Shown: in pieces, positions 1 to 64,000 of the stretch
How the letters are laid out: each line of letters begins with the position of its first letter
Numbering within the stretch: the first letter of the stretch is position 1
Source of the DNA: an uncultured Sphingobacterium sp.
GTDB lineage: Bacteria; Bacteroidota; Bacteroidia; SpSt-205
Direction: 5' to 3'
Length of the DNA: 64,000 nt
Assembly (NCBI GenBank): GCA_964489015.1
Contig: CAZAXD010000007.1
Span: 2,257 to 66,256, forward strand
Program-made: the position numbers and the translations under genes
The notes under the pieces: model-generated
Told to the model about the DNA's origin: nothing
Databases searched by the model: none
What the model saw: only the letters and a program-made list of their open reading frames with translations

Positions 1-635
1 TGAGGCTTGGTTTTGAGGGTCAGTGACCGCTGATAATACAGCCCCATGTCGCCAGCCACACTACGCCCTGGCTGCGTCGTAAGCCCCCCTACCGTGGTAG
101 CCCCGGTCAGGTTGCTCTGCACGTATTTGAGGGCTACGCCGGCCGAAAGGTTGCTTGTGATGACATGGCTATAACCAGCCGAGAACGCAAACTCATTCGC
201 ATCATACTCGCCTGTTTTGATGCCAGCGTTATCTGTAAACTCAATCCGCCCTAAGCTAAAGAACGTCAGGGAAGCGCCAATCGCACCGGCCTTTTCACTG
301 ATATTCCAAAAGGCCGGCACATAGAGGTGATTGATGTCTCCGATACCGAGAGCCCTTAGCCAGGGAGTATACGAAAAGGCTACCCCAGCCCGCTCTTGGG
401 CTAAAGCCAAGGCGCCTACATTCCAATGCATACTATACATATTGGCCGGCAGGGCTACACCCGCTTCGGCTAAGCCACCGCTTCGAGCATCAGGACAGAT
501 GAGCAGAAAAGGAACGGCCGTTGTAATAGCTCGAATCTGGCCGGCCGGTGTCGATTGGGCTTGTCCATAAAGCAAAGACATACTCACACCGCTAAGACTG
601 AGAAGACTTAGTAGCCCCCAGAAGGCACTTCGCAT
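1..635 (-). CDS. porV: Type IX secretion system outer-membrane protein PorV (partial, runs off window start)
   Basis: Not in ORF track. Hand translation from ATG 635: MRSAFWGLLSLLSLSGVSMSLLYGQ...RAITTAVPFLLICPDARSGGLAEAGVA...SYTPWLR...VAGDMGLYYQ. ITTAVPFL-x-I-x-PDAR matches the PorV N-terminus. Frame stays open to base 3. Confidence 0.9.
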   Translation of the reverse strand, partial: MRSAFWGLLSLLSLSGVSMSLLYGQAQSTPAGQIRAITTAVPFLLICPDARSGGLAEAGVALPANMYSMHWNVGALALAQERAGVAFSYTPWLRALGIGDINHLYVPAFWNISEKAGAIGASLTFFSLGRIEFTDNAGIKTGEYDANEFAFSAGYSHVITSNLSAGVALKYVQSNLTGATTVGGLTTQPGRSVAGDMGLYYQRSLTLKTKP

Positions 636-656
636 AAGTAGCAAGGAAAATCTGTA

Positions 657-664
657 CAAAGGTA
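657..664 (-). promoter_or_regulatory. Bacteroidota -7 element TACCTTTG for porV
   Basis: Perfect TAnnTTTG on minus strand, 21 nt upstream of ATG 635. Confidence 0.65.
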
Positions 665-715
665 CAATATTGCGGCCATGCTCTAAACCTAGCCCTAGCC
701 TTCACCAAACGTTTG

Positions 716-723
716 TATTTTTG
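716..723 (+). promoter_or_regulatory. -7 element TATTTTTG for tRNA-Ser/fbp unit
   Basis: Perfect TAnnTTTG ending 4 nt before tRNA position 1 (728). Confidence 0.75.
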
Positions 724-727
724 CCTT

Positions 728-814
728 GGAGAGATGCCGGAGTGGTCGAACGGGCCTGACTTGAAATCAGGTAGCCTCTTACGAGGCTCGGGGGTTCGAA
801 TCCCTCTCTCTCCG
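728..814 (+). tRNA. tRNA-Ser (anticodon TGA), CCA not encoded
   Basis: Acceptor GGAGAGA/TCTCTCC plus discriminator G814; D arm CCG-GAGTGGTCGAA-CGG; anticodon arm CCTGA-CTTGAAA-TCAGG; long variable arm AGCCTC-TTAC-GAGGCT; T loop TTCGAAT. Confidence 0.97.
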
Positions 815-815
815 C

Positions 816-1811
816 ATGGTAACGCTTGAGCAGTATATCGCTGACCGCCAGCAGGAAATCGAGGGCACCACCGGCGCCTTCTCCAAAATCCTGCGGGATC
901 TAGGCTTCGGTGCGAAAATAATTAGCTTCTACTTGCGACGAGCGGCCCTGGCCAACGTCCTGGGCGAGCTAGGCATAACGAATATTCAAGGGGAGTCCGT
1001 TCAAAAGCTCGATCATCTAGCCAATACGCTTTTTCACCAGCTTTTTGCCAAAAACCCACATGTCGCCGGCTATGCGTCTGAAGAAGATGACACGTTTACA
1101 CCACTCAATCCCGATGGACGCTATGTCATCCTGGTTGATCCCTTGGATGGATCTTCGAATATCGATGTTGGTGTCCCCGTCGGAACTATCTTTTCGATTT
1201 ATCGGCGTCAAAGCCCGACAGGCACCCCCTGTGTCTTAGAAGATTTTCTACAAGGTGGCCGTGCACAGGTGGCAGCGGGCTATATCCTCTACGGCACAAG
1301 CACCCTCCTATTTTACACCACAGGCAAAGGCGTGCAAGGTTTTACGCTAGAGCCCGCTGCCAGCGAGTTTCTCTTGACCCACCCCGAGGTTCGGATGCCT
1401 AGCCGGTCCAGTTACTACTCCTTCAACGATAACCAGCTTCACGAGTGGGACCCCAAACTGCAGGCATTCGTTCAAGCGCTACATAAACGCAATCAGACCA
1501 GCAGCAAGCCCGCTTCCCTGCGTTATGTAGGGGCTTTAGTGGCAGATTTTCACCGCAACCTTCTGAAGGGGGGCTTCTTCATGTATCCCGGTACGGTCCA
1601 AAAGCCGCAGGGCAAGTTACGCCTCTTATACGAGGGATACCCCATGGCCTGGCTTGTAGAAGTGGCCGGGGGCGAAGCTTCCGATGGGACAAAAGCTCTC
1701 CTCGACGTAACCCCCACCGAATTGCATCAGCGAACGCCTCTTTTCTTGGGGACCCCAGAAGACATGACCCTCCTAAAGCAACATCTTTATGTCTCTCTGG
1801 AAGCGGTTTAA
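816..1811 (+). CDS. fbp: Fructose-1,6-bisphosphatase class 1
   Basis: Motifs ASEE, DPLDGSSNIDV, RYVGALVADFHR, GKLRLLYE. Confidence 0.95.
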   Translation: MVTLEQYIADRQQEIEGTTGAFSKILRDLGFGAKIISFYLRRAALANVLGELGITNIQGESVQKLDHLANTLFHQLFAKNPHVAGYASEEDDTFTPLNPDGRYVILVDPLDGSSNIDVGVPVGTIFSIYRRQSPTGTPCVLEDFLQGGRAQVAAGYILYGTSTLLFYTTGKGVQGFTLEPAASEFLLTHPEVRMPSRSSYYSFNDNQLHEWDPKLQAFVQALHKRNQTSSKPASLRYVGALVADFHRNLLKGGFFMYPGTVQKPQGKLRLLYEGYPMAWLVEVAGGEASDGTKALLDVTPTELHQRTPLFLGTPEDMTLLKQHLYVSLEAV

Positions 1812-2544
1812 GCGGGCCATTCGGGCGCTCTTTGGGAAAGCGGTAGAAGCTATCGAGGATCCGCGCCTGATCTTAGAGCAGAATATCCGTGAGCTCAACG
1901 ATCAGGTCCCCAAGATGAATCAGCATATTGCTTCGGTCAAAGCAACTGTCACCCTGCTAGAACGGGAGCTTGCCAAGTACAAGAAGGATTACGAAGAGCT
2001 CATCGCCCGGGTCAAGGTCGCCCTTAATCAAAATCGTGAAGACCTAGCCCAGCAGTATGCGCTCCAGATCGAACGGCTCAAGGACTCCATCGCACAGACC
2101 CAGGTAGAGCTGGAAGCGGCGCAAAAAGCTTATGAAAAGGCCCTCGAAATCAAAAAGCTCTTCATGAAAGAGCGGGAACGTAAAATCCAGGAAGCACGCG
2201 CCGCCCTACAGCAATATGAACGGGCCCAATGGCAAGCTAAAATCGCTGAAACCTTTGAGCAGTTTGAAGTAGGGGGCATCGACCAAACGCATGACGAGAT
2301 GGTTCGTCGCCTGCAAGAAAAAGCCGCTCAAAATGAAGCACGCCTGGGGCTCGCGCTCGAATCTATAGATACCACCCGGCTCAAACTCGACGAGGAGATG
2401 GAAAAGCTTCAAGCCCGCGAGTCCCTAGCCCGCCTCAAAGCGGAGTTAGGACTCGAATTGCCGTCTTCTTCCCAAAAGGCTCAGCCGGCTCCCCCTGACG
2501 ATGCTTCCTCCTTCAATCCCCCACCCAAAGAACCCCTGCTATAA
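1789..2544 (+). CDS. pspA: PspA/IM30 (Vipp1-like) family protein
   Basis: N-terminal amphipathic MSLWKRFKRAIRA, EDPRLILEQNIREL, long coiled coil, C-terminal LARLKAELG. Confidence 0.88.
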   Translation: MSLWKRFKRAIRALFGKAVEAIEDPRLILEQNIRELNDQVPKMNQHIASVKATVTLLERELAKYKKDYEELIARVKVALNQNREDLAQQYALQIERLKDSIAQTQVELEAAQKAYEKALEIKKLFMKERERKIQEARAALQQYERAQWQAKIAETFEQFEVGGIDQTHDEMVRRLQEKAAQNEARLGLALESIDTTRLKLDEEMEKLQARESLARLKAELGLELPSSSQKAQPAPPDDASSFNPPPKEPLL

Positions 2545-2635
2545 AAATCATATGCCCACTTACCTAACTGCAGGCTCTGATCGCAGCTCCAGGCTGATAA
2601 CAAAGCGCACCCCCTAGTAGTATTTACGCAGCATA

Positions 2636-3811
2636 ATGCGTATTCTCCAACTATCTCCTAAGCCCGTCTACCCTCCAAAAGACGGGGGGGCCATCGGTAA
2701 CCTGATTTTTGTAGAATTATGGCAAAGGTTAGGGTATGAGGTTCGGGTTTTAGCGATGGCTACGCCCAAGCATCCGGCTCCTCCTACGCCTCCCTCTCAC
2801 TTCCATCAGCAAACCGTTTTCGTTGATACGAATCCAGGACCTTTCTCTGCCTTAGTCAATCTATTTCTATCCGATCAGCCCTATCACGTCGACAGATTTT
2901 ACAAGCCAGCCTATGAAAAGGCTTTAGCTGAGGTCATTCAAAGCTACCGCCCGGACCTCATCCAAGTAGAGTCACCCTACCTTACGCCCTACGTTACGGT
3001 CTATAACATTCCCCGCGTCTACCGGCTACACAATATCGAGCACCAGATCTGGCAGCGCTTGGCCCAAGAACGAAGCGGCCTCGTCCAGTGGTACCTCCAT
3101 CTTCAAGCGCGCCGCATCCGTCAGTACGAAGCCCATATTATGCATCTGTATTACGGGCTTTTACCAATCTCCGAGAAAGAAGCGGCGTGGATCCACCAAT
3201 CGGGCTATGATGGCCCTTCTGTGCTCATTCCTTTTATGATTGACGTGAGCGCCTATCAGGCGCCTCCCCTTCGTAAGCAGAATCCCCATATTGGCTATAT
3301 CGGTGGACTTGACTGGTTACCGAATATCTCCGGTCTAGTGTGGTTTCTAGAGAAAGTCTGGCCGGCTTTTGTCGCTCGTCACCCAGAGGCCCAGTTTTTC
3401 ATTGCTGGTCGAAACTGTCCAGCCTCTCTAAGGCGATATGAGAGCCGAAACGTACACATTCTGGGCGAGGTGGCTGATGCCAAAGCTTTTCTATACGACC
3501 ACGATATCATTGTGGTACCGCTTTTTGCTGGGAGCGGGGTTCGCGTCAAAATCATTGAAGCCTTTGCTACAGGCCGTGCCGTTATCTCCACCACTATCGG
3601 CGCCGAAAGTCTCATATATCATCCGCATGTCAATATTTACATTGCGGATACCGCAGCAGCCTTTCTCAGTGCGCTTGAAAATCTCTATGTAAGTTCTGTC
3701 GAACGCCAAACCCTGGGACGAAACGCCCGTATTCTCGTAGAGCAATTTTACAATATTGAGCAGGTCCTTCCGACAGCCAGACGCTTTTACGAGCGGGTCA
3801 CTGCCTCCTAA
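2636..3811 (+). CDS. Glycosyltransferase family 4
   Basis: YPPKDGGAI N-terminus; GSGVRVKIIEAFATGRAVISTTIGAE GT-B motif. Confidence 0.88.
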   Translation: MRILQLSPKPVYPPKDGGAIGNLIFVELWQRLGYEVRVLAMATPKHPAPPTPPSHFHQQTVFVDTNPGPFSALVNLFLSDQPYHVDRFYKPAYEKALAEVIQSYRPDLIQVESPYLTPYVTVYNIPRVYRLHNIEHQIWQRLAQERSGLVQWYLHLQARRIRQYEAHIMHLYYGLLPISEKEAAWIHQSGYDGPSVLIPFMIDVSAYQAPPLRKQNPHIGYIGGLDWLPNISGLVWFLEKVWPAFVARHPEAQFFIAGRNCPASLRRYESRNVHILGEVADAKAFLYDHDIIVVPLFAGSGVRVKIIEAFATGRAVISTTIGAESLIYHPHVNIYIADTAAAFLSALENLYVSSVERQTLGRNARILVEQFYNIEQVLPTARRFYERVTAS

Positions 3812-3812
3812 G

Positions 3813-4862
3813 GTGGCCTTTCGGGTAGTCGGCCTCATGGCCGGCAGCTCCCAGGATGGCCTAGACCTGGCGCTCGTGCGCCTACAATACCTCGGCGAAA
3901 CCTGGCGCTATGACGTATTGCATGCCCAGACCGAACCGTACCCGCTTGCCTTGCGAGAGCGCCTCCTAGACGCTGCTGACAGCCCTTCACATGCTCTCCT
4001 AAGCCTCCATGTAGATTACACCTACTGGACCGCCGCCGTGCTTCAAAAGCACCTCACAAGGTTTGTATATGACCTAATTGCTTGGCATGGCCCTACGATT
4101 TTTCATAACCCCTCTCAGCGATTAACCTGGGCCTTAGGCGATGCCGAATTACTCTCAGCGCTAACTGGCCGGCCCGTGGTTACCCATTTCCGGGCGAGAG
4201 ATTTAGCGTATGGGGGACAAGGAGCGCCCCTCATCCCAAATGCCGACGAACTGCTATGGCCCCAGTATCCCACCTTGCTAAACCTAGGTGGCATTTGTAA
4301 CGTGACGCACCTACCGAGTCGAAAGGCCTTCGATATAGGTCCTTGTAATCAACTCCTTAATGCCCTCGCCCGAGAACTATCGCCGCCCCTGCCCTATGAT
4401 CCAGCCGGTCAGTTTGCTCGTCAAGGTAGCTACCTACCTGCGTTAGCTCAGCGCTTTTGGGAGGCGCCCCCTCTCCAAAATAGACCCACTGCCCTCGCCA
4501 ATGTCGACATCCAGACCCATTTTATAGAGCCATTCCTAACCTTTGCGGCTAATCCTATAGATAAACTGCATACGGCCACGCGCTGCATTGCCAATTTGAT
4601 TGCACAAAAGCTTAATGCGCTGAAGACCCCCACCGTACTCATGACCGGCGGCGGCACTTACAATGCCTTCCTTTTAGAACTCATCCAAACCCAGATCACA
4701 CCCGCTACTACAATCCTAATCCCTGACTCAACACTCATCGAATTTCGGGAGGCTATCGGTTTTGCGTTATTGGGCCTACTGCGCTATCTGGAGCTCACCA
4801 ATGTGGACGGGCGATGGACCGGCGGCACCCACCGCCACAGTAGCGGAAGCCTGAGCCTTTAG
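3813..4862 (+). CDS. anmK: Anhydro-N-acetylmuramic acid kinase
   Basis: GLMAGSSQDGLD, HGPTIFH, GGQGAPL, NLGGICN, FDIGPCNQLL, GGGTYN. Start moved to GTG 3813, just after the upstream stop. Confidence 0.9.
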   Translation: MAFRVVGLMAGSSQDGLDLALVRLQYLGETWRYDVLHAQTEPYPLALRERLLDAADSPSHALLSLHVDYTYWTAAVLQKHLTRFVYDLIAWHGPTIFHNPSQRLTWALGDAELLSALTGRPVVTHFRARDLAYGGQGAPLIPNADELLWPQYPTLLNLGGICNVTHLPSRKAFDIGPCNQLLNALARELSPPLPYDPAGQFARQGSYLPALAQRFWEAPPLQNRPTALANVDIQTHFIEPFLTFAANPIDKLHTATRCIANLIAQKLNALKTPTVLMTGGGTYNAFLLELIQTQITPATTILIPDSTLIEFREAIGFALLGLLRYLELTNVDGRWTGGTHRHSSGSLSL

Positions 4863-5713
4863 CTTTTACGCAGAGGTATCGCTAATAAGGGATAGGCTAA
4901 ATGCTGAACGACATTCTCCGTAATACTACCAAATAAAAACTGGGCTAGACCTTTGCGACCATGCGTGCCCATTATCAAGAGATCAGCCTTCTCGGCTTCC
5001 ATAGCTTGCCGTAATCCCTCTTCTACAGAGATGTCGTTGTATACGCGAAGCTCCCAATGGGGATAGCTAAGGGCTGCCTTCAAATTATCCAAAAAGCGAT
5101 TGATAGTAGCCGTATCAAAAAAGACATACGGGGTGTTGATAACGGACAGAATGACTTTTACATTGGGCCATGCTGCCAAAAATCGAATAGCATCTTGAAT
5201 GACTTCTATCGTTTTATCTTCAAAAACCTCTATCGGGAGAAGCACCCGCTCATAAGGTCTGTAACTATTTTGAGGATGCACAGCTAAAACCGGTAAAGGG
5301 CTATGCCGAATAAGTCGAGCCGTATTAGTCCCCAAGATACCGCCATCCCAGAGGCTCGTAGCCCCTCGAGTACCTACTACAATGAGATCGACATCTGAGA
5401 ACTTCGACAGGTAATCCTCGACCCGCCATACGGCATAATCAGATAAAAGGTGCGCATGAACGGGGACTTTATCGACGTCTACGGCCTGCACATAGGCAAG
5501 CAAATGCTTCTCTAATTCGGCTCGGATACGCCTATCAAGCTCGGCATCTATGACAGCCGAAAGCCCTCCCTGGTAAGCAATGCTGGCATAGGGCCGATCA
5601 TAAACATGCACCACGCGGATCGCTTTCCCCAGCTGACGGGCCAGGCTGATCGCATACCGATAGGCTACCTGGGCTGTCTCTGAGAAGTCTGTCAGGTGTA
5701 AAATGGCGTTCAT
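4859..5713 (-). CDS. Universal stress protein (tandem USP domains)
   Basis: ILHLTDFSE, DLIVVGTRG, DLLIMGTHGRKGLAQFLFGSITENV. Confidence 0.9.
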   Translation of the reverse strand: MNAILHLTDFSETAQVAYRYAISLARQLGKAIRVVHVYDRPYASIAYQGGLSAVIDAELDRRIRAELEKHLLAYVQAVDVDKVPVHAHLLSDYAVWRVEDYLSKFSDVDLIVVGTRGATSLWDGGILGTNTARLIRHSPLPVLAVHPQNSYRPYERVLLPIEVFEDKTIEVIQDAIRFLAAWPNVKVILSVINTPYVFFDTATINRFLDNLKAALSYPHWELRVYNDISVEEGLRQAMEAEKADLLIMGTHGRKGLAQFLFGSITENVVQHLAYPLLAIPLRKS

Positions 5714-5720
5714 TTCCTAG

Positions 5721-5728
5721 CAAAATTA
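5721..5728 (-). promoter_or_regulatory. -7 element TAATTTTG (usp)
   Basis: Perfect match, 7 nt spacer to ATG 5713. Confidence 0.7.
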
Positions 5729-5739
5729 CAAAAAAAAGA

Positions 5740-8034
5740 TTATTGCCAGGGACGCTGCGGAAAGAGCGTATAGCCCAGATGCAGAAAGACCCGAAAGGGT
5801 TGAGGCTGTCTATCGTAGTACGTCAAAAAGGCCCCTATCGGTCCAAAAAAAGTCTTGTAAAAGACTCCCACCATGCCATACCGATACAAGGGTAACCAAG
5901 ATAAGCTCTCCCCTGGAAGCTCGATTTCGCCAGTGGGGTTGGAACGAGTGGGCAACACTAGGCGAGCCACGGGCTGATACAAACTCGCACTCACCCGCAG
6001 CGAGAGTTTACGCCAAAAGACGATAGTCATATTTCCGCCGACGGCGCCATAGATTCGATTGTAAAGCTCGGGTAGTAAGAGTTGAGGACTTTCAGGAAAG
6101 GGCTCAAAACGTGGGCTGGTCAAAAGGCTAGTAATCGAATCCAAGTAAGGTTTCTGCAGAGACACACCGGCCTCGGCCCGGAGGCCTACAGAAAAACCCG
6201 AAAAGAGCCGAAGCTGCTGGCGAAAGCGAAGACGGGCTTCTGGCCAGTAATGCTCTGCTCGCGTGTAGAGAGGATTCGGCTCAAAGGGACGCTCAACCGC
6301 TTGATTAAGGCTGCCCTGAAGCCAAAGCCCCGCCCCCTCTAAAGGGTACTGGCGATCATCCTCGGTACTAACCTGCACCTCGATAGAGACGCCTTGCGCT
6401 GTGGTACTAGTTCCACGGCTAGTGCCCTGATAAAGGTAACGGTCCTCCTGCCGCAGGCGGTGTACCATGGCTTGGATGGCGGCTTGCTTATAGGTCCAAG
6501 TCACCCCACCACTAAGCCAGTCTATATCCGAGAAGAAGCCTGCTTCCCGAGCGCGGGGCAGCCATGCGGAGCCCAGCGTTTGGTAGGTATAACGCAATAC
6601 GCGGCTTCTTCCAGTTAAGTAGATATCCCATGGTAGCGGCGGCCTGATACTGAGGCGAAGCTCCAAGGCCTGGGCAAAAGTGCCTTGAGTAGCTAGGAGT
6701 TCGCCCTGCCAGGCTGCCCACCAGACCTTCTCTCCCCGCACCCCTACCTGCCATGCATACCCCTGGGGTGAATACACAGCCAAACCCGTACGTAAGGCAA
6801 CCCCGCCCCGTCGTCTCAGGTAGATGCTGAGCAAGGTGCGACCATCCGCCAGCTGCTCATACGCCGGTAGTAGGCTGTAAAACGGCACCGCACTTCGTAG
6901 GCGCGAAAGGCCCCGCCTGAGCCTCGTGGCAGACACCATATCCCCAGGGCGGATTCCCACCACCCGCCGGTAAAAAAAGTGTTCACTCCGACTCGCCGGG
7001 TAAAAATCTAAGCTATCGGCTCGTATGGCCTCCCCTCTATACGCCCGAAAAAACTGCCTTCGTGCCGCTAGCGTCGTAGAATCCGCCTGCCATCCCCCGA
7101 TTTCCTGCCGAAGTTCCTCTATACAGCTCTTGGTCGCCTCATAACCACGCTGGATCGCAAAAGAAAGCCCCTGCACTGAAAAGTCCGTACTGCTCATCTC
7201 CCCTAAATCCGGCTGGATAAAAAAGCCTCTTTCCGGCATCTTTTGCCAGCTAAGCGGATCCGATAAGTGCGAAAATAGACGCCAGTAGTACCCCTTCTCC
7301 TGAAAATCTTCTAAGGTCATGGGTGGCGATCCTACATGTACCCCGATAATGTAATTCGGCTTGAAGACCTTTTGCATGGGCTCAATGGGAAAGTTGTTAT
7401 AAACCCCACCATCGACTAGATTGACGTACTGCCGAGTCGTGATCGGAGCAAAAAAGATAGGGACCGAAATCGACACCCGCACTGCTAAGGGCAAACTTCC
7501 CCGCGCTAAAATCACGGCCTGCTTCTTATAGAGATCAGCGCCAATAGCCCGATAAGACACTACTAGGCTATCAAAGTTACCTTTAGCCGCCAAGCTAGGG
7601 CCCGCTAGCTTTTCATTGAGACGAAGGTTGATCTCAAAATCAGATACCACCTGATCAGGCAAGGGGACATCGCCTTTCGTGAGAAAATCGAGAGGAACTT
7701 CGCCTATGGTGATATCATGCGGCGCTAAGAGCTTGAAGTATCGATCCTCTCGAAAGAGAAGCCCCGGTGCAAACCAGGCACCCGCCTCCCGAAAGATCAT
7801 AGCCTGCATTTCAGCGGGCGTATAACCCGCCGCATAAAACGCCCCAACCATCGCCCCCATTGATGTACCAGTAATGTAATCTATCGGAATGCCTTCCTCC
7901 TCTAAGGCTTGTATCACGCCAATATGGGCCGCCCCACGAGCCCCTCCTCCTGAGAGTACAAGCCCTATCCGGGGACGACTGGCCGTGTCCTGGGCCCAGA
8001 CTAAACACACGATACCCCAGATCCACCCACGCAT
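5740..8034 (-). CDS. Patatin-like phospholipase with C-terminal POTRA/beta-barrel region (PlpD-like)
   Basis: [19 protein letters not shown] motifs; signal peptide [15 protein letters not shown] from ATG 8034; aromatic-rich barrel-type C-terminus. Confidence 0.85.
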
Positions 8035-8036
8035 AC

Positions 8037-9233
8037 TCAATCGCCCCGTAAAATAACGCCCATCGGCAAACGAGCTATGTTTCGTCGTAAGTAAGCATAT
8101 AAAACAACACCGACGAGAAGCAGTAGACCTACCAACCCCATGTAATCCATCCACATAAGCTTAACAGGAAAATACTGAATCAGGAAGCCTTCACCCCCTC
8201 TGAGTTTGAGCCAGTGCCAGCGAGCCTGGGACAGTACCGTCAAGCTACCCACTATGGCGCCTAACCCAATTCCAAACGCTAAGAACCCCATGGACAGGCA
8301 CCAGATGAGACGCTGCTGCCACACAGGTGTAGCCCCCAAGGCCTGATAAAGGGCCCAATCCCGGCGATGATAATAAACAAGGGCCGAGAGTACACTAAGG
8401 ATGCCCCCACCTGCTAACGCTAAGAGCAAACCTAAACCCCACATCGCCAGCAGCTTCTCTTGCGCCAAGACCCGGTACACATCCGCATGCTGCGCTTGGG
8501 GGTCCCGAACCTGATACACCGGGCCTAGCACCTGTCGTAAGCGACGCTGAACCGCCGGAATGTACTTAGCAGACTGCAGCTTTAGCTCTAATACGTCATA
8601 CGGTTGGCCTTGCCACAGAGGTATGCTCTCAGCCGGGATCAACACCCAGGTATTGTCATAACTAGCTTGCACGCTGAAAAGGCCCTGCACCGACACCCGC
8701 TTGCGGTAAAGCGCTTTCTCATGAAGCCCAGCCAAACCGCGAACCGAGGTCAGCAAGTATAGCCACACGGGGCTAGTATGCTCCGGATCAAAAAGGGCTA
8801 AACGGCCCGCTATGCCAGTACCTATGAGCACCTGTTCACCTTGCAGAGGGAAGCCTTCACCGGCTACGATATGCGCTGTTATGTTACTCACCCGACCAAA
8901 ATCCGGACTAATCCCGCGCACTTTGACAAGGACTTGCTGCTCCCCATGTCTCATGGCCCCGACACGCTCGTACACCCCTACAGCAGCCTGGACCTCCGGC
9001 CAAGTAAGCAGACGCTGCACCAAACTATCAGACAAGCCGGGACCCTCTAAACGTAAATGCGGATCTACTTCCTGAAAAACTTCCTCTAAAAACTGACTGA
9101 AACCATTAAAGACCGCTGTAACCGCCACCCAAGCCCAAGCCGACACCAGCACGCTAGCCATGCCTAAATAAATCAACCATCGGATGCCTTTACGGGGGCT
9201 TGCCGTGAGATAGCGCCACCACAAAAGCCACAT
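8037..9233 (-). CDS. ABC transporter permease, LolC/E-FtsX family
   Basis: N-terminal TM then VFNGF, large periplasmic domain, three C-terminal TMs with ALGAT motif and QYFPVK. Confidence 0.8.
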
Positions 9234-9604
9234 CAGTGCTCTTCTGATGCAGGCGGCAATTTCTTTAGCACCTCCTCGATGCGCCGAGCGTGCAACTGGG
9301 TCTCGTCAACGTAAAAATGCACGGTAGGCATGACCTTCACTAAATGACGTATCTGCTGAGACAGAGCATAGCGTATCTCCTTTTGGTACTGCCTCAAAAG
9401 CCGCACAATAAACGCCGCGCGATCAGAAGAGTAGGTGAGAATGTAGGCCCTTACCTGTTGTAAATCCGGCGTGAGCCGCACCTCGGTTAGCTCGATGAGA
9501 ACGTCTTTCAGGTCCGGGACCTGCTCCGCAAACGTACGCAAAATATCAGCTAGGTACTTATGAATCTCACCGGATAGGCGCTGCTGTCTAAGATTTTTGG
9601 GCAT
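9233..9604 (-). CDS. rbfA: Ribosome-binding factor A
   Basis: RQQRLSGEI, TEVRLTPDLQQVRAY, MPTVHFYVDE. Confidence 0.92.
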   Translation of the reverse strand: MPKNLRQQRLSGEIHKYLADILRTFAEQVPDLKDVLIELTEVRLTPDLQQVRAYILTYSSDRAAFIVRLLRQYQKEIRYALSQQIRHLVKVMPTVHFYVDETQLHARRIEEVLKKLPPASEEH

Positions 9605-9611
9605 GGATAAG

Positions 9612-9619
9612 CAAATGTA
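9612..9619 (-). promoter_or_regulatory. -7 element TACATTTG (rbfA)
   Basis: Perfect match inside a 17-nt intergenic gap, 7 nt spacer to ATG 9604. Confidence 0.7.
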
Positions 9620-9621
9620 CG

Positions 9622-10929
9622 TTATTCTTCCCGCTCGATCAGAGCGCCCAGCTGCCGAAGGCGCTCATCAATGGCCTCATAGCCGCGAGCGATCTGCTCC
9701 GCATTTTCGATGAGGCTTTCGCCTTCAGCGGACAATGCTGCTATGAGCAGCGCAATGCCCGCCCGAATATCCGGACTACTCATCCGGATGCCCCGTAATG
9801 GGTGGCACCGGCCCAGCCCCAAGACCAAGGCCCGATGCGGATCACACAAAACCACCTGCGCCCCCATTTCGATAAGCCGGTCTACAAAAAAAAGTCGGCT
9901 CTCAAACATCTTTTGGTGTATAAGCACCTGACCTGCCGCTTGGGTCGCTACCACCAGCAGAATGCTCAATAGGTCCGGCGGCGTACCCGGCCAAGTATGA
10001 TCTGACAACGTGAGAATATTTCCCTCCCAGAGCGTGTCAGGCTCATAGATCGAGGGCGGATCGACAAGTAGAACGTTATCCTGGAGCTTAGCCGGAATGC
10101 CCAGCCGCTCAAAGGGCCGCGTGATAGGTCCCAAGTGCTCGGCAGGTACAGGGCCGATCGTAATAGGGCTTTGCGTCATAGCAGAAAGGCCTATCAAGCT
10201 TCCAACTTCGATAATGTCGGGCAGAAGAACATGGACAGTCCCGCGCAGCTTCGGCGTGCCTTGAATGGTGAGTCGGTTGGTGCCTATCCCCGTAATAGCG
10301 GCGCCCATCTGCTCCAGCAAGCGGCATAGCTGTTGGATATAGGGCTCACAAGCAGCATGGTAGAGGGTTGTTTCCCCATGGGCGGTCGACGCTGCTAAGA
10401 GGAGGTTAGCTGTTCCGGTGACAGACGCCTCCTCCAGCAAAATAGGTACGCCACGTAGCCGCCTAGGCGCAGCTAAGCGATACAGCTCAGCCTTTTCATC
10501 ATACGAGATAACGGCTCCTAAGGCTTCAAAGCCTAGAAGGTGCGTATCCATCCGTCGACGCCCTATCTTGTCTCCCCCCGGACGGTACAAATAGGCTTCC
10601 CCACACCGAGCTAGCAAGGCCCCCGCTAAAAGCACCGAACCCCGAATCTGGCGGAAGCGTTGCTTGAGCTCGGGCTCTAGCAGCCGCGTCGGATCAATCT
10701 CCTGAGCGGTAATGCGAACGGCATGGTCACTGAGCCACTCAATCCGAGCGCCGAGACTGGCGATCAGCTCTAGATGCCGCTCCACGTCCAAAATCCGGGG
10801 AAGGTTGTGAATCTCTACTGGCTCTGTCGTCAAAAGCGTAGCCGAGAGAACCTGGAGCGCTTCGTTCTTAGCGCCTTGTGGCGTGTAATGCCCGCTAAGC
10901 GGCACCCCACCTTTTACCCAGAGCTTCAT
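9622..10929 (-). CDS. murA: UDP-N-acetylglucosamine 1-carboxyvinyltransferase
   Basis: GAKNEAL, PGGDKIGRR (Asp-type, as in Bacteroidota), SVTGTANL, MFESRL, DIRAG, RGYE. Confidence 0.95.
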   Translation of the reverse strand: MKLWVKGGVPLSGHYTPQGAKNEALQVLSATLLTTEPVEIHNLPRILDVERHLELIASLGARIEWLSDHAVRITAQEIDPTRLLEPELKQRFRQIRGSVLLAGALLARCGEAYLYRPGGDKIGRRRMDTHLLGFEALGAVISYDEKAELYRLAAPRRLRGVPILLEEASVTGTANLLLAASTAHGETTLYHAACEPYIQQLCRLLEQMGAAITGIGTNRLTIQGTPKLRGTVHVLLPDIIEVGSLIGLSAMTQSPITIGPVPAEHLGPITRPFERLGIPAKLQDNVLLVDPPSIYEPDTLWEGNILTLSDHTWPGTPPDLLSILLVVATQAAGQVLIHQKMFESRLFFVDRLIEMGAQVVLCDPHRALVLGLGRCHPLRGIRMSSPDIRAGIALLIAALSAEGESLIENAEQIARGYEAIDERLRQLGALIEREE

Positions 10930-11567
10930 TTACGCCGCCAATAGGGTCGTCGCTTCAGTTTTCCCTTTGCACGAGGGGAGTCTTGACGAGCCTCCGGAGA
11001 CGGCTCTCGCTGCACCAGACCGGCCACCTGCGCCGGATCGATCCGGATCGTACCCCCACTGAGACTCGCTATGTGGTCCGCTGTCACGGCTGGCGTAGCC
11101 TCATAACCATGATGACGAGACAGGCTTACCATAGCCCCTAGCAGGACAGGTAGCACCACTGCCTGCTGCGCCGGCTCAGTCATAGCGACGAGGTCCACCG
11201 CTCGCGCAGCGATGAAACCATATTGGCGCAGCGGCGTATGGTAACGAGGGTACCCTACTTTAGGCAGGGAGTGAGGAGGCAAGGTAGCTGGCACATCCCA
11301 AGGAAAATCTGTCCGCAACGTAGCCGGCAAAAGGCCATAAAAGCGCCCCCGCCATAATTCCAACTCTTCCTTGGCTAAGCGCCCCTCCTCTAAACCCTCT
11401 ATCCGAAGGTACCAGCGAAAAAGAACCTTGAGGCTCTCCCGGCGCAAAGAAGGCGAGTCCTGCCGCGTGAGAGCCTCTAGAAACCCCCACAGCAGATGCC
11501 CAGCCGGCGGCAACATGCCCACACGACGCGGCGGGCTCAGCTTAGGATATACGCTCGAGCTTGGCAT
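10926..11567 (-). CDS. Probable divergent DUF4290-family protein
   Basis: KVGYPRYHTPLRQYG and DHIASLSGGTIRI resemble DUF4290 as I recall it; lies directly upstream of murA, its usual Bacteroidota position; basic C-terminal tail. Start set at ATG 11567. Confidence 0.6.
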   Translation of the reverse strand: MPSSSVYPKLSPPRRVGMLPPAGHLLWGFLEALTRQDSPSLRRESLKVLFRWYLRIEGLEEGRLAKEELELWRGRFYGLLPATLRTDFPWDVPATLPPHSLPKVGYPRYHTPLRQYGFIAARAVDLVAMTEPAQQAVVLPVLLGAMVSLSRHHGYEATPAVTADHIASLSGGTIRIDPAQVAGLVQREPSPEARQDSPRAKGKLKRRPYWRRK

Positions 11568-13722
11568 ATTGTAGATTAAGTCGCTTTCTGCCGTGCGTCT
11601 CAAATTCAACGAGCACCACGCCTTGCGAGCCATTCTCTTCACAAGCGATAACCGTGCCGCGCCCAAAGTGAGAGTGAAGGACCTGGCAGCCTGGGCTCAG
11701 GTCCGATAAGCGAACGGTGCCTTGAATAGGTCCTTCTCGGGAGGGCTTGGGCCTAGCAGAGGGAGAGGGCATGGGCTTAGAAGCAGCAAAAGCAGGAGCG
11801 CGACCAACGGGGCCCGCCACCCGCTTCGGGGCCAGGGCCCCCTTGAGCTCCTCCAAAAAGCGGCTGGGTTCCGTAGGAACGAGCTCTCCACGCCAGCGCT
11901 CAAAGCGGGGTCGACATAAATACAAGCGACGAGAAGCCCGAGTCAACGCCACATAAAAAATCCGACGCTCTTCTTCCTCGCCTTCTAAACCTTCACCCGC
12001 AGCGCGGCTGTGCGGCATAAGCCCTTCTATCACCCCAACTACAAAGACCGTATCAAACTCCATCCCCTTCACCCCGTGCACAGTTGAGAGCCAGACTGCT
12101 TCTTTGGGGGCCTTCTCTTCATCTTGGGAGGTGTAGAGCGCTGTCTGGGTTAGAAAGTCGGCTAGTGTGCCCTGCGATTCGGTGGCCTCAAAAGACTCGG
12201 CCGCTTGAATAAGGGCCTCTAAGTTTTCTAAACGCTCCTGCTCCCGCTCATCCCCGGAATAATACTTGATAAGCCCTGATTGCTGAAGAACTTCCTCTAC
12301 CGCTGCTGATAAAGGCAGGCCCCGGGCACGCTCTCGCAAACGCCCCAAGAAAGTCTTTAGCTCCAGAAGCGCTTTGCTATAAGGTAAGGAAAGGCGCTCT
12401 GCGACAGCTTCCATCACCGCCCATAGACTCTGGCCAGCCTCGTGAGCATACGTTTGCCATCGCTCCAAAGTGACCCGGCCTATCCCTCGCCCTGAAATCG
12501 GGAGGATTCGTAAGAGCGCCTGATCGTCTTCAGGATTATGAACTAGTCGCAAATACGCCAGAAGATGCTTCACCTCTTCCCGCTGGTAAAAAGATAAAGC
12601 GCCTATGAGCCGATACGGAATTCGTTCTTTTCGAAAAGCATCCTCCAGCGCACGAGAGTAGGCATTGATTCGGTATAAAACCGCTATGTCACGATACGAG
12701 AGATGCGTCCGCATCACAAGCTCGCGTACCTGCCGAGCGACATACGACGCCTCATCGACTGACGTCTGAAAGTCCTCTAGTATTTGCGGCGCGGGTCCAT
12801 CCGGATTATGAGTAAAAAGCTGCTTGGCCATAAGAACCTGACTATTACGCAAGGTGATATTGGCCAAGGCAAGGATAGCTGGCGTAGAACGATAATTTTT
12901 TTCCAGTTTCACCAAGACCACATCCGGAAAATCGCGCTGCAGGTATTGGAAGTTTCTCACATTAGCCCCGCGAAAGCTATATATACTTTGGGCATCATCT
13001 CCCACTACAAAGATATTGCGATGGTGGCTTGCGATCTTGGCTACGATTTGATACTGGATGTCATTGGTGTCCTGAAACTCATCCACTAATAAGTGCTTAT
13101 ACCGCTGCTGAAAGTGGCTGAGGATGGCTGGCTGAGACTGTAAAACCCTATTCATCTCCAGCAGGAGATCATCAAAGTCGAGGGCATCCGCTAGACGCAA
13201 ACGCTTTTGATAGACCTGGTACACTTGGTGAATGAGCGCTTCAGCGGGTGATTCGGGCTGAACGGCCTCTGGATAGAGCCCAGCATTTTTCCACCGACTG
13301 ATAACGCTGCGAAAGCGACCGACTTCCTTAGACGAGACCTGATGCTCTTTGAGAATGAACGCGAGAAGCGCTCTAACATCGTCCTCGTCGTAAATCACAA
13401 AACGGCTACTGACAGGATAACCGGTCAAGAGCCCCCGAAGCCAGCGGGCTGCCAGACTGTGGAAGGTCCCCATCCAGACGCGGGTAGCTATAGCGCCTAC
13501 AAGCCCTTCTAGCCGTTGACGCATCGTATCAGCGGCTTTGTTGGTAAAGGTCAGGGCTACAATGCTTGCCGGATTGACGCCGCGCTCCAGAAGGTGCGCA
13601 ATGCGATAAGTAAGCACACGAGTCTTACCCGTACCAGCTCCCGCTAGCACGATGAGAGGGCCATCCGGGGACAGCACCGCTTTCCGTTGCTGCTCGTCTA
13701 AAGCCGACAACCAGTCGCTCAT
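11542..13722 (-). CDS. uvrD: UvrD/PcrA superfamily 1 DNA helicase
   Basis: AGAGTGKT, LVDEFQDTN, VGDDAQSIYSFRGA, LEKNYRST, STVHGVKGMEF, EEERRIFYVALTRA; C-terminal Tudor-like domain. Confidence 0.95.
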   Translation of the reverse strand: MSDWLSALDEQQRKAVLSPDGPLIVLAGAGTGKTRVLTYRIAHLLERGVNPASIVALTFTNKAADTMRQRLEGLVGAIATRVWMGTFHSLAARWLRGLLTGYPVSSRFVIYDEDDVRALLAFILKEHQVSSKEVGRFRSVISRWKNAGLYPEAVQPESPAEALIHQVYQVYQKRLRLADALDFDDLLLEMNRVLQSQPAILSHFQQRYKHLLVDEFQDTNDIQYQIVAKIASHHRNIFVVGDDAQSIYSFRGANVRNFQYLQRDFPDVVLVKLEKNYRSTPAILALANITLRNSQVLMAKQLFTHNPDGPAPQILEDFQTSVDEASYVARQVRELVMRTHLSYRDIAVLYRINAYSRALEDAFRKERIPYRLIGALSFYQREEVKHLLAYLRLVHNPEDDQALLRILPISGRGIGRVTLERWQTYAHEAGQSLWAVMEAVAERLSLPYSKALLELKTFLGRLRERARGLPLSAAVEEVLQQSGLIKYYSGDEREQERLENLEALIQAAESFEATESQGTLADFLTQTALYTSQDEEKAPKEAVWLSTVHGVKGMEFDTVFVVGVIEGLMPHSRAAGEGLEGEEEERRIFYVALTRASRRLYLCRPRFERWRGELVPTEPSRFLEELKGALAPKRVAGPVGRAPAFAASKPMPSPSARPKPSREGPIQGTVRLSDLSPGCQVLHSHFGRGTVIACEENGSQGVVLVEFETHGRKRLNLQYAKLERIS

Positions 13723-15377
13723 TCGCTCCGAGCAATTGCCTTGTAACGGGCTACGTCAAAGCGTCCTGTTGCTTCTAACTCTTGAGCTGCCGGTAAAAGC
13801 CGAATAGCCCGCCAGACCGTTTTATCCCGCTCTAGGCTGACGCGCAGGCGCGCTTCCTCGCCATAGGCTATCTTTCCGACATAGCTTCGGAGGAACCACT
13901 CCGCCTCTGCTCGAATGCTATCCAGATTACAAGTCACCTCACGCTCTACCGCTTTTCGCTTAAGGGCCTGCCACAGATCAGCGGGGACTTTGAAGTTTTC
14001 AGCGTAGTCTTTGGCCGAGCTATACCGGCTTCGCAGCTCAGGATGCAAAGACACATATTCCTGGGCCGTCAACAGAAAGATATTTTTTCGCTGAGCAGCC
14101 CGTAGACAGTCTGAAGTTCGCATGCTAGAATCAATAGGTAAGAATATGTCAGGAATAATCCCGCCGCCTCCGTAAACGATCCGGCCAGATGAGGTCTTGT
14201 ATCGCAGAGACTCTGGCAAGGGGATTTTCGTCTCATCCGTGATCTCCCCCCGCTCTACCCGCTCTTGAAGCTCATGTTCGTACTCTTCCACAGACTTTCC
14301 CTCAAAGGGCTTTTGGATACACCGTCCAGAGGGCGTAAAGTAACGCGAGAAGGTAATGCGTACAGCAGAGCTGTCTGGCAAATATCTCTGTGTCTGCACC
14401 ACCCCCTTCCCGAAGGAGCGCTGACCTACCACTAAGCCCCGGTCCCAGTCTTGCACCGCTCCCGCCACAATCTCACTGGCAGACGCACTTCCTAAATCTA
14501 TCAGTACAATCAGCGGTCCTTTCTCATAAAGACCATATACGGCTGTGGCTTGGTAAGAGCTATTGCTTTCTGGTACACGCCCTTTGGTATAGACGACTAG
14601 CTTACCCTCAGGCAGAAACTCATCCGCAATGCGCTGGGCCATGTGCAAATAGCCGCCAGGATTCCCACGTAGATCTAAAACAATCCCCCCGGCCCCCTGC
14701 TGCTTGAGCTGACGAAGGGCCTTCCGAACCTCTTCATGCGCAGTCTCGCTAAAGCGTGTCAGCCGAATATACCCTACGTCTTGTTGGAGCACACCCGCAA
14801 AAGGCACTGCATATAAGGGAATGCGGTCACGCGTGATCTCAAATTCTAACAAACCCGCCTCTCCTGGCCTAAAGATGTGCACTTTTACCTTGGTGCCTTT
14901 GGGGCCGCGCAAAGAGCGGACCACTTGCTGATTCGTGATGCCTTTACCCGCTACCTCGCGATCATTTATCCTCACAATACGATCGCCTGATTGGATGCCC
15001 AGCATCTCGCTAGGTCCACCGGGGATCGCCGATACAACCTGTATCGTATCATCCACGATCTGAAACTCAATCCCAATCCCCTCGAAACCGCCGGACATTT
15101 CTGCCTCTTCCTGCTCTTGGATTTCTCGTGGGATATAAAACGAATGCGGATCCAGTTGCGAGAACATACCATTAATGGCCTTCAAAACCAGCTCTCCCTC
15201 CGTGATATCCCGATAGTAATACCTTTCGACTAGCCGAATGATCTGCTCGAGCTTCTTGAGATCGTCCCCTTCGATTCGGTCCGGTCCCGCCTCCTGCCAA
15301 CGAAAACCGAGTACAAATGAAAGCAGGCCACCCATGAACCCTAGACCGGTCCAACCTAACCAACGCAGTTTCGTCAT
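13719..15377 (-). CDS. S41 family carboxyl-terminal processing protease (PDZ)
   Basis: LDPHS, GGFEGIGI, DLRGNPGG, SASASEIVAGAVQDWDRG, SFGKGVVQ. Confidence 0.93.
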   Translation of the reverse strand: MTKLRWLGWTGLGFMGGLLSFVLGFRWQEAGPDRIEGDDLKKLEQIIRLVERYYYRDITEGELVLKAINGMFSQLDPHSFYIPREIQEQEEAEMSGGFEGIGIEFQIVDDTIQVVSAIPGGPSEMLGIQSGDRIVRINDREVAGKGITNQQVVRSLRGPKGTKVKVHIFRPGEAGLLEFEITRDRIPLYAVPFAGVLQQDVGYIRLTRFSETAHEEVRKALRQLKQQGAGGIVLDLRGNPGGYLHMAQRIADEFLPEGKLVVYTKGRVPESNSSYQATAVYGLYEKGPLIVLIDLGSASASEIVAGAVQDWDRGLVVGQRSFGKGVVQTQRYLPDSSAVRITFSRYFTPSGRCIQKPFEGKSVEEYEHELQERVERGEITDETKIPLPESLRYKTSSGRIVYGGGGIIPDIFLPIDSSMRTSDCLRAAQRKNIFLLTAQEYVSLHPELRSRYSSAKDYAENFKVPADLWQALKRKAVEREVTCNLDSIRAEAEWFLRSYVGKIAYGEEARLRVSLERDKTVWRAIRLLPAAQELEATGRFDVARYKAIARSE

Positions 15378-15386
15378 AGAGCTATA

Positions 15387-15749
15387 TTAACGCTTTTGGA
15401 TAATTTTTTGTGTTTGCTCGCCATACGCTACACGCTTTCCTTCCCAAAATACCTCATAGGCACAGTGTATGGTCCGTCCTTTGACCCAAAGCAGGGTCGC
15501 TACGATTTCTACCCGGGCTCCGACGGGCACTGAAGCCACATGATGAACATCTAAATAGGTTCCGATGCCTTCTTCCCCCTCTTCCTTCATGTCTAAAACA
15601 AACTGACGACAGGCCCATTCAGCATCTTGACCCAAAGCAAAGGTGGAGTAGTACGGATGTACCACCCCGCCGTGGAATTGCGCCACTTTCTCGGGCGAAA
15701 CTTGTGTCACGTAGCGTCGCTGAGTCCCAGGCGCGAAGGGCAGGCGCAT
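15387..15749 (-). CDS. Hotdog-fold thioesterase (FlK-like)
   Basis: YSTFAL..AEWAC, EGIGTYLDVHHVAS, GEQTQ; Thr/Glu/His triad positions present. Confidence 0.8.
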   Translation of the reverse strand: MRLPFAPGTQRRYVTQVSPEKVAQFHGGVVHPYYSTFALGQDAEWACRQFVLDMKEEGEEGIGTYLDVHHVASVPVGARVEIVATLLWVKGRTIHCAYEVFWEGKRVAYGEQTQKIIQKR

Positions 15750-15751
15750 GA

Positions 15752-16048
15752 TCAGAGAAGCTTCGTCAGCGCCATGGCCATGCCCATATTCCCCTCCACT
15801 TTGACTTTGCCAAACATAAACGCAGTCGCTGCGCTCGTCTTGCCTGTCAGCAGATCAGCTAGTGTGTCTTTACTAAGGCGCACCACACAATCCGCCGGTT
15901 TGTCTTCTGTACTGACTACAGGCGGCGCTTGATTCGCATCAATGTGTATAACCTGACTCCCCTCAATGACAAACTTGAACATTCCCTGTACGCCCGAAGC
16001 CTTGAGGGCACGCTCCCGGATCTGCTCCAAAATCTGCTCGGCGGTCAT
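15752..16048 (-). CDS. SCP2 sterol/lipid-binding domain protein
   Basis: ADCVV, AATAFMFGKVKVEGNMGMAM. Start moved to ATG 16048; the track's TTG is part of the promoter motif. Confidence 0.88.
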   Translation of the reverse strand: MTAEQILEQIRERALKASGVQGMFKFVIEGSQVIHIDANQAPPVVSTEDKPADCVVRLSKDTLADLLTGKTSAATAFMFGKVKVEGNMGMAMALTKLL

Positions 16049-16054
16049 ATCCCC

Positions 16055-16062
16055 CAAAGATA
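16055..16062 (-). promoter_or_regulatory. -7 element TATCTTTG (SCP2 operon)
   Basis: Perfect match, 6 nt spacer to ATG 16048. Confidence 0.7.
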
Positions 16063-16066
16063 CAAA

Positions 16067-17434
16067 CTATGTGCTTTCCGTGAGGCTCACTTCACCCCGC
16101 AAAAAGCGCTGGTACCACAGAGCAGACTGCTTAGGTCGCCGCTCTAAGGTTTGTCGATCCACGTAAACAAGCCCAAACTGTGGGCGGTATCCCTCTGCCC
16201 ATTCAAAATTATCTAAGAAGGTCCAGACGAAATACCCTTGAACCGCAATCCCTTCTTGTTTGGCACGATACACCTGTCGCAGCGCTGCTTGCAGGTACGC
16301 GATACGCTTCGGATCGTTTGTCGTCTCCCGCTCTGCGGCATAACCATTTTCTGTAACCACGATCGGGAGCATGCTGTCGTACCCCGCAAAATGCCTAAGA
16401 GCTAAATACAGAGACTCCGGGTAAACCTCCCATCCCATGGCCTGATAAGGCACGCCGCGGCGCTTGGGTGGGACGGGACGGCCATAAACCCAAGGCACCA
16501 AGCGGTGATAACGCACTACCTCACGGGTATAGTTTTGGATGCCGATAAAGTCAGGGCGGGCGGCCATCTGCTCCCGATCACCTGGCTTACCATGTCGACG
16601 CTCGATCTCGGCTAAAAGCGGGAAGGCATCGACCGGATAGCCCAGTCCCAGGAGCGGCTCGATAAAAAGCCGATTAAGCAGGGCATCATACCGGCAAGCG
16701 GCGGCCTCGTCTCGCCAGTGTCCTGGTCGATAAGGAAACACCGGCGAGGTCGAAAAAGTCGTCCCCACGCGAGCGGCTGCTGGCAAAAGGGCCTTTAGCT
16801 CACGAATGCCCAGACCCTGGGCTAGTGCCGCATGATGAACTGCGGCCAAGAAGGGCTTGAGTCCCCGTTTGCCGGGCGCATGCACCCCCAAAAGGTACCC
16901 TGCCGCCGTAAAAGCTAAAGGCTCATTTAGCACCATCCAATAGCGGACCTTACGCCCGTACTCCTGCGCACAAAACCGCACATAGGCTAAAAAGTCTTCT
17001 ACCACTTGCCGACTTTCCCAGCCCCCATAGGCCTTTTGGAGCGCCAAGGGCAAATCCCAGTGATAAAGGGTAACCCAGGGCTCAATCCCCTCGGCTAAAA
17101 ACGCGTCGATGACCTGATGATAAAAAGCGACGCCGGCAGGGTTGATGCGCTCCCGTCCCTCTGGAAAAAGGCGTGGCCAGGATAAAGAAAACCGAAAGGA
17201 CGGGATGGATAACGACCTAAGGAGCTGGATGTCCGAGAGGTATCGATGGTAAAAGTCACAGGCCACGTCTCCTGTTTCGCGCCGGTCGACTCGCCCAGAC
17301 CGGTGGACAAAGTCGTCCCAAATCGAGGGGCCTTTGCCGTCTAGATTCCACCCGCCTTCGATCTGATAAGCGGCAACAGCTACGCCCCAGTGAAAGTCGG
17401 GCCCGAAGTCCTTTCGGTAAATCGATATCGGCAT
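16067..17434 (-). CDS. Glycoside hydrolase family 1 beta-glucosidase
   Basis: AYQIEG, TLYHWDLP, LNEP (acid/base), VTENG (nucleophile), DNFEWAEG. Confidence 0.95.
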   Translation of the reverse strand: MPISIYRKDFGPDFHWGVAVAAYQIEGGWNLDGKGPSIWDDFVHRSGRVDRRETGDVACDFYHRYLSDIQLLRSLSIPSFRFSLSWPRLFPEGRERINPAGVAFYHQVIDAFLAEGIEPWVTLYHWDLPLALQKAYGGWESRQVVEDFLAYVRFCAQEYGRKVRYWMVLNEPLAFTAAGYLLGVHAPGKRGLKPFLAAVHHAALAQGLGIRELKALLPAAARVGTTFSTSPVFPYRPGHWRDEAAACRYDALLNRLFIEPLLGLGYPVDAFPLLAEIERRHGKPGDREQMAARPDFIGIQNYTREVVRYHRLVPWVYGRPVPPKRRGVPYQAMGWEVYPESLYLALRHFAGYDSMLPIVVTENGYAAERETTNDPKRIAYLQAALRQVYRAKQEGIAVQGYFVWTFLDNFEWAEGYRPQFGLVYVDRQTLERRPKQSALWYQRFLRGEVSLTEST

Positions 17435-18316
17435 TTAGGCCACACCAAGCACCCGAGCTACCGTACGACCGATTTCAGCAGGGCTTTCCACCACGGTCAC
17501 ACCGCACTGGGCTAGAAAGTCCATCTTTTCCCTGGCGCCACCTTTGCCGCCCGCGATAATAGCCCCTGCATGTCCCATGCGCCGGCCGGGTGGCGCCGTC
17601 TGTCCCGCAATGAAAGCCACTAATGGCTTAGTACCGTGGTCACGGATCCACTCGCCGGCCATCTCTTCGTCTGTACCTCCAATCTCGCCAATCAGGACTA
17701 TCGCTTCCGTCTCTGGGTCTTGCATAAAGAGCTTGACAATATCTAAATGCTTAGAACCCACCACTGGGTCGCCGCCAATCCCCACACAAGACGACTGCCC
17801 CAGGCCAGCCTGCGTAAGCTGATGAACGGCCTCATACGTCAGCGTTCCTGAGCGGCTCACCACGCCTACCCTTCCCCGCTTGTGAATGAAGCCAGGCATA
17901 ATCCCCATCTTACAAGCCTCTGGGGTGATGACACCCGGGCAGTTAGGGCCTATGAGTCGTGTATGCGGGTAGTCTGCTTGCAAAACGGCTTTGACTCGCA
18001 CCATGTCGCGAACTGGTACCCCATCGGTAATCGCTACGATGAGGCGTACGCCTGCCGCGGCTGCCTCTAAAATCGCATCCGCAGCCCCCGGCGCCGGTAC
18101 GAAAATAATAGATGCATCGGCACCTGTCGCCTGAACGGCCTCCCGAACGGTATTGAACACCGGCAAGTCTAAATGCTGCTGACCTCCCTTGCCAGGCGTA
18201 ACCCCCCCCACTACCTGCGTCCCATAAGCCAGCATCTGCTGCGCATGAAAGGTCCCCTCTTTTCCTGTAAAGCCCTGAACGATGACCTTGGTGTGCTTAT
18301 CTACTAGTATCGCCAT
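17435..18316 (-). CDS. sucD: Succinyl-CoA synthetase alpha subunit
   Basis: [40 protein letters not shown]. Start ATG 18316. Confidence 0.97.
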
Positions 18317-18320
18317 AATG

Positions 18321-18328
18321 CAAACATA
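18321..18328 (-). promoter_or_regulatory. -7 element TATGTTTG (sucD)
   Basis: Perfect match, 4 nt spacer to ATG 18316. Confidence 0.72.
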
Positions 18329-18351
18329 CAACGAAAACCTGCTAGCCTCAC

Positions 18352-18385
18352 CAAAGCAAACGGGGCAGGCTCAAGCCTGCCCCGC
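18352..18385 (-). terminator. Intrinsic terminator after TPR lipoprotein gene
   Basis: Minus strand CGGGGCAGGC-TTGA-GCCTGCCCCG (10-bp stem) followed by TTTGCTTT, 24 nt past the stop. Confidence 0.7.
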
Positions 18386-18408
18386 AGATTAGCCTAGCCT
18401 ATACAGAC

Positions 18409-20166
18409 TTAGGGATTGAGAGCCGCTTTAAACTCGGCCGACTCCCGCTGCTTACGAAACTCTAGGTCTTTCTGGGCTTTCTGGGCCAGATTACGATCTA
18501 TCTGAATGGCACGGCGGAGGTTAGTAATGAGCAGATTATTATCCGCAGAACGGGCGCCTACGATGGCTAGCACATAATAAGCTAAGGCATGATCCCGATT
18601 TTGCTGAATGGCCTTCTCCAGAGCGACCTTGGCACCTGAGAGATCGTTCATGAGCAGTCGAGAAAGGCCCGCATTGTACTGAGCCGCAGGCAGATCGCCC
18701 GCATTGCCAAACGCTTCTGCCGCAGCCGCATACTGCGCCATCTTTTCGTACACTACTCCGAGATTGAAAGCTGCTTCGGGCGTCGGCCGAGCCGCATAGG
18801 AGGCTTGGAAGGCCTGAGCTGCCTGAGTATATTCTTTACGCTTAGCGTACACAAGGCCCATGTTATCTAGGATGGCTGGATTATTCGGGCTGAGGCGATT
18901 GGCCGTATTGAGGTAATCCATGGCTTCATCTAAGCGACCTGCTAAGATCGCCAACGCACCCAAGTCATTGAAAGAACGATGGTCCTGTCCGTACTGGGAA
19001 GCATACGCCTTGAGAAGGCGCTCAGATTCCTCGGGGCGTTGACGGCGCTTGGTAGCAAAGTAAAGCTCTTCTTGGCTAAGGGTTTGGAGCAGCTGCGCCT
19101 GCGACAGGCTCCCACTCAGAAAAGCACCCGCTATGCTATCGATTTGTTCGTCGGAGTACCGACCAGAGAAGCCCTCTAGCCGAACCTGCGTACGACGCAA
19201 AGGAGCCAAGATGAATTCTACTTCTTTCGCGCCGCCGACAAGTGCCATGACTTTTTGTTCTTTCACATCAGGCACGAGGTTAGAAGCAATCACCTGAATC
19301 ACCTGCTGACGCACATTGTCAGGGAGTGAAGTTTGGGCTAGGTTTTGCTTGAAGCCTTCCCAATCCTGAGGTGTAGCCGAAACCTTGAAAAAGGCGCTAT
19401 CCAGATAAGCCGTGTAACCCTCCTTACGCATCTGCTCAATGAGCCAGTTTTGGACTTCCTTATAGCGATTGAGGGAGAGAAACTGGTTTCGCTTGAAGCG
19501 GCCCTCCGGCGAAGCGTAACCAGCCAGCGTCACCGATGTGGCCGGATACTTCTTTTGAAGGAAGGCCACAATGTCGCGAATAGCCTGCTTCTCATACTCA
19601 CCCGGCTGAATGAGATGCACGTTTTGCGGAAATTGGAAAAGCGCTTCCAAGGTGACAGGCTTTTTAGAAGTGTAAGTGTGCTGCTCGTAAATCACATAAG
19701 GGCGATCATCGACCAAGCGAGAGGTCGTAATGCAACACGGCGCCAAATCAAAGTCCGGGAGATCAAAGGCCTTCCCTTTGCGCTCGTAGGCATTTTCGGC
19801 CACAAACATCCCGCCATCCATCCCCTCTTCAAAGGCGCGAACCCCTTGCACTGAAAGCGTGACGCCCTCGTTCTTGAGCTGCTTTTTCGGATACTGATCA
19901 GCCGAGATGTCTACCGAGCGAAACTCATACCGACTCGAACCGTTTTTGACAACAAGCTTCCCATGATAGACAGACTTCTTACGAAAGCCTGACTTGGGAG
20001 GGACGGTAACTTTCACGCTGTACTTGATGGAGTCAGCATGAACTTCCAAAGGATTAGGGTTAACCGTTACAACGGTTCCCTTAAACTTAGCACACTGCGT
20101 AAGGATTCCAAGAGCGAGAACCCCTACGCCCAGTTGCCAGCCGATGAAAAACTTTTTAGTTCGCAT
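18409..20166 (-). CDS. TPR-repeat lipoprotein with central OmpA-like segment
   Basis: Lipoprotein signal ending ILTQ-C; VNPNPLEVHADS; LAGYASPEG; multiple C-terminal TPRs. Start ATG 20166. Confidence 0.75.
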   Translation of the reverse strand: MRTKKFFIGWQLGVGVLALGILTQCAKFKGTVVTVNPNPLEVHADSIKYSVKVTVPPKSGFRKKSVYHGKLVVKNGSSRYEFRSVDISADQYPKKQLKNEGVTLSVQGVRAFEEGMDGGMFVAENAYERKGKAFDLPDFDLAPCCITTSRLVDDRPYVIYEQHTYTSKKPVTLEALFQFPQNVHLIQPGEYEKQAIRDIVAFLQKKYPATSVTLAGYASPEGRFKRNQFLSLNRYKEVQNWLIEQMRKEGYTAYLDSAFFKVSATPQDWEGFKQNLAQTSLPDNVRQQVIQVIASNLVPDVKEQKVMALVGGAKEVEFILAPLRRTQVRLEGFSGRYSDEQIDSIAGAFLSGSLSQAQLLQTLSQEELYFATKRRQRPEESERLLKAYASQYGQDHRSFNDLGALAILAGRLDEAMDYLNTANRLSPNNPAILDNMGLVYAKRKEYTQAAQAFQASYAARPTPEAAFNLGVVYEKMAQYAAAAEAFGNAGDLPAAQYNAGLSRLLMNDLSGAKVALEKAIQQNRDHALAYYVLAIVGARSADNNLLITNLRRAIQIDRNLAQKAQKDLEFRKQRESAEFKAALNP

Positions 20167-20191
20167 AACACGTGTAATTTGGTCTCCACGG

Positions 20192-20199
20192 CAAAGGTA
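20192..20199 (-). promoter_or_regulatory. -7 element TACCTTTG (TPR lipoprotein)
   Basis: Perfect match, 25 nt upstream of ATG 20166. Confidence 0.6.
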
Positions 20200-20302
20200 C
20201 ATAATTCAATTCAACAACTCGTATGTCTGCCTAATCGCAGCCCTTCTACTGGCAAGCTATACCGCATGGAGTCCCTCGCCTAAAGCGGGATGAGGGAATA
20301 TT

Positions 20303-20950
20303 TTAAGGCCAGCAGGCCGCTAAGTAAAAGACTTGTCCCCCCTTTTTGCGCTGAAAGTCTGTCTCGACCCAGGCAAGGGGGGATAAGGGCTCCCCCTCTG
20401 CACCTAGCTTGGCCATGGCACAAAGCTGCGCACCCGAGAGGACGAGCTGCTCCTGACTGTAGCGCCACAGGCTTTCAGAATCCGTTTTGAGATGAAGAAG
20501 GCCGCCCGGCGCTAGAATGCGGGTGTATTGACGCAGAAAGCGCGGATGCGTCAAGCGGTGCTTCGCTTGCCGGGCCCGAGGATATGGATCAGGATACGTA
20601 AGCCAAAGCTCCGAGACTTCGCCAGGTGCAAACAAATGCTCCACCAGGAGCCCATCCGCCTGGCAGAAGTATACGTTGGTAAGGCGACGATCTGCGGCCA
20701 AGCGTACCCCGTGCCATAAGCGATCTGCCTTTCGATCGATACCTACGACGAGCCCATCGGGCCGAGCCGCTGCCGCCCCTATGGCAAAATCACCTTTTCC
20801 GCAGCCTAGTTCTACCAAAAGCAAGGCCGCCGCTGGCTTGCCCAGTTGAGCTCGCCACGCCCCAGCAGGAGGTATCCGCCCCCCATAAAGCGCATATGGG
20901 CTGGCCTGATAACGCCGCCGCTTCTCCAGCTTGCCTAACACCTGCGTCAA
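20303..20950 (-). CDS. trmB: tRNA (guanine-N7)-methyltransferase
   Basis: VELGCGKGDF, GIDRK, LTYPDPYPR, RLTHPRFL, HLKTDS, ETDFQ. Start uncertain. Confidence 0.9.
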   Translation of the reverse strand: MTQVLGKLEKRRRYQASPYALYGGRIPPAGAWRAQLGKPAAALLLVELGCGKGDFAIGAAAARPDGLVVGIDRKADRLWHGVRLAADRRLTNVYFCQADGLLVEHLFAPGEVSELWLTYPDPYPRARQAKHRLTHPRFLRQYTRILAPGGLLHLKTDSESLWRYSQEQLVLSGAQLCAMAKLGAEGEPLSPLAWVETDFQRKKGGQVFYLAACWP

Positions 20951-21042
20951 AAAAACGATCTTTTGCCCGCAGCACCTCCCTGCCAGCGCAGCCGCTGGCT
21001 AGATCACCCAACCGAACCTTTGGTCGAAACGCCAAAAATGCC

Positions 21043-21050
21043 TAACTTTG
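21043..21050 (+). promoter_or_regulatory. -7 element TAACTTTG (hmgA), with TTTG -33 element at 21019-21022
   Basis: TTTG-N20-TAnnTTTG spacing fits the Bacteroidota consensus; 4 nt spacer to ATG 21055. Confidence 0.78.
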
Positions 21051-21054
21051 GGGC

Positions 21055-22242
21055 ATGCCTTATTATGTAAAGGCCGGACAAGTGCCATCCAAGCGCCACA
21101 TTCAGTTTCGCAATAACGGGAAGCTCTTCAGCGAAGAGCTCGTTAGTACCGAAGGCTTCTCGGATTTATATAGCCTCATCTATCATGTGCATCCGCCTAC
21201 GACCGTACGAGCCATAGCGGAGCAGACCTTGGACCTCCAGCCCAAGGCAGCTGTACCCAACAACATGCAGCATCGGGCGTTTCGGGGCTTTCAGGTCCAG
21301 CCCAAAGCCGATTATTTAGAGAGCCGAGTGATTGTGCTCTTCAATGAAGACGTGCACCTCGCCCTGGCCGCCCCCACGCAAGGCTTCTCGGATTACTTCT
21401 ACAAAAACGCCTCTGCGGATGAGCTCATCTTCGTCCACGAAGGGACCGGCGAACTGCGGACCGGTTACGGCCGAGTAGCCTTTGGACCTGGTGATTATTT
21501 ACACATTCCCCGCGGTACGATTTATCAACTGCACTTTGACACGCCCCAAAATCGCCTCTTTATCATAGAGTCTTACTGTGGTGCCATCCGCTTCCCCCGT
21601 CGCTACCTCAATGAATACGGCCAACTGATGGAGCATGCGCCCTTCCATGAGCGCGACCTGCGCCCCCCCAAAGACTTAGAAACCCATTACGAAATCGGGG
21701 AATTCGTGGTCAAGATCAAAAAGCGAGGCGAGCTTTTCACGTACGTTTATGCTACGCACCCCTTCGACTTTGTGGGCTGGGACGGCTGTCTCTACCCTTA
21801 TGCTTTTTCGATCCACGAGTTTGAGCCGATCACGGGCCGGGTGCATCAGCCGCCGCCCGTTCATCAAAACTTCGAAGCGCGACAGTTTGTCGTCTGTTCC
21901 TTCGTACCCCGGCTTTATGATTATCACCCGCTGGCGATCCCAGCGCCTTACAATCATAGCAACGTCGACTCCGACGAAGTGCTCTACTACGTAGAGGGCG
22001 AATTCATGAGCCGTAAACACGTGGAGCGCGGCATGATCACCCTGCATCCGATGGGAATCCCGCACGGGCCGCACCCCGGCGCCGTGGAACGTAGCATCGG
22101 CGCCAAAGAAACCCGAGAGCTAGCTGTCATGGTAGACACCTTCCGTCCCCTCGCCATCACGTCAGAGGCCCTTGCCATCGAACAGCCTGATTATTTCGTT
22201 TCTTGGCTTCCAGACAACCTTCAACTCTCGCAAAAATCCTAA
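21055..22242 (+). CDS. hmgA: Homogentisate 1,2-dioxygenase
   Basis: NASADE, FVVCSFVPR, PYNHSNVDSDEVLYY, HGPHPG. Confidence 0.93.
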   Translation: MPYYVKAGQVPSKRHIQFRNNGKLFSEELVSTEGFSDLYSLIYHVHPPTTVRAIAEQTLDLQPKAAVPNNMQHRAFRGFQVQPKADYLESRVIVLFNEDVHLALAAPTQGFSDYFYKNASADELIFVHEGTGELRTGYGRVAFGPGDYLHIPRGTIYQLHFDTPQNRLFIIESYCGAIRFPRRYLNEYGQLMEHAPFHERDLRPPKDLETHYEIGEFVVKIKKRGELFTYVYATHPFDFVGWDGCLYPYAFSIHEFEPITGRVHQPPPVHQNFEARQFVVCSFVPRLYDYHPLAIPAPYNHSNVDSDEVLYYVEGEFMSRKHVERGMITLHPMGIPHGPHPGAVERSIGAKETRELAVMVDTFRPLAITSEALAIEQPDYFVSWLPDNLQLSQKS

Positions 22243-22248
22243 GGACCT

Positions 22249-23382
22249 ATGAGCACGATAGCGCCTACAACGCATCCTATCGAAACAAAAGAAAAAGACT
22301 TTCTCCCCATCTTGGGCACGGACTACGTAGAATTTTACTGCGGCAACGCTAAGCAGTCCGCCTATTATTATCAGCACGCTTTCGGCTTTCAGCCTGTGGC
22401 TTATCGGGGTCTCGAAACAGGTCACCGCGAAACTGCTAGTTACGTGCTTAGACAAGGAAAAGTCACCCTAGTCCTAACCACGCCTTACCACCCCGGCAAT
22501 CCCATTGCTGATCACATTTATCGGCATGGGGACGGCGTGCGCACGATAGCCCTGTGGGTGCCCGATGCTACCAAAGCCCATGAGGAGACTACTCGCCGCG
22601 GTGCCAAATCTCTCCTTCCACCCACGCGGCTCCAAGATGAGCATGGTTATGTCGTCCTGTCCGGCATCCACACCTACGGTGATACCGTTCATATCTTCGT
22701 GGAAAGGAACCATTACCAAGGCCCCTTCTTACCGGGTTTCATACCCTGGTCAGGCTTTGGTAAAAGTGAGCCTATCGGGCTTAAGTACGTGGATCACATC
22801 GTCGGCAATGTGTATCTCGGCGAGATGAATCAATTTGTGGCCTTTTACCGAGATGTCATGGGCTTCTCACAGCTCGTGTCTTTTGATGACAAAGACATTT
22901 CTACGGAGTACTCGGCCTTGATGAGTAAAGTCATGGCCAATGGAAATGGCTATATCAAGTTTCCTATCAACGAGCCAGCCCAAGGTCGCCGTAAATCCCA
23001 GATTGAAGAGTACCTCGAATTTTACCACGGACAGGGCGCGCAGCACATCGCCGTAGCCACGGATGATATTATCAGCACGGTCCGGGAAATGCGGCGCCGT
23101 GGTGTGGAGTTTCTCGAGACCCCCCGTACTTACTATGAAGAGCTTCCCAACCGCGTGGGTTCTATTGACGAACCCCTAGAAACTCTGGCGGAACTCGGTA
23201 TTTTGGTAGATCGGGATGACAAAGGCTATCTCCTGCAGATATTCACCAGGCCTGTGCAAGATAGGCCGACCGTCTTTTATGAGATTATTCAGCGCAAAGG
23301 CGCTAAGTCGTTTGGCAAGGGGAACTTCAAAGCCCTCTTTGAGGCGATTGAGCGAGAGCAGGCGCGCCGAGGCAATCTGTAG
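22249..23382 (+). CDS. hppD: 4-hydroxyphenylpyruvate dioxygenase
   Basis: DHIVGN, FPINEP, SQIEEYL, QHIA, LLQIFT, FYEIIQR, FGKGNFKALFEAIE. Confidence 0.96.
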   Translation: MSTIAPTTHPIETKEKDFLPILGTDYVEFYCGNAKQSAYYYQHAFGFQPVAYRGLETGHRETASYVLRQGKVTLVLTTPYHPGNPIADHIYRHGDGVRTIALWVPDATKAHEETTRRGAKSLLPPTRLQDEHGYVVLSGIHTYGDTVHIFVERNHYQGPFLPGFIPWSGFGKSEPIGLKYVDHIVGNVYLGEMNQFVAFYRDVMGFSQLVSFDDKDISTEYSALMSKVMANGNGYIKFPINEPAQGRRKSQIEEYLEFYHGQGAQHIAVATDDIISTVREMRRRGVEFLETPRTYYEELPNRVGSIDEPLETLAELGILVDRDDKGYLLQIFTRPVQDRPTVFYEIIQRKGAKSFGKGNFKALFEAIEREQARRGNL

Positions 23383-23384
23383 CC

Positions 23385-24569
23385 TTGCGCGATAAACTGA
23401 CTCGGGCCCTTCGTTTAGTGAAAACGAAGGGCTGGGTTTTTTTGCGAAGCACCTGGGCTCTTTGGGAGATGGCTGGGACAGCCCCCCGGCAACCACAAAG
23501 GGCTACCCGTGGCCTAGTACTTCCACGGCTCGATGGCATAGGTGACTTTTGGCTCTGGCTACCCCTGGTTCAGACTATCCGAAAAGCGGTTTCTCATCCG
23601 ATTCATCTCGTAGCCAATGCCCTTTGGGTCGATTTAGCGCAGGCAACAGGATTATTTGATCGGATAACCCCCATCGACCCTAGGCGCCTACGCCTTAGTC
23701 CCCGCTACCGCCAGAGACTCTGGCGCAGCCTAGCAAGCGCACCGGCCGAGTGCCTCTGGCACACCACGCCTCGTCGCCGTATCGCCGCAGAGGATAGTCT
23801 AGCCTGGTTTTGGCCGGCCTCCCAGCGAATCGCTTTTGCCCCTAGTCGAGACGCCGACGAGCCGTCTCTCTACCGCCGCTGGGTAGATAAACAGCTTTAC
23901 CAACAGCTCGTTCCGGTCGACTCCGAGTGGGAACATGAATGGACACGCTATCAGCGCTTTGCGCAGCATATGGGGCTAGGCGCGATAGATCTAAGCATCT
24001 ACGAGCGCTTGCGAGAGAGCTGGCTAGAGATTCCGAAGACAGAACCCTTTATTGCGGTACTCCTCGGCGCCGGCGCCTCCTTTCGGCTCCCCTCTTTATC
24101 GCTATGGCGTGATACGCTGCAGCTCCTGCACGAGCAGACACGCTGGCCTATCTGGTTATTAGGTAGCTCAGCAGAAGAGCCCCTCGCTAGAGCCCTTCAA
24201 ACGGCGCTCCCTTTCCTGCCACTCGTCAACTACACCGGTCAAACTCGTCTCCTAGAAACACTCGCTTACATCAAAGCAGCCGATCTCATTCTAGGACCAG
24301 AAACGGGGCTGGTCCATGTAGCTATCACCTGGCAAAAGCCCACTATCGTTTTCATGGGGGGCGGGCATTGGGGGCGATTTCTGCCTTACCCTGCGGAGAC
24401 GCCCTTCCCTCCACCTTTATTGCTTCACGAACTCATGCCTTGCTATCAGTGCGGCTGGCACTGTGTGCATACCCTGTCCCATCAAGCGCCTTACCCTTGT
24501 ATTCAGCGCCTATCGACGAAACCGCTCGCCGCAGAATTGCCTCGGCTCCTAACGAGGATAACGAACTAA
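23385..24569 (+). CDS. Glycosyltransferase family 9 (heptosyltransferase-like)
   Basis: RLDGIGDFWL, GQTRLLETL, GPETGLVHVA, GGGHWGRFLPYP. True start may be ATG 23469. Confidence 0.8.
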   Translation: MRDKLTRALRLVKTKGWVFLRSTWALWEMAGTAPRQPQRATRGLVLPRLDGIGDFWLWLPLVQTIRKAVSHPIHLVANALWVDLAQATGLFDRITPIDPRRLRLSPRYRQRLWRSLASAPAECLWHTTPRRRIAAEDSLAWFWPASQRIAFAPSRDADEPSLYRRWVDKQLYQQLVPVDSEWEHEWTRYQRFAQHMGLGAIDLSIYERLRESWLEIPKTEPFIAVLLGAGASFRLPSLSLWRDTLQLLHEQTRWPIWLLGSSAEEPLARALQTALPFLPLVNYTGQTRLLETLAYIKAADLILGPETGLVHVAITWQKPTIVFMGGGHWGRFLPYPAETPFPPPLLLHELMPCYQCGWHCVHTLSHQAPYPCIQRLSTKPLAAELPRLLTRITN

Positions 24570-25085
24570 AACGCGAATAGGGACTTGAAAGGGTTCTAAT
24601 GCTTTGTAGCCGCCTAACTCCTCAAGCTCGATCAGAAACGCAAAGCCAACGAGCTGGCCCCCGATTTGCTCGACGAGCTTGGCCGCTGCGGCCGCTGTAC
24701 CACCCGTCGCTAGAAGATCATCATGAATCAGCACCCGATCCCCCGGCTCCACGATGCCACGGGCCATCTCTATTGTAGCCGAACCGTATTCGAGTTCATA
24801 AGAGACACTGGCTGCGACTGCGGGGAGCTTGCCCTTCTTACGCACAATGCCAAAGCCCGCGCCCAATTGCAAGGCTATCATTGGCCCTAGTAAAAAGCCT
24901 CGGCTTTCTATGCCTACGACCTTATTCACGTCCAGCACCCGATAAAGCCGACTAAGCTCTTCCACGCAGCGCTCCACCAGCTTGGGTCGCAGAAAAAGCG
25001 GGCTAATGTCCTTAAACAATACACCTGGCTGGGGAAAGTCCGGGATTTCACGAATGACTCTACGAAGCTCCTTTTCTAGCAGCAT
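24549..25085 (-). CDS. apt: Adenine phosphoribosyltransferase
   Basis: PDFPQPGVLFKDI, GIESRGF, RKKGKLP, LEYG, HDDLLATGGT. Confidence 0.97.
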   Translation of the reverse strand: MLLEKELRRVIREIPDFPQPGVLFKDISPLFLRPKLVERCVEELSRLYRVLDVNKVVGIESRGFLLGPMIALQLGAGFGIVRKKGKLPAVAASVSYELEYGSATIEMARGIVEPGDRVLIHDDLLATGGTAAAAAKLVEQIGGQLVGFAFLIELEELGGYKALEPFQVPIRVLVRYPR

Positions 25086-25090
25086 TGGCG

Positions 25091-25098
25091 CAAATTTA
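25091..25098 (-). promoter_or_regulatory. -7 element TAAATTTG (apt), overlapping the upstream stop codon
   Basis: Perfect match whose first three bases are the TAA stop of the ComEA-like gene; 5 nt spacer to ATG 25085. Confidence 0.65.
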
Positions 25099-26046
25099 CT
25101 CGCCAGTGAGATAGGGTTCCAGCCGCACCCGCACTGAGTCTGGCAGCCAGCTGCGCCAGATCTCCGGCGGAATCGGCTTATCAGCCCAGTAAGCTCGCTC
25201 CCGCACTAGCGCTTTGGCTAGCCGCCAGGAGACGTAAGGATGTCGGGCCAGCTCTTCTATAGTAGCTGAGCGTAGCGAGAGCGGCGTCCCGCGCCGTTCC
25301 ACACGTAGATAAGGTAGTGCTTTCTGAAGGTTTTCTTCCCGTAAGCCCCACACCTCCCGCAGCTGATCCAGCGAAACATAATACCTAAGCTTTTCGCGAT
25401 AGCGTACGATACGCTCGGCCGTCTTAGGTCCTATACCTGGCAAACGTTCTAAATCCTCTACAGAAGCAGTATTTAGGTCTAGCATGGGAGTAGACGCCCC
25501 GCGAGTCAGAAATGGCCTCGTTCGCTGACCGATATACCCATAACGGCGCAGCCGATACCGTTCGATGCGCCACAGACCCCGAAGCGAATCTAGCGGCCCC
25601 CAACCCGAAAAGCCCCCTAGCTTGTACCGATACCGAATAAGCCGCCCAGCGATAACCGGCCGGCAGTACCGATGCCCTACAAGGGTCACGCTATCTACGG
25701 CGTTGAGGTCTTGAGGCAAAAAGGTATCCGATGGGAAATCACCCTTTAGGTACCGGCTCGCCAGCGCAAAGACGGAGTCCCCTAAAATTTCTTCTACCTC
25801 TTCCCAGCTACGCAAAGGACCCAACGTCCGAATAGCCTCCAAAAGCCAATGAACCCGACCCGGTGACCCCCCCGGGATATTCAAAAGCGCTAGGCTATCC
25901 GGCGCCTTAATGTCCACAGCTACCGGCTCTGTAGTGAGTCGCTGGCCGGGAAAAAGCTTAGACCAAGCCGTGACCGTGCTTACGCCGAGCCAGCTTATTG
26001 CCCATCCGATTAGACCCCACCAAGAAGGCCAGTATCGATAGCGCAT
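25096..26046 (-). CDS. ComEA-like helix-hairpin-helix DNA-binding protein
   Basis: LDLNTASVEDLERLPGIGPKTAERIVRYREKL plus further HhH repeats. Confidence 0.78.
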   Translation of the reverse strand: MRYRYWPSWWGLIGWAISWLGVSTVTAWSKLFPGQRLTTEPVAVDIKAPDSLALLNIPGGSPGRVHWLLEAIRTLGPLRSWEEVEEILGDSVFALASRYLKGDFPSDTFLPQDLNAVDSVTLVGHRYCRPVIAGRLIRYRYKLGGFSGWGPLDSLRGLWRIERYRLRRYGYIGQRTRPFLTRGASTPMLDLNTASVEDLERLPGIGPKTAERIVRYREKLRYYVSLDQLREVWGLREENLQKALPYLRVERRGTPLSLRSATIEELARHPYVSWRLAKALVRERAYWADKPIPPEIWRSWLPDSVRVRLEPYLTGE

Positions 26047-26073
26047 CTAATAGTAAATGTAACTTTTTTTGCA

Positions 26074-27534
26074 TTGGTGGCTTCCTCTAATCGGACAAAG
26101 GTAGCTGTAGGTGTGTTTATTCTCGTAGTCGGTTTAGGGATTAGGCTTTTTGACTTGGGAAAGGCACCGCTGTGGGGCGATGAAATTTTTAGCTGGATGA
26201 CGGCGCATTTACGCCCTAGCCACCTGATTAGTTATTTATATCAGGGCAATAATCCCCCGCTTTGGGAGCTGATTTTAAGCGCCTGGCTCAAATGGCGACC
26301 AGCGGGAGACCCAGCCAATCTGCGGTTTTTACAGGCTGTGTTTAGCGCCTTGACGGCGGTGGTTTTATTAGGGCTAGGATGGCGCTGGAGCAGCCTAGCA
26401 GCTGGCCTCACCTCTGCCCTGCTGTGGATATTTAGCACGTATGGGCAAAGCATTTGCCGAGAAGCCAGGGCTTATGGGCTGCTGAGCTTAATGAGCGCCA
26501 TCTGTCTATATGCGTTCTGGGGCTACTACCACTCCAGGAAGGGTTTCTGGACCTGGGCGGTCTCATCCATCCTAATCCTTCACGTGCACTACACGGGTGT
26601 ATTTTTACTAGGGGCTGAGGTCGTCTGGCTCCTGATTCGCTGGCGAACCGCAGCGTTTCCGGTGATTGGGCGTTATGGCCTAACGCTCCTCCTAGGTACT
26701 GGCTTAGGCTTTGTCGTCTGGTTTGACCGGATGTTGTCTTACAAGGCGACAGGATATGGTCCCCGCTTTTCGCACGAGAGTTTGTATAATCTGCTGTGGG
26801 CTTTCTCCAACGAGCCAGTTCCCACGGTGATAGCACTTAGTCTAATCGGACTAACGGCTATTTACCTTTACCGCAGTCGAACACACGCGACCAGAGCCCA
26901 AAATGCAAAGGAAACCCTACTTTTTTTCCTATTGTTAGTCGGGCTCTTAGTAATCATCGGATTTCGACAGCCCCTATGGCAAGCCCGCTATTTTGTACCG
27001 CTTAGCATCAGTTACCTCTGGGTCTTGGGCTCAGCAGTGGCTGTATGGCCCTCAAGGTTAAGACTTTTCGGCATGCTGATCCTTGTCGGCAGTTGGGTAG
27101 CCAGCTTTCGACTTCGGCCAGCGCCCATGAGCCCAGAAATGGTCCAGATCGGCCGCCTAGCAATGCAAAAGCCTCAAAATAGAGTCCTGCTCATCTCTCC
27201 CGATTACATGGCCCCGGTTTTAGCTTACTTTTTGAGAGAGGATACTACGCTTTTATGCAAAGACTGCGCTGACATCACATCTTACGCCATGTATAAGCTT
27301 GGCACCCATTACCGCATTTATGGTGCGTCTCATTATGCCAGCCTACCTGTTTGCGAGATACTTGCCCAAGATACTGTATGGTGGATAGATGATCACCTCT
27401 GTTCGGCTCAACCTGGGTCTCTTCTCGAAGTTCTGCTTTTAGAGGATTTCACACCGATTGCCATGGAGCGCCTGGCAAGGCGCAGTACTTTTATGACGCT
27501 GATTCGACGAGAGCCGAACCCATCAGCCGAATAA
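26074..27534 (+). CDS. Multi-pass GT-C fold glycosyltransferase (PMT/GT39-like)
   Basis: LWGDEIFS, NNPPLWELIL, EARAYGLL, QARYFVPL; many TM segments. Confidence 0.7.
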   Translation: MVASSNRTKVAVGVFILVVGLGIRLFDLGKAPLWGDEIFSWMTAHLRPSHLISYLYQGNNPPLWELILSAWLKWRPAGDPANLRFLQAVFSALTAVVLLGLGWRWSSLAAGLTSALLWIFSTYGQSICREARAYGLLSLMSAICLYAFWGYYHSRKGFWTWAVSSILILHVHYTGVFLLGAEVVWLLIRWRTAAFPVIGRYGLTLLLGTGLGFVVWFDRMLSYKATGYGPRFSHESLYNLLWAFSNEPVPTVIALSLIGLTAIYLYRSRTHATRAQNAKETLLFFLLLVGLLVIIGFRQPLWQARYFVPLSISYLWVLGSAVAVWPSRLRLFGMLILVGSWVASFRLRPAPMSPEMVQIGRLAMQKPQNRVLLISPDYMAPVLAYFLREDTTLLCKDCADITSYAMYKLGTHYRIYGASHYASLPVCEILAQDTVWWIDDHLCSAQPGSLLEVLLLEDFTPIAMERLARRSTFMTLIRREPNPSAE

Positions 27535-27576
27535 AATGTTTTTTGTACCTTGGACACGGTCCAAATCTAAATAACC

Positions 27577-29049
27577 ATGGCAGAGCATCTAACCCAGCCT
27601 TCTACCGACCCTCAAGCTATTCTCGAAACGCATTTAGAACGGGACTATCAGTGGGGGTTTGAGATAGATCTAGCCCAGGAAGTGGCACCAAAGGGGCTCT
27701 CAGAAGCCATCATTGAGTATATCTGGCAGAAAAAGGGAGAGCCTGCGTTTATGCTAGATTTTCGGATGCGGGCTTACCGCGCATGGAAAGCCATGCGTGA
27801 GCCCCACTGGCTCAATGCGCATTATGAGCCTATCAACTACCAGGATGCGTATTATTATGCTGCACCTAAAAGCATGGCAAACAACCGCCCTAAAAGCCTT
27901 GATGAAGTCGACCCCGAAATCCTCCGCATGTTTGAACGGCTCGGCATCCCCTTGCACGAACGCGAAGCCCTCGCCGGCGTCGCTGTCGATGCCGTTCTAG
28001 ATAGCGTCTCGGTCGCTACCACGTACAAAGAACGCCTGGCTAAAATGGGGATCATCTTTTGCCCTATGAGCGAAGCGCTTCAGAACTACCCCGACCTCGT
28101 CAAAAAATATCTAGGCACTGTCGTGCCTTACAATGACAACTTTTTTGCGTCCCTCAATTCGGCGGTTTTTAGCGATGGGTCGTTCGTCTATATTCCCAAA
28201 GGCGTACGCTGTCCCGTAGAGCTATCCACTTACTTTCGTATCAACGCCCGTAAAACAGGGCAGTTTGAACGTACGCTCATCGTGGCAGACGAGGGCGCTT
28301 ATGTAAGCTACCTAGAAGGCTGTACCGCCCCAGCCCGTTCCGAACATCAACTGCATGCGGCGGTGGTCGAGCTCGTCGCGCTGCCAGGTAGCTACATCAA
28401 ATACTCTACAGTCCAAAACTGGTATCCAGGTGACAAAGAGGGGCGCGGTGGGGTGCTCAATTTCGTCACGAAGCGCGGGATTGCCCACGAAAACGCTAAG
28501 ATTTCCTGGACGCAGCTTGAGACCGGGGCGGCTATCACCTGGAAATACCCCAGTGTCATCCTCAAAGGCGATAACAGTACGGGCGAATTTTATTCGGTAG
28601 CCGTCACCAATAAGCGCCAACAGGCGGATACGGGCACTAAAATGATCCACATTGGGAAAAACACCCGTAGCCGCATCGTCTCAAAGGGTATTTCAGCCGG
28701 CGAAAGCAATAACACCTATCGGGGCCTTGTTCAGGTCCTTCCTTCAGCCGAGAATGCCCGAAACTTCTCGCAGTGCGACTCGCTTTTGATCGGCTCGCAG
28801 TGCGGTGCCCATACCTTCCCTTACATTGAGACCAAAAACCCCTCGGCTATCATCGAGCACGAGGCCACTACGTCTCGAATCGGGGAGGATATTCTCTTTT
28901 ACTGCAATCAGCGCGGCATTCCTACCCAAGAAGCTGTCGAACTTATCATCAACGGTTATTGTCAGGAGATTCTGGCACAGATGCCTCTAGAATTTGCTCT
29001 GGAAGCCCGCAAGCTCTTAGCCATTAGCTTAGAAGGCAGCGTCGGATAA
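27577..29049 (+). CDS. sufB: Fe-S cluster assembly protein SufB
   Basis: [52 protein letters not shown]. Confidence 0.98.
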
Positions 29050-29067
29050 AACTCTTTCTGAAAAACT

Positions 29068-29820
29068 ATGCTGGAGATACGCGACTTACACGTTTCTGTC
29101 GAAGGAAAACCTATTCTAAAAGGTCTCTCCCTTTCTATCAAACCTGGTGAGATTCATGCAGTCATGGGGCCGAATGGCGCCGGAAAAAGTACCCTAGCCT
29201 CTGTACTAGCTGGCAAAGATGGGTACGACGTGCAATCTGGCCAAGTGCTATTCATGGGCCAAGATATTTTAGAGTTAGGCCCAGAAGAACGTAGCCACTT
29301 AGGACTTTTCCTGGCCTTTCAGTATCCCGTAGAAATTCCCGGCGTGAGTATGATTCAATTTTTGCGGGCGGCCCTCAATGCGCATCGGGCAGCTCGTGGG
29401 GAGGAGCCTATCGATACAGCCGAGCTCATGGCCCTCCTGCGAGAAAAAGCGGCGCTCCTCAAGCTTGACCCCGCCTTCCTGAGCCGAGGCGTCAATGAAG
29501 GCTTTTCGGGTGGGGAGCGCAAGCGAGCAGAAGTCTTTCAAATGGCCGTCTTGAATCCGCGTCTAGCGGTCCTGGATGAAACGGATTCCGGACTGGATAT
29601 CGATGCTTTGCGTATCGTAGCTCAAGCCGTCATGCAACTGCGCCATGCCGAAAATGCTTTTCTCGTCATTACCCATTATCACCGCCTGCTCCATTACCTC
29701 AAGCCCGACTTTGTGCACATCCTTGCCGATGGACGCATCGTTCGCACTGGCGGCCCTGAACTGGCGCTAGAGCTGGAGGAAAAAGGCTACGAATCGATCC
29801 TTGCCCAAGCTTCCCTATGA
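29068..29820 (+). CDS. sufC: Fe-S cluster assembly ATPase SufC
   Basis: GPNGAGKST, AFQYPVEIPGV, FSGGERKR, LDETDSGLDIDAL, ITHY. Confidence 0.98.
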   Translation: MLEIRDLHVSVEGKPILKGLSLSIKPGEIHAVMGPNGAGKSTLASVLAGKDGYDVQSGQVLFMGQDILELGPEERSHLGLFLAFQYPVEIPGVSMIQFLRAALNAHRAARGEEPIDTAELMALLREKAALLKLDPAFLSRGVNEGFSGGERKRAEVFQMAVLNPRLAVLDETDSGLDIDALRIVAQAVMQLRHAENAFLVITHYHRLLHYLKPDFVHILADGRIVRTGGPELALELEEKGYESILAQASL

Positions 29821-31001
29821 TAACGGCCAAAGCTTCAACCTTGTCCTTAGAAGAGGGGCTTAGGCACCTCTCTCAGCTTTTGTCCGGAAGCACTGAATAC
29901 CCTTTCTCCGGCGCTAAGCGACTTCAAGTAGATGAGTCTATCACTCGCTTAGAATCGCTGCTGCCAGGTGGAGCGTTGCATGAAGCTTGGAAATACACGC
30001 CCTTGACGCCTTTCAAGCTTCCCTGGGAACAAGCTACAGTCCAATTAGGAGAAGGGAGCGAGCTAGCCAGCGCTTTTACGCTGTTCGAATTAGAGACAAC
30101 AAGCGACTCTTTAGCTTTGGAGGTGCTGCCTGCACCCCGGTCGCCATGGGAGGTCCTCATCCCTCGAGCAGCAACCGCTGTCAATCACTTTCGCCTAGCG
30201 CAGTCTGGCCATTATAGCCTAGCCGTGCAAGCGCGCCAACCCCTGGGCGTGGCGCCCGCTTTTTACACCTTTCTCATCCCTGCAGAGGTCGAAGCGCATC
30301 TCTGGCTCTCCACAGCTATTCATCCAGAGAGCTTAACCCTGCTCAGGTTACATTTTCATCTGGGCCCACATAGCCGCCTTCATGTGTATTATGTCAATAC
30401 AGCCCAAGCCCAATCCGAGGGGGCGCTTCTGGTAGTGAGTTCGGCTCATGTGGCAGAGGGTGCGCAGTTCCATGGTTTACAGGCCTTACGGGATTATCAA
30501 TGGCTGCGTTTCGAAACGACTGCCCGTTTAGCTGGCCCAGAGGCGGAAGCCCATCTATACGGCTTAGCCGATCCGACCAGGGATCAAGTCCATGATACGG
30601 CTATTCGCATAGAGCATGCAGCCCCCCACACCCATAGTAATCAGCTTTTCCGTTCGATTACCTATAAAGGGGGACGCCGGGTATTTTTAGGACGTATTTA
30701 TGTGGACAGGACGGCTCAAAAAACCAATGCTTACCAGTCGCATAAAGCCATCTTATGGGAGCCCGGCGCCGAAGTGTATAGCCGACCGCAGCTAGAGATT
30801 TTCGCGGACGACGTGCGCTGCACCCACGGGGCTACCACAGGCTTCCTACAAGGAGACGCGCTGTTTTACCTTCAAGCGCGGGGTATTCCTAGAGAGCTAG
30901 CCCGTCGCCTCGTCGCCCGTGGCTTTTTAGCGGAAGCTCTCACCACCGTGCCTTCTGAACCCATGCAGGAGGCCCTGTTATCCCGATTCTTCCCCTTATG
31001 A
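29817..31001 (+). CDS. sufD: Fe-S cluster assembly protein SufD
   Basis: EAWKYT, AQKTNAYQ, PQLEIFADDVRCTHGAT, LFYLQARGI. Confidence 0.93.
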   Translation: MITAKASTLSLEEGLRHLSQLLSGSTEYPFSGAKRLQVDESITRLESLLPGGALHEAWKYTPLTPFKLPWEQATVQLGEGSELASAFTLFELETTSDSLALEVLPAPRSPWEVLIPRAATAVNHFRLAQSGHYSLAVQARQPLGVAPAFYTFLIPAEVEAHLWLSTAIHPESLTLLRLHFHLGPHSRLHVYYVNTAQAQSEGALLVVSSAHVAEGAQFHGLQALRDYQWLRFETTARLAGPEAEAHLYGLADPTRDQVHDTAIRIEHAAPHTHSNQLFRSITYKGGRRVFLGRIYVDRTAQKTNAYQSHKAILWEPGAEVYSRPQLEIFADDVRCTHGATTGFLQGDALFYLQARGIPRELARRLVARGFLAEALTTVPSEPMQEALLSRFFPL

Positions 31002-32269
31002 TAGCCATCGACCTCGTCGAAAAGGCTCGCCTTTTACGTCGAGACTTTCCCATCCTTGACCAGGTCCATCCTTCAGGCAAACCCCTAGTGTACTTGGACA
31101 ATGCCGCTACCGCTCAGAAACCCCGTCCTGTCCTCGATAAGCTTGTCCACTTTCTCGCTTACCAGAATGCTAATATCCACCGCGGCGTTCACTGGCTCTC
31201 CCAAACGGCTACCATTCTCTACGAAGAGGCTCGCCAGGTCGTACAGCACTTCATCGGCGCGGCAAAGCCTGAAGAGATCGTCTTTGTGCGGGGAGCTACC
31301 GAGGGCATCAATCTCATTGCGCATGGCCTAAGTCACGTGCACTTCCAGGCAGGGGATGAGATCATCGTCTCTCCGTTGGAACACCACGCCAATATTGTGC
31401 CTTGGCATCTCATCGCAGAACGTGTGCCGGTACGTCTAAGACCTCTCCCCCTCACGGAAGAAGGTAACATAGACCTTACGGAGTTGCCGCATTTACTTTC
31501 CCCCCGAACGCGCCTTATCGCCATTACCCACACCTCTAATGCCTTGGGAACTCGATTGCCTATAGAAGAGATCGTGACCTTTGCCCAAAAACAGGGTATC
31601 CCGGTGCTTATCGACGCTTGCCAAGGGGTCGTACACGAACCCATAAACGTCCAAACGCTCGGCGTGGACTTTCTGGTCTTTTCAGGACACAAGCTATACG
31701 GGCCCACAGGCATTGGCGTTGTTTACCTGCGACACCCCTGGGGGGAGAAGCTACCACCGTACCAAGGAGGGGGTGACATGATTCGTCGCGTGACCTGGAC
31801 AGCTTCGCAGTATGCGCCCCCACCCGCTAAGTTTGAGGCCGGAACTCCAGCCATCGCTGAGGCCATCGCTTTAGCTGAAGCTATTCGATACATTACCCAG
31901 CACGTAGGCTACACGTTCATACAGGCCTACGAACAGCAGCTAAGTGACCTGCTTTACTCTGCTCTAAGCAAGCTTCCAGGCCTTCAACTTTACGGTACGG
32001 CTCATCCTAAGGCTGCTATCTGGTCTTTCAACATAGAGGGCATCCACCCCCATGATCTCGGCACATTTTTAGATGAGCGAGGTATCGCTATCCGAGTAGG
32101 TCACCATTGTACACAGCCTCTTATGGACGCTCTAGGCGTAGCGGCCACAGCTCGCGCTTCCCTGGCATTTTATAACCTACCCGAGGAAATAGAACGCCTA
32201 GTTCGGGCCATAGAAGAGGCCATCGCCTTTTTCCAAAGACCTCTGTCGATCCATGAGCGAAGCACTTAA
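30998..32269 (+). CDS. sufS: Cysteine desulfurase SufS
   Basis: YLDNAATAQKP, FSGHKLYGPTG, HPHDLG, RVGHHCTQP. Confidence 0.96.
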   Translation: MIAIDLVEKARLLRRDFPILDQVHPSGKPLVYLDNAATAQKPRPVLDKLVHFLAYQNANIHRGVHWLSQTATILYEEARQVVQHFIGAAKPEEIVFVRGATEGINLIAHGLSHVHFQAGDEIIVSPLEHHANIVPWHLIAERVPVRLRPLPLTEEGNIDLTELPHLLSPRTRLIAITHTSNALGTRLPIEEIVTFAQKQGIPVLIDACQGVVHEPINVQTLGVDFLVFSGHKLYGPTGIGVVYLRHPWGEKLPPYQGGGDMIRRVTWTASQYAPPPAKFEAGTPAIAEAIALAEAIRYITQHVGYTFIQAYEQQLSDLLYSALSKLPGLQLYGTAHPKAAIWSFNIEGIHPHDLGTFLDERGIAIRVGHHCTQPLMDALGVAATARASLAFYNLPEEIERLVRAIEEAIAFFQRPLSIHERST

Positions 32270-32726
32270 TCAACTTTACCAAGAACTTATTCTGGAGCAT
32301 AGCCGTTATCCCCGCAATTATGGCCGCTTAGCGACCTATACACACCATGCAGAAGGCTACAATCCACTTTGCGGCGACCAGGTACATCTCACGCTCCAGG
32401 TAGAGGAAGACACGGTACGAGACATCCGCTTCGAAGGCCAGAGCTGCGCCATCTGCAAGGCCTCCGCCTCCATGCTAACTACCCTTGTCAAAGGACAGTC
32501 CCTTGCTACCATCGATACCTTGCATAAAGCCTTTCACGAATTACTCACCAGCCCAGACTCTCCTAGCCTTAGCCACCTTTCCCCTACTTATGCTGAGAAG
32601 ATATCGGCCTTTGCCGCCGTCCGAAACTACCCCATGCGTATCAAATGTGCCACGTTACCCTGGCACACGCTGCAGGCCGCTCTACACCACGACACTAACG
32701 AACCTGTCTCCACCGAAGCGCTCTAA
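32253..32726 (+). CDS. sufU: SUF system SufU (IscU/NifU-like) sulfurtransferase
   Basis: LYQELILEHSRYPRN, NPLCGD, SCAICKAS, RIKCATLPWH; no HPD/LPPVK IscU chaperone motif. Confidence 0.92.
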   Translation: MSEALNQLYQELILEHSRYPRNYGRLATYTHHAEGYNPLCGDQVHLTLQVEEDTVRDIRFEGQSCAICKASASMLTTLVKGQSLATIDTLHKAFHELLTSPDSPSLSHLSPTYAEKISAFAAVRNYPMRIKCATLPWHTLQAALHHDTNEPVSTEAL

Positions 32727-32729
32727 GCC

Positions 32730-33044
32730 ATGCAAGACGTTGCGCTTTTGCAAGAGGCCATTATCCGAGCTCTGCAAGAAGTACACGACCCCGAAATCCC
32801 CGTCAATATTTATGATTTAGGGCTTATCTATCATATCGAGGTAAATCCGCAGGGACAGGTTAAAATCCTGATGACCCTTACCTCGGCCTTTTGTCCAGCC
32901 GCCCAGCACCTGCCCGACGAAGTCAAAACAAGGGTAGCCCAGATCCCCGGCATCCGTGCGGTAGACGTCGAAGTGACCTTCGACCCACCATGGGATATGA
33001 GCCGTCTTAGTGAAAATGCCCGCATCCAGTTAGGTCTACTATAA
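32730..33044 (+). CDS. DUF59/MIP18 Fe-S assembly protein (SufT-like)
   Basis: DPEIPVNIYDLGLIY, MTLTSAFCP, FDPPW. Confidence 0.92.
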   Translation: MQDVALLQEAIIRALQEVHDPEIPVNIYDLGLIYHIEVNPQGQVKILMTLTSAFCPAAQHLPDEVKTRVAQIPGIRAVDVEVTFDPPWDMSRLSENARIQLGLL

Positions 33045-33059
33045 TATCCAAATAGCTCG

Positions 33060-33067
33060 TATCTTTG
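33060..33067 (+). promoter_or_regulatory. -7 element TATCTTTG (hypothetical secreted protein)
   Basis: Perfect match, 4 nt spacer to GTG 33072. Confidence 0.68.
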
Positions 33068-33071
33068 AAGG

Positions 33072-33689
33072 GTGCGGCTGTTATTTCTCGCCCTTTGCTG
33101 TACGCTTCTGCATGCACAGGCTAAGGCTGAGTGTATCGTTGTCAAGCTCAGGCGCGCAGCGGCCTTGACTGCTGATAACGCGTTACACCCCTCCTGGGAA
33201 GAAAAACGCGCAAAGATCCGCCTGCCTGTCGAAGACTGGGAAGAGACCTTCGTGGACGAAGAGGATGAGGCAGATAAGTCCATCTCCCAATGTTTCATCC
33301 CGCAGATCAAGATCATCACAGAACGCTATACCTTCGTTATTAGCCTGGCTTGTGAAAATTTTGTCACATATCAAAACAAAGCGCCGTTTGTCCCATCCGA
33401 AGTCCGAACCTTAAACCCCTTTGGCTTCTCGGATGAATTCCGCTATTTTATAGAGAAGGCTGTTGAAAAACATCTAAAGATTCCACCCAAGCGTTTGTAT
33501 GCCGAGTATGCGCTGGCTTACGTCCCCCCCCAGCCAGAAATCTCTTATGACGACCTAGACTTCCTGGTCAATCAGTCTCAAGAAATCTTAGAGAATCAGG
33601 AAGAGGAGGAGGAAGACGTTCTAGCACCTGAGGAGAGCCCTAAGGATTGGATGGATACCGAAGAAGGGCTAGAAGACGAAAACGATTAG
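33072..33689 (+). CDS. Hypothetical secreted protein with acidic C-terminal tail
   Basis: Signal peptide MRLLFLALCCTLLHA-Q; Glu/Asp-rich tail; family not recognised. Confidence 0.7.
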   Translation: MRLLFLALCCTLLHAQAKAECIVVKLRRAAALTADNALHPSWEEKRAKIRLPVEDWEETFVDEEDEADKSISQCFIPQIKIITERYTFVISLACENFVTYQNKAPFVPSEVRTLNPFGFSDEFRYFIEKAVEKHLKIPPKRLYAEYALAYVPPQPEISYDDLDFLVNQSQEILENQEEEEEDVLAPEESPKDWMDTEEGLEDEND

Positions 33690-33712
33690 ATCTTTATTAG
33701 AACTTTGCACCT

Positions 33713-34159
33713 ATGGCACTGGAGGTGGGTATGCTAGCCCCCGCCTTTGAAGGGGTTGATCAACATGGCAAGCTAGTCCGACTTGCTGACCTGCGCGGCA
33801 AAAAAGTTGTGCTTTACTTTTATCCCAAGGACGACACACCTGGCTGCACCAAGGAAGCCTGTAATCTACGGGACAACCACCAAGCCCTCCAAAATGCCGG
33901 TTATGTCGTCATCGGGGTAAGCGCCGATTCTATAGAGTCCCATCAAAAGTTTGCGCAGAAATACCAGCTCCCGTTCTCCCTCATAGCCGATCCTGATAAG
34001 AAAATCATTTCTGCTTATGAGGCCTGGGGTCAGAAAAAGATGTACGGAAAAGTGTACGAAGGAACCTTGCGGATCACCTATGTAATCGATGAGGAAGGCA
34101 AAATAAGTCGGATCATCAGGCAGGTCAAGCCAGACAGCCATGCCAGCCAGATACTGTAA
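33713..34159 (+). CDS. bcp: Peroxiredoxin BCP/PrxQ
   Basis: YFYPKDDTPGCTKEAC, RITYVIDEEG. Confidence 0.95.
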   Translation: MALEVGMLAPAFEGVDQHGKLVRLADLRGKKVVLYFYPKDDTPGCTKEACNLRDNHQALQNAGYVVIGVSADSIESHQKFAQKYQLPFSLIADPDKKIISAYEAWGQKKMYGKVYEGTLRITYVIDEEGKISRIIRQVKPDSHASQIL

Positions 34160-34321
34160 CCAGGATCGCAGGAGTCTCCCAAACCCTGCTTTGCAAACGC
34201 TCACGGGTAATCTGTGGTAGTGAACGGCTCAGTACATTCAAAAACTTGCTCATCAATGCCCATAGGAAGTAACCCCATCAAACACCCATACCTCTACTGC
34301 CATCTTTTACACCCTGGCCCG

Positions 34322-34685
34322 ATGGTTCGGTGCTGGTGGGAGCTTGAGGGATTGATAAGTCTCTCGCTTTTTTTCGCCGCATTCAGCATAAGCCGGTGGC
34401 ACCTACTGGGGCGCAGAATAGCCGCGATAATCGTATTACTCCTGGGCGGCTTTACAGTGCGTTTTGCAAGTGCGCACCGCCTTCCCTACCTTAATTACTG
34501 GGATGAGCGAATTCATGCTATAGTAGCTAAAAACATGATTTCTAGTTCCTTGCGACCCTGTTTGTGCAAAAGGCTGGCTCTTCCTTATGATTACAGGCAT
34601 TGGGCAGCCAATGAGGTCTGGGTCCACAAAACAGCCACTCTCTCTGAGAACTTTTTCAAAACCTATCCTTGGGTCAAACGCATAA
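34322..34685 (+). pseudogene. Frameshifted, truncated ArnT/GT-C glycosyltransferase fragment
   Basis: YLNYWDERIHAIVAKNM...LPYDYRHWAANEVWVHK, then an extra A at 34628-34631; the +1 frame reads QPL...ILGSN and stops at TAA 34683-85. About 120 codons versus a much longer multi-TM family protein. Confidence 0.65.
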
Positions 34686-34713
34686 AAGCTCGTGGCTATA
34701 TTTTAATCTACCT

Positions 34714-35415
34714 ATGGAGCCGACCATTGCTTTCATTGGCGCAGGTGGTGCGCATGATATACACATAGGAAATTCCGCTGCTATCCTAACATGGGAAGGC
34801 AAGCGATATCTCATCGACTGCGGCTTTACTGTTTATCCCCGGCTCGTCGCTAAAGAGCTTATTGAGACAATTGATGCGGTGCTCATTACCCATTTACACG
34901 ATGATCACATCGGCAGTCTATCAGCCTTTCTTTTTCATCGGCACTTTATCTCCCAAAAATCGCCCGTACCCGTACTTGTCCCCCCAGGTGAATTGAGTGC
35001 CAAGCTAAAGACCTATCTTGTCTACCTTATGGGCGAACCGCTTGAACGATTTGCTGAGCTGATGACCCCTGCAACTTATGCCGCCTCTCTAGAAGCCATC
35101 GACACTAGCTATCAGCACGCGCCTTACATGCCCAGCACTGCTTACCTTTTCAAGAGTCCCGCACTCCATGTGCTATACAGCGGAGACATCGGTAAGCCGC
35201 TCGGCGTGCTAGCTGATCCTACCTGGCTCCAAAAGCATCCCAATCTCTGGGTCTTTCATGATGTCAGCTTTGTGCAAACGCCTTCTCATACCTATTACAG
35301 AGACCTCATGCCCTATGTAGACAGATGCCACTTGTGGGGCTATCACTGTGACCCAGCAAAAGCCCCTGCCGATAACATTATACCATTAGTACACGAGCGA
35401 TTTCTTTTAGGCTAA
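34714..35415 (+). CDS. MBL-fold metallo-hydrolase (RNase Z/ElaC-like)
   Basis: LIDCG, THLHDDHIG, YSGD, HDV, GYH. Start moved to ATG 34714. Confidence 0.8.
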   Translation: MEPTIAFIGAGGAHDIHIGNSAAILTWEGKRYLIDCGFTVYPRLVAKELIETIDAVLITHLHDDHIGSLSAFLFHRHFISQKSPVPVLVPPGELSAKLKTYLVYLMGEPLERFAELMTPATYAASLEAIDTSYQHAPYMPSTAYLFKSPALHVLYSGDIGKPLGVLADPTWLQKHPNLWVFHDVSFVQTPSHTYYRDLMPYVDRCHLWGYHCDPAKAPADNIIPLVHERFLLG

Positions 35416-35618
35416 GGGTTCTTTTCGATCAGGCAGGTATTGATTCCCAATAAATAATACAATCCACAGCGCCCTACTAAGCCGGAGAGAAAAACTAACC
35501 CACCAACAATGAGAAGCCACCAGACCTGATAGTACGCGCCAAGAGCAACCGCCACCACACCAAGCACAAGCCTTAGCCACTTGTCAAGGCCGCCTACATT
35601 TTTCGATAGCTGAGCCAT
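35412..35618 (-). CDS. DUF2892 (YgaP-like) small membrane protein
   Basis: KNVGGLDKWLR...GRCGLYYLLGINTC. Confidence 0.88.
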   Translation of the reverse strand: MAQLSKNVGGLDKWLRLVLGVVAVALGAYYQVWWLLIVGGLVFLSGLVGRCGLYYLLGINTCLIEKNP

Positions 35619-35655
35619 GTAAACCTAAACAAAATAAGGGCCACAAAATGTCTAG

Positions 35656-36852
35656 CTAGGTCTTTGTGCGGTCTTGGCTTCGGCGCGCAAGCTCTTCGGC
35701 GATCCAGCGAAGCTCGCGTCCACTTTGGTCAGAGAGACTTGAATTTTCTTCGGCCCGGCGCGCTAAATAGGGGAAAGCCTGCTGAATCGGCCCAAAAGGC
35801 AAGTACTTCATCACCCGAAAGCCCGCTCTCGCTAACCCAAAAGATAAAGGATCAGCCATGCCGTACAACTGCGAGAATGAAAGATGGGGATGAGCCCGGT
35901 CCTTTTTATGGAGGATCATGAATTGGGCGGCTTTCATGCAGCTAGTGCGGTTATGAGTGGCTACACACAAGCCGACGGTTTCGAGAGCCTCCAAACATAA
36001 AAATAACCCCTGATCATACGCCATATCCGTGCTTGCCTTATCGGGGTGGATAGGATCTGATAGGCCTAAGGCCTGCGCGCGCCGGCGCTCTTTTTCAACA
36101 TAGGCTCCCCGAACCAGCTTGATACCAGGTATGTAGCCCCGCGCCCGCTTGAGAAGCTCTTCTAGATAGGCTAGCCTATCTCGACGATACATCTGCACCG
36201 TCATGTACAGAATAGGGCCTTGCTGATTGTAAGTCGCCATAAGGGACTCTATCAGCTCATCGATAGCTGGCTGAAGCCAGCTTTCCTCTGCGTCGATCAT
36301 GAGGACCACGCGTTTCTCATGAGCAAGCTTGGCTAAGGCTTGTACCCACGCAAAAGCTCGCTCATAGGCAGAAAGAAGGCTTTTAGATAAACTCCCCTGA
36401 CTTTTCTGCTCCCACACAAGCGGCGCTGCTAAAGCCGTGAGCTTGATAGCGACGGCCGGCAAACTTTCCCGATTAGCACCGGCAAATTCTATCATGTGCC
36501 GATACACCTCGTATGTGCGCTGCTGGTCCGCCGGCTGGACAGAAGACTCCACAGCATAATCTAAAAGCACTTGTAAACCGTGCTGATGAAGCTTTTGCGC
36601 TGCCGAAAGGGCCTCTTCCAGCGTCTCTCCGCCTAAGAAAAGACGGCCTAAGGTCCGGCGCAAGAGCCCCTCCACCGGTAGACCTAGACGCAGCGTTGTC
36701 TCTCCTAAGGTATTCGCCACCCGAACGCCTGCGCCCCATCGCAAAAGCCGAAATAACCAGTAGGCCCATCTTAAGTCAGCCGTGGAACGATAAGCATACC
36801 CCCATTCCGTACGATCCAGGTCAATCCCCGTAGAAACGTGTAAGATGCTCAT
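35656..36852 (-). CDS. Monofunctional proline dehydrogenase
   Basis: GGETLEE, LDYAVE, AIKLT, MIDAEE, TVQMYR, KLVRGAY, VATHN, QLYGM, KYLPFG, YLARRAEEN. Confidence 0.92.
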   Translation of the reverse strand: MSILHVSTGIDLDRTEWGYAYRSTADLRWAYWLFRLLRWGAGVRVANTLGETTLRLGLPVEGLLRRTLGRLFLGGETLEEALSAAQKLHQHGLQVLLDYAVESSVQPADQQRTYEVYRHMIEFAGANRESLPAVAIKLTALAAPLVWEQKSQGSLSKSLLSAYERAFAWVQALAKLAHEKRVVLMIDAEESWLQPAIDELIESLMATYNQQGPILYMTVQMYRRDRLAYLEELLKRARGYIPGIKLVRGAYVEKERRRAQALGLSDPIHPDKASTDMAYDQGLFLCLEALETVGLCVATHNRTSCMKAAQFMILHKKDRAHPHLSFSQLYGMADPLSFGLARAGFRVMKYLPFGPIQQAFPYLARRAEENSSLSDQSGRELRWIAEELARRSQDRTKT

Positions 36853-39461
36853 AGACTCCGCAAAGCCGATAGCTGTTCCTCTAACAGCCGCACCCGATCC
36901 TGCGTGTCCTGGTATTTTTTCTCTTCTCGGCTGATGACCTCTGGCGCAGCTTTTGCCCGAAAATGGGGGTTCTGGAGTTTGGTTTCAATTTGGGATAGAA
37001 ACTGCTTGGCGTGCACAAGCTCTTTTTCTAGCTTGCTGCGTAGCTCTTGCCAGAGGACTGTATCACTATGCATCTTGATAAGGTACAAGTCAGGCCCTTG
37101 CAGGAAACGCAAGGCCGGCACGGTCGACGCCTTAGCGGCTATCTGCCAACTAGTAACCGGCAGAAAGTGGGAGGCCCAACGGCAAGCCTCTTCTGCCCAC
37201 TCAGGTCGCTTAGTGACCACTTCGATCGCTAACGCTTTTAGGGCGGGAAAATGCTGCATAAAGCCCCTTAGCCGAGAGACCACCGCTAAAGCATAATCTA
37301 CCCGCTCTAGTAAAAGGCGCTCCTCCTTAGAGAGGGGGCGCGGAGCCGACACAGGCTGATGCGATAAGGTCTCCTTTGGGGAACGCTGCGTCACTTCATG
37401 CCACAGCGCCTCCGTGATAAAAGGCATAAAGGGATGTAATAGCTGAAGCAGTCGAAGAGCTTGGGCTTCCACCTTGGCCTGCAAGGTAGTTGGCGGACCT
37501 GGCTTAAGCGCTTCTAAATAGGTATTGCAAAAGACTTCCCAACCCCCCCTATACAGGGCATGCATCGCCTCGTAAAATCGATATGCTTCTACGAGATGCT
37601 CGACTTCTGCTGATAAAGCTTCTAAGTAGATCTCAAACCACTCATAAGCAGCCTTTTGAAAGGGCGTAGGCTCCTCATTCGTGGCTCTCTCCCGCCATAG
37701 GCTCAGTAGGCGGAAACTATTCCAGAGCTTATTACAGAAGTTTTGCCCCTGCTCACATAAGGCCTCGTCAAAAAGGAGGTCGTTCCCAGCTGGAGCGCTC
37801 ATGATGATACCCATACGCACCGCATCCGCGCCGTAACGGGCAATCAGGTCTAACGGATCAGGCGAATTGCCAAGAGACTTACTCATTTTTCGGCGCAGCT
37901 TATCGCGAACGATGCCATGAAGGTACACCACGCTAAAAGGCTTCTGTCCAGCGAAGTAATACCCTGCCATGATCATGCGAGCCACCCAGAAAAACAGGAT
38001 CTCTGGCGCAGTCACGAGCACCTGCGTAGGGTAGTAATAGCGAAAATCGGGATTGTCATGCGCCTCAAAGTAGTCAAACACAGTAAGCGGCCAGAGCCAG
38101 GAGGAAAACCAGGTATCTAATACATCAGGGTCCTGCTGCAGCGTAGAAGGCTCATAGCCCGCCGCAAGGGCTTGCTGAGAAGCCTCCTCCAGCGTCTCAG
38201 CCACAAAGACCCGTCCATCTGGTGCATACCAGGCCGGCACCCGGTGCCCCCACCACAGCTGACGGGAGATGCACCAGTCCTTCACATTTTCTAGCCAGTG
38301 CCGATACGTAGCGAGAAAGCGATCGGGCACGATACGGATCTCGCCGGCGTCTACCGCCCGTAGCGCTAAATCCGCCAGGGGCTTCATGCGGACGAACCAC
38401 TGCTCCGAAAGACGCGGCTCGACGACAGCGTCCGTCCGCTCCGAGTGGCCTACCTGGTGCTCATAGGGCTCCTCCTTCTCGAGCAGACCCGCTGTTCGAA
38501 GATCAGCCACGATCTGGGCGCGAGCTTCCTCTCGGAAGAGCCCGGCATATTTGCCCGCTAAAGTATTGAGCTTCCCGTCAGGGGTCAGGATGTCGAGGAC
38601 CTCTAGCTGATGCCGCAGACCAATCTCATAGTCTTTGGGATCATGAGCCGGGGTGACCTTGAGGCAGCCGGTACCGAAGCTCGGCTCTACGACCGAATCA
38701 GCTATCACAGGCACCCACCGGTTCGTAAGCGGGACCCGGACGCGCTGACCAATCCACGCCTGATACCGCTCATCCGCTGGGTGAACGGCCACTGCGGTAT
38801 CCGCTAAGATGGTTTCAGGACGCACCGTCGCCACAACTAGCGCTTCTCCGGCTTCGTTGTAATAGCGGACATAATACAGCGTTGATTGATGCGTTTTGTA
38901 AAGGACCTCTTCATCAGAGAGGGCCGTTTGGGCGAGAGGATCCCAGTGGATCATGCGCTGGCCTCGGTAGATGAGGCCAGCTCGGTAAAGCTGGACAAAG
39001 GCCCTAAGGACCGCCCGATACAAGGGCGGATCCAGCGTGAAGCGATACCGGTCCCAATCAGCGCTAACGCCCAGGTGCTTGAGCTGCTGCACGATGATGC
39101 CGCCGTGCTTATGCGTCCAGGCCCAGGCCTCCTCTAGAAAGCGCTCACGCCCAAGCTGCTCTTTGGAGAGATTTTTTTGCTGGAGAGCCGCAACGACCTT
39201 GGCTTCTGTAGCGATCGAAGCGTGATCCGTACCAGGTACCCAGCATACGTTGCGGCCGCGCATGCGATAATGCCGGGCTAGAATATCCTGTAAGGTATTA
39301 TTGAGCACATGGCCCATATGCAAGACGCCGGTCACATTCGGAGGCGGCATAAGGATCGCATAACCAGGACGATCATCAGGGTTGCTGCGAAAAGGCTTGT
39401 GGCTTTCCCATAGGGCTCGCCAGTACTCTTCAAGGCTTTGGGGCTGGTAAACCTTATCCAT
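36849..39461 (-). CDS. valS: Valine--tRNA ligase
   Basis: PPPNVTGVLHMGH, DWCISRQLWWGH, DVLDTWFSS, KMSKSLGN, C-terminal coiled coil. Start ATG 39461. Confidence 0.98.
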   Translation of the reverse strand: MDKVYQPQSLEEYWRALWESHKPFRSNPDDRPGYAILMPPPNVTGVLHMGHVLNNTLQDILARHYRMRGRNVCWVPGTDHASIATEAKVVAALQQKNLSKEQLGRERFLEEAWAWTHKHGGIIVQQLKHLGVSADWDRYRFTLDPPLYRAVLRAFVQLYRAGLIYRGQRMIHWDPLAQTALSDEEVLYKTHQSTLYYVRYYNEAGEALVVATVRPETILADTAVAVHPADERYQAWIGQRVRVPLTNRWVPVIADSVVEPSFGTGCLKVTPAHDPKDYEIGLRHQLEVLDILTPDGKLNTLAGKYAGLFREEARAQIVADLRTAGLLEKEEPYEHQVGHSERTDAVVEPRLSEQWFVRMKPLADLALRAVDAGEIRIVPDRFLATYRHWLENVKDWCISRQLWWGHRVPAWYAPDGRVFVAETLEEASQQALAAGYEPSTLQQDPDVLDTWFSSWLWPLTVFDYFEAHDNPDFRYYYPTQVLVTAPEILFFWVARMIMAGYYFAGQKPFSVVYLHGIVRDKLRRKMSKSLGNSPDPLDLIARYGADAVRMGIIMSAPAGNDLLFDEALCEQGQNFCNKLWNSFRLLSLWRERATNEEPTPFQKAAYEWFEIYLEALSAEVEHLVEAYRFYEAMHALYRGGWEVFCNTYLEALKPGPPTTLQAKVEAQALRLLQLLHPFMPFITEALWHEVTQRSPKETLSHQPVSAPRPLSKEERLLLERVDYALAVVSRLRGFMQHFPALKALAIEVVTKRPEWAEEACRWASHFLPVTSWQIAAKASTVPALRFLQGPDLYLIKMHSDTVLWQELRSKLEKELVHAKQFLSQIETKLQNPHFRAKAAPEVISREEKKYQDTQDRVRLLEEQLSALRSL

Positions 39462-39466
39462 GTGGG

Positions 39467-39474
39467 CAAAGTTA
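39467..39474 (-). promoter_or_regulatory. -7 element TAACTTTG (valS)
   Basis: Perfect match, 5 nt spacer to ATG 39461. Confidence 0.72.
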
Positions 39475-39509
39475 GAAGCTAGACCCATGCTCTACCCCCA
39501 CCTGGCTAG

Positions 39510-40484
39510 CTATCCCATTCTTGCATAAGGAGCCGATAGAATCGGCGTGTAAAGGCCATTAAGGTACTTATGCCACCCGGCAACGGCTATCATAGCCGCA
39601 TTATCCATGGTATAAGCTAAAGGCGCAAGGTAGGCTTGAATCCCCTGCACAGCGGCCCGCTCAGCTAGCAGCCGGCGCAGTTCTCGGTTGGCCGAGACGC
39701 CGCCTACGATAGCCACTCGCTCAAGGCCTCTCGCTTGCGCTAGGCTTAGGAGCTTATCCAGGAGATAATCAAAAACGCGAGCCTGCCAGGCAGCTGCTAA
39801 ATCAGCTAGGCTTAAGTCAGGATGCTGGGCGCGAGCCTGTAAAAAAGCGGTCTTGAGCCCGCTAAAGCTAAAGTCCCATTCTCTCGCTGTTCGCGGGGTA
39901 GGAAAGGCATAGACAGTAGGGTCCCCGCCCCGAGCGAGCCGCTCTATCTCGGGACCACCCGGATAAGGCAGCCCCAACCAGGCAGCTATTTTATCAAAGG
40001 CCTCACCCACCGCATCATCCTGCGTACGACCTATCAGTTCATAGCTTAGTGGTGAGGTAACGATATACAGGTGCGTGTGGCCCCCCGTCGCCACTAAGCA
40101 CGCAAATGGATACGGGGGAGGCGTCTCTGCTAGAGCAAGGGAAGCGATATGCGCTTCTAGGTGATTGACACCGATGAGGGGTAAGGCCATGCTCGCTGCC
40201 AAGGCTTTGGCAAACGTAAAGCCGACTATCAGAGACCCTAAAAGCCCCGGCCCTTCGGCCACAGCGATGGCTGTAAGGTCGCGCCAGGCACAGCCAGCTT
40301 GTTGTAAAAGAGTCATCACAGCCAAAGGCAAACGCACTTCGTGCTCGCGTGAGGCCCATTCTGGAATGACACCCCCGAACTGCGCATGAACCGCCTGACG
40401 ATAGATTAAATCCAAAACGAGGCGCTCGCCATTCCAGAGGGCTACGCCTGTATCATCGCAGGAGGTTTCGATCGCTAGGATCAC
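39510..40484 (-). CDS. tsaD: tRNA N6-adenosine threonylcarbamoyltransferase
   Basis: IETSCDDT, GGVIPE, NHLEAH, TGGHT, DDAVGEAFDK, GGVSAN, DNAAMIA; GTG start. Confidence 0.96.
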   Translation of the reverse strand: MILAIETSCDDTGVALWNGERLVLDLIYRQAVHAQFGGVIPEWASREHEVRLPLAVMTLLQQAGCAWRDLTAIAVAEGPGLLGSLIVGFTFAKALAASMALPLIGVNHLEAHIASLALAETPPPYPFACLVATGGHTHLYIVTSPLSYELIGRTQDDAVGEAFDKIAAWLGLPYPGGPEIERLARGGDPTVYAFPTPRTAREWDFSFSGLKTAFLQARAQHPDLSLADLAAAWQARVFDYLLDKLLSLAQARGLERVAIVGGVSANRELRRLLAERAAVQGIQAYLAPLAYTMDNAAMIAVAGWHKYLNGLYTPILSAPYARMG

Positions 40485-40679
40485 CTAGTCCTGCATCTGC
40501 TGGAGCAGACGCTGCCGATACGCAGCTCGTTTGATTTGCTCACGCTTCTGGACAGATTTCGGAATGAAGTGCATGCGACTCCGCACCTCCCGAGCAATGC
40601 CAAGCCGATCAAACTTACGCTTGTACCGGCGAAGCATCTTCTCCAAGTTTTCGCCTTCCTGCTGTTCTATGACAATCAT
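40485..40679 (-). CDS. rpsU: 30S ribosomal protein S21
   Basis: MIVIEQQEGENLEKMLRRYKRKF...FIPKSVQKR...AAY. Start moved to ATG 40679. Confidence 0.95.
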   Translation of the reverse strand: MIVIEQQEGENLEKMLRRYKRKFDRLGIAREVRSRMHFIPKSVQKREQIKRAAYRQRLLQQMQD

Positions 40680-40685
40680 GGGGGG

Positions 40686-40693
40686 CAAAGATA
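40686..40693 (-). promoter_or_regulatory. -7 element TATCTTTG (rpsU)
   Basis: Perfect match, 6 nt spacer (CCCCCC) to ATG 40679. Confidence 0.72.
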
Positions 40694-40698
40694 CGACT

Positions 40699-41886
40699 TT
40701 AGGCCTTTTCTAGCAGCAAGCTCACACCTTGGCCCACCCCTACACAAAGCGTAGCTAAGCCATAGCGCTTGTTATACCAGTGAAGGCTACGGGTCAGGGT
40801 CCAGGCTAAGCGTGCACCCGTAGCCCCCAAAGGATGACCTATCGCAATGGCGCCGCCGTGCACATTGAGGCGGTCTGGATCCAACTCTAATAACTGGGCA
40901 CAAGCTAATACCTGCGCCGCAAAAGCTTCATTGAGCTCGATGAGGTCTATCTCGCTGAGGGCAAGGCCTAAGCGAGCCAAGAGCTTTTGGGTCGCGGGAA
41001 CGGGACCTATGCCCATATAGGAGGGATCCACGCCGGCAGTGGCTGCACCAACAAGCCGCGCTAAGGGCCCAAGACTATGAACTCTAAGCGCCCGCTCACT
41101 GGCAAGCAGCAATATCGCAGCCCCATCGTTGACCCCTGAACTGTTTCCAGCCGTAACGGTGCCCCCTGCCCGAAAGGCCGGCCTAAGCTTGGCTAGTCGC
41201 TCCAGCGTCATATCGGCGCGCGGATGCTCATCTTCTTCTAAGTAAGTGCCATCTGGCAGGGGTATCGGAAAGAGCTCATCGGCCCAAAAGCCCGCCGCCT
41301 TAGCCGCCTGGTAACGCTGCTGAGAAATCAAAGCATAAGCATCTTGCGCTTCTCGGGAGATACGATACCGCTCAGCCACGTTTTCCGCCGTCTCTCCCAT
41401 GCTATAGGGCGGATACTTTTCCGCCAGCCTAGGATTGATAAAGCGCCAGCCGATGGTGGTGTCGTAAATCTCTGCTTTTCGGGAAAAAGCGGTCTCTGCT
41501 TTGGGAAGCACGAAGGGGGCTCGGCTCATGCTTTCGACACCACCTGCTAGCACCAGGTCGGCTTCCCCTGCCGCTATCATACGCGCCCCGTAAATCACTG
41601 CTTCTAAGCCAGAGGCACAAAGCCGATTAACGGTCACGCCAGGCACGCTCTCAGGCAGTCCGGCCAATAGCACGGCCATGCGAGCTACGTTACGATTATC
41701 TTCCCCCGCTTGATTGGCACAGCCCACCACAACCTCGTCATAAGCTTCCGGGGGAATCTGCGGGTATCGACTAATAAGCGCGTGCATCAGATGAGCTATC
41801 AAATCATCTGGTCGCACGACAGCTAACTTGCCCCCGTAACGCCCAAACGGACTCCGAAGTCCCCCTATGATAAACGCCGCTGCCAT
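40699..41886 (-). CDS. Acetyl-CoA C-acyltransferase (thiolase, PcaF/PaaJ-like)
   Basis: [48 protein letters not shown]. Start ATG 41886. Confidence 0.93.
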
Positions 41887-41890
41887 CCAA

Positions 41891-41898
41891 CAAAGGTA
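41891..41898 (-). promoter_or_regulatory. -7 element TACCTTTG (thiolase)
   Basis: Perfect match, 4 nt spacer to ATG 41886. Confidence 0.72.
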
Positions 41899-42142
41899 TA
41901 AGAGCCCATTCACCTCGCACGATCTCACGGGCTATCTGGTATGCATCGTCCTAGACGCCCTTGCAGATGCCCTAACGGCGCCTATTCCCCATCCTAAGGG
42001 TGCCCAATACTCGTTCTCCCTACTACGCTTGACTAGGTATCGGTTGCCTTTTCTAGCCAGTACGTGGCCTAATACACTCAAAACAAAGCTGCCTAAAACT
42101 CATGGATGAGAATAAATGCGATGCGATTTTTCAAAATTTGCT

Positions 42143-42150
42143 TACCTTTG
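42143..42150 (+). promoter_or_regulatory. -7 element TACCTTTG (yceI-like)
   Basis: Perfect match, 4 nt spacer to ATG 42155. Confidence 0.72.
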
Positions 42151-42154
42151 TTCT

Positions 42155-42838
42155 ATGGCCAACTTCTTGAGTAAGCTTCTCTCTGCACTGGGCTTAACAA
42201 GGAGCAATGGGAAGGCCGATCGCAAAGCACTTGTCAAACGGCTCCCAACTCTGCCACGCCTCTCAGAGTGGATCGTAGACCCCTTTCACAGTTCTATCCA
42301 GTATCGCGTTATGCACATGGGCCTTGTGGAGGTACGGGGGCGCTTCCGAAGCTTCAATGCTTCCTTTCGCGGCACTTCACCCGACTTTTCGGACATGCAG
42401 GTCGTAGTAGAAGTGGATGTGGCTTCTTTGGAGACCGACATGAGCGCTCGTGATGCGCATTTGCGCTCGGCAGACTTTTTCGACGCAGAAAAGTATCCAA
42501 AAGCTACCTTTCGCAGCACCAAGGTCGAATGGCGGCCCCTGCGTAGCTTCCGTCTGTATGGCGATCTCACGCTAAAGGGCAAAACGCACCCCATCTACCT
42601 TGACGGCAAGTTAGAATCCTTTGTACTCAAAGACATGGTGGGCCATCCTCGGGTCAGTTTCACAGCCACCGCTACCATCGACAGGCGGGCCTGGGGGCTT
42701 ACCTGGCAGATAGAGCTCGAAGGCGGCGAGCTCGTAGCGGACAACCTTGTCACGATTGAGGCTTCTGTAGAGCTTATGACCCCAGCTGGCTTCGAGGCTC
42801 TCAAGCAGCTCATGGCCTCCATGGGCATAACCGTCTAG
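42155..42838 (+). CDS. YceI-family lipid/isoprenoid-binding protein
   Basis: VDPFHSSIQYRVMH, VRGRF, RDAHLRSADFFDAEKYP, GDLTLKGKT, IDRRAWGL. Start ATG 42155. Confidence 0.92.
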   Translation: MANFLSKLLSALGLTRSNGKADRKALVKRLPTLPRLSEWIVDPFHSSIQYRVMHMGLVEVRGRFRSFNASFRGTSPDFSDMQVVVEVDVASLETDMSARDAHLRSADFFDAEKYPKATFRSTKVEWRPLRSFRLYGDLTLKGKTHPIYLDGKLESFVLKDMVGHPRVSFTATATIDRRAWGLTWQIELEGGELVADNLVTIEASVELMTPAGFEALKQLMASMGITV

Positions 42839-42840
42839 CT

Positions 42841-44409
42841 ATGGGTCTTCTTCAAAAGCTAACGGCGGGGCTTAGCGTCCCGTTTCCGGGTGTACGCTGG
42901 AATCCCGAGACGGGTAAAGTGCTTAGCACTACAGAGGCTTTCCGGACTCTGGATGCAGACCTTCAAGAAAAAGCTTTAGCCCTGCCCGCTTGGGACTTCC
43001 TGATAGAGAACGGACAGGTCTTTAGCAAGCACATTATAGAGCGCTCCGAAAGTGAAGAAACCTTTTTTCTTTTGCCTGCTGAGGGATATTATGAGACTAT
43101 TCAAAAAGTAAAAGAACTCGAAAAGGAAAATGCCTTCTTGAGGGATCAGCTCCATGCGTTTGTTCAGCAGATTCCTGTGCCCCTCTTTGTCATAGAGGAA
43201 GGGCGGCAAACGCATCGTATTACTTATGCTAATCAACTCCTACTAGAGCTAGCCGGCATACCCCTTGCCCAGCTTTACAAGGGCCTGACCTTAGAGGATG
43301 TCTTTCCTGACCATCCCGAGGCGGTCGAGGCTCTGCTCCAAAAAGCCCAGCAAAGTCGTAAGCCTGTTCAAGCCGTTTTAGAAGGTCACCGAAAAAGCGG
43401 CCAGTTGTATGCTTACCTAGTCCGAGCCTTCTCCTTCGAAACGCCCTCGCTTAAGGGCATCTTTTTCGCCATTATTGATATCAGCAAAGAAAAAGAGCAG
43501 GAGATTCAGCTCGAGCAGCAAAATCAAGAGCTCTTAGTGCTTACCGAGGAACTGCGTCAAAATCAAGAGGAACTTCAGATGTCCTTGCAAGAGCTGTCGG
43601 CTGCTCGGGCCGTTGCGGAAACCCGTCAAAAAGAGCTCGAAGACAGCCTAGAAGCCGCCAAGCGCTACCAGCGTAACCTGCTCCTGCGTCCAAAGAATAT
43701 TATAGACAACTGGGGACGGGATCGTGTCGCTATGGTTTCAAAAGTTCACTCTTACGTGGGAGGAGACTTCCTTCTAGGACTATGTCATCAAGACTTTTTT
43801 TACGTTGCCGTTGGGGATGCGACTGGTCATGGTCCCTCTGGTGCGCTCTTAGCGTTAACCGTCCAGAACGAACTCCGCTATCGCTTAACCAGGCTGCAGC
43901 ACCCTCGCCAGCTCCATACCCTATTAGAGGGGACTAGAGAAGTCCTCTTTGAGCTTTTTGACGTGAAGCCAGACGTGACGCTATCCAACGAAGGCGCAGA
44001 GGTCGGGATAATAGCCTTACCCTTAGCCCGAGAAAGGGCCTTCTACTACGCTGGTGCCGGCAGAACGCTATACAACCTGAAACCAGACGGCGACCTGGAG
44101 GAGATTGCGGGTACGCGTCATGGTATTGGCTGGAATGTACCCGGCACGCCCCCTGAAAGCTATCAAACCTTAGAACTGTCTTACTCATCAGGTTCTACGC
44201 TGTTTCTTTTCACCGACGGGGTTTCGGACCAGCATAATCTATCGGGTAAAAAAATAGGCCGTAAGCGACTTAGGCAGTGGATCCAGGATAGCGCCCAAGC
44301 CGGACCAACGCCGGTCGACAAAACCCGCTATATCATGAAGCAGTGGCTAAGTTTTAGCGGGGGGGCACCTCAGACGGATGACGTGCTACTGCTTGCTATC
44401 GAACTTTAG
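42841..44409 (+). CDS. PAS + coiled-coil + SpoIIE/RsbU-type PP2C phosphatase
   Basis: PAS-like ITYANQ segment, Gln/Glu coiled coil, VGGDF, GDATGHG, FTDG, DDVLLL. Confidence 0.88.
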   Translation: MGLLQKLTAGLSVPFPGVRWNPETGKVLSTTEAFRTLDADLQEKALALPAWDFLIENGQVFSKHIIERSESEETFFLLPAEGYYETIQKVKELEKENAFLRDQLHAFVQQIPVPLFVIEEGRQTHRITYANQLLLELAGIPLAQLYKGLTLEDVFPDHPEAVEALLQKAQQSRKPVQAVLEGHRKSGQLYAYLVRAFSFETPSLKGIFFAIIDISKEKEQEIQLEQQNQELLVLTEELRQNQEELQMSLQELSAARAVAETRQKELEDSLEAAKRYQRNLLLRPKNIIDNWGRDRVAMVSKVHSYVGGDFLLGLCHQDFFYVAVGDATGHGPSGALLALTVQNELRYRLTRLQHPRQLHTLLEGTREVLFELFDVKPDVTLSNEGAEVGIIALPLARERAFYYAGAGRTLYNLKPDGDLEEIAGTRHGIGWNVPGTPPESYQTLELSYSSGSTLFLFTDGVSDQHNLSGKKIGRKRLRQWIQDSAQAGPTPVDKTRYIMKQWLSFSGGAPQTDDVLLLAIEL

Positions 44410-44431
44410 GCATTTCATGCCCCAAAACCTG

Positions 44432-44439
44432 TATATTTG
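44432..44439 (+). promoter_or_regulatory. -7 element TATATTTG (porin-family gene)
   Basis: Perfect match, 6 nt spacer to ATG 44446. Confidence 0.7.
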
Positions 44440-44445
44440 GGGTCG

Positions 44446-45093
44446 ATGGTTTCTCGCCTGTTTTTAGTTGTCAGCTTGGCATGGGCTCAAAGTAAGGACC
44501 CCTGGTTTGGACTGCGAGCTGGGCTAAATTGGGGGCAATACGTCACCAAGGATCGTCAAGACATTCGATCCCTAGCCTATTGGGGCGGCGGCTTTAGCGG
44601 TGCTTTGGGGGTTCACCAGGCCATCGACCAGAAGGGGTTCTGGGCCCTACAAGGAGAATTAGGTCTGACTCAGCGGCGCGGCACCGATAGGAATCTGCTT
44701 AGCGATTATCGCTTCAATCTTTGGAGCTTAGACCTCACAGCCCTTGGCGTATGGCGCTGGATGCGCAAGTTTGAAGGGCTATTTATACAAACCGGCCCTA
44801 TGTCCAGTGTGCTCCTCTATGGCAAATATTGGGAGCGCGACAACCTCTCATCAGAGATAGAAACGCGCAAGGTTGCTTTTGGACGAGGGGACACGCGCGA
44901 TATTCGCCGCGGCGAAATTAGCTGGGTTATCGGCATGGGTACGGGGTACTTAGTAGGACCTGGTTATCTCACCTTTGATTTGCGCTTCTGGCATGGTCTG
45001 AACAATCTTAGTAGTGGTGCCTTCAAGAGATGGAAGTCTTACGGCGTGCTCATGAACCTCATTTACTGGTACGACGATAGCCTCCGTGAGTAG
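44446..45093 (+). CDS. Outer-membrane beta-barrel protein (porin/PorT-like family)
   Basis: Signal MVSRLFLVVSLAWA-Q; FGLRAGLN, ELGLTQRRG, DLRFWHGLNN alternating strands. Confidence 0.72.
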   Translation: MVSRLFLVVSLAWAQSKDPWFGLRAGLNWGQYVTKDRQDIRSLAYWGGGFSGALGVHQAIDQKGFWALQGELGLTQRRGTDRNLLSDYRFNLWSLDLTALGVWRWMRKFEGLFIQTGPMSSVLLYGKYWERDNLSSEIETRKVAFGRGDTRDIRRGEISWVIGMGTGYLVGPGYLTFDLRFWHGLNNLSSGAFKRWKSYGVLMNLIYWYDDSLRE

Positions 45094-45511
45094 CCCTTTA
45101 GACAAAGACGATAGAGAGCTTTCCCTCTCAGCATGGCAGGCTCGCGTGGAGGAGTGGATTCAAACCGTGGGTCAAGGGTATTTTTCTGTTTTGACCAATA
45201 CTGCCCTTCTCATGGAAGAAGTGGGAGAGCTAGCCCGGCTGCTGGCTAGGCACTATGGCGATCAGACCTTTAAGTCCAGTGAAAATACCGACCCCACTGC
45301 AATCGGAGAAGAGTTAGCCGATATCCTTTTCGTGCTCCTTTGCCTCGCTAATCAGACGCAGACGAACCTCGCCGAGGCGTTTGCGCAGAAGCTCGCCTTC
45401 AAAACCCAACGAGATGCAGCGCGCCACGCTACTCGGCTTACTAGCCAACGCGCCCCTTCCACAATAGCGCGAGTCCCACCATCAGACCCGTCGGCCACAA
45501 GTAACGATTAA
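45086..45511 (+). CDS. MazG-like nucleotide pyrophosphohydrolase
   Basis: LTNTALLMEEVGELAR, EELADILFVLLCLAN. Confidence 0.88.
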   Translation: MSSPLDKDDRELSLSAWQARVEEWIQTVGQGYFSVLTNTALLMEEVGELARLLARHYGDQTFKSSENTDPTAIGEELADILFVLLCLANQTQTNLAEAFAQKLAFKTQRDAARHATRLTSQRAPSTIARVPPSDPSATSND

Positions 45512-46109
45512 CTTGATGGGTAGTCTGAGCGTATAGAAACACCTCTCGCCGAAGCGTCTGACTAAGCCTCAATTCTACAAGCAGGGCCACATTCCAGATT
45601 TGACCGGGCATGACCCGACGCACATCCGCTAAAGAGACCCGATTCCATTCCTGGATCGGTTGGCCGCCTGATGCCTCATACTGCAGCATGAGCGTCTGCC
45701 CAAAGGGAATGAGCATTTGCGGTCCTAATCCCAACGCAAAGGCTCCCTCGTCGTCAAAAGTCATTCGCCATAAGACCTGCATGTTTATGAAGTGGGTATA
45801 GGTGTGGGCCTGAGCTATCCCCGTGAGCGGTCGGCCCATTAGCGGTGAAATGTAGATACTACTATCCAAGACCAGCCGCGAGTGCCCCATGAAATAGCCG
45901 ACCGACGTGGCTAACCCATGGCGAAGCTTGGAGCGGGGACTATGAAATAGCTCGATATGGCCTTGTGCCCCCGCTTCTACCCCTAGCCGCACCAAAAATT
46001 GGGCATACTCAGTCCGATATTGATACAAAGTCCCCCCCCCACGTATACCAAAGGCGCTTGATTGGGCCCATAAATACCCGATCAGCAGAAAAAATGATAG
46101 CCGTGCCAT
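45441..46109 (-). CDS. Probable outer-membrane beta-barrel protein
   Basis: Signal MARLSFFLLIGYLWA-Q; FGIRGG first strand; alternating hydrophobic strands. Start ATG 46109. Confidence 0.62.
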   Translation of the reverse strand: MARLSFFLLIGYLWAQSSAFGIRGGGTLYQYRTEYAQFLVRLGVEAGAQGHIELFHSPRSKLRHGLATSVGYFMGHSRLVLDSSIYISPLMGRPLTGIAQAHTYTHFINMQVLWRMTFDDEGAFALGLGPQMLIPFGQTLMLQYEASGGQPIQEWNRVSLADVRRVMPGQIWNVALLVELRLSQTLRREVFLYAQTTHQVNRYLWPTGLMVGLALLWKGRVG

Positions 46110-46112
46110 CTT

Positions 46113-46120
46113 CAAAGATA
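46113..46120 (-). promoter_or_regulatory. -7 element TATCTTTG (beta-barrel gene)
   Basis: Perfect match, 3 nt spacer to ATG 46109. Confidence 0.68.
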
Positions 46121-46305
46121 ATTCTTTCGTATTGCATAACAGGCACTCCACTACCAAGAGGGGGGGCCTCTCAAAAGGCCCAAAAATTTATCAGAAGTAG
46201 CCCATCCGGAAAGGTCGCGTAAGTCTTTACCACACTCGAGAAGTGATCGCCAGTGGCCAAGGGCATCAAAAATCTATGCGAAAATCCAGCGGCCTATTCA
46301 CCTGC

Positions 46306-46626
46306 TTACTCATCCAGTCCTAAGTAAAGACTAAGCTTAGACCGAAAGTCGCGCAAGAGCTGAAGGTCGCGCTGATCGGCTGCTAGACGCTCACCCTCCC
46401 GAAAGACACTGATAGCCTCAGCCGTTCGACCCTGGGCTTCTAGAATGAGACCAAGTTGGTAGTATGTGGGGTAATACCGAGGAGCCCGTCTCAATGCTTC
46501 TTGAAAGGCCCATTCCGCCTCGGGATAGCGTCCTTGACCAGCTAGATAGACCCCCAAAGCATGCGGCCAGAATGGATCTGTCGGCGCTGCTGCAGCCTGT
46601 TCCCGAAGGTATACCTCTCGGTCCAT
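46306..46626 (-). CDS. Small TPR protein
   Basis: PTDPFWPHALG, YYPTYYQLGLILE, EAISVFREG. Confidence 0.8.
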   Translation of the reverse strand: MDREVYLREQAAAAPTDPFWPHALGVYLAGQGRYPEAEWAFQEALRRAPRYYPTYYQLGLILEAQGRTAEAISVFREGERLAADQRDLQLLRDFRSKLSLYLGLDE

Positions 46627-46630
46627 GAAT

Positions 46631-46638
46631 CAAAAATA
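46631..46638 (-). promoter_or_regulatory. -7 element TATTTTTG (small TPR gene)
   Basis: Perfect match, 4 nt spacer to ATG 46626. Confidence 0.7.
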
Positions 46639-46691
46639 CGAGTCCCACCTCATGCAACCAGCGCCTAGTCTGACGTCGTATATATAGCGTT

Positions 46692-47156
46692 ATGCGTACC
46701 GAGCTAATCAAAATTCTGGTTCTGGGCTGGAGCCTCGGGCTCGCCCTCGCACAAGATGGAACGACCGCTATCGGTGTCATCGCCTCCAAAGACGGCCTCC
46801 GAGCCGCTACCATCCGCACCGTCCTCGGCGGCAACCCCTACCTCCACCTAAATACCACCCTCGGCAAGCAAAACACCGCTTGGACCGCCGGCCTCTCCCT
46901 CACTCAGTTCCTCTCTTTCTCGCCTTGCCGAGGTGCCTGCCGCCGAACCGCCCCCATCGCCCCTTACCTCGACTTCGGCGTGCGTATGAACTACATGCCT
47001 GAGGGTTCCACGACTACCCCCATCGGCCACGCCGGCGCTGGTGTGCTCCTGCCCCTCGGCTTTGTCGAGGTCTTCGCCCAAGCTAACCTCTACACCCCCA
47101 TCACCAATCCCCAACCCAAGCTCGACCTCGCCGGCGGTGTCCGCATCCGATTCTAA
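46692..47156 (+). CDS. Small outer-membrane beta-barrel protein with extreme C-ending codon bias
   Basis: Signal ending LALA-Q; terminal GGVRIRF (Bam-type C-terminal Phe); about 96 of 154 codons end in C by hand count. Confidence 0.75.
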   Translation: MRTELIKILVLGWSLGLALAQDGTTAIGVIASKDGLRAATIRTVLGGNPYLHLNTTLGKQNTAWTAGLSLTQFLSFSPCRGACRRTAPIAPYLDFGVRMNYMPEGSTTTPIGHAGAGVLLPLGFVEVFAQANLYTPITNPQPKLDLAGGVRIRF

Positions 47157-47200
47157 CACCAAGCTCTGCCATATCCTGGTCCTCGTCACTAACCGCTCTT

Positions 47201-47232
47201 TGGCCGCCTCCTCGGAGGCGGCCATCTTCTTT
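47201..47232 (+). terminator. Intrinsic terminator after small OMP gene
   Basis: TGGCCGCCTC-CTCG-GAGGCGGCCA (10-bp stem) followed by TCTTCTTT. Confidence 0.8.
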
Positions 47233-47275
47233 AGCGAACGAGGCATGGGGCTTTTTTTTCGTTTATTTGTGTACG

Positions 47276-48031
47276 ATGAAGATCCTCTGCTGCATCAGTC
47301 ACGTCCCTGACACCACTACCCGCATTCGCTTCTCGAGCGACGGAAAAAGTCTGGACCGGAATGGCGTTACGTTTATCGTAAACCCCTATGATGATTTCGC
47401 CTTAGCTCGCGCCGCAGAAATCAAGGAAAAAAGCCCTGGCACGCATGTGGCTGTCCTTTGCGTAGGCAAAAACGGTAGTAGCTCTACGGACAATGTAGAC
47501 GCTACCCTGCGGAAAGCTCTCGCTTTAGGCTTTGATGAGGCCATCCGTATCGATGCTGAAGCGACCGATGCCTACTTCGTGGCAGTCCAAATCGCCTCTT
47601 ATGCTAAGGACAAAAGCTTTGACCTTCTTCTTTTTGGCAAAGAGTCTATCGATTACAATGGCTCCCAAGTGCCAGGCATGGTTGCCGCCTTGTTAGATTA
47701 TCCCTTTGTCTCCTACGCTACCAGCCTTGAGGTTCAAGACGGTAAAGCTGTACTGACCCGTGAGATTGATGGGGGCAAAGAACAGCTAGAAAGTTCTTTG
47801 CCGCTCGTCCTCAGCGCCCAAAAAGGGCTTGCAGAATGGCGAATCCCGAATGTCCGCGGCATCATGCAGGCCAAAACTAAGCCCCTTCATGTCCTGCCCC
47901 CTACCACGGATGCACCCCGGGTTAAGACCCTTTATCATGAGCTCCCCCCCGAAAAAGGGCCTTTCAAGAAGTTTGATTTAGACCACATAGATGACCTGGT
48001 ACAAGAACTCGCAAACAAAGGGTTGATATAG
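47276..48031 (+). CDS. etfB: Electron transfer flavoprotein beta subunit
   Basis: MKILCCISHVPD, NPYDDFAL, GKESIDYNGSQV, REIDGG. Start ATG 47276. Confidence 0.95.
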   Translation: MKILCCISHVPDTTTRIRFSSDGKSLDRNGVTFIVNPYDDFALARAAEIKEKSPGTHVAVLCVGKNGSSSTDNVDATLRKALALGFDEAIRIDAEATDAYFVAVQIASYAKDKSFDLLLFGKESIDYNGSQVPGMVAALLDYPFVSYATSLEVQDGKAVLTREIDGGKEQLESSLPLVLSAQKGLAEWRIPNVRGIMQAKTKPLHVLPPTTDAPRVKTLYHELPPEKGPFKKFDLDHIDDLVQELANKGLI

Positions 48032-48034
48032 ACT

Positions 48035-49030
48035 ATGGCGACGATTGGCGTTTGGGCGGAATGGACAGATAACCGCTTCAAAAAACCTACGTTGGAGGCC
48101 CTTACCATAGCCCGTCTCTGGGCTGATAAAGAAGGGCATCAGGTTTGGGCTATCTTGCTCACTAAGGAAAAACCGCAAGAGCAGGCCCTCCAGATTTTGG
48201 CCGACTATGGCGCGGAGAAGGTATGGGTGATTTCTCATCCTGACCTGGAAAGCTTCATAGCTGCCGCTTATGCTCGGACCTTAGCTAATTTTACTAAGAA
48301 GCAGGGCGTGCCTTACATCGTTATACCACAGACCTACAATGGCAAAGCAGTGGCGCCTTTATTGGCCATTTGGGCAGATGCGGCCCTGCTCTCTGGCATC
48401 ACCAATCCCCTGGAGAAGGAAGGGAACGGCTACAAAGCGCGCCGAATCGCTTACTCCAACAAAGCCATAGAGTGGGTTTACACAGAGTATCCGCGGGTCA
48501 TTGCTACCATCCGTCCTAACTCTGCTGTTCCCGCTAAAGCCCCCCGGCCGTTAACCGTCGAAGTTATAGCTGAAAGTCCGCTGGCTCAGGACCTTAGAGC
48601 AAAGCCCATCAAGGTCGAAAAAGTAGCTACGGACAGGATCCCACTCACAGAAGCGGAGATCGTCGTATCGGCTGGGCGCGGCCTTAAGGGGCCAGAAAAC
48701 TGGGGTATCATCGAAGAACTAGCCAAAGAGCTTCAGGCTGCTACAGCCTGCTCTAAGCCAGTAGCGGACGTGGGCTGGCGCCCGCATCATGAGCACGTAG
48801 GCCAGACGGGTATACAGATTTCGCCGAATCTGTACATTGCTATCGGGATATCGGGTGCCATCCAGCACTTAGCCGGCGTCGCTAGCTCCAAGAATATCGT
48901 CGTAATCAACAGTGACCCCGAGGCGCCCTTCTTCAAGGCCGCAGATTATGGGATCGTGGGAGATGCTTTCGAAGTCGTCCCTCGCTTAACCGAAGCCATC
49001 CGCCGCTATAAGGCCCAGCACGCCCACTAA
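48035..49030 (+). CDS. etfA: Electron transfer flavoprotein alpha subunit
   Basis: AEIVVSAGRG, QTGIQISPNLYIAIGISGAIQHLAG, INSDPEAPFF, DYGIVGD. Confidence 0.96.
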   Translation: MATIGVWAEWTDNRFKKPTLEALTIARLWADKEGHQVWAILLTKEKPQEQALQILADYGAEKVWVISHPDLESFIAAAYARTLANFTKKQGVPYIVIPQTYNGKAVAPLLAIWADAALLSGITNPLEKEGNGYKARRIAYSNKAIEWVYTEYPRVIATIRPNSAVPAKAPRPLTVEVIAESPLAQDLRAKPIKVEKVATDRIPLTEAEIVVSAGRGLKGPENWGIIEELAKELQAATACSKPVADVGWRPHHEHVGQTGIQISPNLYIAIGISGAIQHLAGVASSKNIVVINSDPEAPFFKAADYGIVGDAFEVVPRLTEAIRRYKAQHAH

Positions 49031-49058
49031 GCCGATTTTATACACTGCTGCCGACGAT

Positions 49059-50063
49059 TTGGCACAAGCCGCAGAGGCCATCTCTAGGCCTTTGCAGCTT
49101 GTGCTTTGTGACGGTCTCGTGTATCAAAGATGGAAAGGCTTCGTAGACCGTCTCCGCAAAGCCGCGCCACTTCTTACGCTAGACGGTGATGAGCGGGTCA
49201 AAACCCTTCAAAACGCCCGCTGGATTTGGAAAAAGTTTCACCAGTACCACTTAGACCGCGGTCATGGGGTGGGGCTGATTGGAGGCGGTAGTTTACTTGA
49301 TTTAGGGGGCTTCTGTGCCGCGACGTGGAAGCGAGGCCTCCCTGTGATTTATATTCCTACGACTCTAACCGCCATGATAGACGCCGCTATCGGCGGTAAG
49401 ACTGGGATTAACTTTCGAAAGGGCAAAAACCTCATTGGGGTTTTTGCTGAGCCGGAAGCAATATGGGTATATCCAGATTTTTTGCAGAGCCTCCCTGTTC
49501 GTGAATTACGAAGCGGCTGGGTAGAGCTCTTCAAGCATGCGGTCCTGGCCGGGGGCCACCTATGGGAAGCCATCCAACCCGCCAAGCCCACCACGCCCCC
49601 CGCTATCGAGCTATTACAAGAGGGTATTCAGGTCAAGCTCCGGATCGTCGCAGAGGATCCCTTCGAAAGGAGCGGCCCAAGAACCTTGCTCAATTTAGGT
49701 CACACCCTAGGCCACGTTTGGGAAGGGCTTGCTAAATCGAGACCGCTCCTGCACGGTGAAGCTGTGGCTATCGGCTTAGCACAGGAATTTTATCTAAGCA
49801 AGGCGCAGGGTCTTTTATCCCCGGCCGTATTCGATGGGCTGTTGCATTGGCTCGAGACCCATGGTTACTTAACCCCTTTACCGCCCTTTACGTGGAAGGC
49901 ATGGGAAGCCCTTCTCCTTCAAGACAAGAAAATTCTTCAGGGCTCATTACAGATTCCTCTACTCAAGAGGGTCGGTGAGGCCGTACCCCATTATGTGGTT
50001 TCTGTAGCCGAGCTCAAAGCTGCTGTCCAGTGGTATATCCAGCGGTATGGTCGTTCGGATTGA
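49059..50063 (+). CDS. aroB: 3-dehydroquinate synthase
   Basis: GGGSLLDLGGF, PTTLTAMIDAAIGGKTGIN, LNLGHTLGH, HGEAV. Start uncertain. Confidence 0.92.
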   Translation: MAQAAEAISRPLQLVLCDGLVYQRWKGFVDRLRKAAPLLTLDGDERVKTLQNARWIWKKFHQYHLDRGHGVGLIGGGSLLDLGGFCAATWKRGLPVIYIPTTLTAMIDAAIGGKTGINFRKGKNLIGVFAEPEAIWVYPDFLQSLPVRELRSGWVELFKHAVLAGGHLWEAIQPAKPTTPPAIELLQEGIQVKLRIVAEDPFERSGPRTLLNLGHTLGHVWEGLAKSRPLLHGEAVAIGLAQEFYLSKAQGLLSPAVFDGLLHWLETHGYLTPLPPFTWKAWEALLLQDKKILQGSLQIPLLKRVGEAVPHYVVSVAELKAAVQWYIQRYGRSD

Positions 50064-51333
50064 GCCGCTCAGGGTACCGATCCAGGGATATGTAGCCCTA
50101 CCTTTCTCAAAAAGTATTTCCGCTCGCCAGATTCTTTTAGGCGCTTATCACGAGCAGCCCTTTGTAATCAAGGGCTTGTCCGAAGCGCAAGATACCCAAG
50201 ATCTGCTAACGCTCCTCAGGCAGCTAGGCTATTCTATCGAACAGGCAGAGGATGGCTGGCATTTTAGGCCTTGCTCTGCTAAGCACCCCAGTCAGCTGCA
50301 TGCAGGCGAGGGCGGCACCACCCTGCGTTTTATTTTGCCCTGGTTAGCGTTTTTGCCGGGCTCTTTTCGACTGGCTCTCAGTCCTCGCCTTGCGAGACGA
50401 CCCCTTGAGCCGCTTATTCATAGTCTCAAGCAGGCCGGCGCCGATGTAAGCGTTATGGGCCTTTTCATCGAGATACGAGGTAACCCGGATTGGTATCCCG
50501 ATGCCTTCCTTATCGACGCCAGCCAGAGCGGTCAGTTCCTCTCGGGATTGCTATTAGCAGCGCCGCGCCTACCCCTAAATTGCTTTATCCGAACCACAGG
50601 AGAGACCCTAGCAACCCGTTCTTATATCGAGATGACGCAGCGCCTCCTTCAGACCTACGGGTATGTATGGGAGAGTACCCCTGAAGGCTGGTGTCTAGTG
50701 CGGAAGCCATCTACGCCCACCTCGTTGGCATTTGAGGGAGAAGCGGACTGGAGCAGTGGCGGCTACTTCTGGGCCTGGGCACTTCTGCACGAGGCCGAGC
50801 TCACGTTACCCCTATCCTGCTCTAGTTTACAGCCGGAGAGCCGCTTCTGGCCGGAGTTAGTGCCTAGTCTCTGCTTATATGAAAGCGCAAGCTGTGAAGT
50901 GCGTATTGCTCATAAAGCCGGAGCCCTACCCCGTCGTTGGTGTGGAGATATCACTAATGTACCCGATACGTTTCCCACCCTTGCCGTTTTAGGCGCCCTG
51001 GCCGCAGAGCCGTGGCAAATCCAAGGCATCGCTACCCTGCCTCACAAGGAATCCAACCGCCTACAAGCTATGGCTCAAGAACTAGCCAAAGCCGGGGCAA
51101 TCCTGCACTGGGAAGCGGATACTTGCACCATCATCCCTGCCTCTCGCCTGCAGGTTCCCGCCTCATTTGATACGCACGGCGATCATCGTGTAGCCATGGC
51201 ACTGAGCCTTTTCGCTGCAACCGCACAGAAGCCCATACACATACGGGATGCGCAGGTTGTCACCAAGTCATTTCCCTTTTACTGGCAAGCCTTACAGAAG
51301 CTTGGAGTTGGGGTATCGATCTTCCGCGACTAA
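50047..51333 (+). CDS. aroA: 3-phosphoshikimate 1-carboxyvinyltransferase (EPSP synthase)
   Basis: SKSISAR, GGTTLRF, SGQFLSG, PDTFPTL, KESNRL, DHRVAM, KSFP. Confidence 0.92.
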   Translation: MVVRIEPLRVPIQGYVALPFSKSISARQILLGAYHEQPFVIKGLSEAQDTQDLLTLLRQLGYSIEQAEDGWHFRPCSAKHPSQLHAGEGGTTLRFILPWLAFLPGSFRLALSPRLARRPLEPLIHSLKQAGADVSVMGLFIEIRGNPDWYPDAFLIDASQSGQFLSGLLLAAPRLPLNCFIRTTGETLATRSYIEMTQRLLQTYGYVWESTPEGWCLVRKPSTPTSLAFEGEADWSSGGYFWAWALLHEAELTLPLSCSSLQPESRFWPELVPSLCLYESASCEVRIAHKAGALPRRWCGDITNVPDTFPTLAVLGALAAEPWQIQGIATLPHKESNRLQAMAQELAKAGAILHWEADTCTIIPASRLQVPASFDTHGDHRVAMALSLFAATAQKPIHIRDAQVVTKSFPFYWQALQKLGVGVSIFRD

Positions 51334-51345
51334 AAAGTTTTTATT

Positions 51346-51353
51346 TACTTTTG
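51346..51353 (+). promoter_or_regulatory. -7 element TACTTTTG (lactone oxidase)
   Basis: Perfect match, 4 nt spacer to ATG 51358. Confidence 0.72.
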
Positions 51354-51357
51354 AAAC

Positions 51358-52686
51358 ATGCGGGTTCAGAATTGGGGGCGTACCCTGGCTTTTACGCCGA
51401 CAGCGATCGTCACACCAACGAACGAAACAGCCATAACCCGTCTCATCCACCAAGCAAGCGAAAAGAAGATCCCTGTTCGCGTCGTAGGAGCGGGGCATTC
51501 TTGGACGCCCATGATTGAAACGTCTGGCTTCCTTGTCAAGCTAGATCGCTTACAGGGACTAATCTCGCTGCGCACGACCCAATCCGAGGCCACGCTGTGG
51601 GCAGGCACGCGTTTATACAAAGCGGGTCCCCTGCTATGGGAGGCCGGCTACAGCCTGGCCAATCAAGGCGATATTGACCGCCAGAGCTTGGCCGGGGCCT
51701 TTAGTACAGGCACCCACGGCACCGGCAAGAACTTCGGCGTTTTGGCTACACAGGCTGTTCACTACCGCTTCATAGACGGACAGGGGCACATGCACAATGT
51801 CTATCCAGAGTCAGACTCGCTGCGATTTCGCTGTGCTCAGGTTTCCTTGGGGCTGCTGGGCATTATTACACAAATCACACTCCGCCTTGAGAAGGCCTAC
51901 TACCTCCACCTTGAAAAGCGCGTCGAACCGCTGGATCAAACGCTCGAGCGCTTTCCGGCCTATTTAGATACATATCGGCATGTAGAGTTCTTCTGGTTTC
52001 CCTATAGTGACAAAGTAGGCCTTAAGCTAACCCAGCGCAGTGAAATGCCTGGTCAGACTTCCTTACTCAAGAAGTGGATAATAGATGGGCTTTGGGAGAA
52101 CGGGGCCTTTTGGCTCATCAATAAGGCAGCGGAACTCCAACCCGCCGCCTCGCCGCGTTTGTGTCGCTTTGCCGGCGCTAATATGGGCACGGAGACTCGA
52201 ATAGATAAGGCTTATCGGGTCTTCGCCACGGCTCGCTGGATACGCTTTCGGGAGATGGAGTACGGCGTACCTGCCGAAATGGGTTCCGAGGTATTGCGCG
52301 AGATCCAGCGATGGATTAATAAGCACCAGCCGGCCGTTAGCTTTCCAATAGAATATCGCTACGTGAAAGGCGATGACATCCCCCTCAGTCCGGCCTACGG
52401 TGGGGATCGCGTCTTTATTGCCGTTCATGCATACCACCGCATGCCTTACGAGGCCTTTTTTGCAGGTATCGAAGCTATCTTCCAGGCCTACGAAGGACGT
52501 CCGCACTGGGGCAAGATGCATACCGCCACCGCCGCCTACCTAGAAAAGGTCTACCCCGGTTTATCGCTCTTCCTGGCGGAACGAGAAAAGCTCGATCCGC
52601 AGGGGGTCTTCCTCACACCGTACTTTGAAAGGCTATTATGGGGCGATACAGTCTCCTCTTCTCAGGTTTTATCCTCTCAAGCTTAG
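51358..52686 (+). CDS. FAD-linked sugar-1,4-lactone oxidase (D-arabinono-/L-gulonolactone oxidase family)
   Basis: NWGRT, VVGAGHS, NQGDIDRQSLAGAFSTGTHG, EMEY, FPIEYR, GRPHWGK. Confidence 0.88.
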   Translation: MRVQNWGRTLAFTPTAIVTPTNETAITRLIHQASEKKIPVRVVGAGHSWTPMIETSGFLVKLDRLQGLISLRTTQSEATLWAGTRLYKAGPLLWEAGYSLANQGDIDRQSLAGAFSTGTHGTGKNFGVLATQAVHYRFIDGQGHMHNVYPESDSLRFRCAQVSLGLLGIITQITLRLEKAYYLHLEKRVEPLDQTLERFPAYLDTYRHVEFFWFPYSDKVGLKLTQRSEMPGQTSLLKKWIIDGLWENGAFWLINKAAELQPAASPRLCRFAGANMGTETRIDKAYRVFATARWIRFREMEYGVPAEMGSEVLREIQRWINKHQPAVSFPIEYRYVKGDDIPLSPAYGGDRVFIAVHAYHRMPYEAFFAGIEAIFQAYEGRPHWGKMHTATAAYLEKVYPGLSLFLAEREKLDPQGVFLTPYFERLLWGDTVSSSQVLSSQA

Positions 52687-53456
52687 CGCAGCCCTGTGCT
52701 TGCGGCCCTCGATGTACCCCGATTATGCCCCCTAGTATCTGGCCGGTAGCCGTGGTAGATTACCAGTTTGGCGTTTCTCAAACTTTTGGGCAGGATAGCT
52801 CGTACTTCCCGTATAACATTTTGGGGCCCATATGCACCACAGCTACGCCTATTTCGCCCTGTGCGGATCCTTGTCAAGTCGTTTCGTTAGGTAAAGGCGG
52901 TTACGTGGTGCTAGCCTTTGACCCCCCTATCGCAGATGGACTAGGGGCAGACTTCATCGTGTTTGAGAATCCCTTCGCATATGGAAACGGGCTAGTCTTT
53001 GAGGAGTGGATGATAATACAGGCTTCACAAGACGGACGAAGCTGGCACACTTTTCCTTTCGATTCTGTCACGGGAGCGGGGTTAGCAGGTCGCACACCCA
53101 CTGGCTGTAGCAACTGCACGGGCCCCATAAGCTGGCAAGATCCCACCCAAGCAGGCGGGGATGCCTTTGACTTAGCGCTGGTAGGATTGCCCTGGGCTAA
53201 ATATGTAAAAATCATGGATGCGACGCGTTACCAGCCGCCTGACCGGTTATCCGCTGATCTCGATGGCGCCGTAGCCATTCATCAGGCGCATCCTCAAAGT
53301 CTCGCCATGATGGAAGGAGAGCCAGCCTTCCAACCAGTGCGCTGCTGGACACTGAGCGGGCAGGAGGTGCCCTGTGATGTCCCCGGCTTTTTGATTAAGC
53401 TCTACCTCGATCAGCGGGGACAAGCCTACCTTTCACGGACATACAATATCCCCTAA
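52638..53456 (+). CDS. Secreted cell-surface protein, possible degenerate T9SS C-terminal domain
   Basis: Signal ...SSLA-Q; FPYNILGP, VSLGKGGYVVLAF, DGLGADFIVFENPF, GGDAFDL; tail CWTLSGQEV...GFLI. Confidence 0.65.
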   Translation: MGRYSLLFSGFILSSLAQPCACGPRCTPIMPPSIWPVAVVDYQFGVSQTFGQDSSYFPYNILGPICTTATPISPCADPCQVVSLGKGGYVVLAFDPPIADGLGADFIVFENPFAYGNGLVFEEWMIIQASQDGRSWHTFPFDSVTGAGLAGRTPTGCSNCTGPISWQDPTQAGGDAFDLALVGLPWAKYVKIMDATRYQPPDRLSADLDGAVAIHQAHPQSLAMMEGEPAFQPVRCWTLSGQEVPCDVPGFLIKLYLDQRGQAYLSRTYNIP

Positions 53457-53501
53457 TCTCTGTTACAAGAGACCTCAAGTGGGTTGATAAGAACCGCTAA
53501 G

Positions 53502-54167
53502 CTAGTTTTTGTCACTAGCGTAAAAGCCCCCTCCCCCTATTCGCAGCCGGACGAAAGCTAAGAAAGGCCTTATCTGGGGACCGCCTTGTAGCATCACATT
53601 CTCCCCCTCCCACTCCTGCCAGCCCATGAGCCCTTGTAAAATGCCTGCCGAGAGTCCCACCATAATCCCTCCTTTTATGACCTTTTGAACCTCCAACGCA
53701 CCGCCGAGGAGACCGCCGCCTGTTCCGATTTGCGTTTCCAGCGCCGGTGTGGTACCGAGTTGGGCAAAAGGTATCTGCACCCTATCTCGAATTCGGAAAA
53801 AGACTCCCCCGGCCCCGCCGGATACAACGGGCATCACGTGAAACCCTCCCACTGGCACCGCATAACCTACCCGGACCCACCCCATGCCACCCGCTAATCC
53901 ACCTCCTAAAAGAGAACCACCGCCTCCACCAAGGTGAAATCCTCTTATCCAGAATCCGCCCTCTCCTCCTAATCCAAAAACACCGCTCGCTACGTCGAAA
54001 TCGATCCCCTGAGCCCGCAAGGCATCCTTTAGGGGTACTAGGCCAGTAAGATACGTATACTGCGCCCAAAACCAACCACCACCTCCACTAAGACCTTGGG
54101 CTTCGCTTCGGTTCAGTAGGAGACATACCAAGGCTAGCTTTGTTAGGAAACCTGGCTTCATACGCAT
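53502..54167 (-). CDS. Hypothetical Gly-rich outer-membrane beta-barrel protein
   Basis: Signal ...RSEA-Q; GGEGG, alternating strands, C-terminal RLRIGGGGF. Confidence 0.6.
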   Translation of the reverse strand: MRMKPGFLTKLALVCLLLNRSEAQGLSGGGGWFWAQYTYLTGLVPLKDALRAQGIDFDVASGVFGLGGEGGFWIRGFHLGGGGGSLLGGGLAGGMGWVRVGYAVPVGGFHVMPVVSGGAGGVFFRIRDRVQIPFAQLGTTPALETQIGTGGGLLGGALEVQKVIKGGIMVGLSAGILQGLMGWQEWEGENVMLQGGPQIRPFLAFVRLRIGGGGFYASDKN

Positions 54168-54191
54168 GTAAGCAAATATGGCTAAAAACGT

Positions 54192-55241
54192 TTATGAGAT
54201 AACTGCAAGGAGTTCCTCAAAAGCCTCGTCGGGCAAAGCTGGAAAGTTTGCTAAGCGAAAGGTTTTGTCTTTTTCGGGCCCGTAGCCCCAGCCTAAGTAC
54301 AAACCTTGAGCCTCTACCTGCTGGCGAAGTTCTTGTAAAGTTTGTCCTTCTCTCAGGTAAAAGCATAAGACAGTAGGGCTTCGATAGGGTGCTGGTAAGT
54401 AGGGTCTGAACCCCAGGGCAGCCAATCGTTCGTAAAGGGCTGCTGCCCGTCTAGCAAGCTCGGGCATCACCGCCGTGGGTCTAGGTCGGTCGTGCAATGT
54501 CTTGGCTAGCAGGTAGATATTTAGCAGGTTAGGCGTTGAAGGCGGCTCGTGCTGCTGCGCCCGATTTAGGATATAAGACAAGCTATTATGACGCGTGGGA
54601 GGCTGTTCTGCTGCTAAGGCTTGAATACGGGGACTAGCGAGAAGAATACCCAGCCCTGGTGGTAAACCGAAGGCTTTCTGCACCGAGGCAAATACAAAAT
54701 CTACAGCCGACCAGGGCAGTGGCAGCGCGCCTAAGCTGCTCGTAGCATCCAGCGCCATGTAAGCCTGTGGAAAGGCCGCCCGCCAGGCTTCTAAATGATC
54801 GAGCCAGGCGCCAATGGCGGTTTCGACATGGACAAGCGCTAAGCTGCGCACGCTGCTATACCGTTCGGCCAGTTTTTGGCGCTGAGCCTCTGCACCCGCT
54901 GCGAAGTCCCACTCGTAGCTTCGGCTGTAGGGGCTCGCAGCCTGACAGAGAGCAAACCACCGCTTCCCAAAAGCACCCTGAATGACATGGAGAGCGGTGT
55001 ACTCAGCCATGAGGTCGACCCAGATCTGCCAAGCTTCTGTCGCGCCACTCACGAAAGCAACCGTCCAATCTGTAGGTAACTCCAGGTAGGCAGTGACCTG
55101 AGCCTGTGCCTCCTTAAGTAATGCTTTCCAGACAGGGTCGCGATGATAGCGAGACAGAAGCCCTTCTGCTAGGGCCGCTTGTATGGCGGCGGGAACTGTA
55201 GGATGGAGTTGAGATGGACCGGGTTGAAAGCTATAGCGCAT
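54192..55241 (-). CDS. Class V PLP aminotransferase (phosphoserine aminotransferase-like)
   Basis: SFQPGPSQ, SGATEAW, HVET, LDATSS, SVQKAFGLPPG, STPN, FRLANFP. Start ATG 55241. Confidence 0.82.
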   Translation of the reverse strand: MRYSFQPGPSQLHPTVPAAIQAALAEGLLSRYHRDPVWKALLKEAQAQVTAYLELPTDWTVAFVSGATEAWQIWVDLMAEYTALHVIQGAFGKRWFALCQAASPYSRSYEWDFAAGAEAQRQKLAERYSSVRSLALVHVETAIGAWLDHLEAWRAAFPQAYMALDATSSLGALPLPWSAVDFVFASVQKAFGLPPGLGILLASPRIQALAAEQPPTRHNSLSYILNRAQQHEPPSTPNLLNIYLLAKTLHDRPRPTAVMPELARRAAALYERLAALGFRPYLPAPYRSPTVLCFYLREGQTLQELRQQVEAQGLYLGWGYGPEKDKTFRLANFPALPDEAFEELLAVIS

Positions 55242-55243
55242 GC

Positions 55244-56017
55244 TTAGCGTCCCTTCCACTGCGGGGGTCGTTTCTCCATAAAGGCTTGCATACCTTCTTT
55301 TTGGTCTTGCGTCGCAAAGAGGAGATAGAAGTTTCGGCGCTCAAAGTGAAGGCCTTCCTCGAGGGAGAGTTCGTAGCTTTTGAGCACGGCCTGCTTGGCT
55401 AGCTGAACGGCGAGAGGAGGCATGCTCGCAATCTCTGTGGCTAGCTTGATAGCTTCCTCTAAATAAAGCTCGACAGGAACGACCCGGCTCACAAGCCCCC
55501 ATTCATAAGCCTGCTGCGCTGAAAAGAATCGCCCTGTTAGGATGTGCTCCATTGCGCGGGATTTGCCAATGGCTCGGGTGAGTCGCTGCGTACCGCCTGC
55601 GCCGGGAATAACACCAATTTTGATTTCCGGCTGGCCAAACTGAGCGGTCTCACTCGCCACGATGATGTCACAAAGCATCGCTAGCTCACAGCCGCCCCCT
55701 AAGGCAAACCCGCTAACTGCCGCAATCACAGGCTTTTTCAGCCGCTTGATTTGGTCCCACCGCTGGAATTGGTCTAGCATCAGCATGTCGACGGCCGAAT
55801 CGCCTGCCATCTCCTTGATGTCGGCGCCCGCCGCAAAGGCGCGCTCGTTTCCGGTGATCACCGTAACCCGCACATCCTCATCCGTGTCTAATTGTAGGAG
55901 CATATTAGAGAGGTCTGCAACGAGAGCCCGATTGAGGGCGTTGAGGCTCTCTGGGCGATTGAGTCGAATCAGCGCTACGCCTGGCGCGACGGCCTTTTCG
56001 AGTACAAGGTGACTCAT
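55244..56017 (-). CDS. Enoyl-CoA hydratase (crotonase, PaaF-like)
   Basis: LNRPESLNAL, FAAGADIKEM, ALGGGCELA, FGQPEIKIGVIPGAGGTQRL. Start ATG 56017. Confidence 0.93.
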   Translation of the reverse strand: MSHLVLEKAVAPGVALIRLNRPESLNALNRALVADLSNMLLQLDTDEDVRVTVITGNERAFAAGADIKEMAGDSAVDMLMLDQFQRWDQIKRLKKPVIAAVSGFALGGGCELAMLCDIIVASETAQFGQPEIKIGVIPGAGGTQRLTRAIGKSRAMEHILTGRFFSAQQAYEWGLVSRVVPVELYLEEAIKLATEIASMPPLAVQLAKQAVLKSYELSLEEGLHFERRNFYLLFATQDQKEGMQAFMEKRPPQWKGR

Positions 56018-56021
56018 GGCG

Positions 56022-56029
56022 CAAAAATA
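56022..56029 (-). promoter_or_regulatory. -7 element TATTTTTG (enoyl-CoA hydratase)
   Basis: Perfect match, 4 nt spacer to ATG 56017. Confidence 0.72.
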
Positions 56030-56063
56030 CAACCCCCCTCGCTAAGCCTGAGGAAAAATGGTG

Positions 56064-56071
56064 TATATTTG
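56064..56071 (+). promoter_or_regulatory. -7 element TATATTTG (DUF4175 operon)
   Basis: Perfect match, 8 nt spacer to ATG 56080. Confidence 0.66.
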
Positions 56072-56079
56072 TAGAGCAG

Positions 56080-59000
56080 ATGGCCAGCGATCTCCTTAGA
56101 AGCCACCTTGTTCGATTTCGGGCCACGTATTACAAGCTGCGGGCGATAATCGGCCTTCTTCTGGTGCTTTTGTGGGGCTTAGGCACGTTCTTGGTGGCTA
56201 GTCTTACAGAAGGCCTCTTCTGGTGGAAGGTGCCGGTGCGGCTCATCCTATGGAGCGCTTGGCTCGGCGGTACGGCCTACCTTTTTGTGAGTCGGGTTTT
56301 ATGGCCCCTTCTCCAATACGGCTTTCGATTGAAGGGATACCTATCTGATGAGGAGGCCGCCCGTTGGATCGGTCGCCACTTACCGGAGATTCAAGACAAA
56401 CTCCTAAATGCGCTGCAGCTGGAAAGAGCCAGCGACACAGCCCAAGCCGCCATTGCGCTGGCTCTAGAAGAGCGGCAAAAGGTCGTTCTACGCTACCCTT
56501 GGGAAGTGTCTTTACCCCGAGCGCCTATCCGCCGCTTTGGTTTGTTGCTCGGCCTTGTGATAGGGATGGGCACCCTCTTATGGTTAAGCATCCCACAGGT
56601 GTTAGGGGGGGGAGCGCATCGCTTCTTACGACCTACGCAGGCTTTTACGCCCCCCCTTCCTTACAAGCTAACCGTTCAGGGCCTGCGACCGATTTATCGA
56701 CGGGGCGAGCCGCTCTCGCTACAACTTCACTTAGAGGGCTCCAAGCTCCCTGGAGAAATTTATGCTAGGCAAGATGGCGATTTTCCTTTGCCTTTGCGTC
56801 GGCACTCTAGCAGTCAGTACGAGCTCACCCTTCCTGCCGTAGAAAGACCCTTCACCCTTCAGGTCTCAGATGGCGAAAACCTACTGGGCTCTTATGCGAT
56901 TCGGGTAGAGCGCCCTCCTGTGATCCGTAAAATTCTCACGGTCGTGAGTTATCCTGCTTACACGGGTTTAGCGCCAGATACGGTCTTAGAAGGGCGGCTC
57001 CGCGTGCTAAAGGGCGCAAAACTCTCCCTATGGCTAGATATCGAGAGCTCGATGCCCCATCAGCTTTTAGCGCCCACATTATCTCTACGCTTAGAGGGTG
57101 GGCAGTGGCATGCCTCCCTTTCGGCTTTGACGTCTCAAGTGCACCCCATCATTTTACAAAGTCAGGCTAGCCGAGATACCTTTCATCTCAGTATCGAGAT
57201 CCTCGAGGATGACTACCCCTCGGTACAGCTCTTCTCGGAATGGTTTGAGGCCCAGTCCTATGAGCAGCGGCTGCGAATCCGGCTTATGGATGACTTTGGC
57301 TTTTCTAAGGCGGTTTTGTGGTACCGCATTTTGGAGGGGACGACGCCAGGCCGCACGCAAGAGCACTACAAAGCCTACCCCCTCGCCATCAGCACCCAAG
57401 CCCAACAGGAACTTGGGCCTACTATTCATTGGCAAAAGCTAGGCGTTTTACCGGGCGATAAAGTCGAGTATTACGTCGAAGTGTGGGATAATGATGCTGT
57501 CTCCGGGCCCAAAGCCTCCCGAAGCATCTTATACACCCTACACTCAGCCAACGAACCTGAAAAGCAGGCTATTTTTGCTGCGCTCCAGGACTCTTTGTCT
57601 AGAGAAATGCACGCCCTTCGAGAAGAGTTAGACAGACTCCTCTCCCAAAAGGAGTTGCAAACCTCGCCTCAGCGAGCGTCCGCCCTTTCGGAGCGATTCC
57701 GCGCTCTGCGAAGTGAAATGAGATCTCTACAGCGCCTGGCACAAGAGGAGGCGTTATTTACCCCAGAACTCTTAGAGAAAATGGAGGCTCTGCAAAAGAT
57801 CTTAGATGCCATAGACCCGCAAAAAGTTGAGCAGCTCTTAGCCCAGCCTCCGCCTCGACAGGATTCCACTGAAATTGCAAAACGGCTAGAAGAATTGCAA
57901 AAAGCCTACGAAGCTTGGAAAGAAAAGCTTGAACGCTGGGAGTCCCTCTTACCCGCCTATCAGGAAGCCCGTAAGCTAGAAGAGCTGATGACGCGTCTCG
58001 ACGCCCTCTCCGAAACCCAGCGTCAGCTTAGCCAACAGCCAGACTCTCTCAATACCCCCCCCTCCGAAAAAGCTACGCAACAACGCCTGTCCGAGGAGAC
58101 TCAAAAGGTCTTGAGCGAACTAGACAGTATACTAAAAAGCAAACGATTATCTGAAAGCATACTACAAGATAGTCTCCAGAAAGCCCAAAAGGAATTACAA
58201 GATGCTCTAAGAAATATGCGGGACGCCCTCCAAAAGATGGAGCGAGGCGCCTCTCCGCGTGAAGATCAGCGGAAAGCATCGGAGTCCTTAGAGAACGCCT
58301 TAGAAGCCATCAATCAAGGGCAGCAGGCAGCTGATGCCCAATCCGCTGCGGAGGACTACGAAGCGCTACGACAATTGCTAAAGAACATCCTCCAGCTTTC
58401 TTTTCGTCAAGAAGCCGTTCAAAAGGAGAGTCTCGAAGCCCGGCGCTTCCTAAACTCGCTCTCCACACTTCAACGCAAGCAGGAGGAGATTAAGCGAGAC
58501 TATCGGATGGTAGGGGATACTTTGCAGGCACTGGCTAGCCGCTCTCCCGTCATTGAAGAAAACATCTTAGACATACTCCGAGACCTAGAAACGCACTTTC
58601 AGGGCTTATCGTATCTGCAAGCAGATCCGCTCCTGGTGCGACAGCAGTATATTCTCCAAGGACTAAACCGCCTAGCCAATCTCATGAGTGAACTGCTAAG
58701 CTCATTAGAGCAGCAGTCCCCCAGTAGTGGTGGGGCTTGTCAAAAGCCTTTTCGAATTCGGCGGAAAGGCTCTAAGGGAGCTACCACCCAAGGTTCTAAA
58801 CCAGAGAATAGCGGTCAGCAGCCGACTAGAGGTTCCGGCCGTCGAAATAGCCCCTCGCCTGTGCCCAATCTCCGTCAGATGCAGCAGGAGCTCAATGAAT
58901 CGCTGGAGCGGCTTGCCCAGCCCAATCCTGGCGCGGAGACCCCTGGGGGGCTTTCGCCATCGGACAGGGCTCGTCTCTCTGCTCAGCAGGAACTCATCCG

Positions 59001-59352
59001 CCTACGGCTCCAAGAATGGCTGCGCCAAAACCCTGGCGACCAGGGACAGCTTCAGGACCTGATTCAGCAGATGCAAGAGGCAGAAAAAACTCTTTTGAGT
59101 GGCGCTATCACCCGGGAGCGTATGCTTCGCCAGCAGCAGATCCTAACGAGACTCCTGGACTATGAGAAATCTCAACGCGAACGGGAGCTTAGCCCTGAGC
59201 GGGAGTCTCGCACGGCTCAGCAGTTTTTCCAGCGAACCGTTGGAACCTATCCTCGTCCCACTCGCGTTCAGGCCCCAGTGCCCTATCACCAGCCGCTGTG
59301 GTTTTATCAGCCCTACTACCAGAACCTCATTCAAATCTACCATAACCCATGA
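56080..59352 (+). CDS. DUF4175-like large membrane-anchored coiled-coil protein
   Basis: N-terminal TMs, DKLLNALQL, YPAYTG, DDFGFSK, YYVEVWDND, long coiled coils, RQQQILTRLL. Confidence 0.8.
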   Translation: MASDLLRSHLVRFRATYYKLRAIIGLLLVLLWGLGTFLVASLTEGLFWWKVPVRLILWSAWLGGTAYLFVSRVLWPLLQYGFRLKGYLSDEEAARWIGRHLPEIQDKLLNALQLERASDTAQAAIALALEERQKVVLRYPWEVSLPRAPIRRFGLLLGLVIGMGTLLWLSIPQVLGGGAHRFLRPTQAFTPPLPYKLTVQGLRPIYRRGEPLSLQLHLEGSKLPGEIYARQDGDFPLPLRRHSSSQYELTLPAVERPFTLQVSDGENLLGSYAIRVERPPVIRKILTVVSYPAYTGLAPDTVLEGRLRVLKGAKLSLWLDIESSMPHQLLAPTLSLRLEGGQWHASLSALTSQVHPIILQSQASRDTFHLSIEILEDDYPSVQLFSEWFEAQSYEQRLRIRLMDDFGFSKAVLWYRILEGTTPGRTQEHYKAYPLAISTQAQQELGPTIHWQKLGVLPGDKVEYYVEVWDNDAVSGPKASRSILYTLHSANEPEKQAIFAALQDSLSREMHALREELDRLLSQKELQTSPQRASALSERFRALRSEMRSLQRLAQEEALFTPELLEKMEALQKILDAIDPQKVEQLLAQPPPRQDSTEIAKRLEELQKAYEAWKEKLERWESLLPAYQEARKLEELMTRLDALSETQRQLSQQPDSLNTPPSEKATQQRLSEETQKVLSELDSILKSKRLSESILQDSLQKAQKELQDALRNMRDALQKMERGASPREDQRKASESLENALEAINQGQQAADAQSAAEDYEALRQLLKNILQLSFRQEAVQKESLEARRFLNSLSTLQRKQEEIKRDYRMVGDTLQALASRSPVIEENILDILRDLETHFQGLSYLQADPLLVRQQYILQGLNRLANLMSELLSSLEQQSPSSGGACQKPFRIRRKGSKGATTQGSKPENSGQQPTRGSGRRNSPSPVPNLRQMQQELNESLERLAQPNPGAETPGGLSPSDRARLSAQQELIRLRLQEWLRQNPGDQGQLQDLIQQMQEAEKTLLSGAITRERMLRQQQILTRLLDYEKSQRERELSPERESRTAQQFFQRTVGTYPRPTRVQAPVPYHQPLWFYQPYYQNLIQIYHNP

Positions 59353-59774
59353 GCACGACGACAGAGCTCTCTCACTATCAAATCGCCCTTAAGAGTGATG
59401 TAGACGAACTGCTTCAGTTGGACCTTCTCCTGGCAGAGCTACTACCCCGCTTTGGCGTGAAAGCGGAAAACACCGGTGGGTTTATCGTAGCGATCTCAGA
59501 GGCTGTTAGCAATGCTATCGTGCACGGTAACCGCCGAGATCCGCAAAAACTGGTGCATATACAGCTTAGGCGGGCCGAGAAACCGGCTGAGCTTCGCGTG
59601 GTCGTCGAGGACATGGGCGAAGGATTCGAACCAACCGCAGTGCCAGACCCCACCCAAGATGAATTTCTGCTTAGAGAGTCAGGACGTGGTATCTTTCTGA
59701 TGCGGTCTTTTGCAAAGGAAGTCCACTTTCTCAAGGGCGGCCGATGCGTAGAACTGGTTTTTCCGCTGGAATAA
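59349..59774 (+). CDS. RsbW-like ATP-binding protein (HATPase_c anti-sigma kinase)
   Basis: EAVSNAIVHGN, EDMGEGF, ESGRGIFLM. Confidence 0.88.
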   Translation: MSTTTELSHYQIALKSDVDELLQLDLLLAELLPRFGVKAENTGGFIVAISEAVSNAIVHGNRRDPQKLVHIQLRRAEKPAELRVVVEDMGEGFEPTAVPDPTQDEFLLRESGRGIFLMRSFAKEVHFLKGGRCVELVFPLE

Positions 59775-60229
59775 AATTCTTTTATGAGCAGTCTGAAGGG
59801 TCCTGGCGCCTTCGGCCAGCTCGTCACCACCGAGAATGGCTTTTAGAAGGTCTTCGGCGAGAAGGAATAGCCAAAGCCCCCCAGCAGATTGCTTACCATT
59901 TTGTTTCGCTCTCTACCATGCAGGCCCTGCACGCTGAATTTTTAAGCGACCCTCAGCCCACAGACATCTTGACTTTTGACTATAGTACCCCGTCGGCGTT
60001 GATAGCAGAAATTTTCGTTTGTCCGGCTTACATCCGCTCTATGGCCAAACAGATTAGACAACGCTACGGGGATGAGCTACGGCGCGTCTTAGCTCACGGC
60101 TTATTGCACTTACTTGGCTATCAAGACCATACGCCAGCAGAACGCCTCCGCATGCGATTTGCGGAGGAGCGCTGGCTCTGCCTTTGGCGCGAAATGTTTC
60201 ACATGAAACACTCGGCCCATGAAGCCTGA
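59744..60229 (+). CDS. ybeY: rRNA maturation endoribonuclease YbeY
   Basis: [31 protein letters not shown]. Confidence 0.9.
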
Positions 60230-62087
60230 TTTTGATGTAATCGTAGTAGGGGCTGGCCATGCTGGCAATGAGGCCGCTGCTGCTGCGGCCCGCATGGGGT
60301 GTCGCGTGCTTCTGATTACGCTAGACATGACCAAAATCGGGCAGATGTCTTGCAATCCTGCCATGGGCGGCATTGCCAAGGGTCAGCTCATACGGGAAAT
60401 CGATGCGCTGGGCGGCCTGTCTGGGATCGTTACCGACGAAAGCACGATCCAATTTCGCATGCTTAATCGCTCCAAGGGGCCTGCCCTTTGGAGCCCCCGG
60501 GCTCAAAACGACAGGGCTCTTTTCGCCCTACGCTGGCGCTGGCATCTAGAACAAATTCCTTCTTTGCACTTCTGGCAGGATGCCGTCATTGGCCTTCTTC
60601 TCTCCAGCGACAAAAAGCGCGTGGTCGGCGTACAGTGCCGCTCAGGCAAACGCTTCTCGAGCACGACCGTTATCCTCACAACGGGTACCTTCTTAGGAGG
60701 GGTTATTCATATCGGCCTTAGCCAGATGCAAGGCGGCCGCATCGGAGAACCGGCCGCCTACGGCGTGACGGAGCAGCTCCAACAAGCTGGCTTCGAGACC
60801 GGCCGTATGAAAACAGGCACCCCGCCTCGCCTCGACGGCCGTACCATAGATTATAGCCGGTTAGAAATCCAGCCTGGAGACGATCCGCCCGGCCGATTTT
60901 CCTTTCTAGAGACGCCTCTCCTTCAAGACCAACTGCCCTGCTGGATTACTTACACCAATCCCACCGTGCACCGCATTCTCGAGAAGGGCTTTCAAGAATC
61001 TCCCCTCTTTACGGGACGCATTCAGGGCATTGGTCCACGTTACTGCCCCTCCATTGAGGACAAGATCGTCCGATTTTCCGAAAAAGAGCGGCACCAGCTC
61101 TTTATCGAGCCCGAAGGCCGGCATACCGTCGAAGTCTACCTCAATGGCTTTTCCTCTTCCCTTCCAGAGGCCATTCAAGCAGAAGCCCTACGTCATATCC
61201 CAGGCTTAGAGCGGGCCCGCATGTTTCGTCCTGGGTATGCCATTGAATACGACTTTGTGCAGCCCTATCAGCTCTACTCCACGCTCGAGACGAAGCTCAT
61301 CGACAATCTCTACCTAGCCGGCCAAATCAATGGCACCACCGGCTATGAAGAGGCTGCGGCTCAGGGCCTCATCGCCGGCATCAATGCCGCTCGCAAAGTA
61401 CTGGACCTTCCGCCTTTCATTCTGTCTCGAGAAGAGGCTTACATTGGTGTCCTGATAGACGATCTCATCACTAAGGGCGTCGACGAACCCTACCGTATGT
61501 TTACCTCCCGAGCCGAGTATCGCCTGCTTTTGCGTCAAGACAACGCGGATCTCCGTCTAACTGAAAAAGGCTACAAAATCGGGCTAGCTTCCGAAGAGCG
61601 TTATCAACGCTTTTACCGGCGTCAAAAGCAAATCTCCACCACGCTCCATTTCCTGCAAATGTATAAGGTCTCGCCAGAAGAAATTAACCGCTTACTCGAA
61701 ACGCTCGGTAAAGCACCTATCCAGCAAAAAACGGCCTTGTTTTCCCTCCTGGCACGCCCCAATGTAACCCTCGCACACTTATGCCAGGCCATTCCTGCTT
61801 TAGCTAGGCAGTGTGCAGCCATTCCTACTGAAACTCAGCAGACCATTGAGATCGAGGTCAAGTACACTGGGTATATTCAGAAAGACCTTCTCTTAGCAGA
61901 AAAAATGCGCCGCCTAGAGAACGTGCCTTTGCCTCCCCAGTTTGATTATGCTAAACTGGAGAGCCTCTCTTATGAAGCGCGAGAAAAGCTAGCTCGTTAT
62001 CGACCTACTACTGTCGGCCAGGCTGCCCGCATTAGTGGTGTGAGTCCTGCGGATATCTCTGCCTTACTTATTTATTTGGGCCGATGA
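60219..62087 (+). CDS. mnmG: tRNA uridine-5-carboxymethylaminomethyl modification enzyme MnmG (GidA)
   Basis: [64 protein letters not shown]. Confidence 0.98.
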
Positions 62088-63271
62088 AGCGCCTCGGATG
62101 GCTCTCTATCTGCTTTGTGACCCTGCTAGCCCAAAATCCAGGGCGCGATCTAGCGGCCGAAAGGCGGCAGCTCGAGCGTCGGCGGTTAGCCTTAGAACAG
62201 GAACTCTCTCAGGCGCAGGTTCTCCTCGGTCAGACCCGAAAAGCCCGCCAAAAGTCCCTCACAGAACTCGCCCTGCTGCGTCGGCAAATTAGCCTACAGG
62301 AACGAGTTCTTCATAATATTCAACAAGAGCTTGTCCTCCTGGAACAGGACATCTACCAGCTAGCTACACTCAGCCAAGCGCTCTTCCGGGATCTAAAAAA
62401 GCTTTACCGAAACTACCTGTGGACCTTATATCTACTCGACAAAACTAAGAACCAGCTAAGCCCATGGTTCTGGATACTGAGTGCCGATTCTTTCCGACAG
62501 GCCTATGCGCGCCTATTGTATCTACGAGCCATTTCTCGCTTTCGAGAGGAACAGCTCCGTCTAATCCAGCGAACCCAACTCTATCTGGAAAGTCGAAGCC
62601 AAGCCCTTCAAAAAAACCGAGCAGAAAAAGTACGCTTGCTCACCCTTTATGGCAAAAGAGCCCAAGAACTTGAAAAAGCTCGAAAGGAAAAGCGAGCACT
62701 TTATGCAGAACTTAGACGAAAAGAGACTTCTTACAAAAGAAAGGCAGATTTCTCCCGAAAAGAGCTAGTCCGAATACAAAAGAAAATAGACGAGCTCATC
62801 CAGCTAGAGCTAAAGGCGCAAAGGAGACAGAACCTATCGGCTGCCGAACTGCGTATAAATGGGGCTTTCGAACAAAATAAGGGACTTTTACCCTGGCCGA
62901 TAGCTTCGGATCAGGTCGTGGTCACCAGCACCTTTGGGACTGTAGAAGACGAAAGCGGGGGACTGGTCCCTAACCAGGGTATTTATTTGGCGGCGCCGCC
63001 CGGCACTGAAGTGCGGGCCATTTTCGGGGGCAAAGTTACTGCTGTAACGACGCTACCCGTACAAGGCAAAGTCGTGATCATTCAACACGGTAACTATCGA
63101 ACCGTTTATGCAGGGCTCCAGGAAGCTTATGTCCAGGTAGGCCAGCAAGTGAGCATACTCACCCCCATCGGAAAGATGCCCGAGAGGCGAGACAGTCCGC
63201 CCCAGTTATACTTCTTGGTGTACCAGGGCAGAAATCCGCTTAATCCCCTACAGTGGATCGCCGCTCGCTAG
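62084..63271 (+). CDS. EnvC-like murein hydrolase activator (coiled coil + degenerate M23/LytM)
   Basis: Signal peptide, long coiled coil, [33 protein letters not shown]; Zn-binding His residues absent. Confidence 0.88.
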
Positions 63272-64000
63272 GTGTACCCCTGGCGGTACTTCGGAAAGAG
63301 GCTCTACGTCGTCTAAAGGGGTGCCCGCTTACAGAAGCGCAGGCTGCGATTAGGCGGCTCCTGGATCATTTCTGGCCGGGGTGGCCACTAGCTTGGCTTC
63401 AAAGCGGGGGACAGGCCTTTTTTCCATCAGATAAACTTCCGGATTGGGAGCAGGCTATCGAGCGGCTAGCTGAAGGGCAACCCCTCGCTTACGTGACAGG
63501 AGAGGCTTTTTTTGGAGAACTTCGTCTCAGGATACAACCCGGTGTCTTTTGTCCACGCCCGGAGACCGAGGAGTGGGCGCATCACCTGAAGAACCTCTTA
63601 CGACCTAGACCGCCTACCACCCTATTAGACATCGGCACGGGGAGCGGCTGCTTGGCTGTCTTTTTGGCTCAAGCCTTTCCCAACGCAGAGGCGTACGCCC
63701 TCGACATCAATCCCCTCGCTATCCAGGTCACAAGCCAAAACGCCACCGCCCATGGCGTCCAGCTAAATTTGGTTATTTGGGATTTCTTTGGGGAAACGCG
63801 TTTACCTCCCGCTTGGGAACCTCTCGTCTGGGAGCTCATCATATCGAATCCACCTTACATACCTCTTTCAGAGAAAGACGAGGTAGACGAAAATGTATTA
63901 AACTGGGAGCCTAAAGAAGCCTTGTTTTGTACAGATATAGAGCCTTACATGCATCTAGCGACTCTAGCTACGAATAGGCTTCATCCGATTAGGGGGCTCT
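63253..64000 (+). CDS. prmC: Release factor glutamine methyltransferase (partial, runs off window end)
   Basis: Not in ORF track. Hand translation from GTG 63253 (in-frame TAA at 63241): GQPLAYVTGEAFF, PRPETEE, LDIGTGSGCLA, ISNPPYI, WEPKEAL. Confidence 0.92.
   Translation, partial: MDRRSLGVPLAVLRKEALRRLKGCPLTEAQAAIRRLLDHFWPGWPLAWLQSGGQAFFPSDKLPDWEQAIERLAEGQPLAYVTGEAFFGELRLRIQPGVFCPRPETEEWAHHLKNLLRPRPPTTLLDIGTGSGCLAVFLAQAFPNAEAYALDINPLAIQVTSQNATAHGVQLNLVIWDFFGETRLPPAWEPLVWELIISNPPYIPLSEKDEVDENVLNWEPKEALFCTDIEPYMHLATLATNRLHPIRGL

Follow-up and report, generated by a model that had tools for sequence, protein, structure and literature searches.

The locus consists of a serine tRNA gene followed, after a single nucleotide, by the genes for fructose-1,6-bisphosphatase and a PspA/IM30-family protein. 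Coordinates refer to the window, i.e., the whole 64-kb stretch of DNA that was analyzed.

716–723, plus strand: Bacteroidota-type –7 promoter element TATTTTTG (TAnnTTTG), ending 4 nt before the first base of the tRNA
728–814, plus strand: tRNA-Ser(UGA), type II with a long variable arm, discriminator G814, without an encoded CCA
815, plus strand: a single C, the entire "intergenic region" between the discriminator and the ATG, corresponding to tRNA position 74
816–1811, plus strand: fbp, class 1 fructose-1,6-bisphosphatase, 331 aa (Pfam PF00316 and PF18913; NCBIfam NF006778)
1789–2544, plus strand: pspA, PspA/IM30-family gene (Pfam PF04012, 81.9 bits against a cut-off of 33.9)

The tRNA gene is identified both by ARAGORN (tRNA-Ser(tga) at 728–815) and by the Rfam tRNA model RF00005 (728–814, 58.8 bits; gathering score, 29). 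The acceptor stem is formed by GGAGAGA (728–734) and TCTCTCC (807–813), and the 3' strand is followed by G814, C815, and the ATG at 816–818, which is the geometry reported, together with the lack of CCA, in the first-pass annotation of this DNA. That annotation had also placed the ATG where a CCA tail would be; the abutment is real, but the ATG begins at tRNA position 75 rather than 74, as C815 is C74. Positions 74–76 read C-A-U, and hence the gene has the sequence feature required of an RNase Z substrate, a precursor without an encoded CCA. In the RNAalifold analysis of 16 orthologues, 28 pairs are formed with no mismatches and one gapped cell, six of the pairs showing compensatory changes (e.g., acceptor pair 5:68 is changed from A–U to G–C in five genomes). 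With the cloverleaf, the long variable arm, the conserved T loop, the UGA anticodon, and covariation among orthologues, all features of a functional type II tRNA-Ser are present. All 12 tRNA species seen in this genome group have a C after the discriminator (35 distinct gene/trailer combinations), and CCA is absent from 34 of these 35 combinations, being present only in L012.

The NCBIfam class 1 FBPase model NF006778 matches the fbp product from residue 1 (422.7 bits against a cut-off of 368), the Pfam FBPase match begins at residue 3 (profile position 2), and E. coli FBPase (PDB:2gq1) aligns residue 1 to residue 1 (MKTLGEFI/MVTLEQYI, E = 8e-92), all in agreement with the earlier reading of MVTLEQYI as a normal class 1 N-terminus. 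Thus, the protein is a full-length class 1 fructose-1,6-bisphosphatase, scoring above the curated cut-off and having its N-terminus aligned to that of a characterized enzyme. An in-frame TGA lies at 762–764, the first possible start after it is ATG 816, and the use of the next in-frame candidate, TTG at codon 40 (read by eye, not computed), would delete conserved sequence. Variation in codons 2–8 among the 16 genomes is mostly synonymous or conservative. Judging by these alignments, ATG 816 is the true fbp start. Since the pspA ATG overlaps the fbp end by 23 nt (in 15 out of 16 genomes; 17 nt in L012), pspA is probably translationally coupled to fbp and shares its transcript. The pspA product belongs to PspA/IM30 at the family level only, as with the NCBIfam PspA equivalog model it scores only 34.7, well short of the cut-off of 243.

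TATTTTTG is the only plus-strand TAnnTTTG motif within positions 1–6000 and satisfies the criterion for a Bacteroidota sigma-A promoter, TAnnTTTG being the –7 consensus of sigma-ABfr (PMC7366714), with the transcription start unmapped. All 16 genomes have the motif in this position, separated from the tRNA by 4 nt in 12, 5 nt in three, and 11 nt in L002; farther upstream, the sequences of the window and the 15 relatives cannot be aligned. A motif scan from 728 to approximately 930, with one mismatch allowed, yielded no TAnnTTTG, in line with the first-pass observation that the tRNA harbors no separate promoter of this type, for which there is no room. The site where a leaderless promoter of fbp would be expected, 804–811 (CTCTCTCT), matches one out of six specified positions (by eye). 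In L159, by contrast, the downstream gene has an obvious promoter of its own, the sequence after tRNA-Arg(CCG) being A-C-ggcgc-TAACTTTG-tggc-ATG. A sigma-70 promoter scan produced nothing, which is irrelevant because Bacteroidota use TAnnTTTG; motifs of alternative sigma factors were outside the scope of the scan. No terminator-like site is present between the tRNA and fbp, the gap being 1 nt, and so the absence of a promoter or terminator between tRNA and mRNA, a criterion of tRNA punctuation, is satisfied in silico only, co-transcription being unobserved. Upstream of ATG 816 there are only C815 and the tRNA acceptor stem, with neither a Shine–Dalgarno sequence nor a single-stranded leader, and the start codon is AUG; hence, the sequence-level criterion for a leaderless mRNA is satisfied at fbp, the mRNA 5' end itself being inferred. 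If the cut falls at the tRNA 3' end, the geometry allows only for a leader of 0 or 1 nt.

Conservation in relatives, one of the checks proposed with the first-pass annotation, gives a positive result: tRNA-Ser(UGA) abuts fbp in all 15 related hot-spring Bacteroidia genomes (FBPases 69–77% identical). The spacing is G-C-ATG, as in the window, in 13 of them, G-C-AA-ATG in L011, and G-C-C-ATG in L012, where the ATG shares its A with the encoded CCA. A metagenome scan with the 3' 25-mer of the tRNA provided background only, since the matches listed came from unrelated lineages and added no further related genomes. All of these approximately 120 listed loci lack the junction, having CCA, another tRNA, or a terminator-like hairpin instead (mostly CCA or a hairpin). 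Because all 15 relatives share the junction and the approximately 120 listed unrelated loci do not have it, this comparison indicates that the tRNA-Ser/fbp junction is not a chance arrangement. Mobile elements target tRNA 3' ends; an integration-site origin was set aside, as there is no integrase among the ORFs read beside the junction (direct repeats were outside that check).

A search for other tRNA/start-codon junctions in the same genomes, also suggested at the outset, revealed two more. In four genomes, tRNA-Met(CAU) abuts an AAA ATPase gene, the start codon lying 2–4 nt after the discriminator; this gene was not found in the window. In six other genomes (loci L152, L154, L155, L158, L159/L160, and L161/L162), tRNA-Met is replaced by a 42–49 nt minihelix comprising the acceptor (6 bp) and the T-arm (6 bp) with a variable linker of 9–17 nt, followed by A-C-ATG (G-C-ATG in L155). 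The minihelix is located directly after the promoter, beginning at the predicted transcription start, and directly before the ATG. It retains the 12-bp coaxial acceptor/T stack, a 7-nt T loop with C56 and A58, and the single-stranded N73-C; all 72 out of 72 cells pair, with compensatory changes in two pairs, against 43–58% pairing in slid controls. The minihelix gave no Rfam family match above the threshold, and its covariance model R1 detected no additional copy, either in the window or among 25 related loci. The criterion for a t-element is satisfied at the minihelix loci and not in the window, where the element is a complete tRNA. The shrinkage of tRNA-Met to a minihelix that still stands directly before the ATG argues, on comparative grounds, for the tRNA shape being retained as a cleavage or processing signal; the retained minihelix is hard to explain unless a tRNA-shaped structure serves as such a signal.

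At the third junction, found in four genomes, the pair tRNA-Arg(CCU)–tRNA-Leu(UAG) abuts tig (A-C-TTG in three genomes, A-C-CT-GTG in one), tRNA-Leu preceding the tig–clpP–clpX operon. The TTG and GTG starts, which are poor leaderless start codons in E. coli, speak against punctuation at tig; GUG is common in leaderless actinobacterial mRNAs (PMC3848588).

These junctions bear on the possibility that the abutment reflects nothing but genome compaction, with tRNA processing irrelevant and fbp transcribed from its own promoter, e.g., an alternative (ECF-type) sigma site overlapping the 3' half of the tRNA. The genomes are very compact, with tRNA–tRNA spacers of 1–5 nt and overlapping genes, a promoter can fit in a 17-nt gap, and the nearly invariant tRNA sequence means that conservation cannot exclude a promoter hidden inside it, among those alternative sigma motifs that lay beyond the scan. 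Nevertheless, we consider this explanation unlikely. It is at odds with the lack of TAnnTTTG, even with one mismatch, between 728 and approximately 930, and it leaves unexplained both the 1-nt spacing (occasionally 2–3 nt) kept across 16 genomes and the common N73-C-start geometry at three different genes. The strongest objection is that a non-functional relic of tRNA-Met, placed between the promoter and the ATG, keeps the acceptor/T-arm helix with compensatory changes.

The leaderless pattern to which the fbp start had been likened is real and strong in the window. An ORF of 100 aa or more starts 3–8 nt after 17 out of 44 TAnnTTTG motifs, the distance being exactly 4 nt for eight of them, whereas four control motifs subjected to the same test give 0–1. 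At least 16 genes of the window have TAnnTTTG 3–8 nt before the start codon and are counted as being of the promoter-derived leaderless type; the 4-nt spacing is that seen between the motif and tRNA-Ser. For six of the leaderless genes, the start agrees with the N-terminus of the respective NCBIfam family exactly or to within a few residues (one to one for sucD and thiolase; within four residues for valS, apt, enoyl-CoA hydratase, and FAD oxidoreductase). Thus, from motif positions and N-termini, the organism appears to translate a large share of its genes by the leaderless route. Bacteroidota have been deemed poor in leaderless genes, based on 1 out of 37 genomes (PMC3160421), and in B. thetaiotaomicron 3.7% of 5' UTRs are shorter than 10 nt (PMC7366714). 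The first 60 nt of the processed fbp mRNA are not unusually unstructured (z = +0.62).

The interpretation offered in the first-pass annotation holds wherever it could be checked computationally. Taking all this into account, we consider it probable that the tRNA and the two genes are co-transcribed and that an RNase Z-type 3' cut then yields a leaderless fbp–pspA mRNA with a 5' phosphate, the enzyme, the cut site, and the events at the RNA level being inferred. Transcription from TATTTTTG would start at or next to G728, the first tRNA base, as deduced, by analogy with the leaderless genes, from nothing but the spacing of the motif. Since no terminator, promoter, or spacer separates the tRNA from fbp, tRNA-Ser, fbp, and pspA would be made as one transcript. 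An endonuclease, expected to be RNase Z, which handles CCA-less precursors, would free the tRNA by cutting at its 3' end, and the CCA-adding enzyme would then complete the tRNA. RNase Z cleavage leaves a 5' phosphate on the downstream product, and thus the same cut would create an fbp–pspA mRNA starting with 5'-phosphate-C-AUG (cut after G814) or 5'-phosphate-AUG (cut after C815), translated by the leaderless route from the 5'-terminal AUG, with pspA translated via coupling through the 23-nt overlap. As long as the tRNA remains attached, only 2 nt separate the acceptor/T-arm helix from the AUG, which should prevent initiation, and therefore cleavage is proposed to be the step that activates the message. 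Minimum-free-energy folding of the tRNA–fbp co-transcript failed to recover the cloverleaf and has no bearing on this occlusion. The same arrangement likely operates elsewhere in these genomes, with tRNA-Leu before tig–clpP–clpX and tRNA-Met or the minihelix before the AAA ATPase gene. Support for the endonucleolytic 3' cut is indirect, coming from the spacing kept in 16 genomes and from the retention of the minihelix. The initial suggestion that gluconeogenesis and membrane stress are tied to tRNA maturation as a regulatory link is speculation.

Alternatively, the tRNA or minihelix could remain attached as a structural cap that stabilizes or regulates the mRNA, with ribosomes initiating on the uncleaved fusion or translating a small uncleaved fraction. 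5'-Terminal stem-loops stabilize bacterial mRNAs in other systems, and the minihelix begins at the predicted transcription start. A tRNA within a 5' UTR is known as well, namely, tRNA-Lys before TK0306 in Thermococcus kodakarensis (PMC4247193). We find this option very doubtful, because the helix end is within the mRNA footprint of the ribosome, and leaderless translation in E. coli depends on a 5' phosphate and a nearby AUG (PMC6101614, which cites Giliberti 2012 and Krishnan 2010). Moreover, tRNA-Ser(UGA) must be freed for decoding, and a stabilizing hairpin needs none of the tRNA-specific features (the coaxial stack, C56 and A58 of the T loop, N73-C).

It is equally hard to accept that the transcript is cut further downstream in fbp, with 3'-to-5' exonucleolytic trimming destroying the fbp 5' end, so that tRNA and mRNA are mutually exclusive products and fbp is poorly expressed or expressed by another route. 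In its favor, E. coli matures tRNA 3' ends mainly by exonucleolytic trimming, the 64-kb window yielded no identified RNase Z gene, and in L012 a tRNA matured with its encoded CCA would take the A of the start codon; however, CCA-less genes give exonucleases no stopping point and depend on RNase Z in studied bacteria, a layout that destroys the messages of fbp and of an essential housekeeping operon (tig–clpP–clpX) is unlikely to have persisted for long, and the strict spacing and the retained minihelix remain unexplained.

One point against RNase Z-type cleavage is that in other organisms the CCA anti-determinant of this enzyme includes C at position 74, and thus C74 could slow the cleavage or shift its site. 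The one RNase Z-like protein encoded in the window, the only region searched, is at 34714–35415; it was rejected as RNase Z, since it scores 46.9 bits with TIGR02651, far under the cut-off of 293, and probably is a different hydrolase of the metallo-beta-lactamase fold, its best PDB match being an uncharacterized metal beta-lactamase, followed by Apyc1-type proteins.

Animal mitochondria use RNase P and RNase Z/ELAC2 to cut tRNAs out of polycistronic transcripts, leaving leaderless mRNAs. The locus resembles this tRNA punctuation in that a tRNA without an encoded CCA directly adjoins a start codon, with no promoter, leader, or ribosome-binding site in between, and, as proposed here, in that tRNA 3' processing creates the 5' end of an mRNA translated without a leader. 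Unlike mitochondria, the bacterium lives freely and has hundreds of ordinary promoters, and only a few of its genes use the arrangement; the units are short, each comprising one or two tRNAs and an operon of one to three genes with its own promoter, and transcription seems to start right at the tRNA 5' end, so that RNase P may be unneeded.

The E. coli thrU–tyrU–glyT–thrT–tufB tRNA–mRNA operon is similar in that tRNAs are co-transcribed with a protein-coding gene and separated from it by endonucleases, but its mRNA keeps a normal leader and a ribosome-binding site, and excision does not expose the start codon. The same likeness and the same differences hold for the bacterial tRNA–mRNA operon secG–leuU (PMC2241853) and for the archaeal TK0306. 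In plant mitochondria, tRNA-like t-elements define mRNA ends via RNase P and RNase Z (PMC1920247). The AAA ATPase minihelix of the six related genomes similarly is tRNA-derived, no longer a tRNA, and placed exactly at an mRNA end; unlike t-elements, it is bacterial, directly follows a promoter, and abuts a start codon, which would result in a leaderless mRNA (cleavage is undemonstrated), while the window carries a complete tRNA. The proposed mode of translation is that of the promoter-derived leaderless mRNAs of Actinobacteria, Deinococcus–Thermus, and Archaea (PMC4633059, PMC3160421). Unlike in those mRNAs, the fbp 5' end would be a processed monophosphate and not a primary triphosphate. As with leaderless mRNAs generated by MazF in E. 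coli, the message would be made post-transcriptionally by an endonuclease; however, the stress toxin MazF cleaves at ACA, leaving 5'-OH, whereas at this locus a tRNA fold is the signal and processing would be constitutive. The MazF model itself is disputed (PMC9031893).

In the full-text literature searched, no bacterial tRNA 3' end abutting a start codon was found, which is not proof of absence, as subscription journals were largely uncovered. A broader reading, to which we lean only slightly, is that this hot-spring Bacteroidota lineage has evolved bacterial tRNA punctuation: tRNAs and a t-element-like minihelix, transcribed from their first base, are cut at the 3' end to release leaderless mRNAs with 5' monophosphates for fbp–pspA, tig–clpP–clpX, and the AAA ATPase, the 3' endonuclease gains an mRNA-activating role, and the universal C74 marks the cut that gives an exact 5'-AUG. 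Leaderless messages punctuated by tRNAs have been taken as a peculiarity of organelles; if the reading is confirmed, free-living bacteria can evolve the same logic, tRNA 3' processing directly makes housekeeping mRNAs translatable, and the minihelix is a natural bacterial tRNA relic kept only as an RNA-processing signal. The view of Bacteroidota as barely using leaderless translation would then need revision. A tRNA or minihelix followed by C-ATG could also be a compact, testable expression part. Gene callers mis-start genes of this kind, several AAA ATPase database entries being extended through the tRNA or the minihelix.

According to ARAGORN, the tRNA-Ser(tga) gene at 728-815 is the sole tRNA gene in the 64-kb window; its Rfam tRNA match covers 728-814 (58.8 bits vs. 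the gathering score of 29). The first-pass annotation, which had placed the 3' end of this tRNA directly against the start codon of fbp (the class 1 fructose-1,6-bisphosphatase, FBPase, gene), is correct as written, on the evidence of ARAGORN, Rfam, and direct reading:

728-734, + strand, tRNA-Ser acceptor 5' strand GGAGAGA (direct reading)
807-813, + strand, tRNA-Ser acceptor 3' strand TCTCTCC (direct reading)
814-815, + strand, tRNA-Ser discriminator G814, then C815 (direct reading)
816-818, + strand, fbp start codon ATG (direct reading)
816-1811, + strand, fbp ORF, class 1 fructose-1,6-bisphosphatase
1789-2544, + strand, PspA/IM30 gene, sharing its first 23 nt (1789-1811) with the 3' end of fbp
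3-644, - strand, PorV gene, divergent from tRNA-Ser/fbp

The further statement that the ATG occupies the place of the CCA tail holds with one refinement: CCA is indeed absent and the ATG is there, but C815 corresponds to tRNA position 74, and the ATG begins only at position 75. The reading of ATG 816 as a normal FBPase N-terminus agrees with all three protein comparisons, as Pfam PF00316 matches from residue 3 (profile position 2), NCBIfam NF006778 matches from residue 1 (422.7 bits, cut-off 368), and residue 1 aligns with residue 1 of the Escherichia coli FBPase (PDB:2gq1). The upstream in-frame stop is TGA 762-764, with no start codon between it and 816. The 23-nt fbp–pspA overlap is retained in 15 out of 16 genomes (the window and 15 related loci, L001-L015); for a gluconeogenic enzyme to share a probably translationally coupled operon with a membrane-stress protein is unusual, and no explanation is at hand. 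The presence of PorV assigns the organism to Bacteroidota. Upstream of PorV, a TACCTTTG motif at 657-664 (- strand) lies 12 nt before TTG 644 and 18 nt before ATG 638, which suggests a short leader for this gene and not a leaderless start.

The only + strand TAnnTTTG motif in positions 1-6000, TATTTTTG at 716-723, ends 4 nt before G728; the primary sigma factor of Bacteroidota has TAnnTTTG as its -7 consensus (PMC7366714). The absence of a separate promoter of this type inside the tRNA, noted earlier, was confirmed, with no TAnnTTTG within one mismatch from 728 to about 930. The motif is found at the same place in 16 out of 16 genomes, spaced from the tRNA by 4 nt in 12 genomes, 5 nt in three, and 11 nt in L002. 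The same motif frequently precedes protein-coding genes: of the 44 occurrences in the window, 17 are followed after 3-8 nt by the start codon of an ORF with a minimum length of 100 aa, eight of them at exactly 4 nt (the modal spacing). Four control motifs gave 0-1, in line with the leaderless pattern previously suggested. Start codons with TAnnTTTG 3-8 nt upstream are as follows:

+ strand: 21055, 51358, 42155, 33072 (GTG), 44446, 56080
minus strand: 56017, 18316 (sucD), 46626, 46109, 41886 (thiolase)
minus strand: 39461 (valS), 25085 (apt), 16048, 9604, 5713

Six of these calls are supported by protein-family N-termini, matched residue 1 to residue 1 by sucD and thiolase, and within four residues by valS, apt, enoyl-CoA hydratase, and FAD oxidoreductase. 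Thus, a large share of transcription units in the window look leaderless, suggesting heavy use of such genes in this organism. This contrasts with published views of Bacteroidota and is unexpected for the phylum, as a survey reported leaderless genes in one out of 37 Bacteroidetes/Chlorobi genomes (PMC3160421), 90% of the phylum has been assigned to the “non-SD leader” class (PMC6028130), and 3.7% of 5' UTRs in B. thetaiotaomicron are shorter than 10 nt (PMC7366714). By the spacing rule of the leaderless genes, transcription from the motif at 716-723 is expected to start on or near the first base of tRNA-Ser. The motif ends 4-5 nt before this base in 15 out of 16 genomes, so the transcription start may coincide with the mature 5' end of the tRNA, in which case RNase P would have hardly anything, if anything at all, to remove.

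Conservation in relatives, proposed earlier as a check, is complete: tRNA-Ser(UGA) runs into fbp in 15 out of 15. These were found by an FBPase scan, one genome per species (FBPase identity 69-77%; next-best matches, at most 50%, belong to other lineages); they are metagenome-assembled genomes without exception, bear the label Bacteroidia, Bacteroidota, or Sphingobacterium, and are taken, judging by isolate names, to be of hot-spring origin. In the 16 more distant loci, no tRNA lies within about 3 kb. CTCCG-C-ATG is the junction sequence of the window and 13 relatives, with two additional codons after the shared ATG in L001 and L002; L011 has G-C-AA-ATG. In L012 it is G-C-C-ATG (2998-3003), so that one and the same A ends an encoded CCA and opens the fbp start codon; tRNA-Ser matured with this CCA would deprive the start codon of it. 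The region upstream of the promoter is unalignable across the 16 genomes, and differences in fbp codons 2-8 are mostly synonymous or conservative. The alignment of the 28 tRNA pairs contains no mismatch and a single gapped cell, and six pairs show compensatory changes, which indicates that tRNA-Ser is under structural selection. Among the metagenomic loci listed (at least about 120, from many lineages), the identical 25-nt tRNA 3' end is never followed by C-ATG-fbp; the discriminator is followed by CCA, another tRNA, or a terminator-like hairpin.

Other tRNA–start codon junctions, which the first-pass annotation had suggested seeking, do exist in related genomes, at an AAA ATPase gene and at the trigger factor gene tig. 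In L001 and L002, tRNA-Met(CAU) on the opposite strand precedes the AAA ATPase gene (A-C-TT-ATG and A-C-GT-ATG). Orthologues traced to their contigs show a full tRNA-Met followed by A-C-T-ATG (L163/L164) or its 3' part followed by A-C-GCT-GTG (L157, where the contig begins inside the tRNA). In six more distant genomes (L152/153, L154, L155/156, L158, L159/160, L161/162) there is no tRNA before this gene, and an element of 42-49 nt lies between promoter and ATG:

L152, 9956-10000, minihelix
L154, 10033-10078, minihelix
L155, 9952-10000, minihelix
L158, 9959-10000, minihelix
L159, 8348-8391, minihelix
L161, 9947-9994, minihelix

It comprises GGCGAG, a linker of variable length (9-17 nt), a hairpin of 6 bp whose 7-nt loop is T-like (TGCGACT), and CTCGCC, followed by A-C-ATG (G-C-ATG in L155), with TACCTTTA-type promoter motifs 4-5 nt 5' of it. 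All 72 cells form standard pairs, with compensatory changes in two T-stem pairs, whereas sliding the pairing partners reduces pairing to 43-58%; minimum-free-energy folds recover the acceptor helix in six out of six cases and the full minihelix in four. It matches no Rfam family above threshold and is not called by ARAGORN. The minihelix is what remains of the ancestral tRNA-Met after loss of the D arm and the anticodon arm, a stack of acceptor stem and T arm, and resembles a bacterial “t-element.”

Similarly, tRNA-Arg(CCU)-tRNA-Leu(UAG) abuts tig-clpP-clpX in four genomes (Tig proteins 44-59% identical to that of L152):

L152, 8764-8932, - strand, tRNA-Arg(CCU)-tRNA-Leu(UAG) before tig
L165, L166, L167, about 9841-10003, + strand, the same pair before tig

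The tig start, TTG or GTG, lies 1-3 nt after the tRNA-Leu discriminator (A-C-TTG in three genomes, A-C-CT-GTG in one). Several junctions come from the same assemblies as fbp loci (L152/L005, L154/L008, L155/L014, L158/L010, L160/L012). In 12 out of 12 tRNA species from the window, L001-L015, and L152-L167 (35 distinct gene/trailer combinations), position 74 is an encoded C, CCA being spelled only in L012; tRNA–tRNA spacers are 1-5 nt and always begin with C (e.g., Ala-C-Ala-CT-Ser, L155 1492-1733).

One recognizable promoter, a functional CCA-less tRNA, a 1-nt gap, a correct start codon, spacing kept in 16 genomes, and two more junctions with this geometry, one of them preceded by a tRNA-shaped relic, constitute the sequence-level evidence for the following inferred pathway. 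tRNA-Ser, fbp, and pspA would be made as one transcript; an endonuclease recognizing the tRNA fold would cut at the tRNA 3' end, and the downstream product, with a 5' phosphate and a terminal or near-terminal AUG, would be translated as a leaderless mRNA. For CCA-less precursors the expected enzyme is RNase Z, whose cut leaves the trailer with a 5' phosphate. In E. coli, initiation on leaderless mRNAs requires a 5' phosphate and an AUG near the 5' end (PMC6101614). Cleavage after G814 would yield C-AUG. Cleavage after C815 would place the AUG exactly at the 5' end of the mRNA and leave C74 as the last base of the tRNA, to which C-A could then be added; that C74 is universal hints at this second site.

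The acceptor/T-arm is the part recognized by tRNA end-processing enzymes. As the minihelix is not a tRNA, yet keeps this part flush with the ATG, it is, although only as inferred from sequence, the strongest argument for tRNA-fold cleavage. In a simple evolutionary scenario, an ORF reliant on a tRNA promoter, and on 3' cleavage to free its AUG, would allow the tRNA body to decay only to the point where cleavage still worked. A hidden alternative-sigma promoter inside tRNA-Ser that drives fbp cannot be excluded by sequence, but would leave both the kept spacing and the minihelix unexplained. A promoter belonging to the gene after a tRNA is plainly visible when there is one, L159 (6363-6453, - strand) serving as an internal control: A-C-ggcgc-TAACTTTG-tggc leads there from tRNA-Arg(CCG) to the ATG of a phosphoglucomutase-family gene. 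A complete promoter motif and an ATG within 17 nt are an extreme case of packing, with a leaderless start. Translation of an uncut tRNA–fbp fusion is unlikely, because just 2 nt separate the helix from the AUG, and tRNA-Ser must be freed to function. Cleavage further downstream with exonuclease trimming of the tRNA 3' end, lacking a CCA stop signal, would destroy the messages of housekeeping operons.

Cleavage at the tRNA 3' end would follow the same logic as mitochondrial tRNA punctuation and plant mitochondrial t-elements (PMC1920247). Both bacteria and archaea have known cases of tRNAs co-transcribed with mRNAs (PMC2241853; PMC4247193), but those mRNAs keep leaders. No case of bacterial tRNA 3' processing exposing a start codon was found in a full-text literature search whose scope left out most subscription journals, so that absence is unproven. 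The comparative evidence is unusually consistent and the hypothesis is directly testable; there is no RNA-level evidence. No RNase Z was found in the 64-kb window; a 233-aa metallo-beta-lactamase-fold protein (34714-35415, + strand), similar to RNase Z/ELAC and Apyc1 in its N-terminal part only, scores far below the family cut-off.

Some ORFs extend upstream through the minihelix or tRNA (L154 10001-11098; L002 618-1742, 374 aa in the mechanical list). In L154, the recorded gene (365 aa) is extended too far in the 5' direction and probably begins at 10079, and the over-long database entries P0002 (408 aa) and P0007 (440 aa) may contain the same error.

Follow-up and report, generated by a model that had tools for sequence, protein, structure and literature searches.

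Start-proximal housekeeping promoters point to predominantly leaderless first genes in a deep clade of hot-spring Bacteroidia

It is an open question how the ribosomes of Bacteroidota, without Shine-Dalgarno pairing, locate start codons, and the sigma-ABfr-type primary sigma factor is one that lacks region 1.1. Transcription start site (TSS) maps of Bacteroides and Flavobacterium put the -7 promoter element at -12 to -5, leave 4-5 nt from its final G to +1, and report median leaders of 24-33 nt, with 3.7-13% shorter than 10 nt (PMC6847099; PMC9723704). The median 5'UTR of B. thetaiotaomicron is 32 nt, with 3.7% below 10 nt, leaders exceed 10 nt in 87% of cases in F. johnsoniae, and the leaderless share in F. 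psychrophilum is 5.5%; a leaderless explanation has been tested and rejected for all three species. GeneMarkS-2 assigns about 90% of Bacteroidota to its group B, which is characterized by a non-Shine-Dalgarno upstream motif, and group-B motifs precede all genes. Outside the phylum, 60% of the mRNAs of Deinococcus deserti are leaderless (PMC4007540), and Mycobacterium and Streptomyces belong to the leaderless GeneMarkS-2 group C (PMC6028130).

We analysed a 64,000-nt stretch of DNA (the window), which is assigned to Bacteroidota because of its valS relatives and the T9SS gene PorV, and which comes from an uncultured, probably thermophilic bacterium belonging to a deep clade of Bacteroidia; the clade is regarded as deep because valS identity is 65-83% inside it as against 49-54% to Chitinophagales. 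An earlier note on this DNA had described perfect TAnnTTTG elements 3-8 nt ahead of the start codons of 17 genes and one-mismatch variants at similar distances ahead of four more. All 17 of the former were reproduced with their individual spacers, and the four variants were found as well. In the following list, each element is given with its spacer and start codon.

5713..5728, minus strand: TAATTTTG (5728-5721), 7 nt, ATG 5713 of usp; Pfam Usp from residue 3
9604..9619, minus strand: TACATTTG (9619-9612), 7 nt, ATG 9604 of rbfA
16048..16062, minus strand: TATCTTTG (16062-16055), 6 nt, ATG 16048 of SCP2; motif TTG 16057 in frame
18316..18328, minus strand: TATGTTTG (18328-18321), 4 nt, ATG 18316 of sucD
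21043..21057, plus strand: TAACTTTG, 4 nt, ATG 21055 of a homogentisate dioxygenase-like gene (hmgA-like)
25085..25098, minus strand: TAAATTTG (25098-25091), 5 nt, ATG 25085 of apt
26046..26061, minus strand: one-mismatch TACATTTA, 7 nt, ATG 26046 of a comEA-like gene (HHH_3)
33060..33074, plus strand: TATCTTTG, 4 nt, GTG 33072 of a gene for a 205-aa product; Pfam search returned no family
33700..33715, plus strand: one-mismatch GAACTTTG, 5 nt, ATG 33713 of bcp (AhpC/TSA)
39461..39474, minus strand: TAACTTTG (39474-39467), 5 nt, ATG 39461 of valS
40679..40693, minus strand: TATCTTTG (40693-40686), 6 nt (cccccc), ATG 40679 of rpsU (bS21); no Shine-Dalgarno sequence upstream
41886..41898, minus strand: TACCTTTG (41898-41891), 4 nt, ATG 41886 of a thiolase gene
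42143..42157, plus strand: TACCTTTG, 4 nt, ATG 42155 of a YceI-like gene
44432..44448, plus strand: TATATTTG, 6 nt, ATG 44446 of an outer-membrane beta-barrel protein gene
46109..46120, minus strand: TATCTTTG (46120-46113), 3 nt, ATG 46109 of a gene for 222 aa
46626..46638, minus strand: TATTTTTG (46638-46631), 4 nt, ATG 46626 of a TPR protein gene
47262..47278, plus strand: one-mismatch TTTATTTG, 6 nt, ATG 47276 of etfB
51346..51360, plus strand: TACTTTTG, 4 nt, ATG 51358 of a FAD/ALO-type lactone oxidase gene
54167..54180, minus strand: one-mismatch CATATTTG, 5 nt, ATG 54167 of a gene for 221 aa
56017..56029, minus strand: TATTTTTG (56029-56022), 4 nt, ATG 56017 of an enoyl-CoA hydratase gene
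56064..56082, plus strand: TATATTTG, 8 nt, ATG 56080 of a gene for a 1090-aa membrane protein, head of a six-gene operon

The label DUF4175 that had been given to the 1090-aa protein was not confirmed, as a Pfam search gave no match. The window contains 44 TAnnTTTG matches against 27.0 +/- 4.7 in dinucleotide shuffles, and 0 of 100 shuffles reached 44. Using a count made without start annotation, in which ATGs opening ORFs of at least 100 codons downstream of the motif were scored, we found 14 ATGs at 3-8 nt past the 44 motifs and 5 at 9-60 nt; the 0.58 expected at 3-8 nt (Poisson P = 3e-15) bears out the claim that such placement would be rare by chance. Reversed, reverse-complement and permuted motifs gave 0-3 cases at 3-8 nt and no peak in the window, the Pribnow-type -10 box TATAAT gave 0 cases when counted there in the same way, and sigma70-type promoters were not enriched in the window (10 found, 11.6 expected). 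In the window and across the clade, the peak spacer is 4 nt, which puts the promoter element at a fixed short distance from first-gene starts.

The element corresponds to the Bacteroidota -7 element as previously proposed, since it matches the consensus defined by TSS mapping (PMC6847099; PMC9723704). In 78 aligned promoters, G occupies the two variable positions in 8% and 6% of cases, TACCTTTG is the commonest form, and the F. johnsoniae consensus TAHHTTTG likewise disfavours G there (PMC6847099). No information peak for a -33 TTTG emerges from the aligned promoters, in which the upstream signal is limited to weak preferences for A at -18/-19 and T at -16/-14; F. johnsoniae is likewise reported without a -33 element (PMC6847099), so its absence does not discriminate. 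Given the 4-5 nt from G to +1, a 4-nt spacer puts +1 on the A of ATG, and spacers of 6-8 nt leave leaders of 1-4 nt, not strictly zero; all +1 positions here are predictions extrapolated from the Flavobacterium and Bacteroides TSS maps. We place a probability of roughly 0.85 on the reading that the housekeeping promoter of this clade is set so that transcription would start on, or 1-4 nt before, most first-in-operon start codons, and the spacing argues strongly that the mRNAs of these heads would be leaderless. We found no earlier report of leaderless starts as the dominant mode in Bacteroidota, and they may have been detected in silico before.

The peak recurs in the relatives of the host, where 57 of 168 motifs have a scored ATG at 3-8 nt against 4.0 expected (P = 2e-44; control motifs 0-7) in a clade sample of about 0.4 Mb with crude gene calling. 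A sharp 4-nt peak is present in all related hot-spring Bacteroidia genomes and metagenome loci examined, comprising L001-L009 and L025 and the independent set L081-L093, and is weak or absent in the loci examined from Chitinophagales, Balneolales, Chlorobi, Ignavibacteria and other phyla. The lineage-wide strategy put forward earlier thus extends throughout this deep clade and not through the phylum, and the peak is not the norm in reference Bacteroidota, in which published leaders are mostly long and loci of other lineages lack it. In relatives, gene order around valS is little conserved, and the comparison of orthologues covers valS, sucD, hmgA, the 1090-aa gene and a few internal genes. Motif and spacing are kept while the flanks diverge at valS (10 species, motif 4-6 nt from a conserved ATG), sucD (L001, L007 and L008, TAGGTTTG 4-5 nt ahead of ATG and just past a terminator), hmgA (L025, TATTTTTG with 4 nt) and the 1090-aa gene (L022, TATATTTG with 4 nt and GTG). 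Judged by sequence, the start-proximal promoter architecture is present in the host and at least 11 related lineages.

The same element precedes tRNA genes, and in the window one such promoter is followed by a further arrangement at fbp.

716..723, plus strand: -7 element TATTTTTG, 4 nt 5' of the mature tRNA-Ser(UGA) 5' end
728..818, plus strand: tRNA-Ser(UGA) at 728-815, with discriminator G814 and then C815, and the adjoining fbp ATG 816
816-1811, plus strand: fbp, class-1 fructose-1,6-bisphosphatase; Pfam FBPase, residue 3 at profile position 2

The motif at 716-723 ends 4 nt before the tRNA-Ser start at 728, in agreement with the earlier description; this 4-nt spacing is shared by 9 related loci, with CATATTTG in place of TATTTTTG in L082-L084, and TAnnTTTG lies 4-11 nt ahead of 25 tRNA genes. 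The fbp ATG, one base past the discriminator, adjoins the tRNA-Ser 3' end in 13 of 13 clade loci (the window and 12 metagenome loci). The window and 12 loci with 70-79% Fbp identity carry the junction, ...CTCTCTCCGC followed directly by ATG, and Fbp homologues at 45-50% identity lack it; a tRNA-Met followed by 2 nt and the ATG of an AAA ATPase forms a junction in 8 loci. No promoter of its own was found for fbp between tRNA-Ser and the ATG, and an internal promoter in the tRNA was ruled out, its 3' half being without TAnnTTTG-like sequence. Because the start codon adjoins the tRNA 3' end, tRNA 3' cleavage would yield an mRNA starting 0-3 nt before AUG, which suggests that a leaderless fbp mRNA may be produced by tRNA processing. 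This arrangement resembles mitochondrial tRNA punctuation, with an ORF start codon directly after a tRNA 3' end, and differs from it in belonging to a free-living bacterium and in comprising only two junction types; should processing be confirmed, the tRNA-abutting ORFs would be a bacterial counterpart of it.

Of the unambiguous heads, 58-67% in clade genomes have a perfect motif, as against 0-5% in other Bacteroidota, in Chlorobi and in other phyla. Among genes with a gap below 60 nt, about 23% have the motif, and many of these look like heads with embedded promoters. The earlier claim that most transcription-unit heads follow the pattern holds for the roughly 50-67% with a perfect motif, or more when one-mismatch elements are counted, and fails for a few leadered genes, among them two in the window whose motif is conserved.

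636..664, minus strand: TACCTTTG (664-657), 21 nt, then the ATG of PorV
20164..20199, minus strand: TACCTTTG (20199-20192), 25 nt, then an in-frame ATG of a TPR/OmpA protein gene

The TPR/OmpA orthologues in L007 and L008 have a spacer of 6 nt. Ahead of the starts of 27 operon-internal genes no TAnnTTTG was found, and the internal genes show neither a Shine-Dalgarno sequence nor an A-rich upstream peak; Shine-Dalgarno use by them was ruled out, there being no such signal upstream. Most internal cistrons overlap the stop codon before them or lie directly against it, which, together with the missing motif and Shine-Dalgarno sequence, points to coupling or re-initiation. A riboswitch and leader RNA search over 132 kb found none, and structure at the 5' ends was not reduced (MFE -3.94 as against -4.18 kcal/mol for internal windows of the same genes, P = 0.6).

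Three other explanations of the pattern were weighed. TAnnTTTG could be a translation signal acting at the mRNA level, a non-Shine-Dalgarno ribosome-binding motif of the group-B kind on leadered transcripts with 5' ends further upstream, and both the non-Shine-Dalgarno upstream features known for Bacteroidota, most of which GeneMarkS-2 places in group B, and the capacity of a T-rich motif to bind, in principle, protein S1 would fit this. We consider it very improbable, because the identical element and spacing occur at untranslated tRNA genes, because the motif is missing at operon-internal genes, where a group-B motif would be expected as at all genes, and because the match to the experimentally defined -7 element is base for base, including the avoidance of G at the variable positions. 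In the sucD orthologues, moreover, a terminator hairpin and T-run end directly before the motif. The earlier preference for a promoter over a translation signal, which had cited the tRNA, is therefore upheld. That the pattern is chance, or an artefact of composition or gene calling in which starts were picked for a nearby motif and genes are often preceded by T-rich sequence, is refuted by the data and receives practically no credence: some choice was involved, as 9 of the 17 start codons differ from the longest-ORF start, but the annotation-free test is significant in window and clade, altered motifs give no peak, Pfam and orthologue N-termini back the chosen starts, and the result held up in two independent sets of related loci.

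The promoters could also be real but minor, with most protein made from longer transcripts (by read-through or from distal promoters), so that the genes would be functionally leadered or internal. A co-directional gene ends less than 60 nt before nine of the 17 promoters, many of the promoters follow such a gene by only 10-27 nt without a recognisable terminator, a simple, generic scan shows no enrichment of terminators, and internal genes are evidently translated without Shine-Dalgarno sequence or motif, which makes internal initiation possible. Divergently transcribed heads, however, cannot receive read-through and yet carry the perfect motif (6 of 12 in the window, 23 of 40 in the clade) with no alternative promoter motif upstream, and the motif and its exact spacing are strongly conserved in 10 species, which argues that the proximal start is selected. 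This explanation is thus unlikely, and read-through transcripts that carry these ATGs internally may coexist with proximal starts.

Under the preferred reading of transcription from start-proximal promoters, RNA polymerase with a sigma-ABfr-type primary sigma factor, as established for the phylum, would read TAnnTTTG at -12 to -5, initiation would occur 4-5 nt past the G, a distance that at the modal 4-nt spacing coincides with the A of ATG, and the ribosome would read the 5'-terminal AUG directly, without a Shine-Dalgarno sequence or A-rich leader, by analogy with Deinococcus, mycobacteria and archaea. Downstream cistrons would be translated by coupling or re-initiation, and tRNA 3' processing would offer a second route to a 5'-terminal AUG, as at fbp after tRNA-Ser. 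The chances are evenly balanced for the wider picture of a family- or order-level hot-spring clade nearly without 5'UTRs, which would combine -7-element promoters starting most operon heads on the A of AUG, some tRNAs started at the mature 5' nucleotide, some tRNA-processed leaderless mRNAs, as in mitochondria, and Shine-Dalgarno-free coupled distal cistrons. The rpoD gene lies outside the window.

The clade shares its -7 consensus, the disfavoured G at the variable positions and the lack of Shine-Dalgarno sequences with B. thetaiotaomicron, F. johnsoniae and F. psychrophilum, and its -33 element appears weak or absent, as is reported for F. johnsoniae; it differs from the three in a modal distance that places the predicted +1 on the A of ATG, and from F. 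johnsoniae, whose rpsU has been described with a Shine-Dalgarno sequence (PMC10783764), in an rpsU without one. As in Deinococcus, Mycobacterium and Streptomyces, a core promoter element stands a fixed, short distance (about 6-10 nt) before first-in-operon starts, ATG or GTG stands at +1 (predicted here), the promoter motif is missing at internal genes, and the share of heads involved is comparable (about 50-70%). In contrast to group C, the promoter is the sigma-ABfr -7 element TAnnTTTG and not the Pribnow TAnnnT box, internal cistrons lack the Shine-Dalgarno sites that group-C internal genes keep, and the host phylum is otherwise described as leadered, with non-Shine-Dalgarno A-rich initiation regions. 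Archaea (haloarchaea and Sulfolobus, GeneMarkS-2 group D) are similar in having mostly leaderless heads and distal cistrons that often have no Shine-Dalgarno sequence, and differ in their TATA/BRE elements about 26 nt upstream and their translation initiation machinery. With leaderless initiation apparently dominant in a sister clade, the phylum would hold two solutions, providing a comparative handle on bS21, bS18, bS6, the anti-Shine-Dalgarno sequence and initiation factors. If the wider picture of a clade nearly without 5'UTRs holds true, its ribosome would depend on 5' ends and re-initiation, and the clade would be a natural experiment on start-codon choice by Shine-Dalgarno-blind Bacteroidota ribosomes.

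The architecture also bears on gene calling. A spacer of 3 or 6 nt brings the TTG of the motif into frame, which accounts for the TTG codons at 16057, 40688 and 44437 being taken as longest-ORF starts, and these were reproduced; in 9 of the 17 genes the promoter TTG or an upstream ATG or GTG is chosen. The start codons chosen here are correct as judged by Pfam and orthologue N-termini, with N-terminal domains aligning from residues 1-14 and valS from residue 1 across phyla. As the earlier note had warned, gene callers misplace starts here, namely those that use RBS models, and promoter-aware calling would fix many N-termini in hot-spring MAGs. At the apt promoter, the TAA of the motif doubles as the stop codon of the comEA-like gene upstream.

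The analysis of both strands of the window revealed 44 matches to TAnnTTTG, the Bacteroidota primary-sigma -7 element, vs 27.0 ± 4.7 in dinucleotide-preserving shuffles, none of 100 of which held 44 or more; the excess over the shuffle expectation, about 17 motifs, equals the number of start-proximal motifs. The 17 start-codon spacers (nucleotides from the final G to the start codon) from which an earlier note had proposed leaderless mRNAs were all reproduced by listing each match with its downstream sequence, and its four one-mismatch elements were borne out base by base. Its gene names agreed with Pfam, except for the label DUF4175, for which no Pfam family was matched.

Start codons preceded by a perfect TAnnTTTG in the window (position, gene or codon, spacer)
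46109, ATG, 3 nt
18316, sucD, 4 nt
21055, homogentisate-dioxygenase-like gene, 4 nt
33072, GTG, 4 nt
41886, thiolase, 4 nt
42155, YceI, 4 nt
46626, ATG, 4 nt
51358, FAD/ALO oxidase, 4 nt
56017, enoyl-CoA hydratase, 4 nt
25085, apt, 5 nt
39461, valS, 5 nt
16048, SCP2, 6 nt
40679, rpsU, 6 nt
44446, ATG, 6 nt
5713, usp, 7 nt
9604, rbfA, 7 nt
56080, 1090-aa gene, 8 nt

An annotation-free test, in which ATGs opening ORFs of at least 100 codons were counted per distance downstream of the motif, placed 14 such ATGs at 3-8 nt and 5 at 9-60 nt in the window (expected 0.58, Poisson P = 3e-15); the same count gave 0-3 for control motifs (reversed, reverse-complement and four permuted) and 0 for TATAAT. 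The longest ORF begins upstream of the motif-proximal start in 9 of the 17 genes; in three of these it opens, as had been pointed out, with the motif's own TTG, a codon that falls in frame with spacers of 3 or 6 nt. Support for the motif-proximal ATG comes from Pfam domains, which align from the first residues (residue to profile position: Usp 3 to 4, RBFA 6 to 1, SCP2 4 to 2, CoA_binding 6 to 1, S21 6 to 4, Thiolase_N 5 to 2, ECH_1 13 to 5 and FAD_binding_4 14 to 1), and the alignment of valS to homologues in many phyla runs from residue 1.

Relatives were sought by valS in one-genome-per-species GTDB contigs. The nearest (KatS3mg025/026, SKYB*, SKYG57, SKW77 and DT_Bin_51/56; 64-70% identical) are uncultured hot-spring "Bacteroidia bacterium" MAGs, the KatS3mg MAGs coming from a 52 °C spring (PMC9671151), followed by a Chitinophagales MAG at 52% and then by Hydrotalea, Rhodohalobacter, Chlorobi and Ignavibacteria. 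Identity in valS is 65-83% among clade members and 49-54% between every member and Chitinophagales, which indicates a deep group of family to order rank; PorV, a type IX secretion gene that lies at the window's left edge, fits Bacteroidota. Among loci of the clade, 52 of 140 motifs have an ATG at 3-8 nt, 30 of them at exactly 4 nt, with L001-L009 and L025 each contributing. The corresponding count was 7 of 152 in Chitinophagales, where a broad 9-30-nt spread was found instead, 2 of 85 in Balneolales/Rhodothermales, 0 of 109 in Chlorobi, 1 of 72 in Ignavibacteria and 3 of 281 in other phyla. These observations were further strengthened by an independent sample of loci recruited from JGI metagenomes through Fbp (L081-L093, 136 kb), with 24 ATGs at 3-8 nt vs 4 at 9-30 nt; in the pooled, non-redundant clade set the count is 57 of 168 motifs (P = 2e-44). 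With a crude self-trained gene caller, clade genomes had the perfect motif ahead of 58% of heads (first-in-operon genes) transcribed divergently and of 67% of those separated by gaps of at least 60 nt, vs 0-5% of heads in all other groups; 6 of the window's 12 divergent heads have it, with one-mismatch forms at 3 more. The start-proximal motif is a trait ancestral to a deep clade of hot-spring Bacteroidia, across which the proposed lineage-wide reading holds; it does not extend beyond, the nearest sampled neighbours lacking the trait.

That the element is a promoter rather than a translation signal, as had been claimed, is supported by its occurrence before tRNA genes and its absence before internal genes. 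In the window the motif occupies 716-723 and tRNA-Ser(UGA) begins 4 nt later at 728, as first noticed; the 4-nt spacer recurs at tRNA-Ser(UGA) in nine loci and at tRNA-Ser(CGA) in the clade locus L006 (7951-7963), and other spacers are 6 nt for tRNA-Ser(GCU) in L084, 8-9 nt for tRNA-Met and tRNA-Pro, and 11 nt for tRNA-Ser(UGA) in four loci. TAnnTTTG is absent before 27 operon-internal genes, upstream of which neither an SD nor an A-rich peak was found; many internal genes overlap the preceding stop codon, many by 4 nt (ATGA). The composition of the element points the same way as its published description (T-12 A-11 T-8 T-7 T-6 G-5, 4-5 nt to the TSS, G disfavoured at both variable positions; PMC6847099, PMC9723704): 78 aligned clade elements avoid G at the same two positions, with TACCTTTG as the commonest form, and, like those of F. 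johnsoniae, show no -33 peak. Sigma70-type promoters were not enriched. Of the 27 internal genes, 67% have C at position -2, and the GTG start of tsaD (40484) follows the rpsU stop TAG (40487-40485) with a 0-nt gap (window 40482-40487, minus strand).

If G lies at -5, +1 falls on the A of the ATG when the spacer is 4 nt, and spacers of 5-8 nt give predicted leaders of 0-4 nt from the published G-to-TSS distance. In phylogenetic footprints, upstream regions of valS from ten species are unalignable save for TA(C/T/A)CTTTG, 4-6 nt before the conserved ATG, and the sucD orthologues in L001, L007 and L008 retain TAGGTTTG at 4-5 nt before the ATG, directly after a GC-rich hairpin and T-run, so the transcript must start between this terminator and the ATG; the hmgA-like and 1090-aa genes show the same pattern. 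The sucD hairpin and T-run, the upstream gene's intrinsic terminator, lead directly into the -7 element, and the T-run may also serve as the promoter's upstream portion. Motif spacing, tRNA promoters, footprints and the clade-specific peak together favour the leaderless interpretation, and on this sequence evidence we put at roughly 0.85 the probability that mRNAs from most operon heads here have 0-4-nt leaders. Read-through from closely spaced upstream genes may also yield transcripts that carry these ATGs internally. Leadered exceptions despite a conserved motif are two envelope-protein genes, PorV (21-nt spacer; 636-664, minus strand) and TPR/OmpA (25-nt; 20164-20199, minus strand), the spacer being 6 nt in the L007 and L008 orthologues of TPR/OmpA. 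Folding energies of 5' ends were not distinctive. At the Rfam gathering threshold, the window, L001, L003 and L025 yield only the tRNA and no riboswitches, leaders or other cis-regulatory RNAs, which fits the leaderless model in a small sample (132 kb of clade DNA).

A sharp 3-8-nt peak, which by the earlier note would have spoken against its reading had it been normal in reference Bacteroidota, is not so, their TSS maps showing mostly leadered mRNAs: median leaders are 32 nt in B. thetaiotaomicron (~3.7% below 10 nt; PMC7366714) and 24 nt in F. psychrophilum (5.5% leaderless; PMC9723704), and 87% of F. johnsoniae leaders exceed 10 nt, its authors stating that the missing SD is not explicable by leaderless translation (PMC6847099). 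In genome surveys the phylum is assigned to non-SD "group B", with 408 of 450 genomes placed there; in one survey, a single genome out of 37 had Pribnow-type leaderless genes. No leaderless-dominant Bacteroidota lineage was found in the literature searched, and earlier detection in GeneMarkS-2 per-genome results is possible. The closest analogues are Deinococcus deserti, with 60% leaderless mRNAs (PMC4007540), and actinobacterial group C (leaderless transcription), both of which have Pribnow-box promoters and retain SD sites at their internal genes; since the clade differs in both respects, its architecture is read as a variant of a known leaderless type. The rpsU (bS21) gene begins TATCTTTG + cccccc + ATG, without an SD (window 40679-40693, minus strand). 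In F. johnsoniae and relatives, rpsU is reported to have a strong SD that serves autoregulation (PMC10783764), a circuit that, judging from the sequence, would be absent here.

Exactly 4 nt separate the end of the tRNA-Ser element from the mature 5' G (window 716-728, L006 and L081-L092), a spacing that predicts a tRNA without a 5' leader, for which RNase P would be dispensable; tRNAs with 6-11-nt spacers would carry short leaders. At the 3' end of tRNA-Ser(UGA), the discriminator G814 is followed by C815 and then directly by the ATG of fbp at 816 (window 716-818), whose Pfam FBPase alignment runs from residue 3; the tRNA's 3' half contains nothing resembling a promoter. Twelve related loci (L081-L092; e.g. 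L081 9904-10003) at 70-79% Fbp identity share the junction CTCTCTCCGC|ATG without change, though the Fbp N-terminus varies (MQLVTLEQF vs MVTLEQY); more distant homologues have no tRNA before fbp. In 8 of these 12 loci (L081 8729-9825, minus strand; L085-L091), a second junction joins tRNA-Met(CAU), through 2 nt (tt or gt), to the ATG of a conserved 338-339-aa AAA ATPase. The simplest reading is that fbp would be co-transcribed with the tRNA and a message with a 0-3-nt leader then freed by tRNA 3' processing, a predicted release that resembles mitochondrial tRNA punctuation. The literature searched yielded no bacterial precedent for a leaderless mRNA derived from tRNA processing. Such junctions would be in keeping with translation adapted to 5'-terminal AUGs.

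The apt promoter element TAAATTTG opens with the TAA stop of the comEA-like gene (window 25091-25098, minus strand), and several other promoters sit in 10-27-nt gaps or within the 3'-terminal part of the preceding gene, a sign of very tight packing. Two-mismatch look-alikes were also observed at two further heads, TATATATA 5 nt before the ATG at 46692 (window 46670-46697, plus strand) and TATTTACG 7 nt before the ATG at 2636 (window 2606-2641, plus strand), and these may be weak or alternative-sigma promoters.
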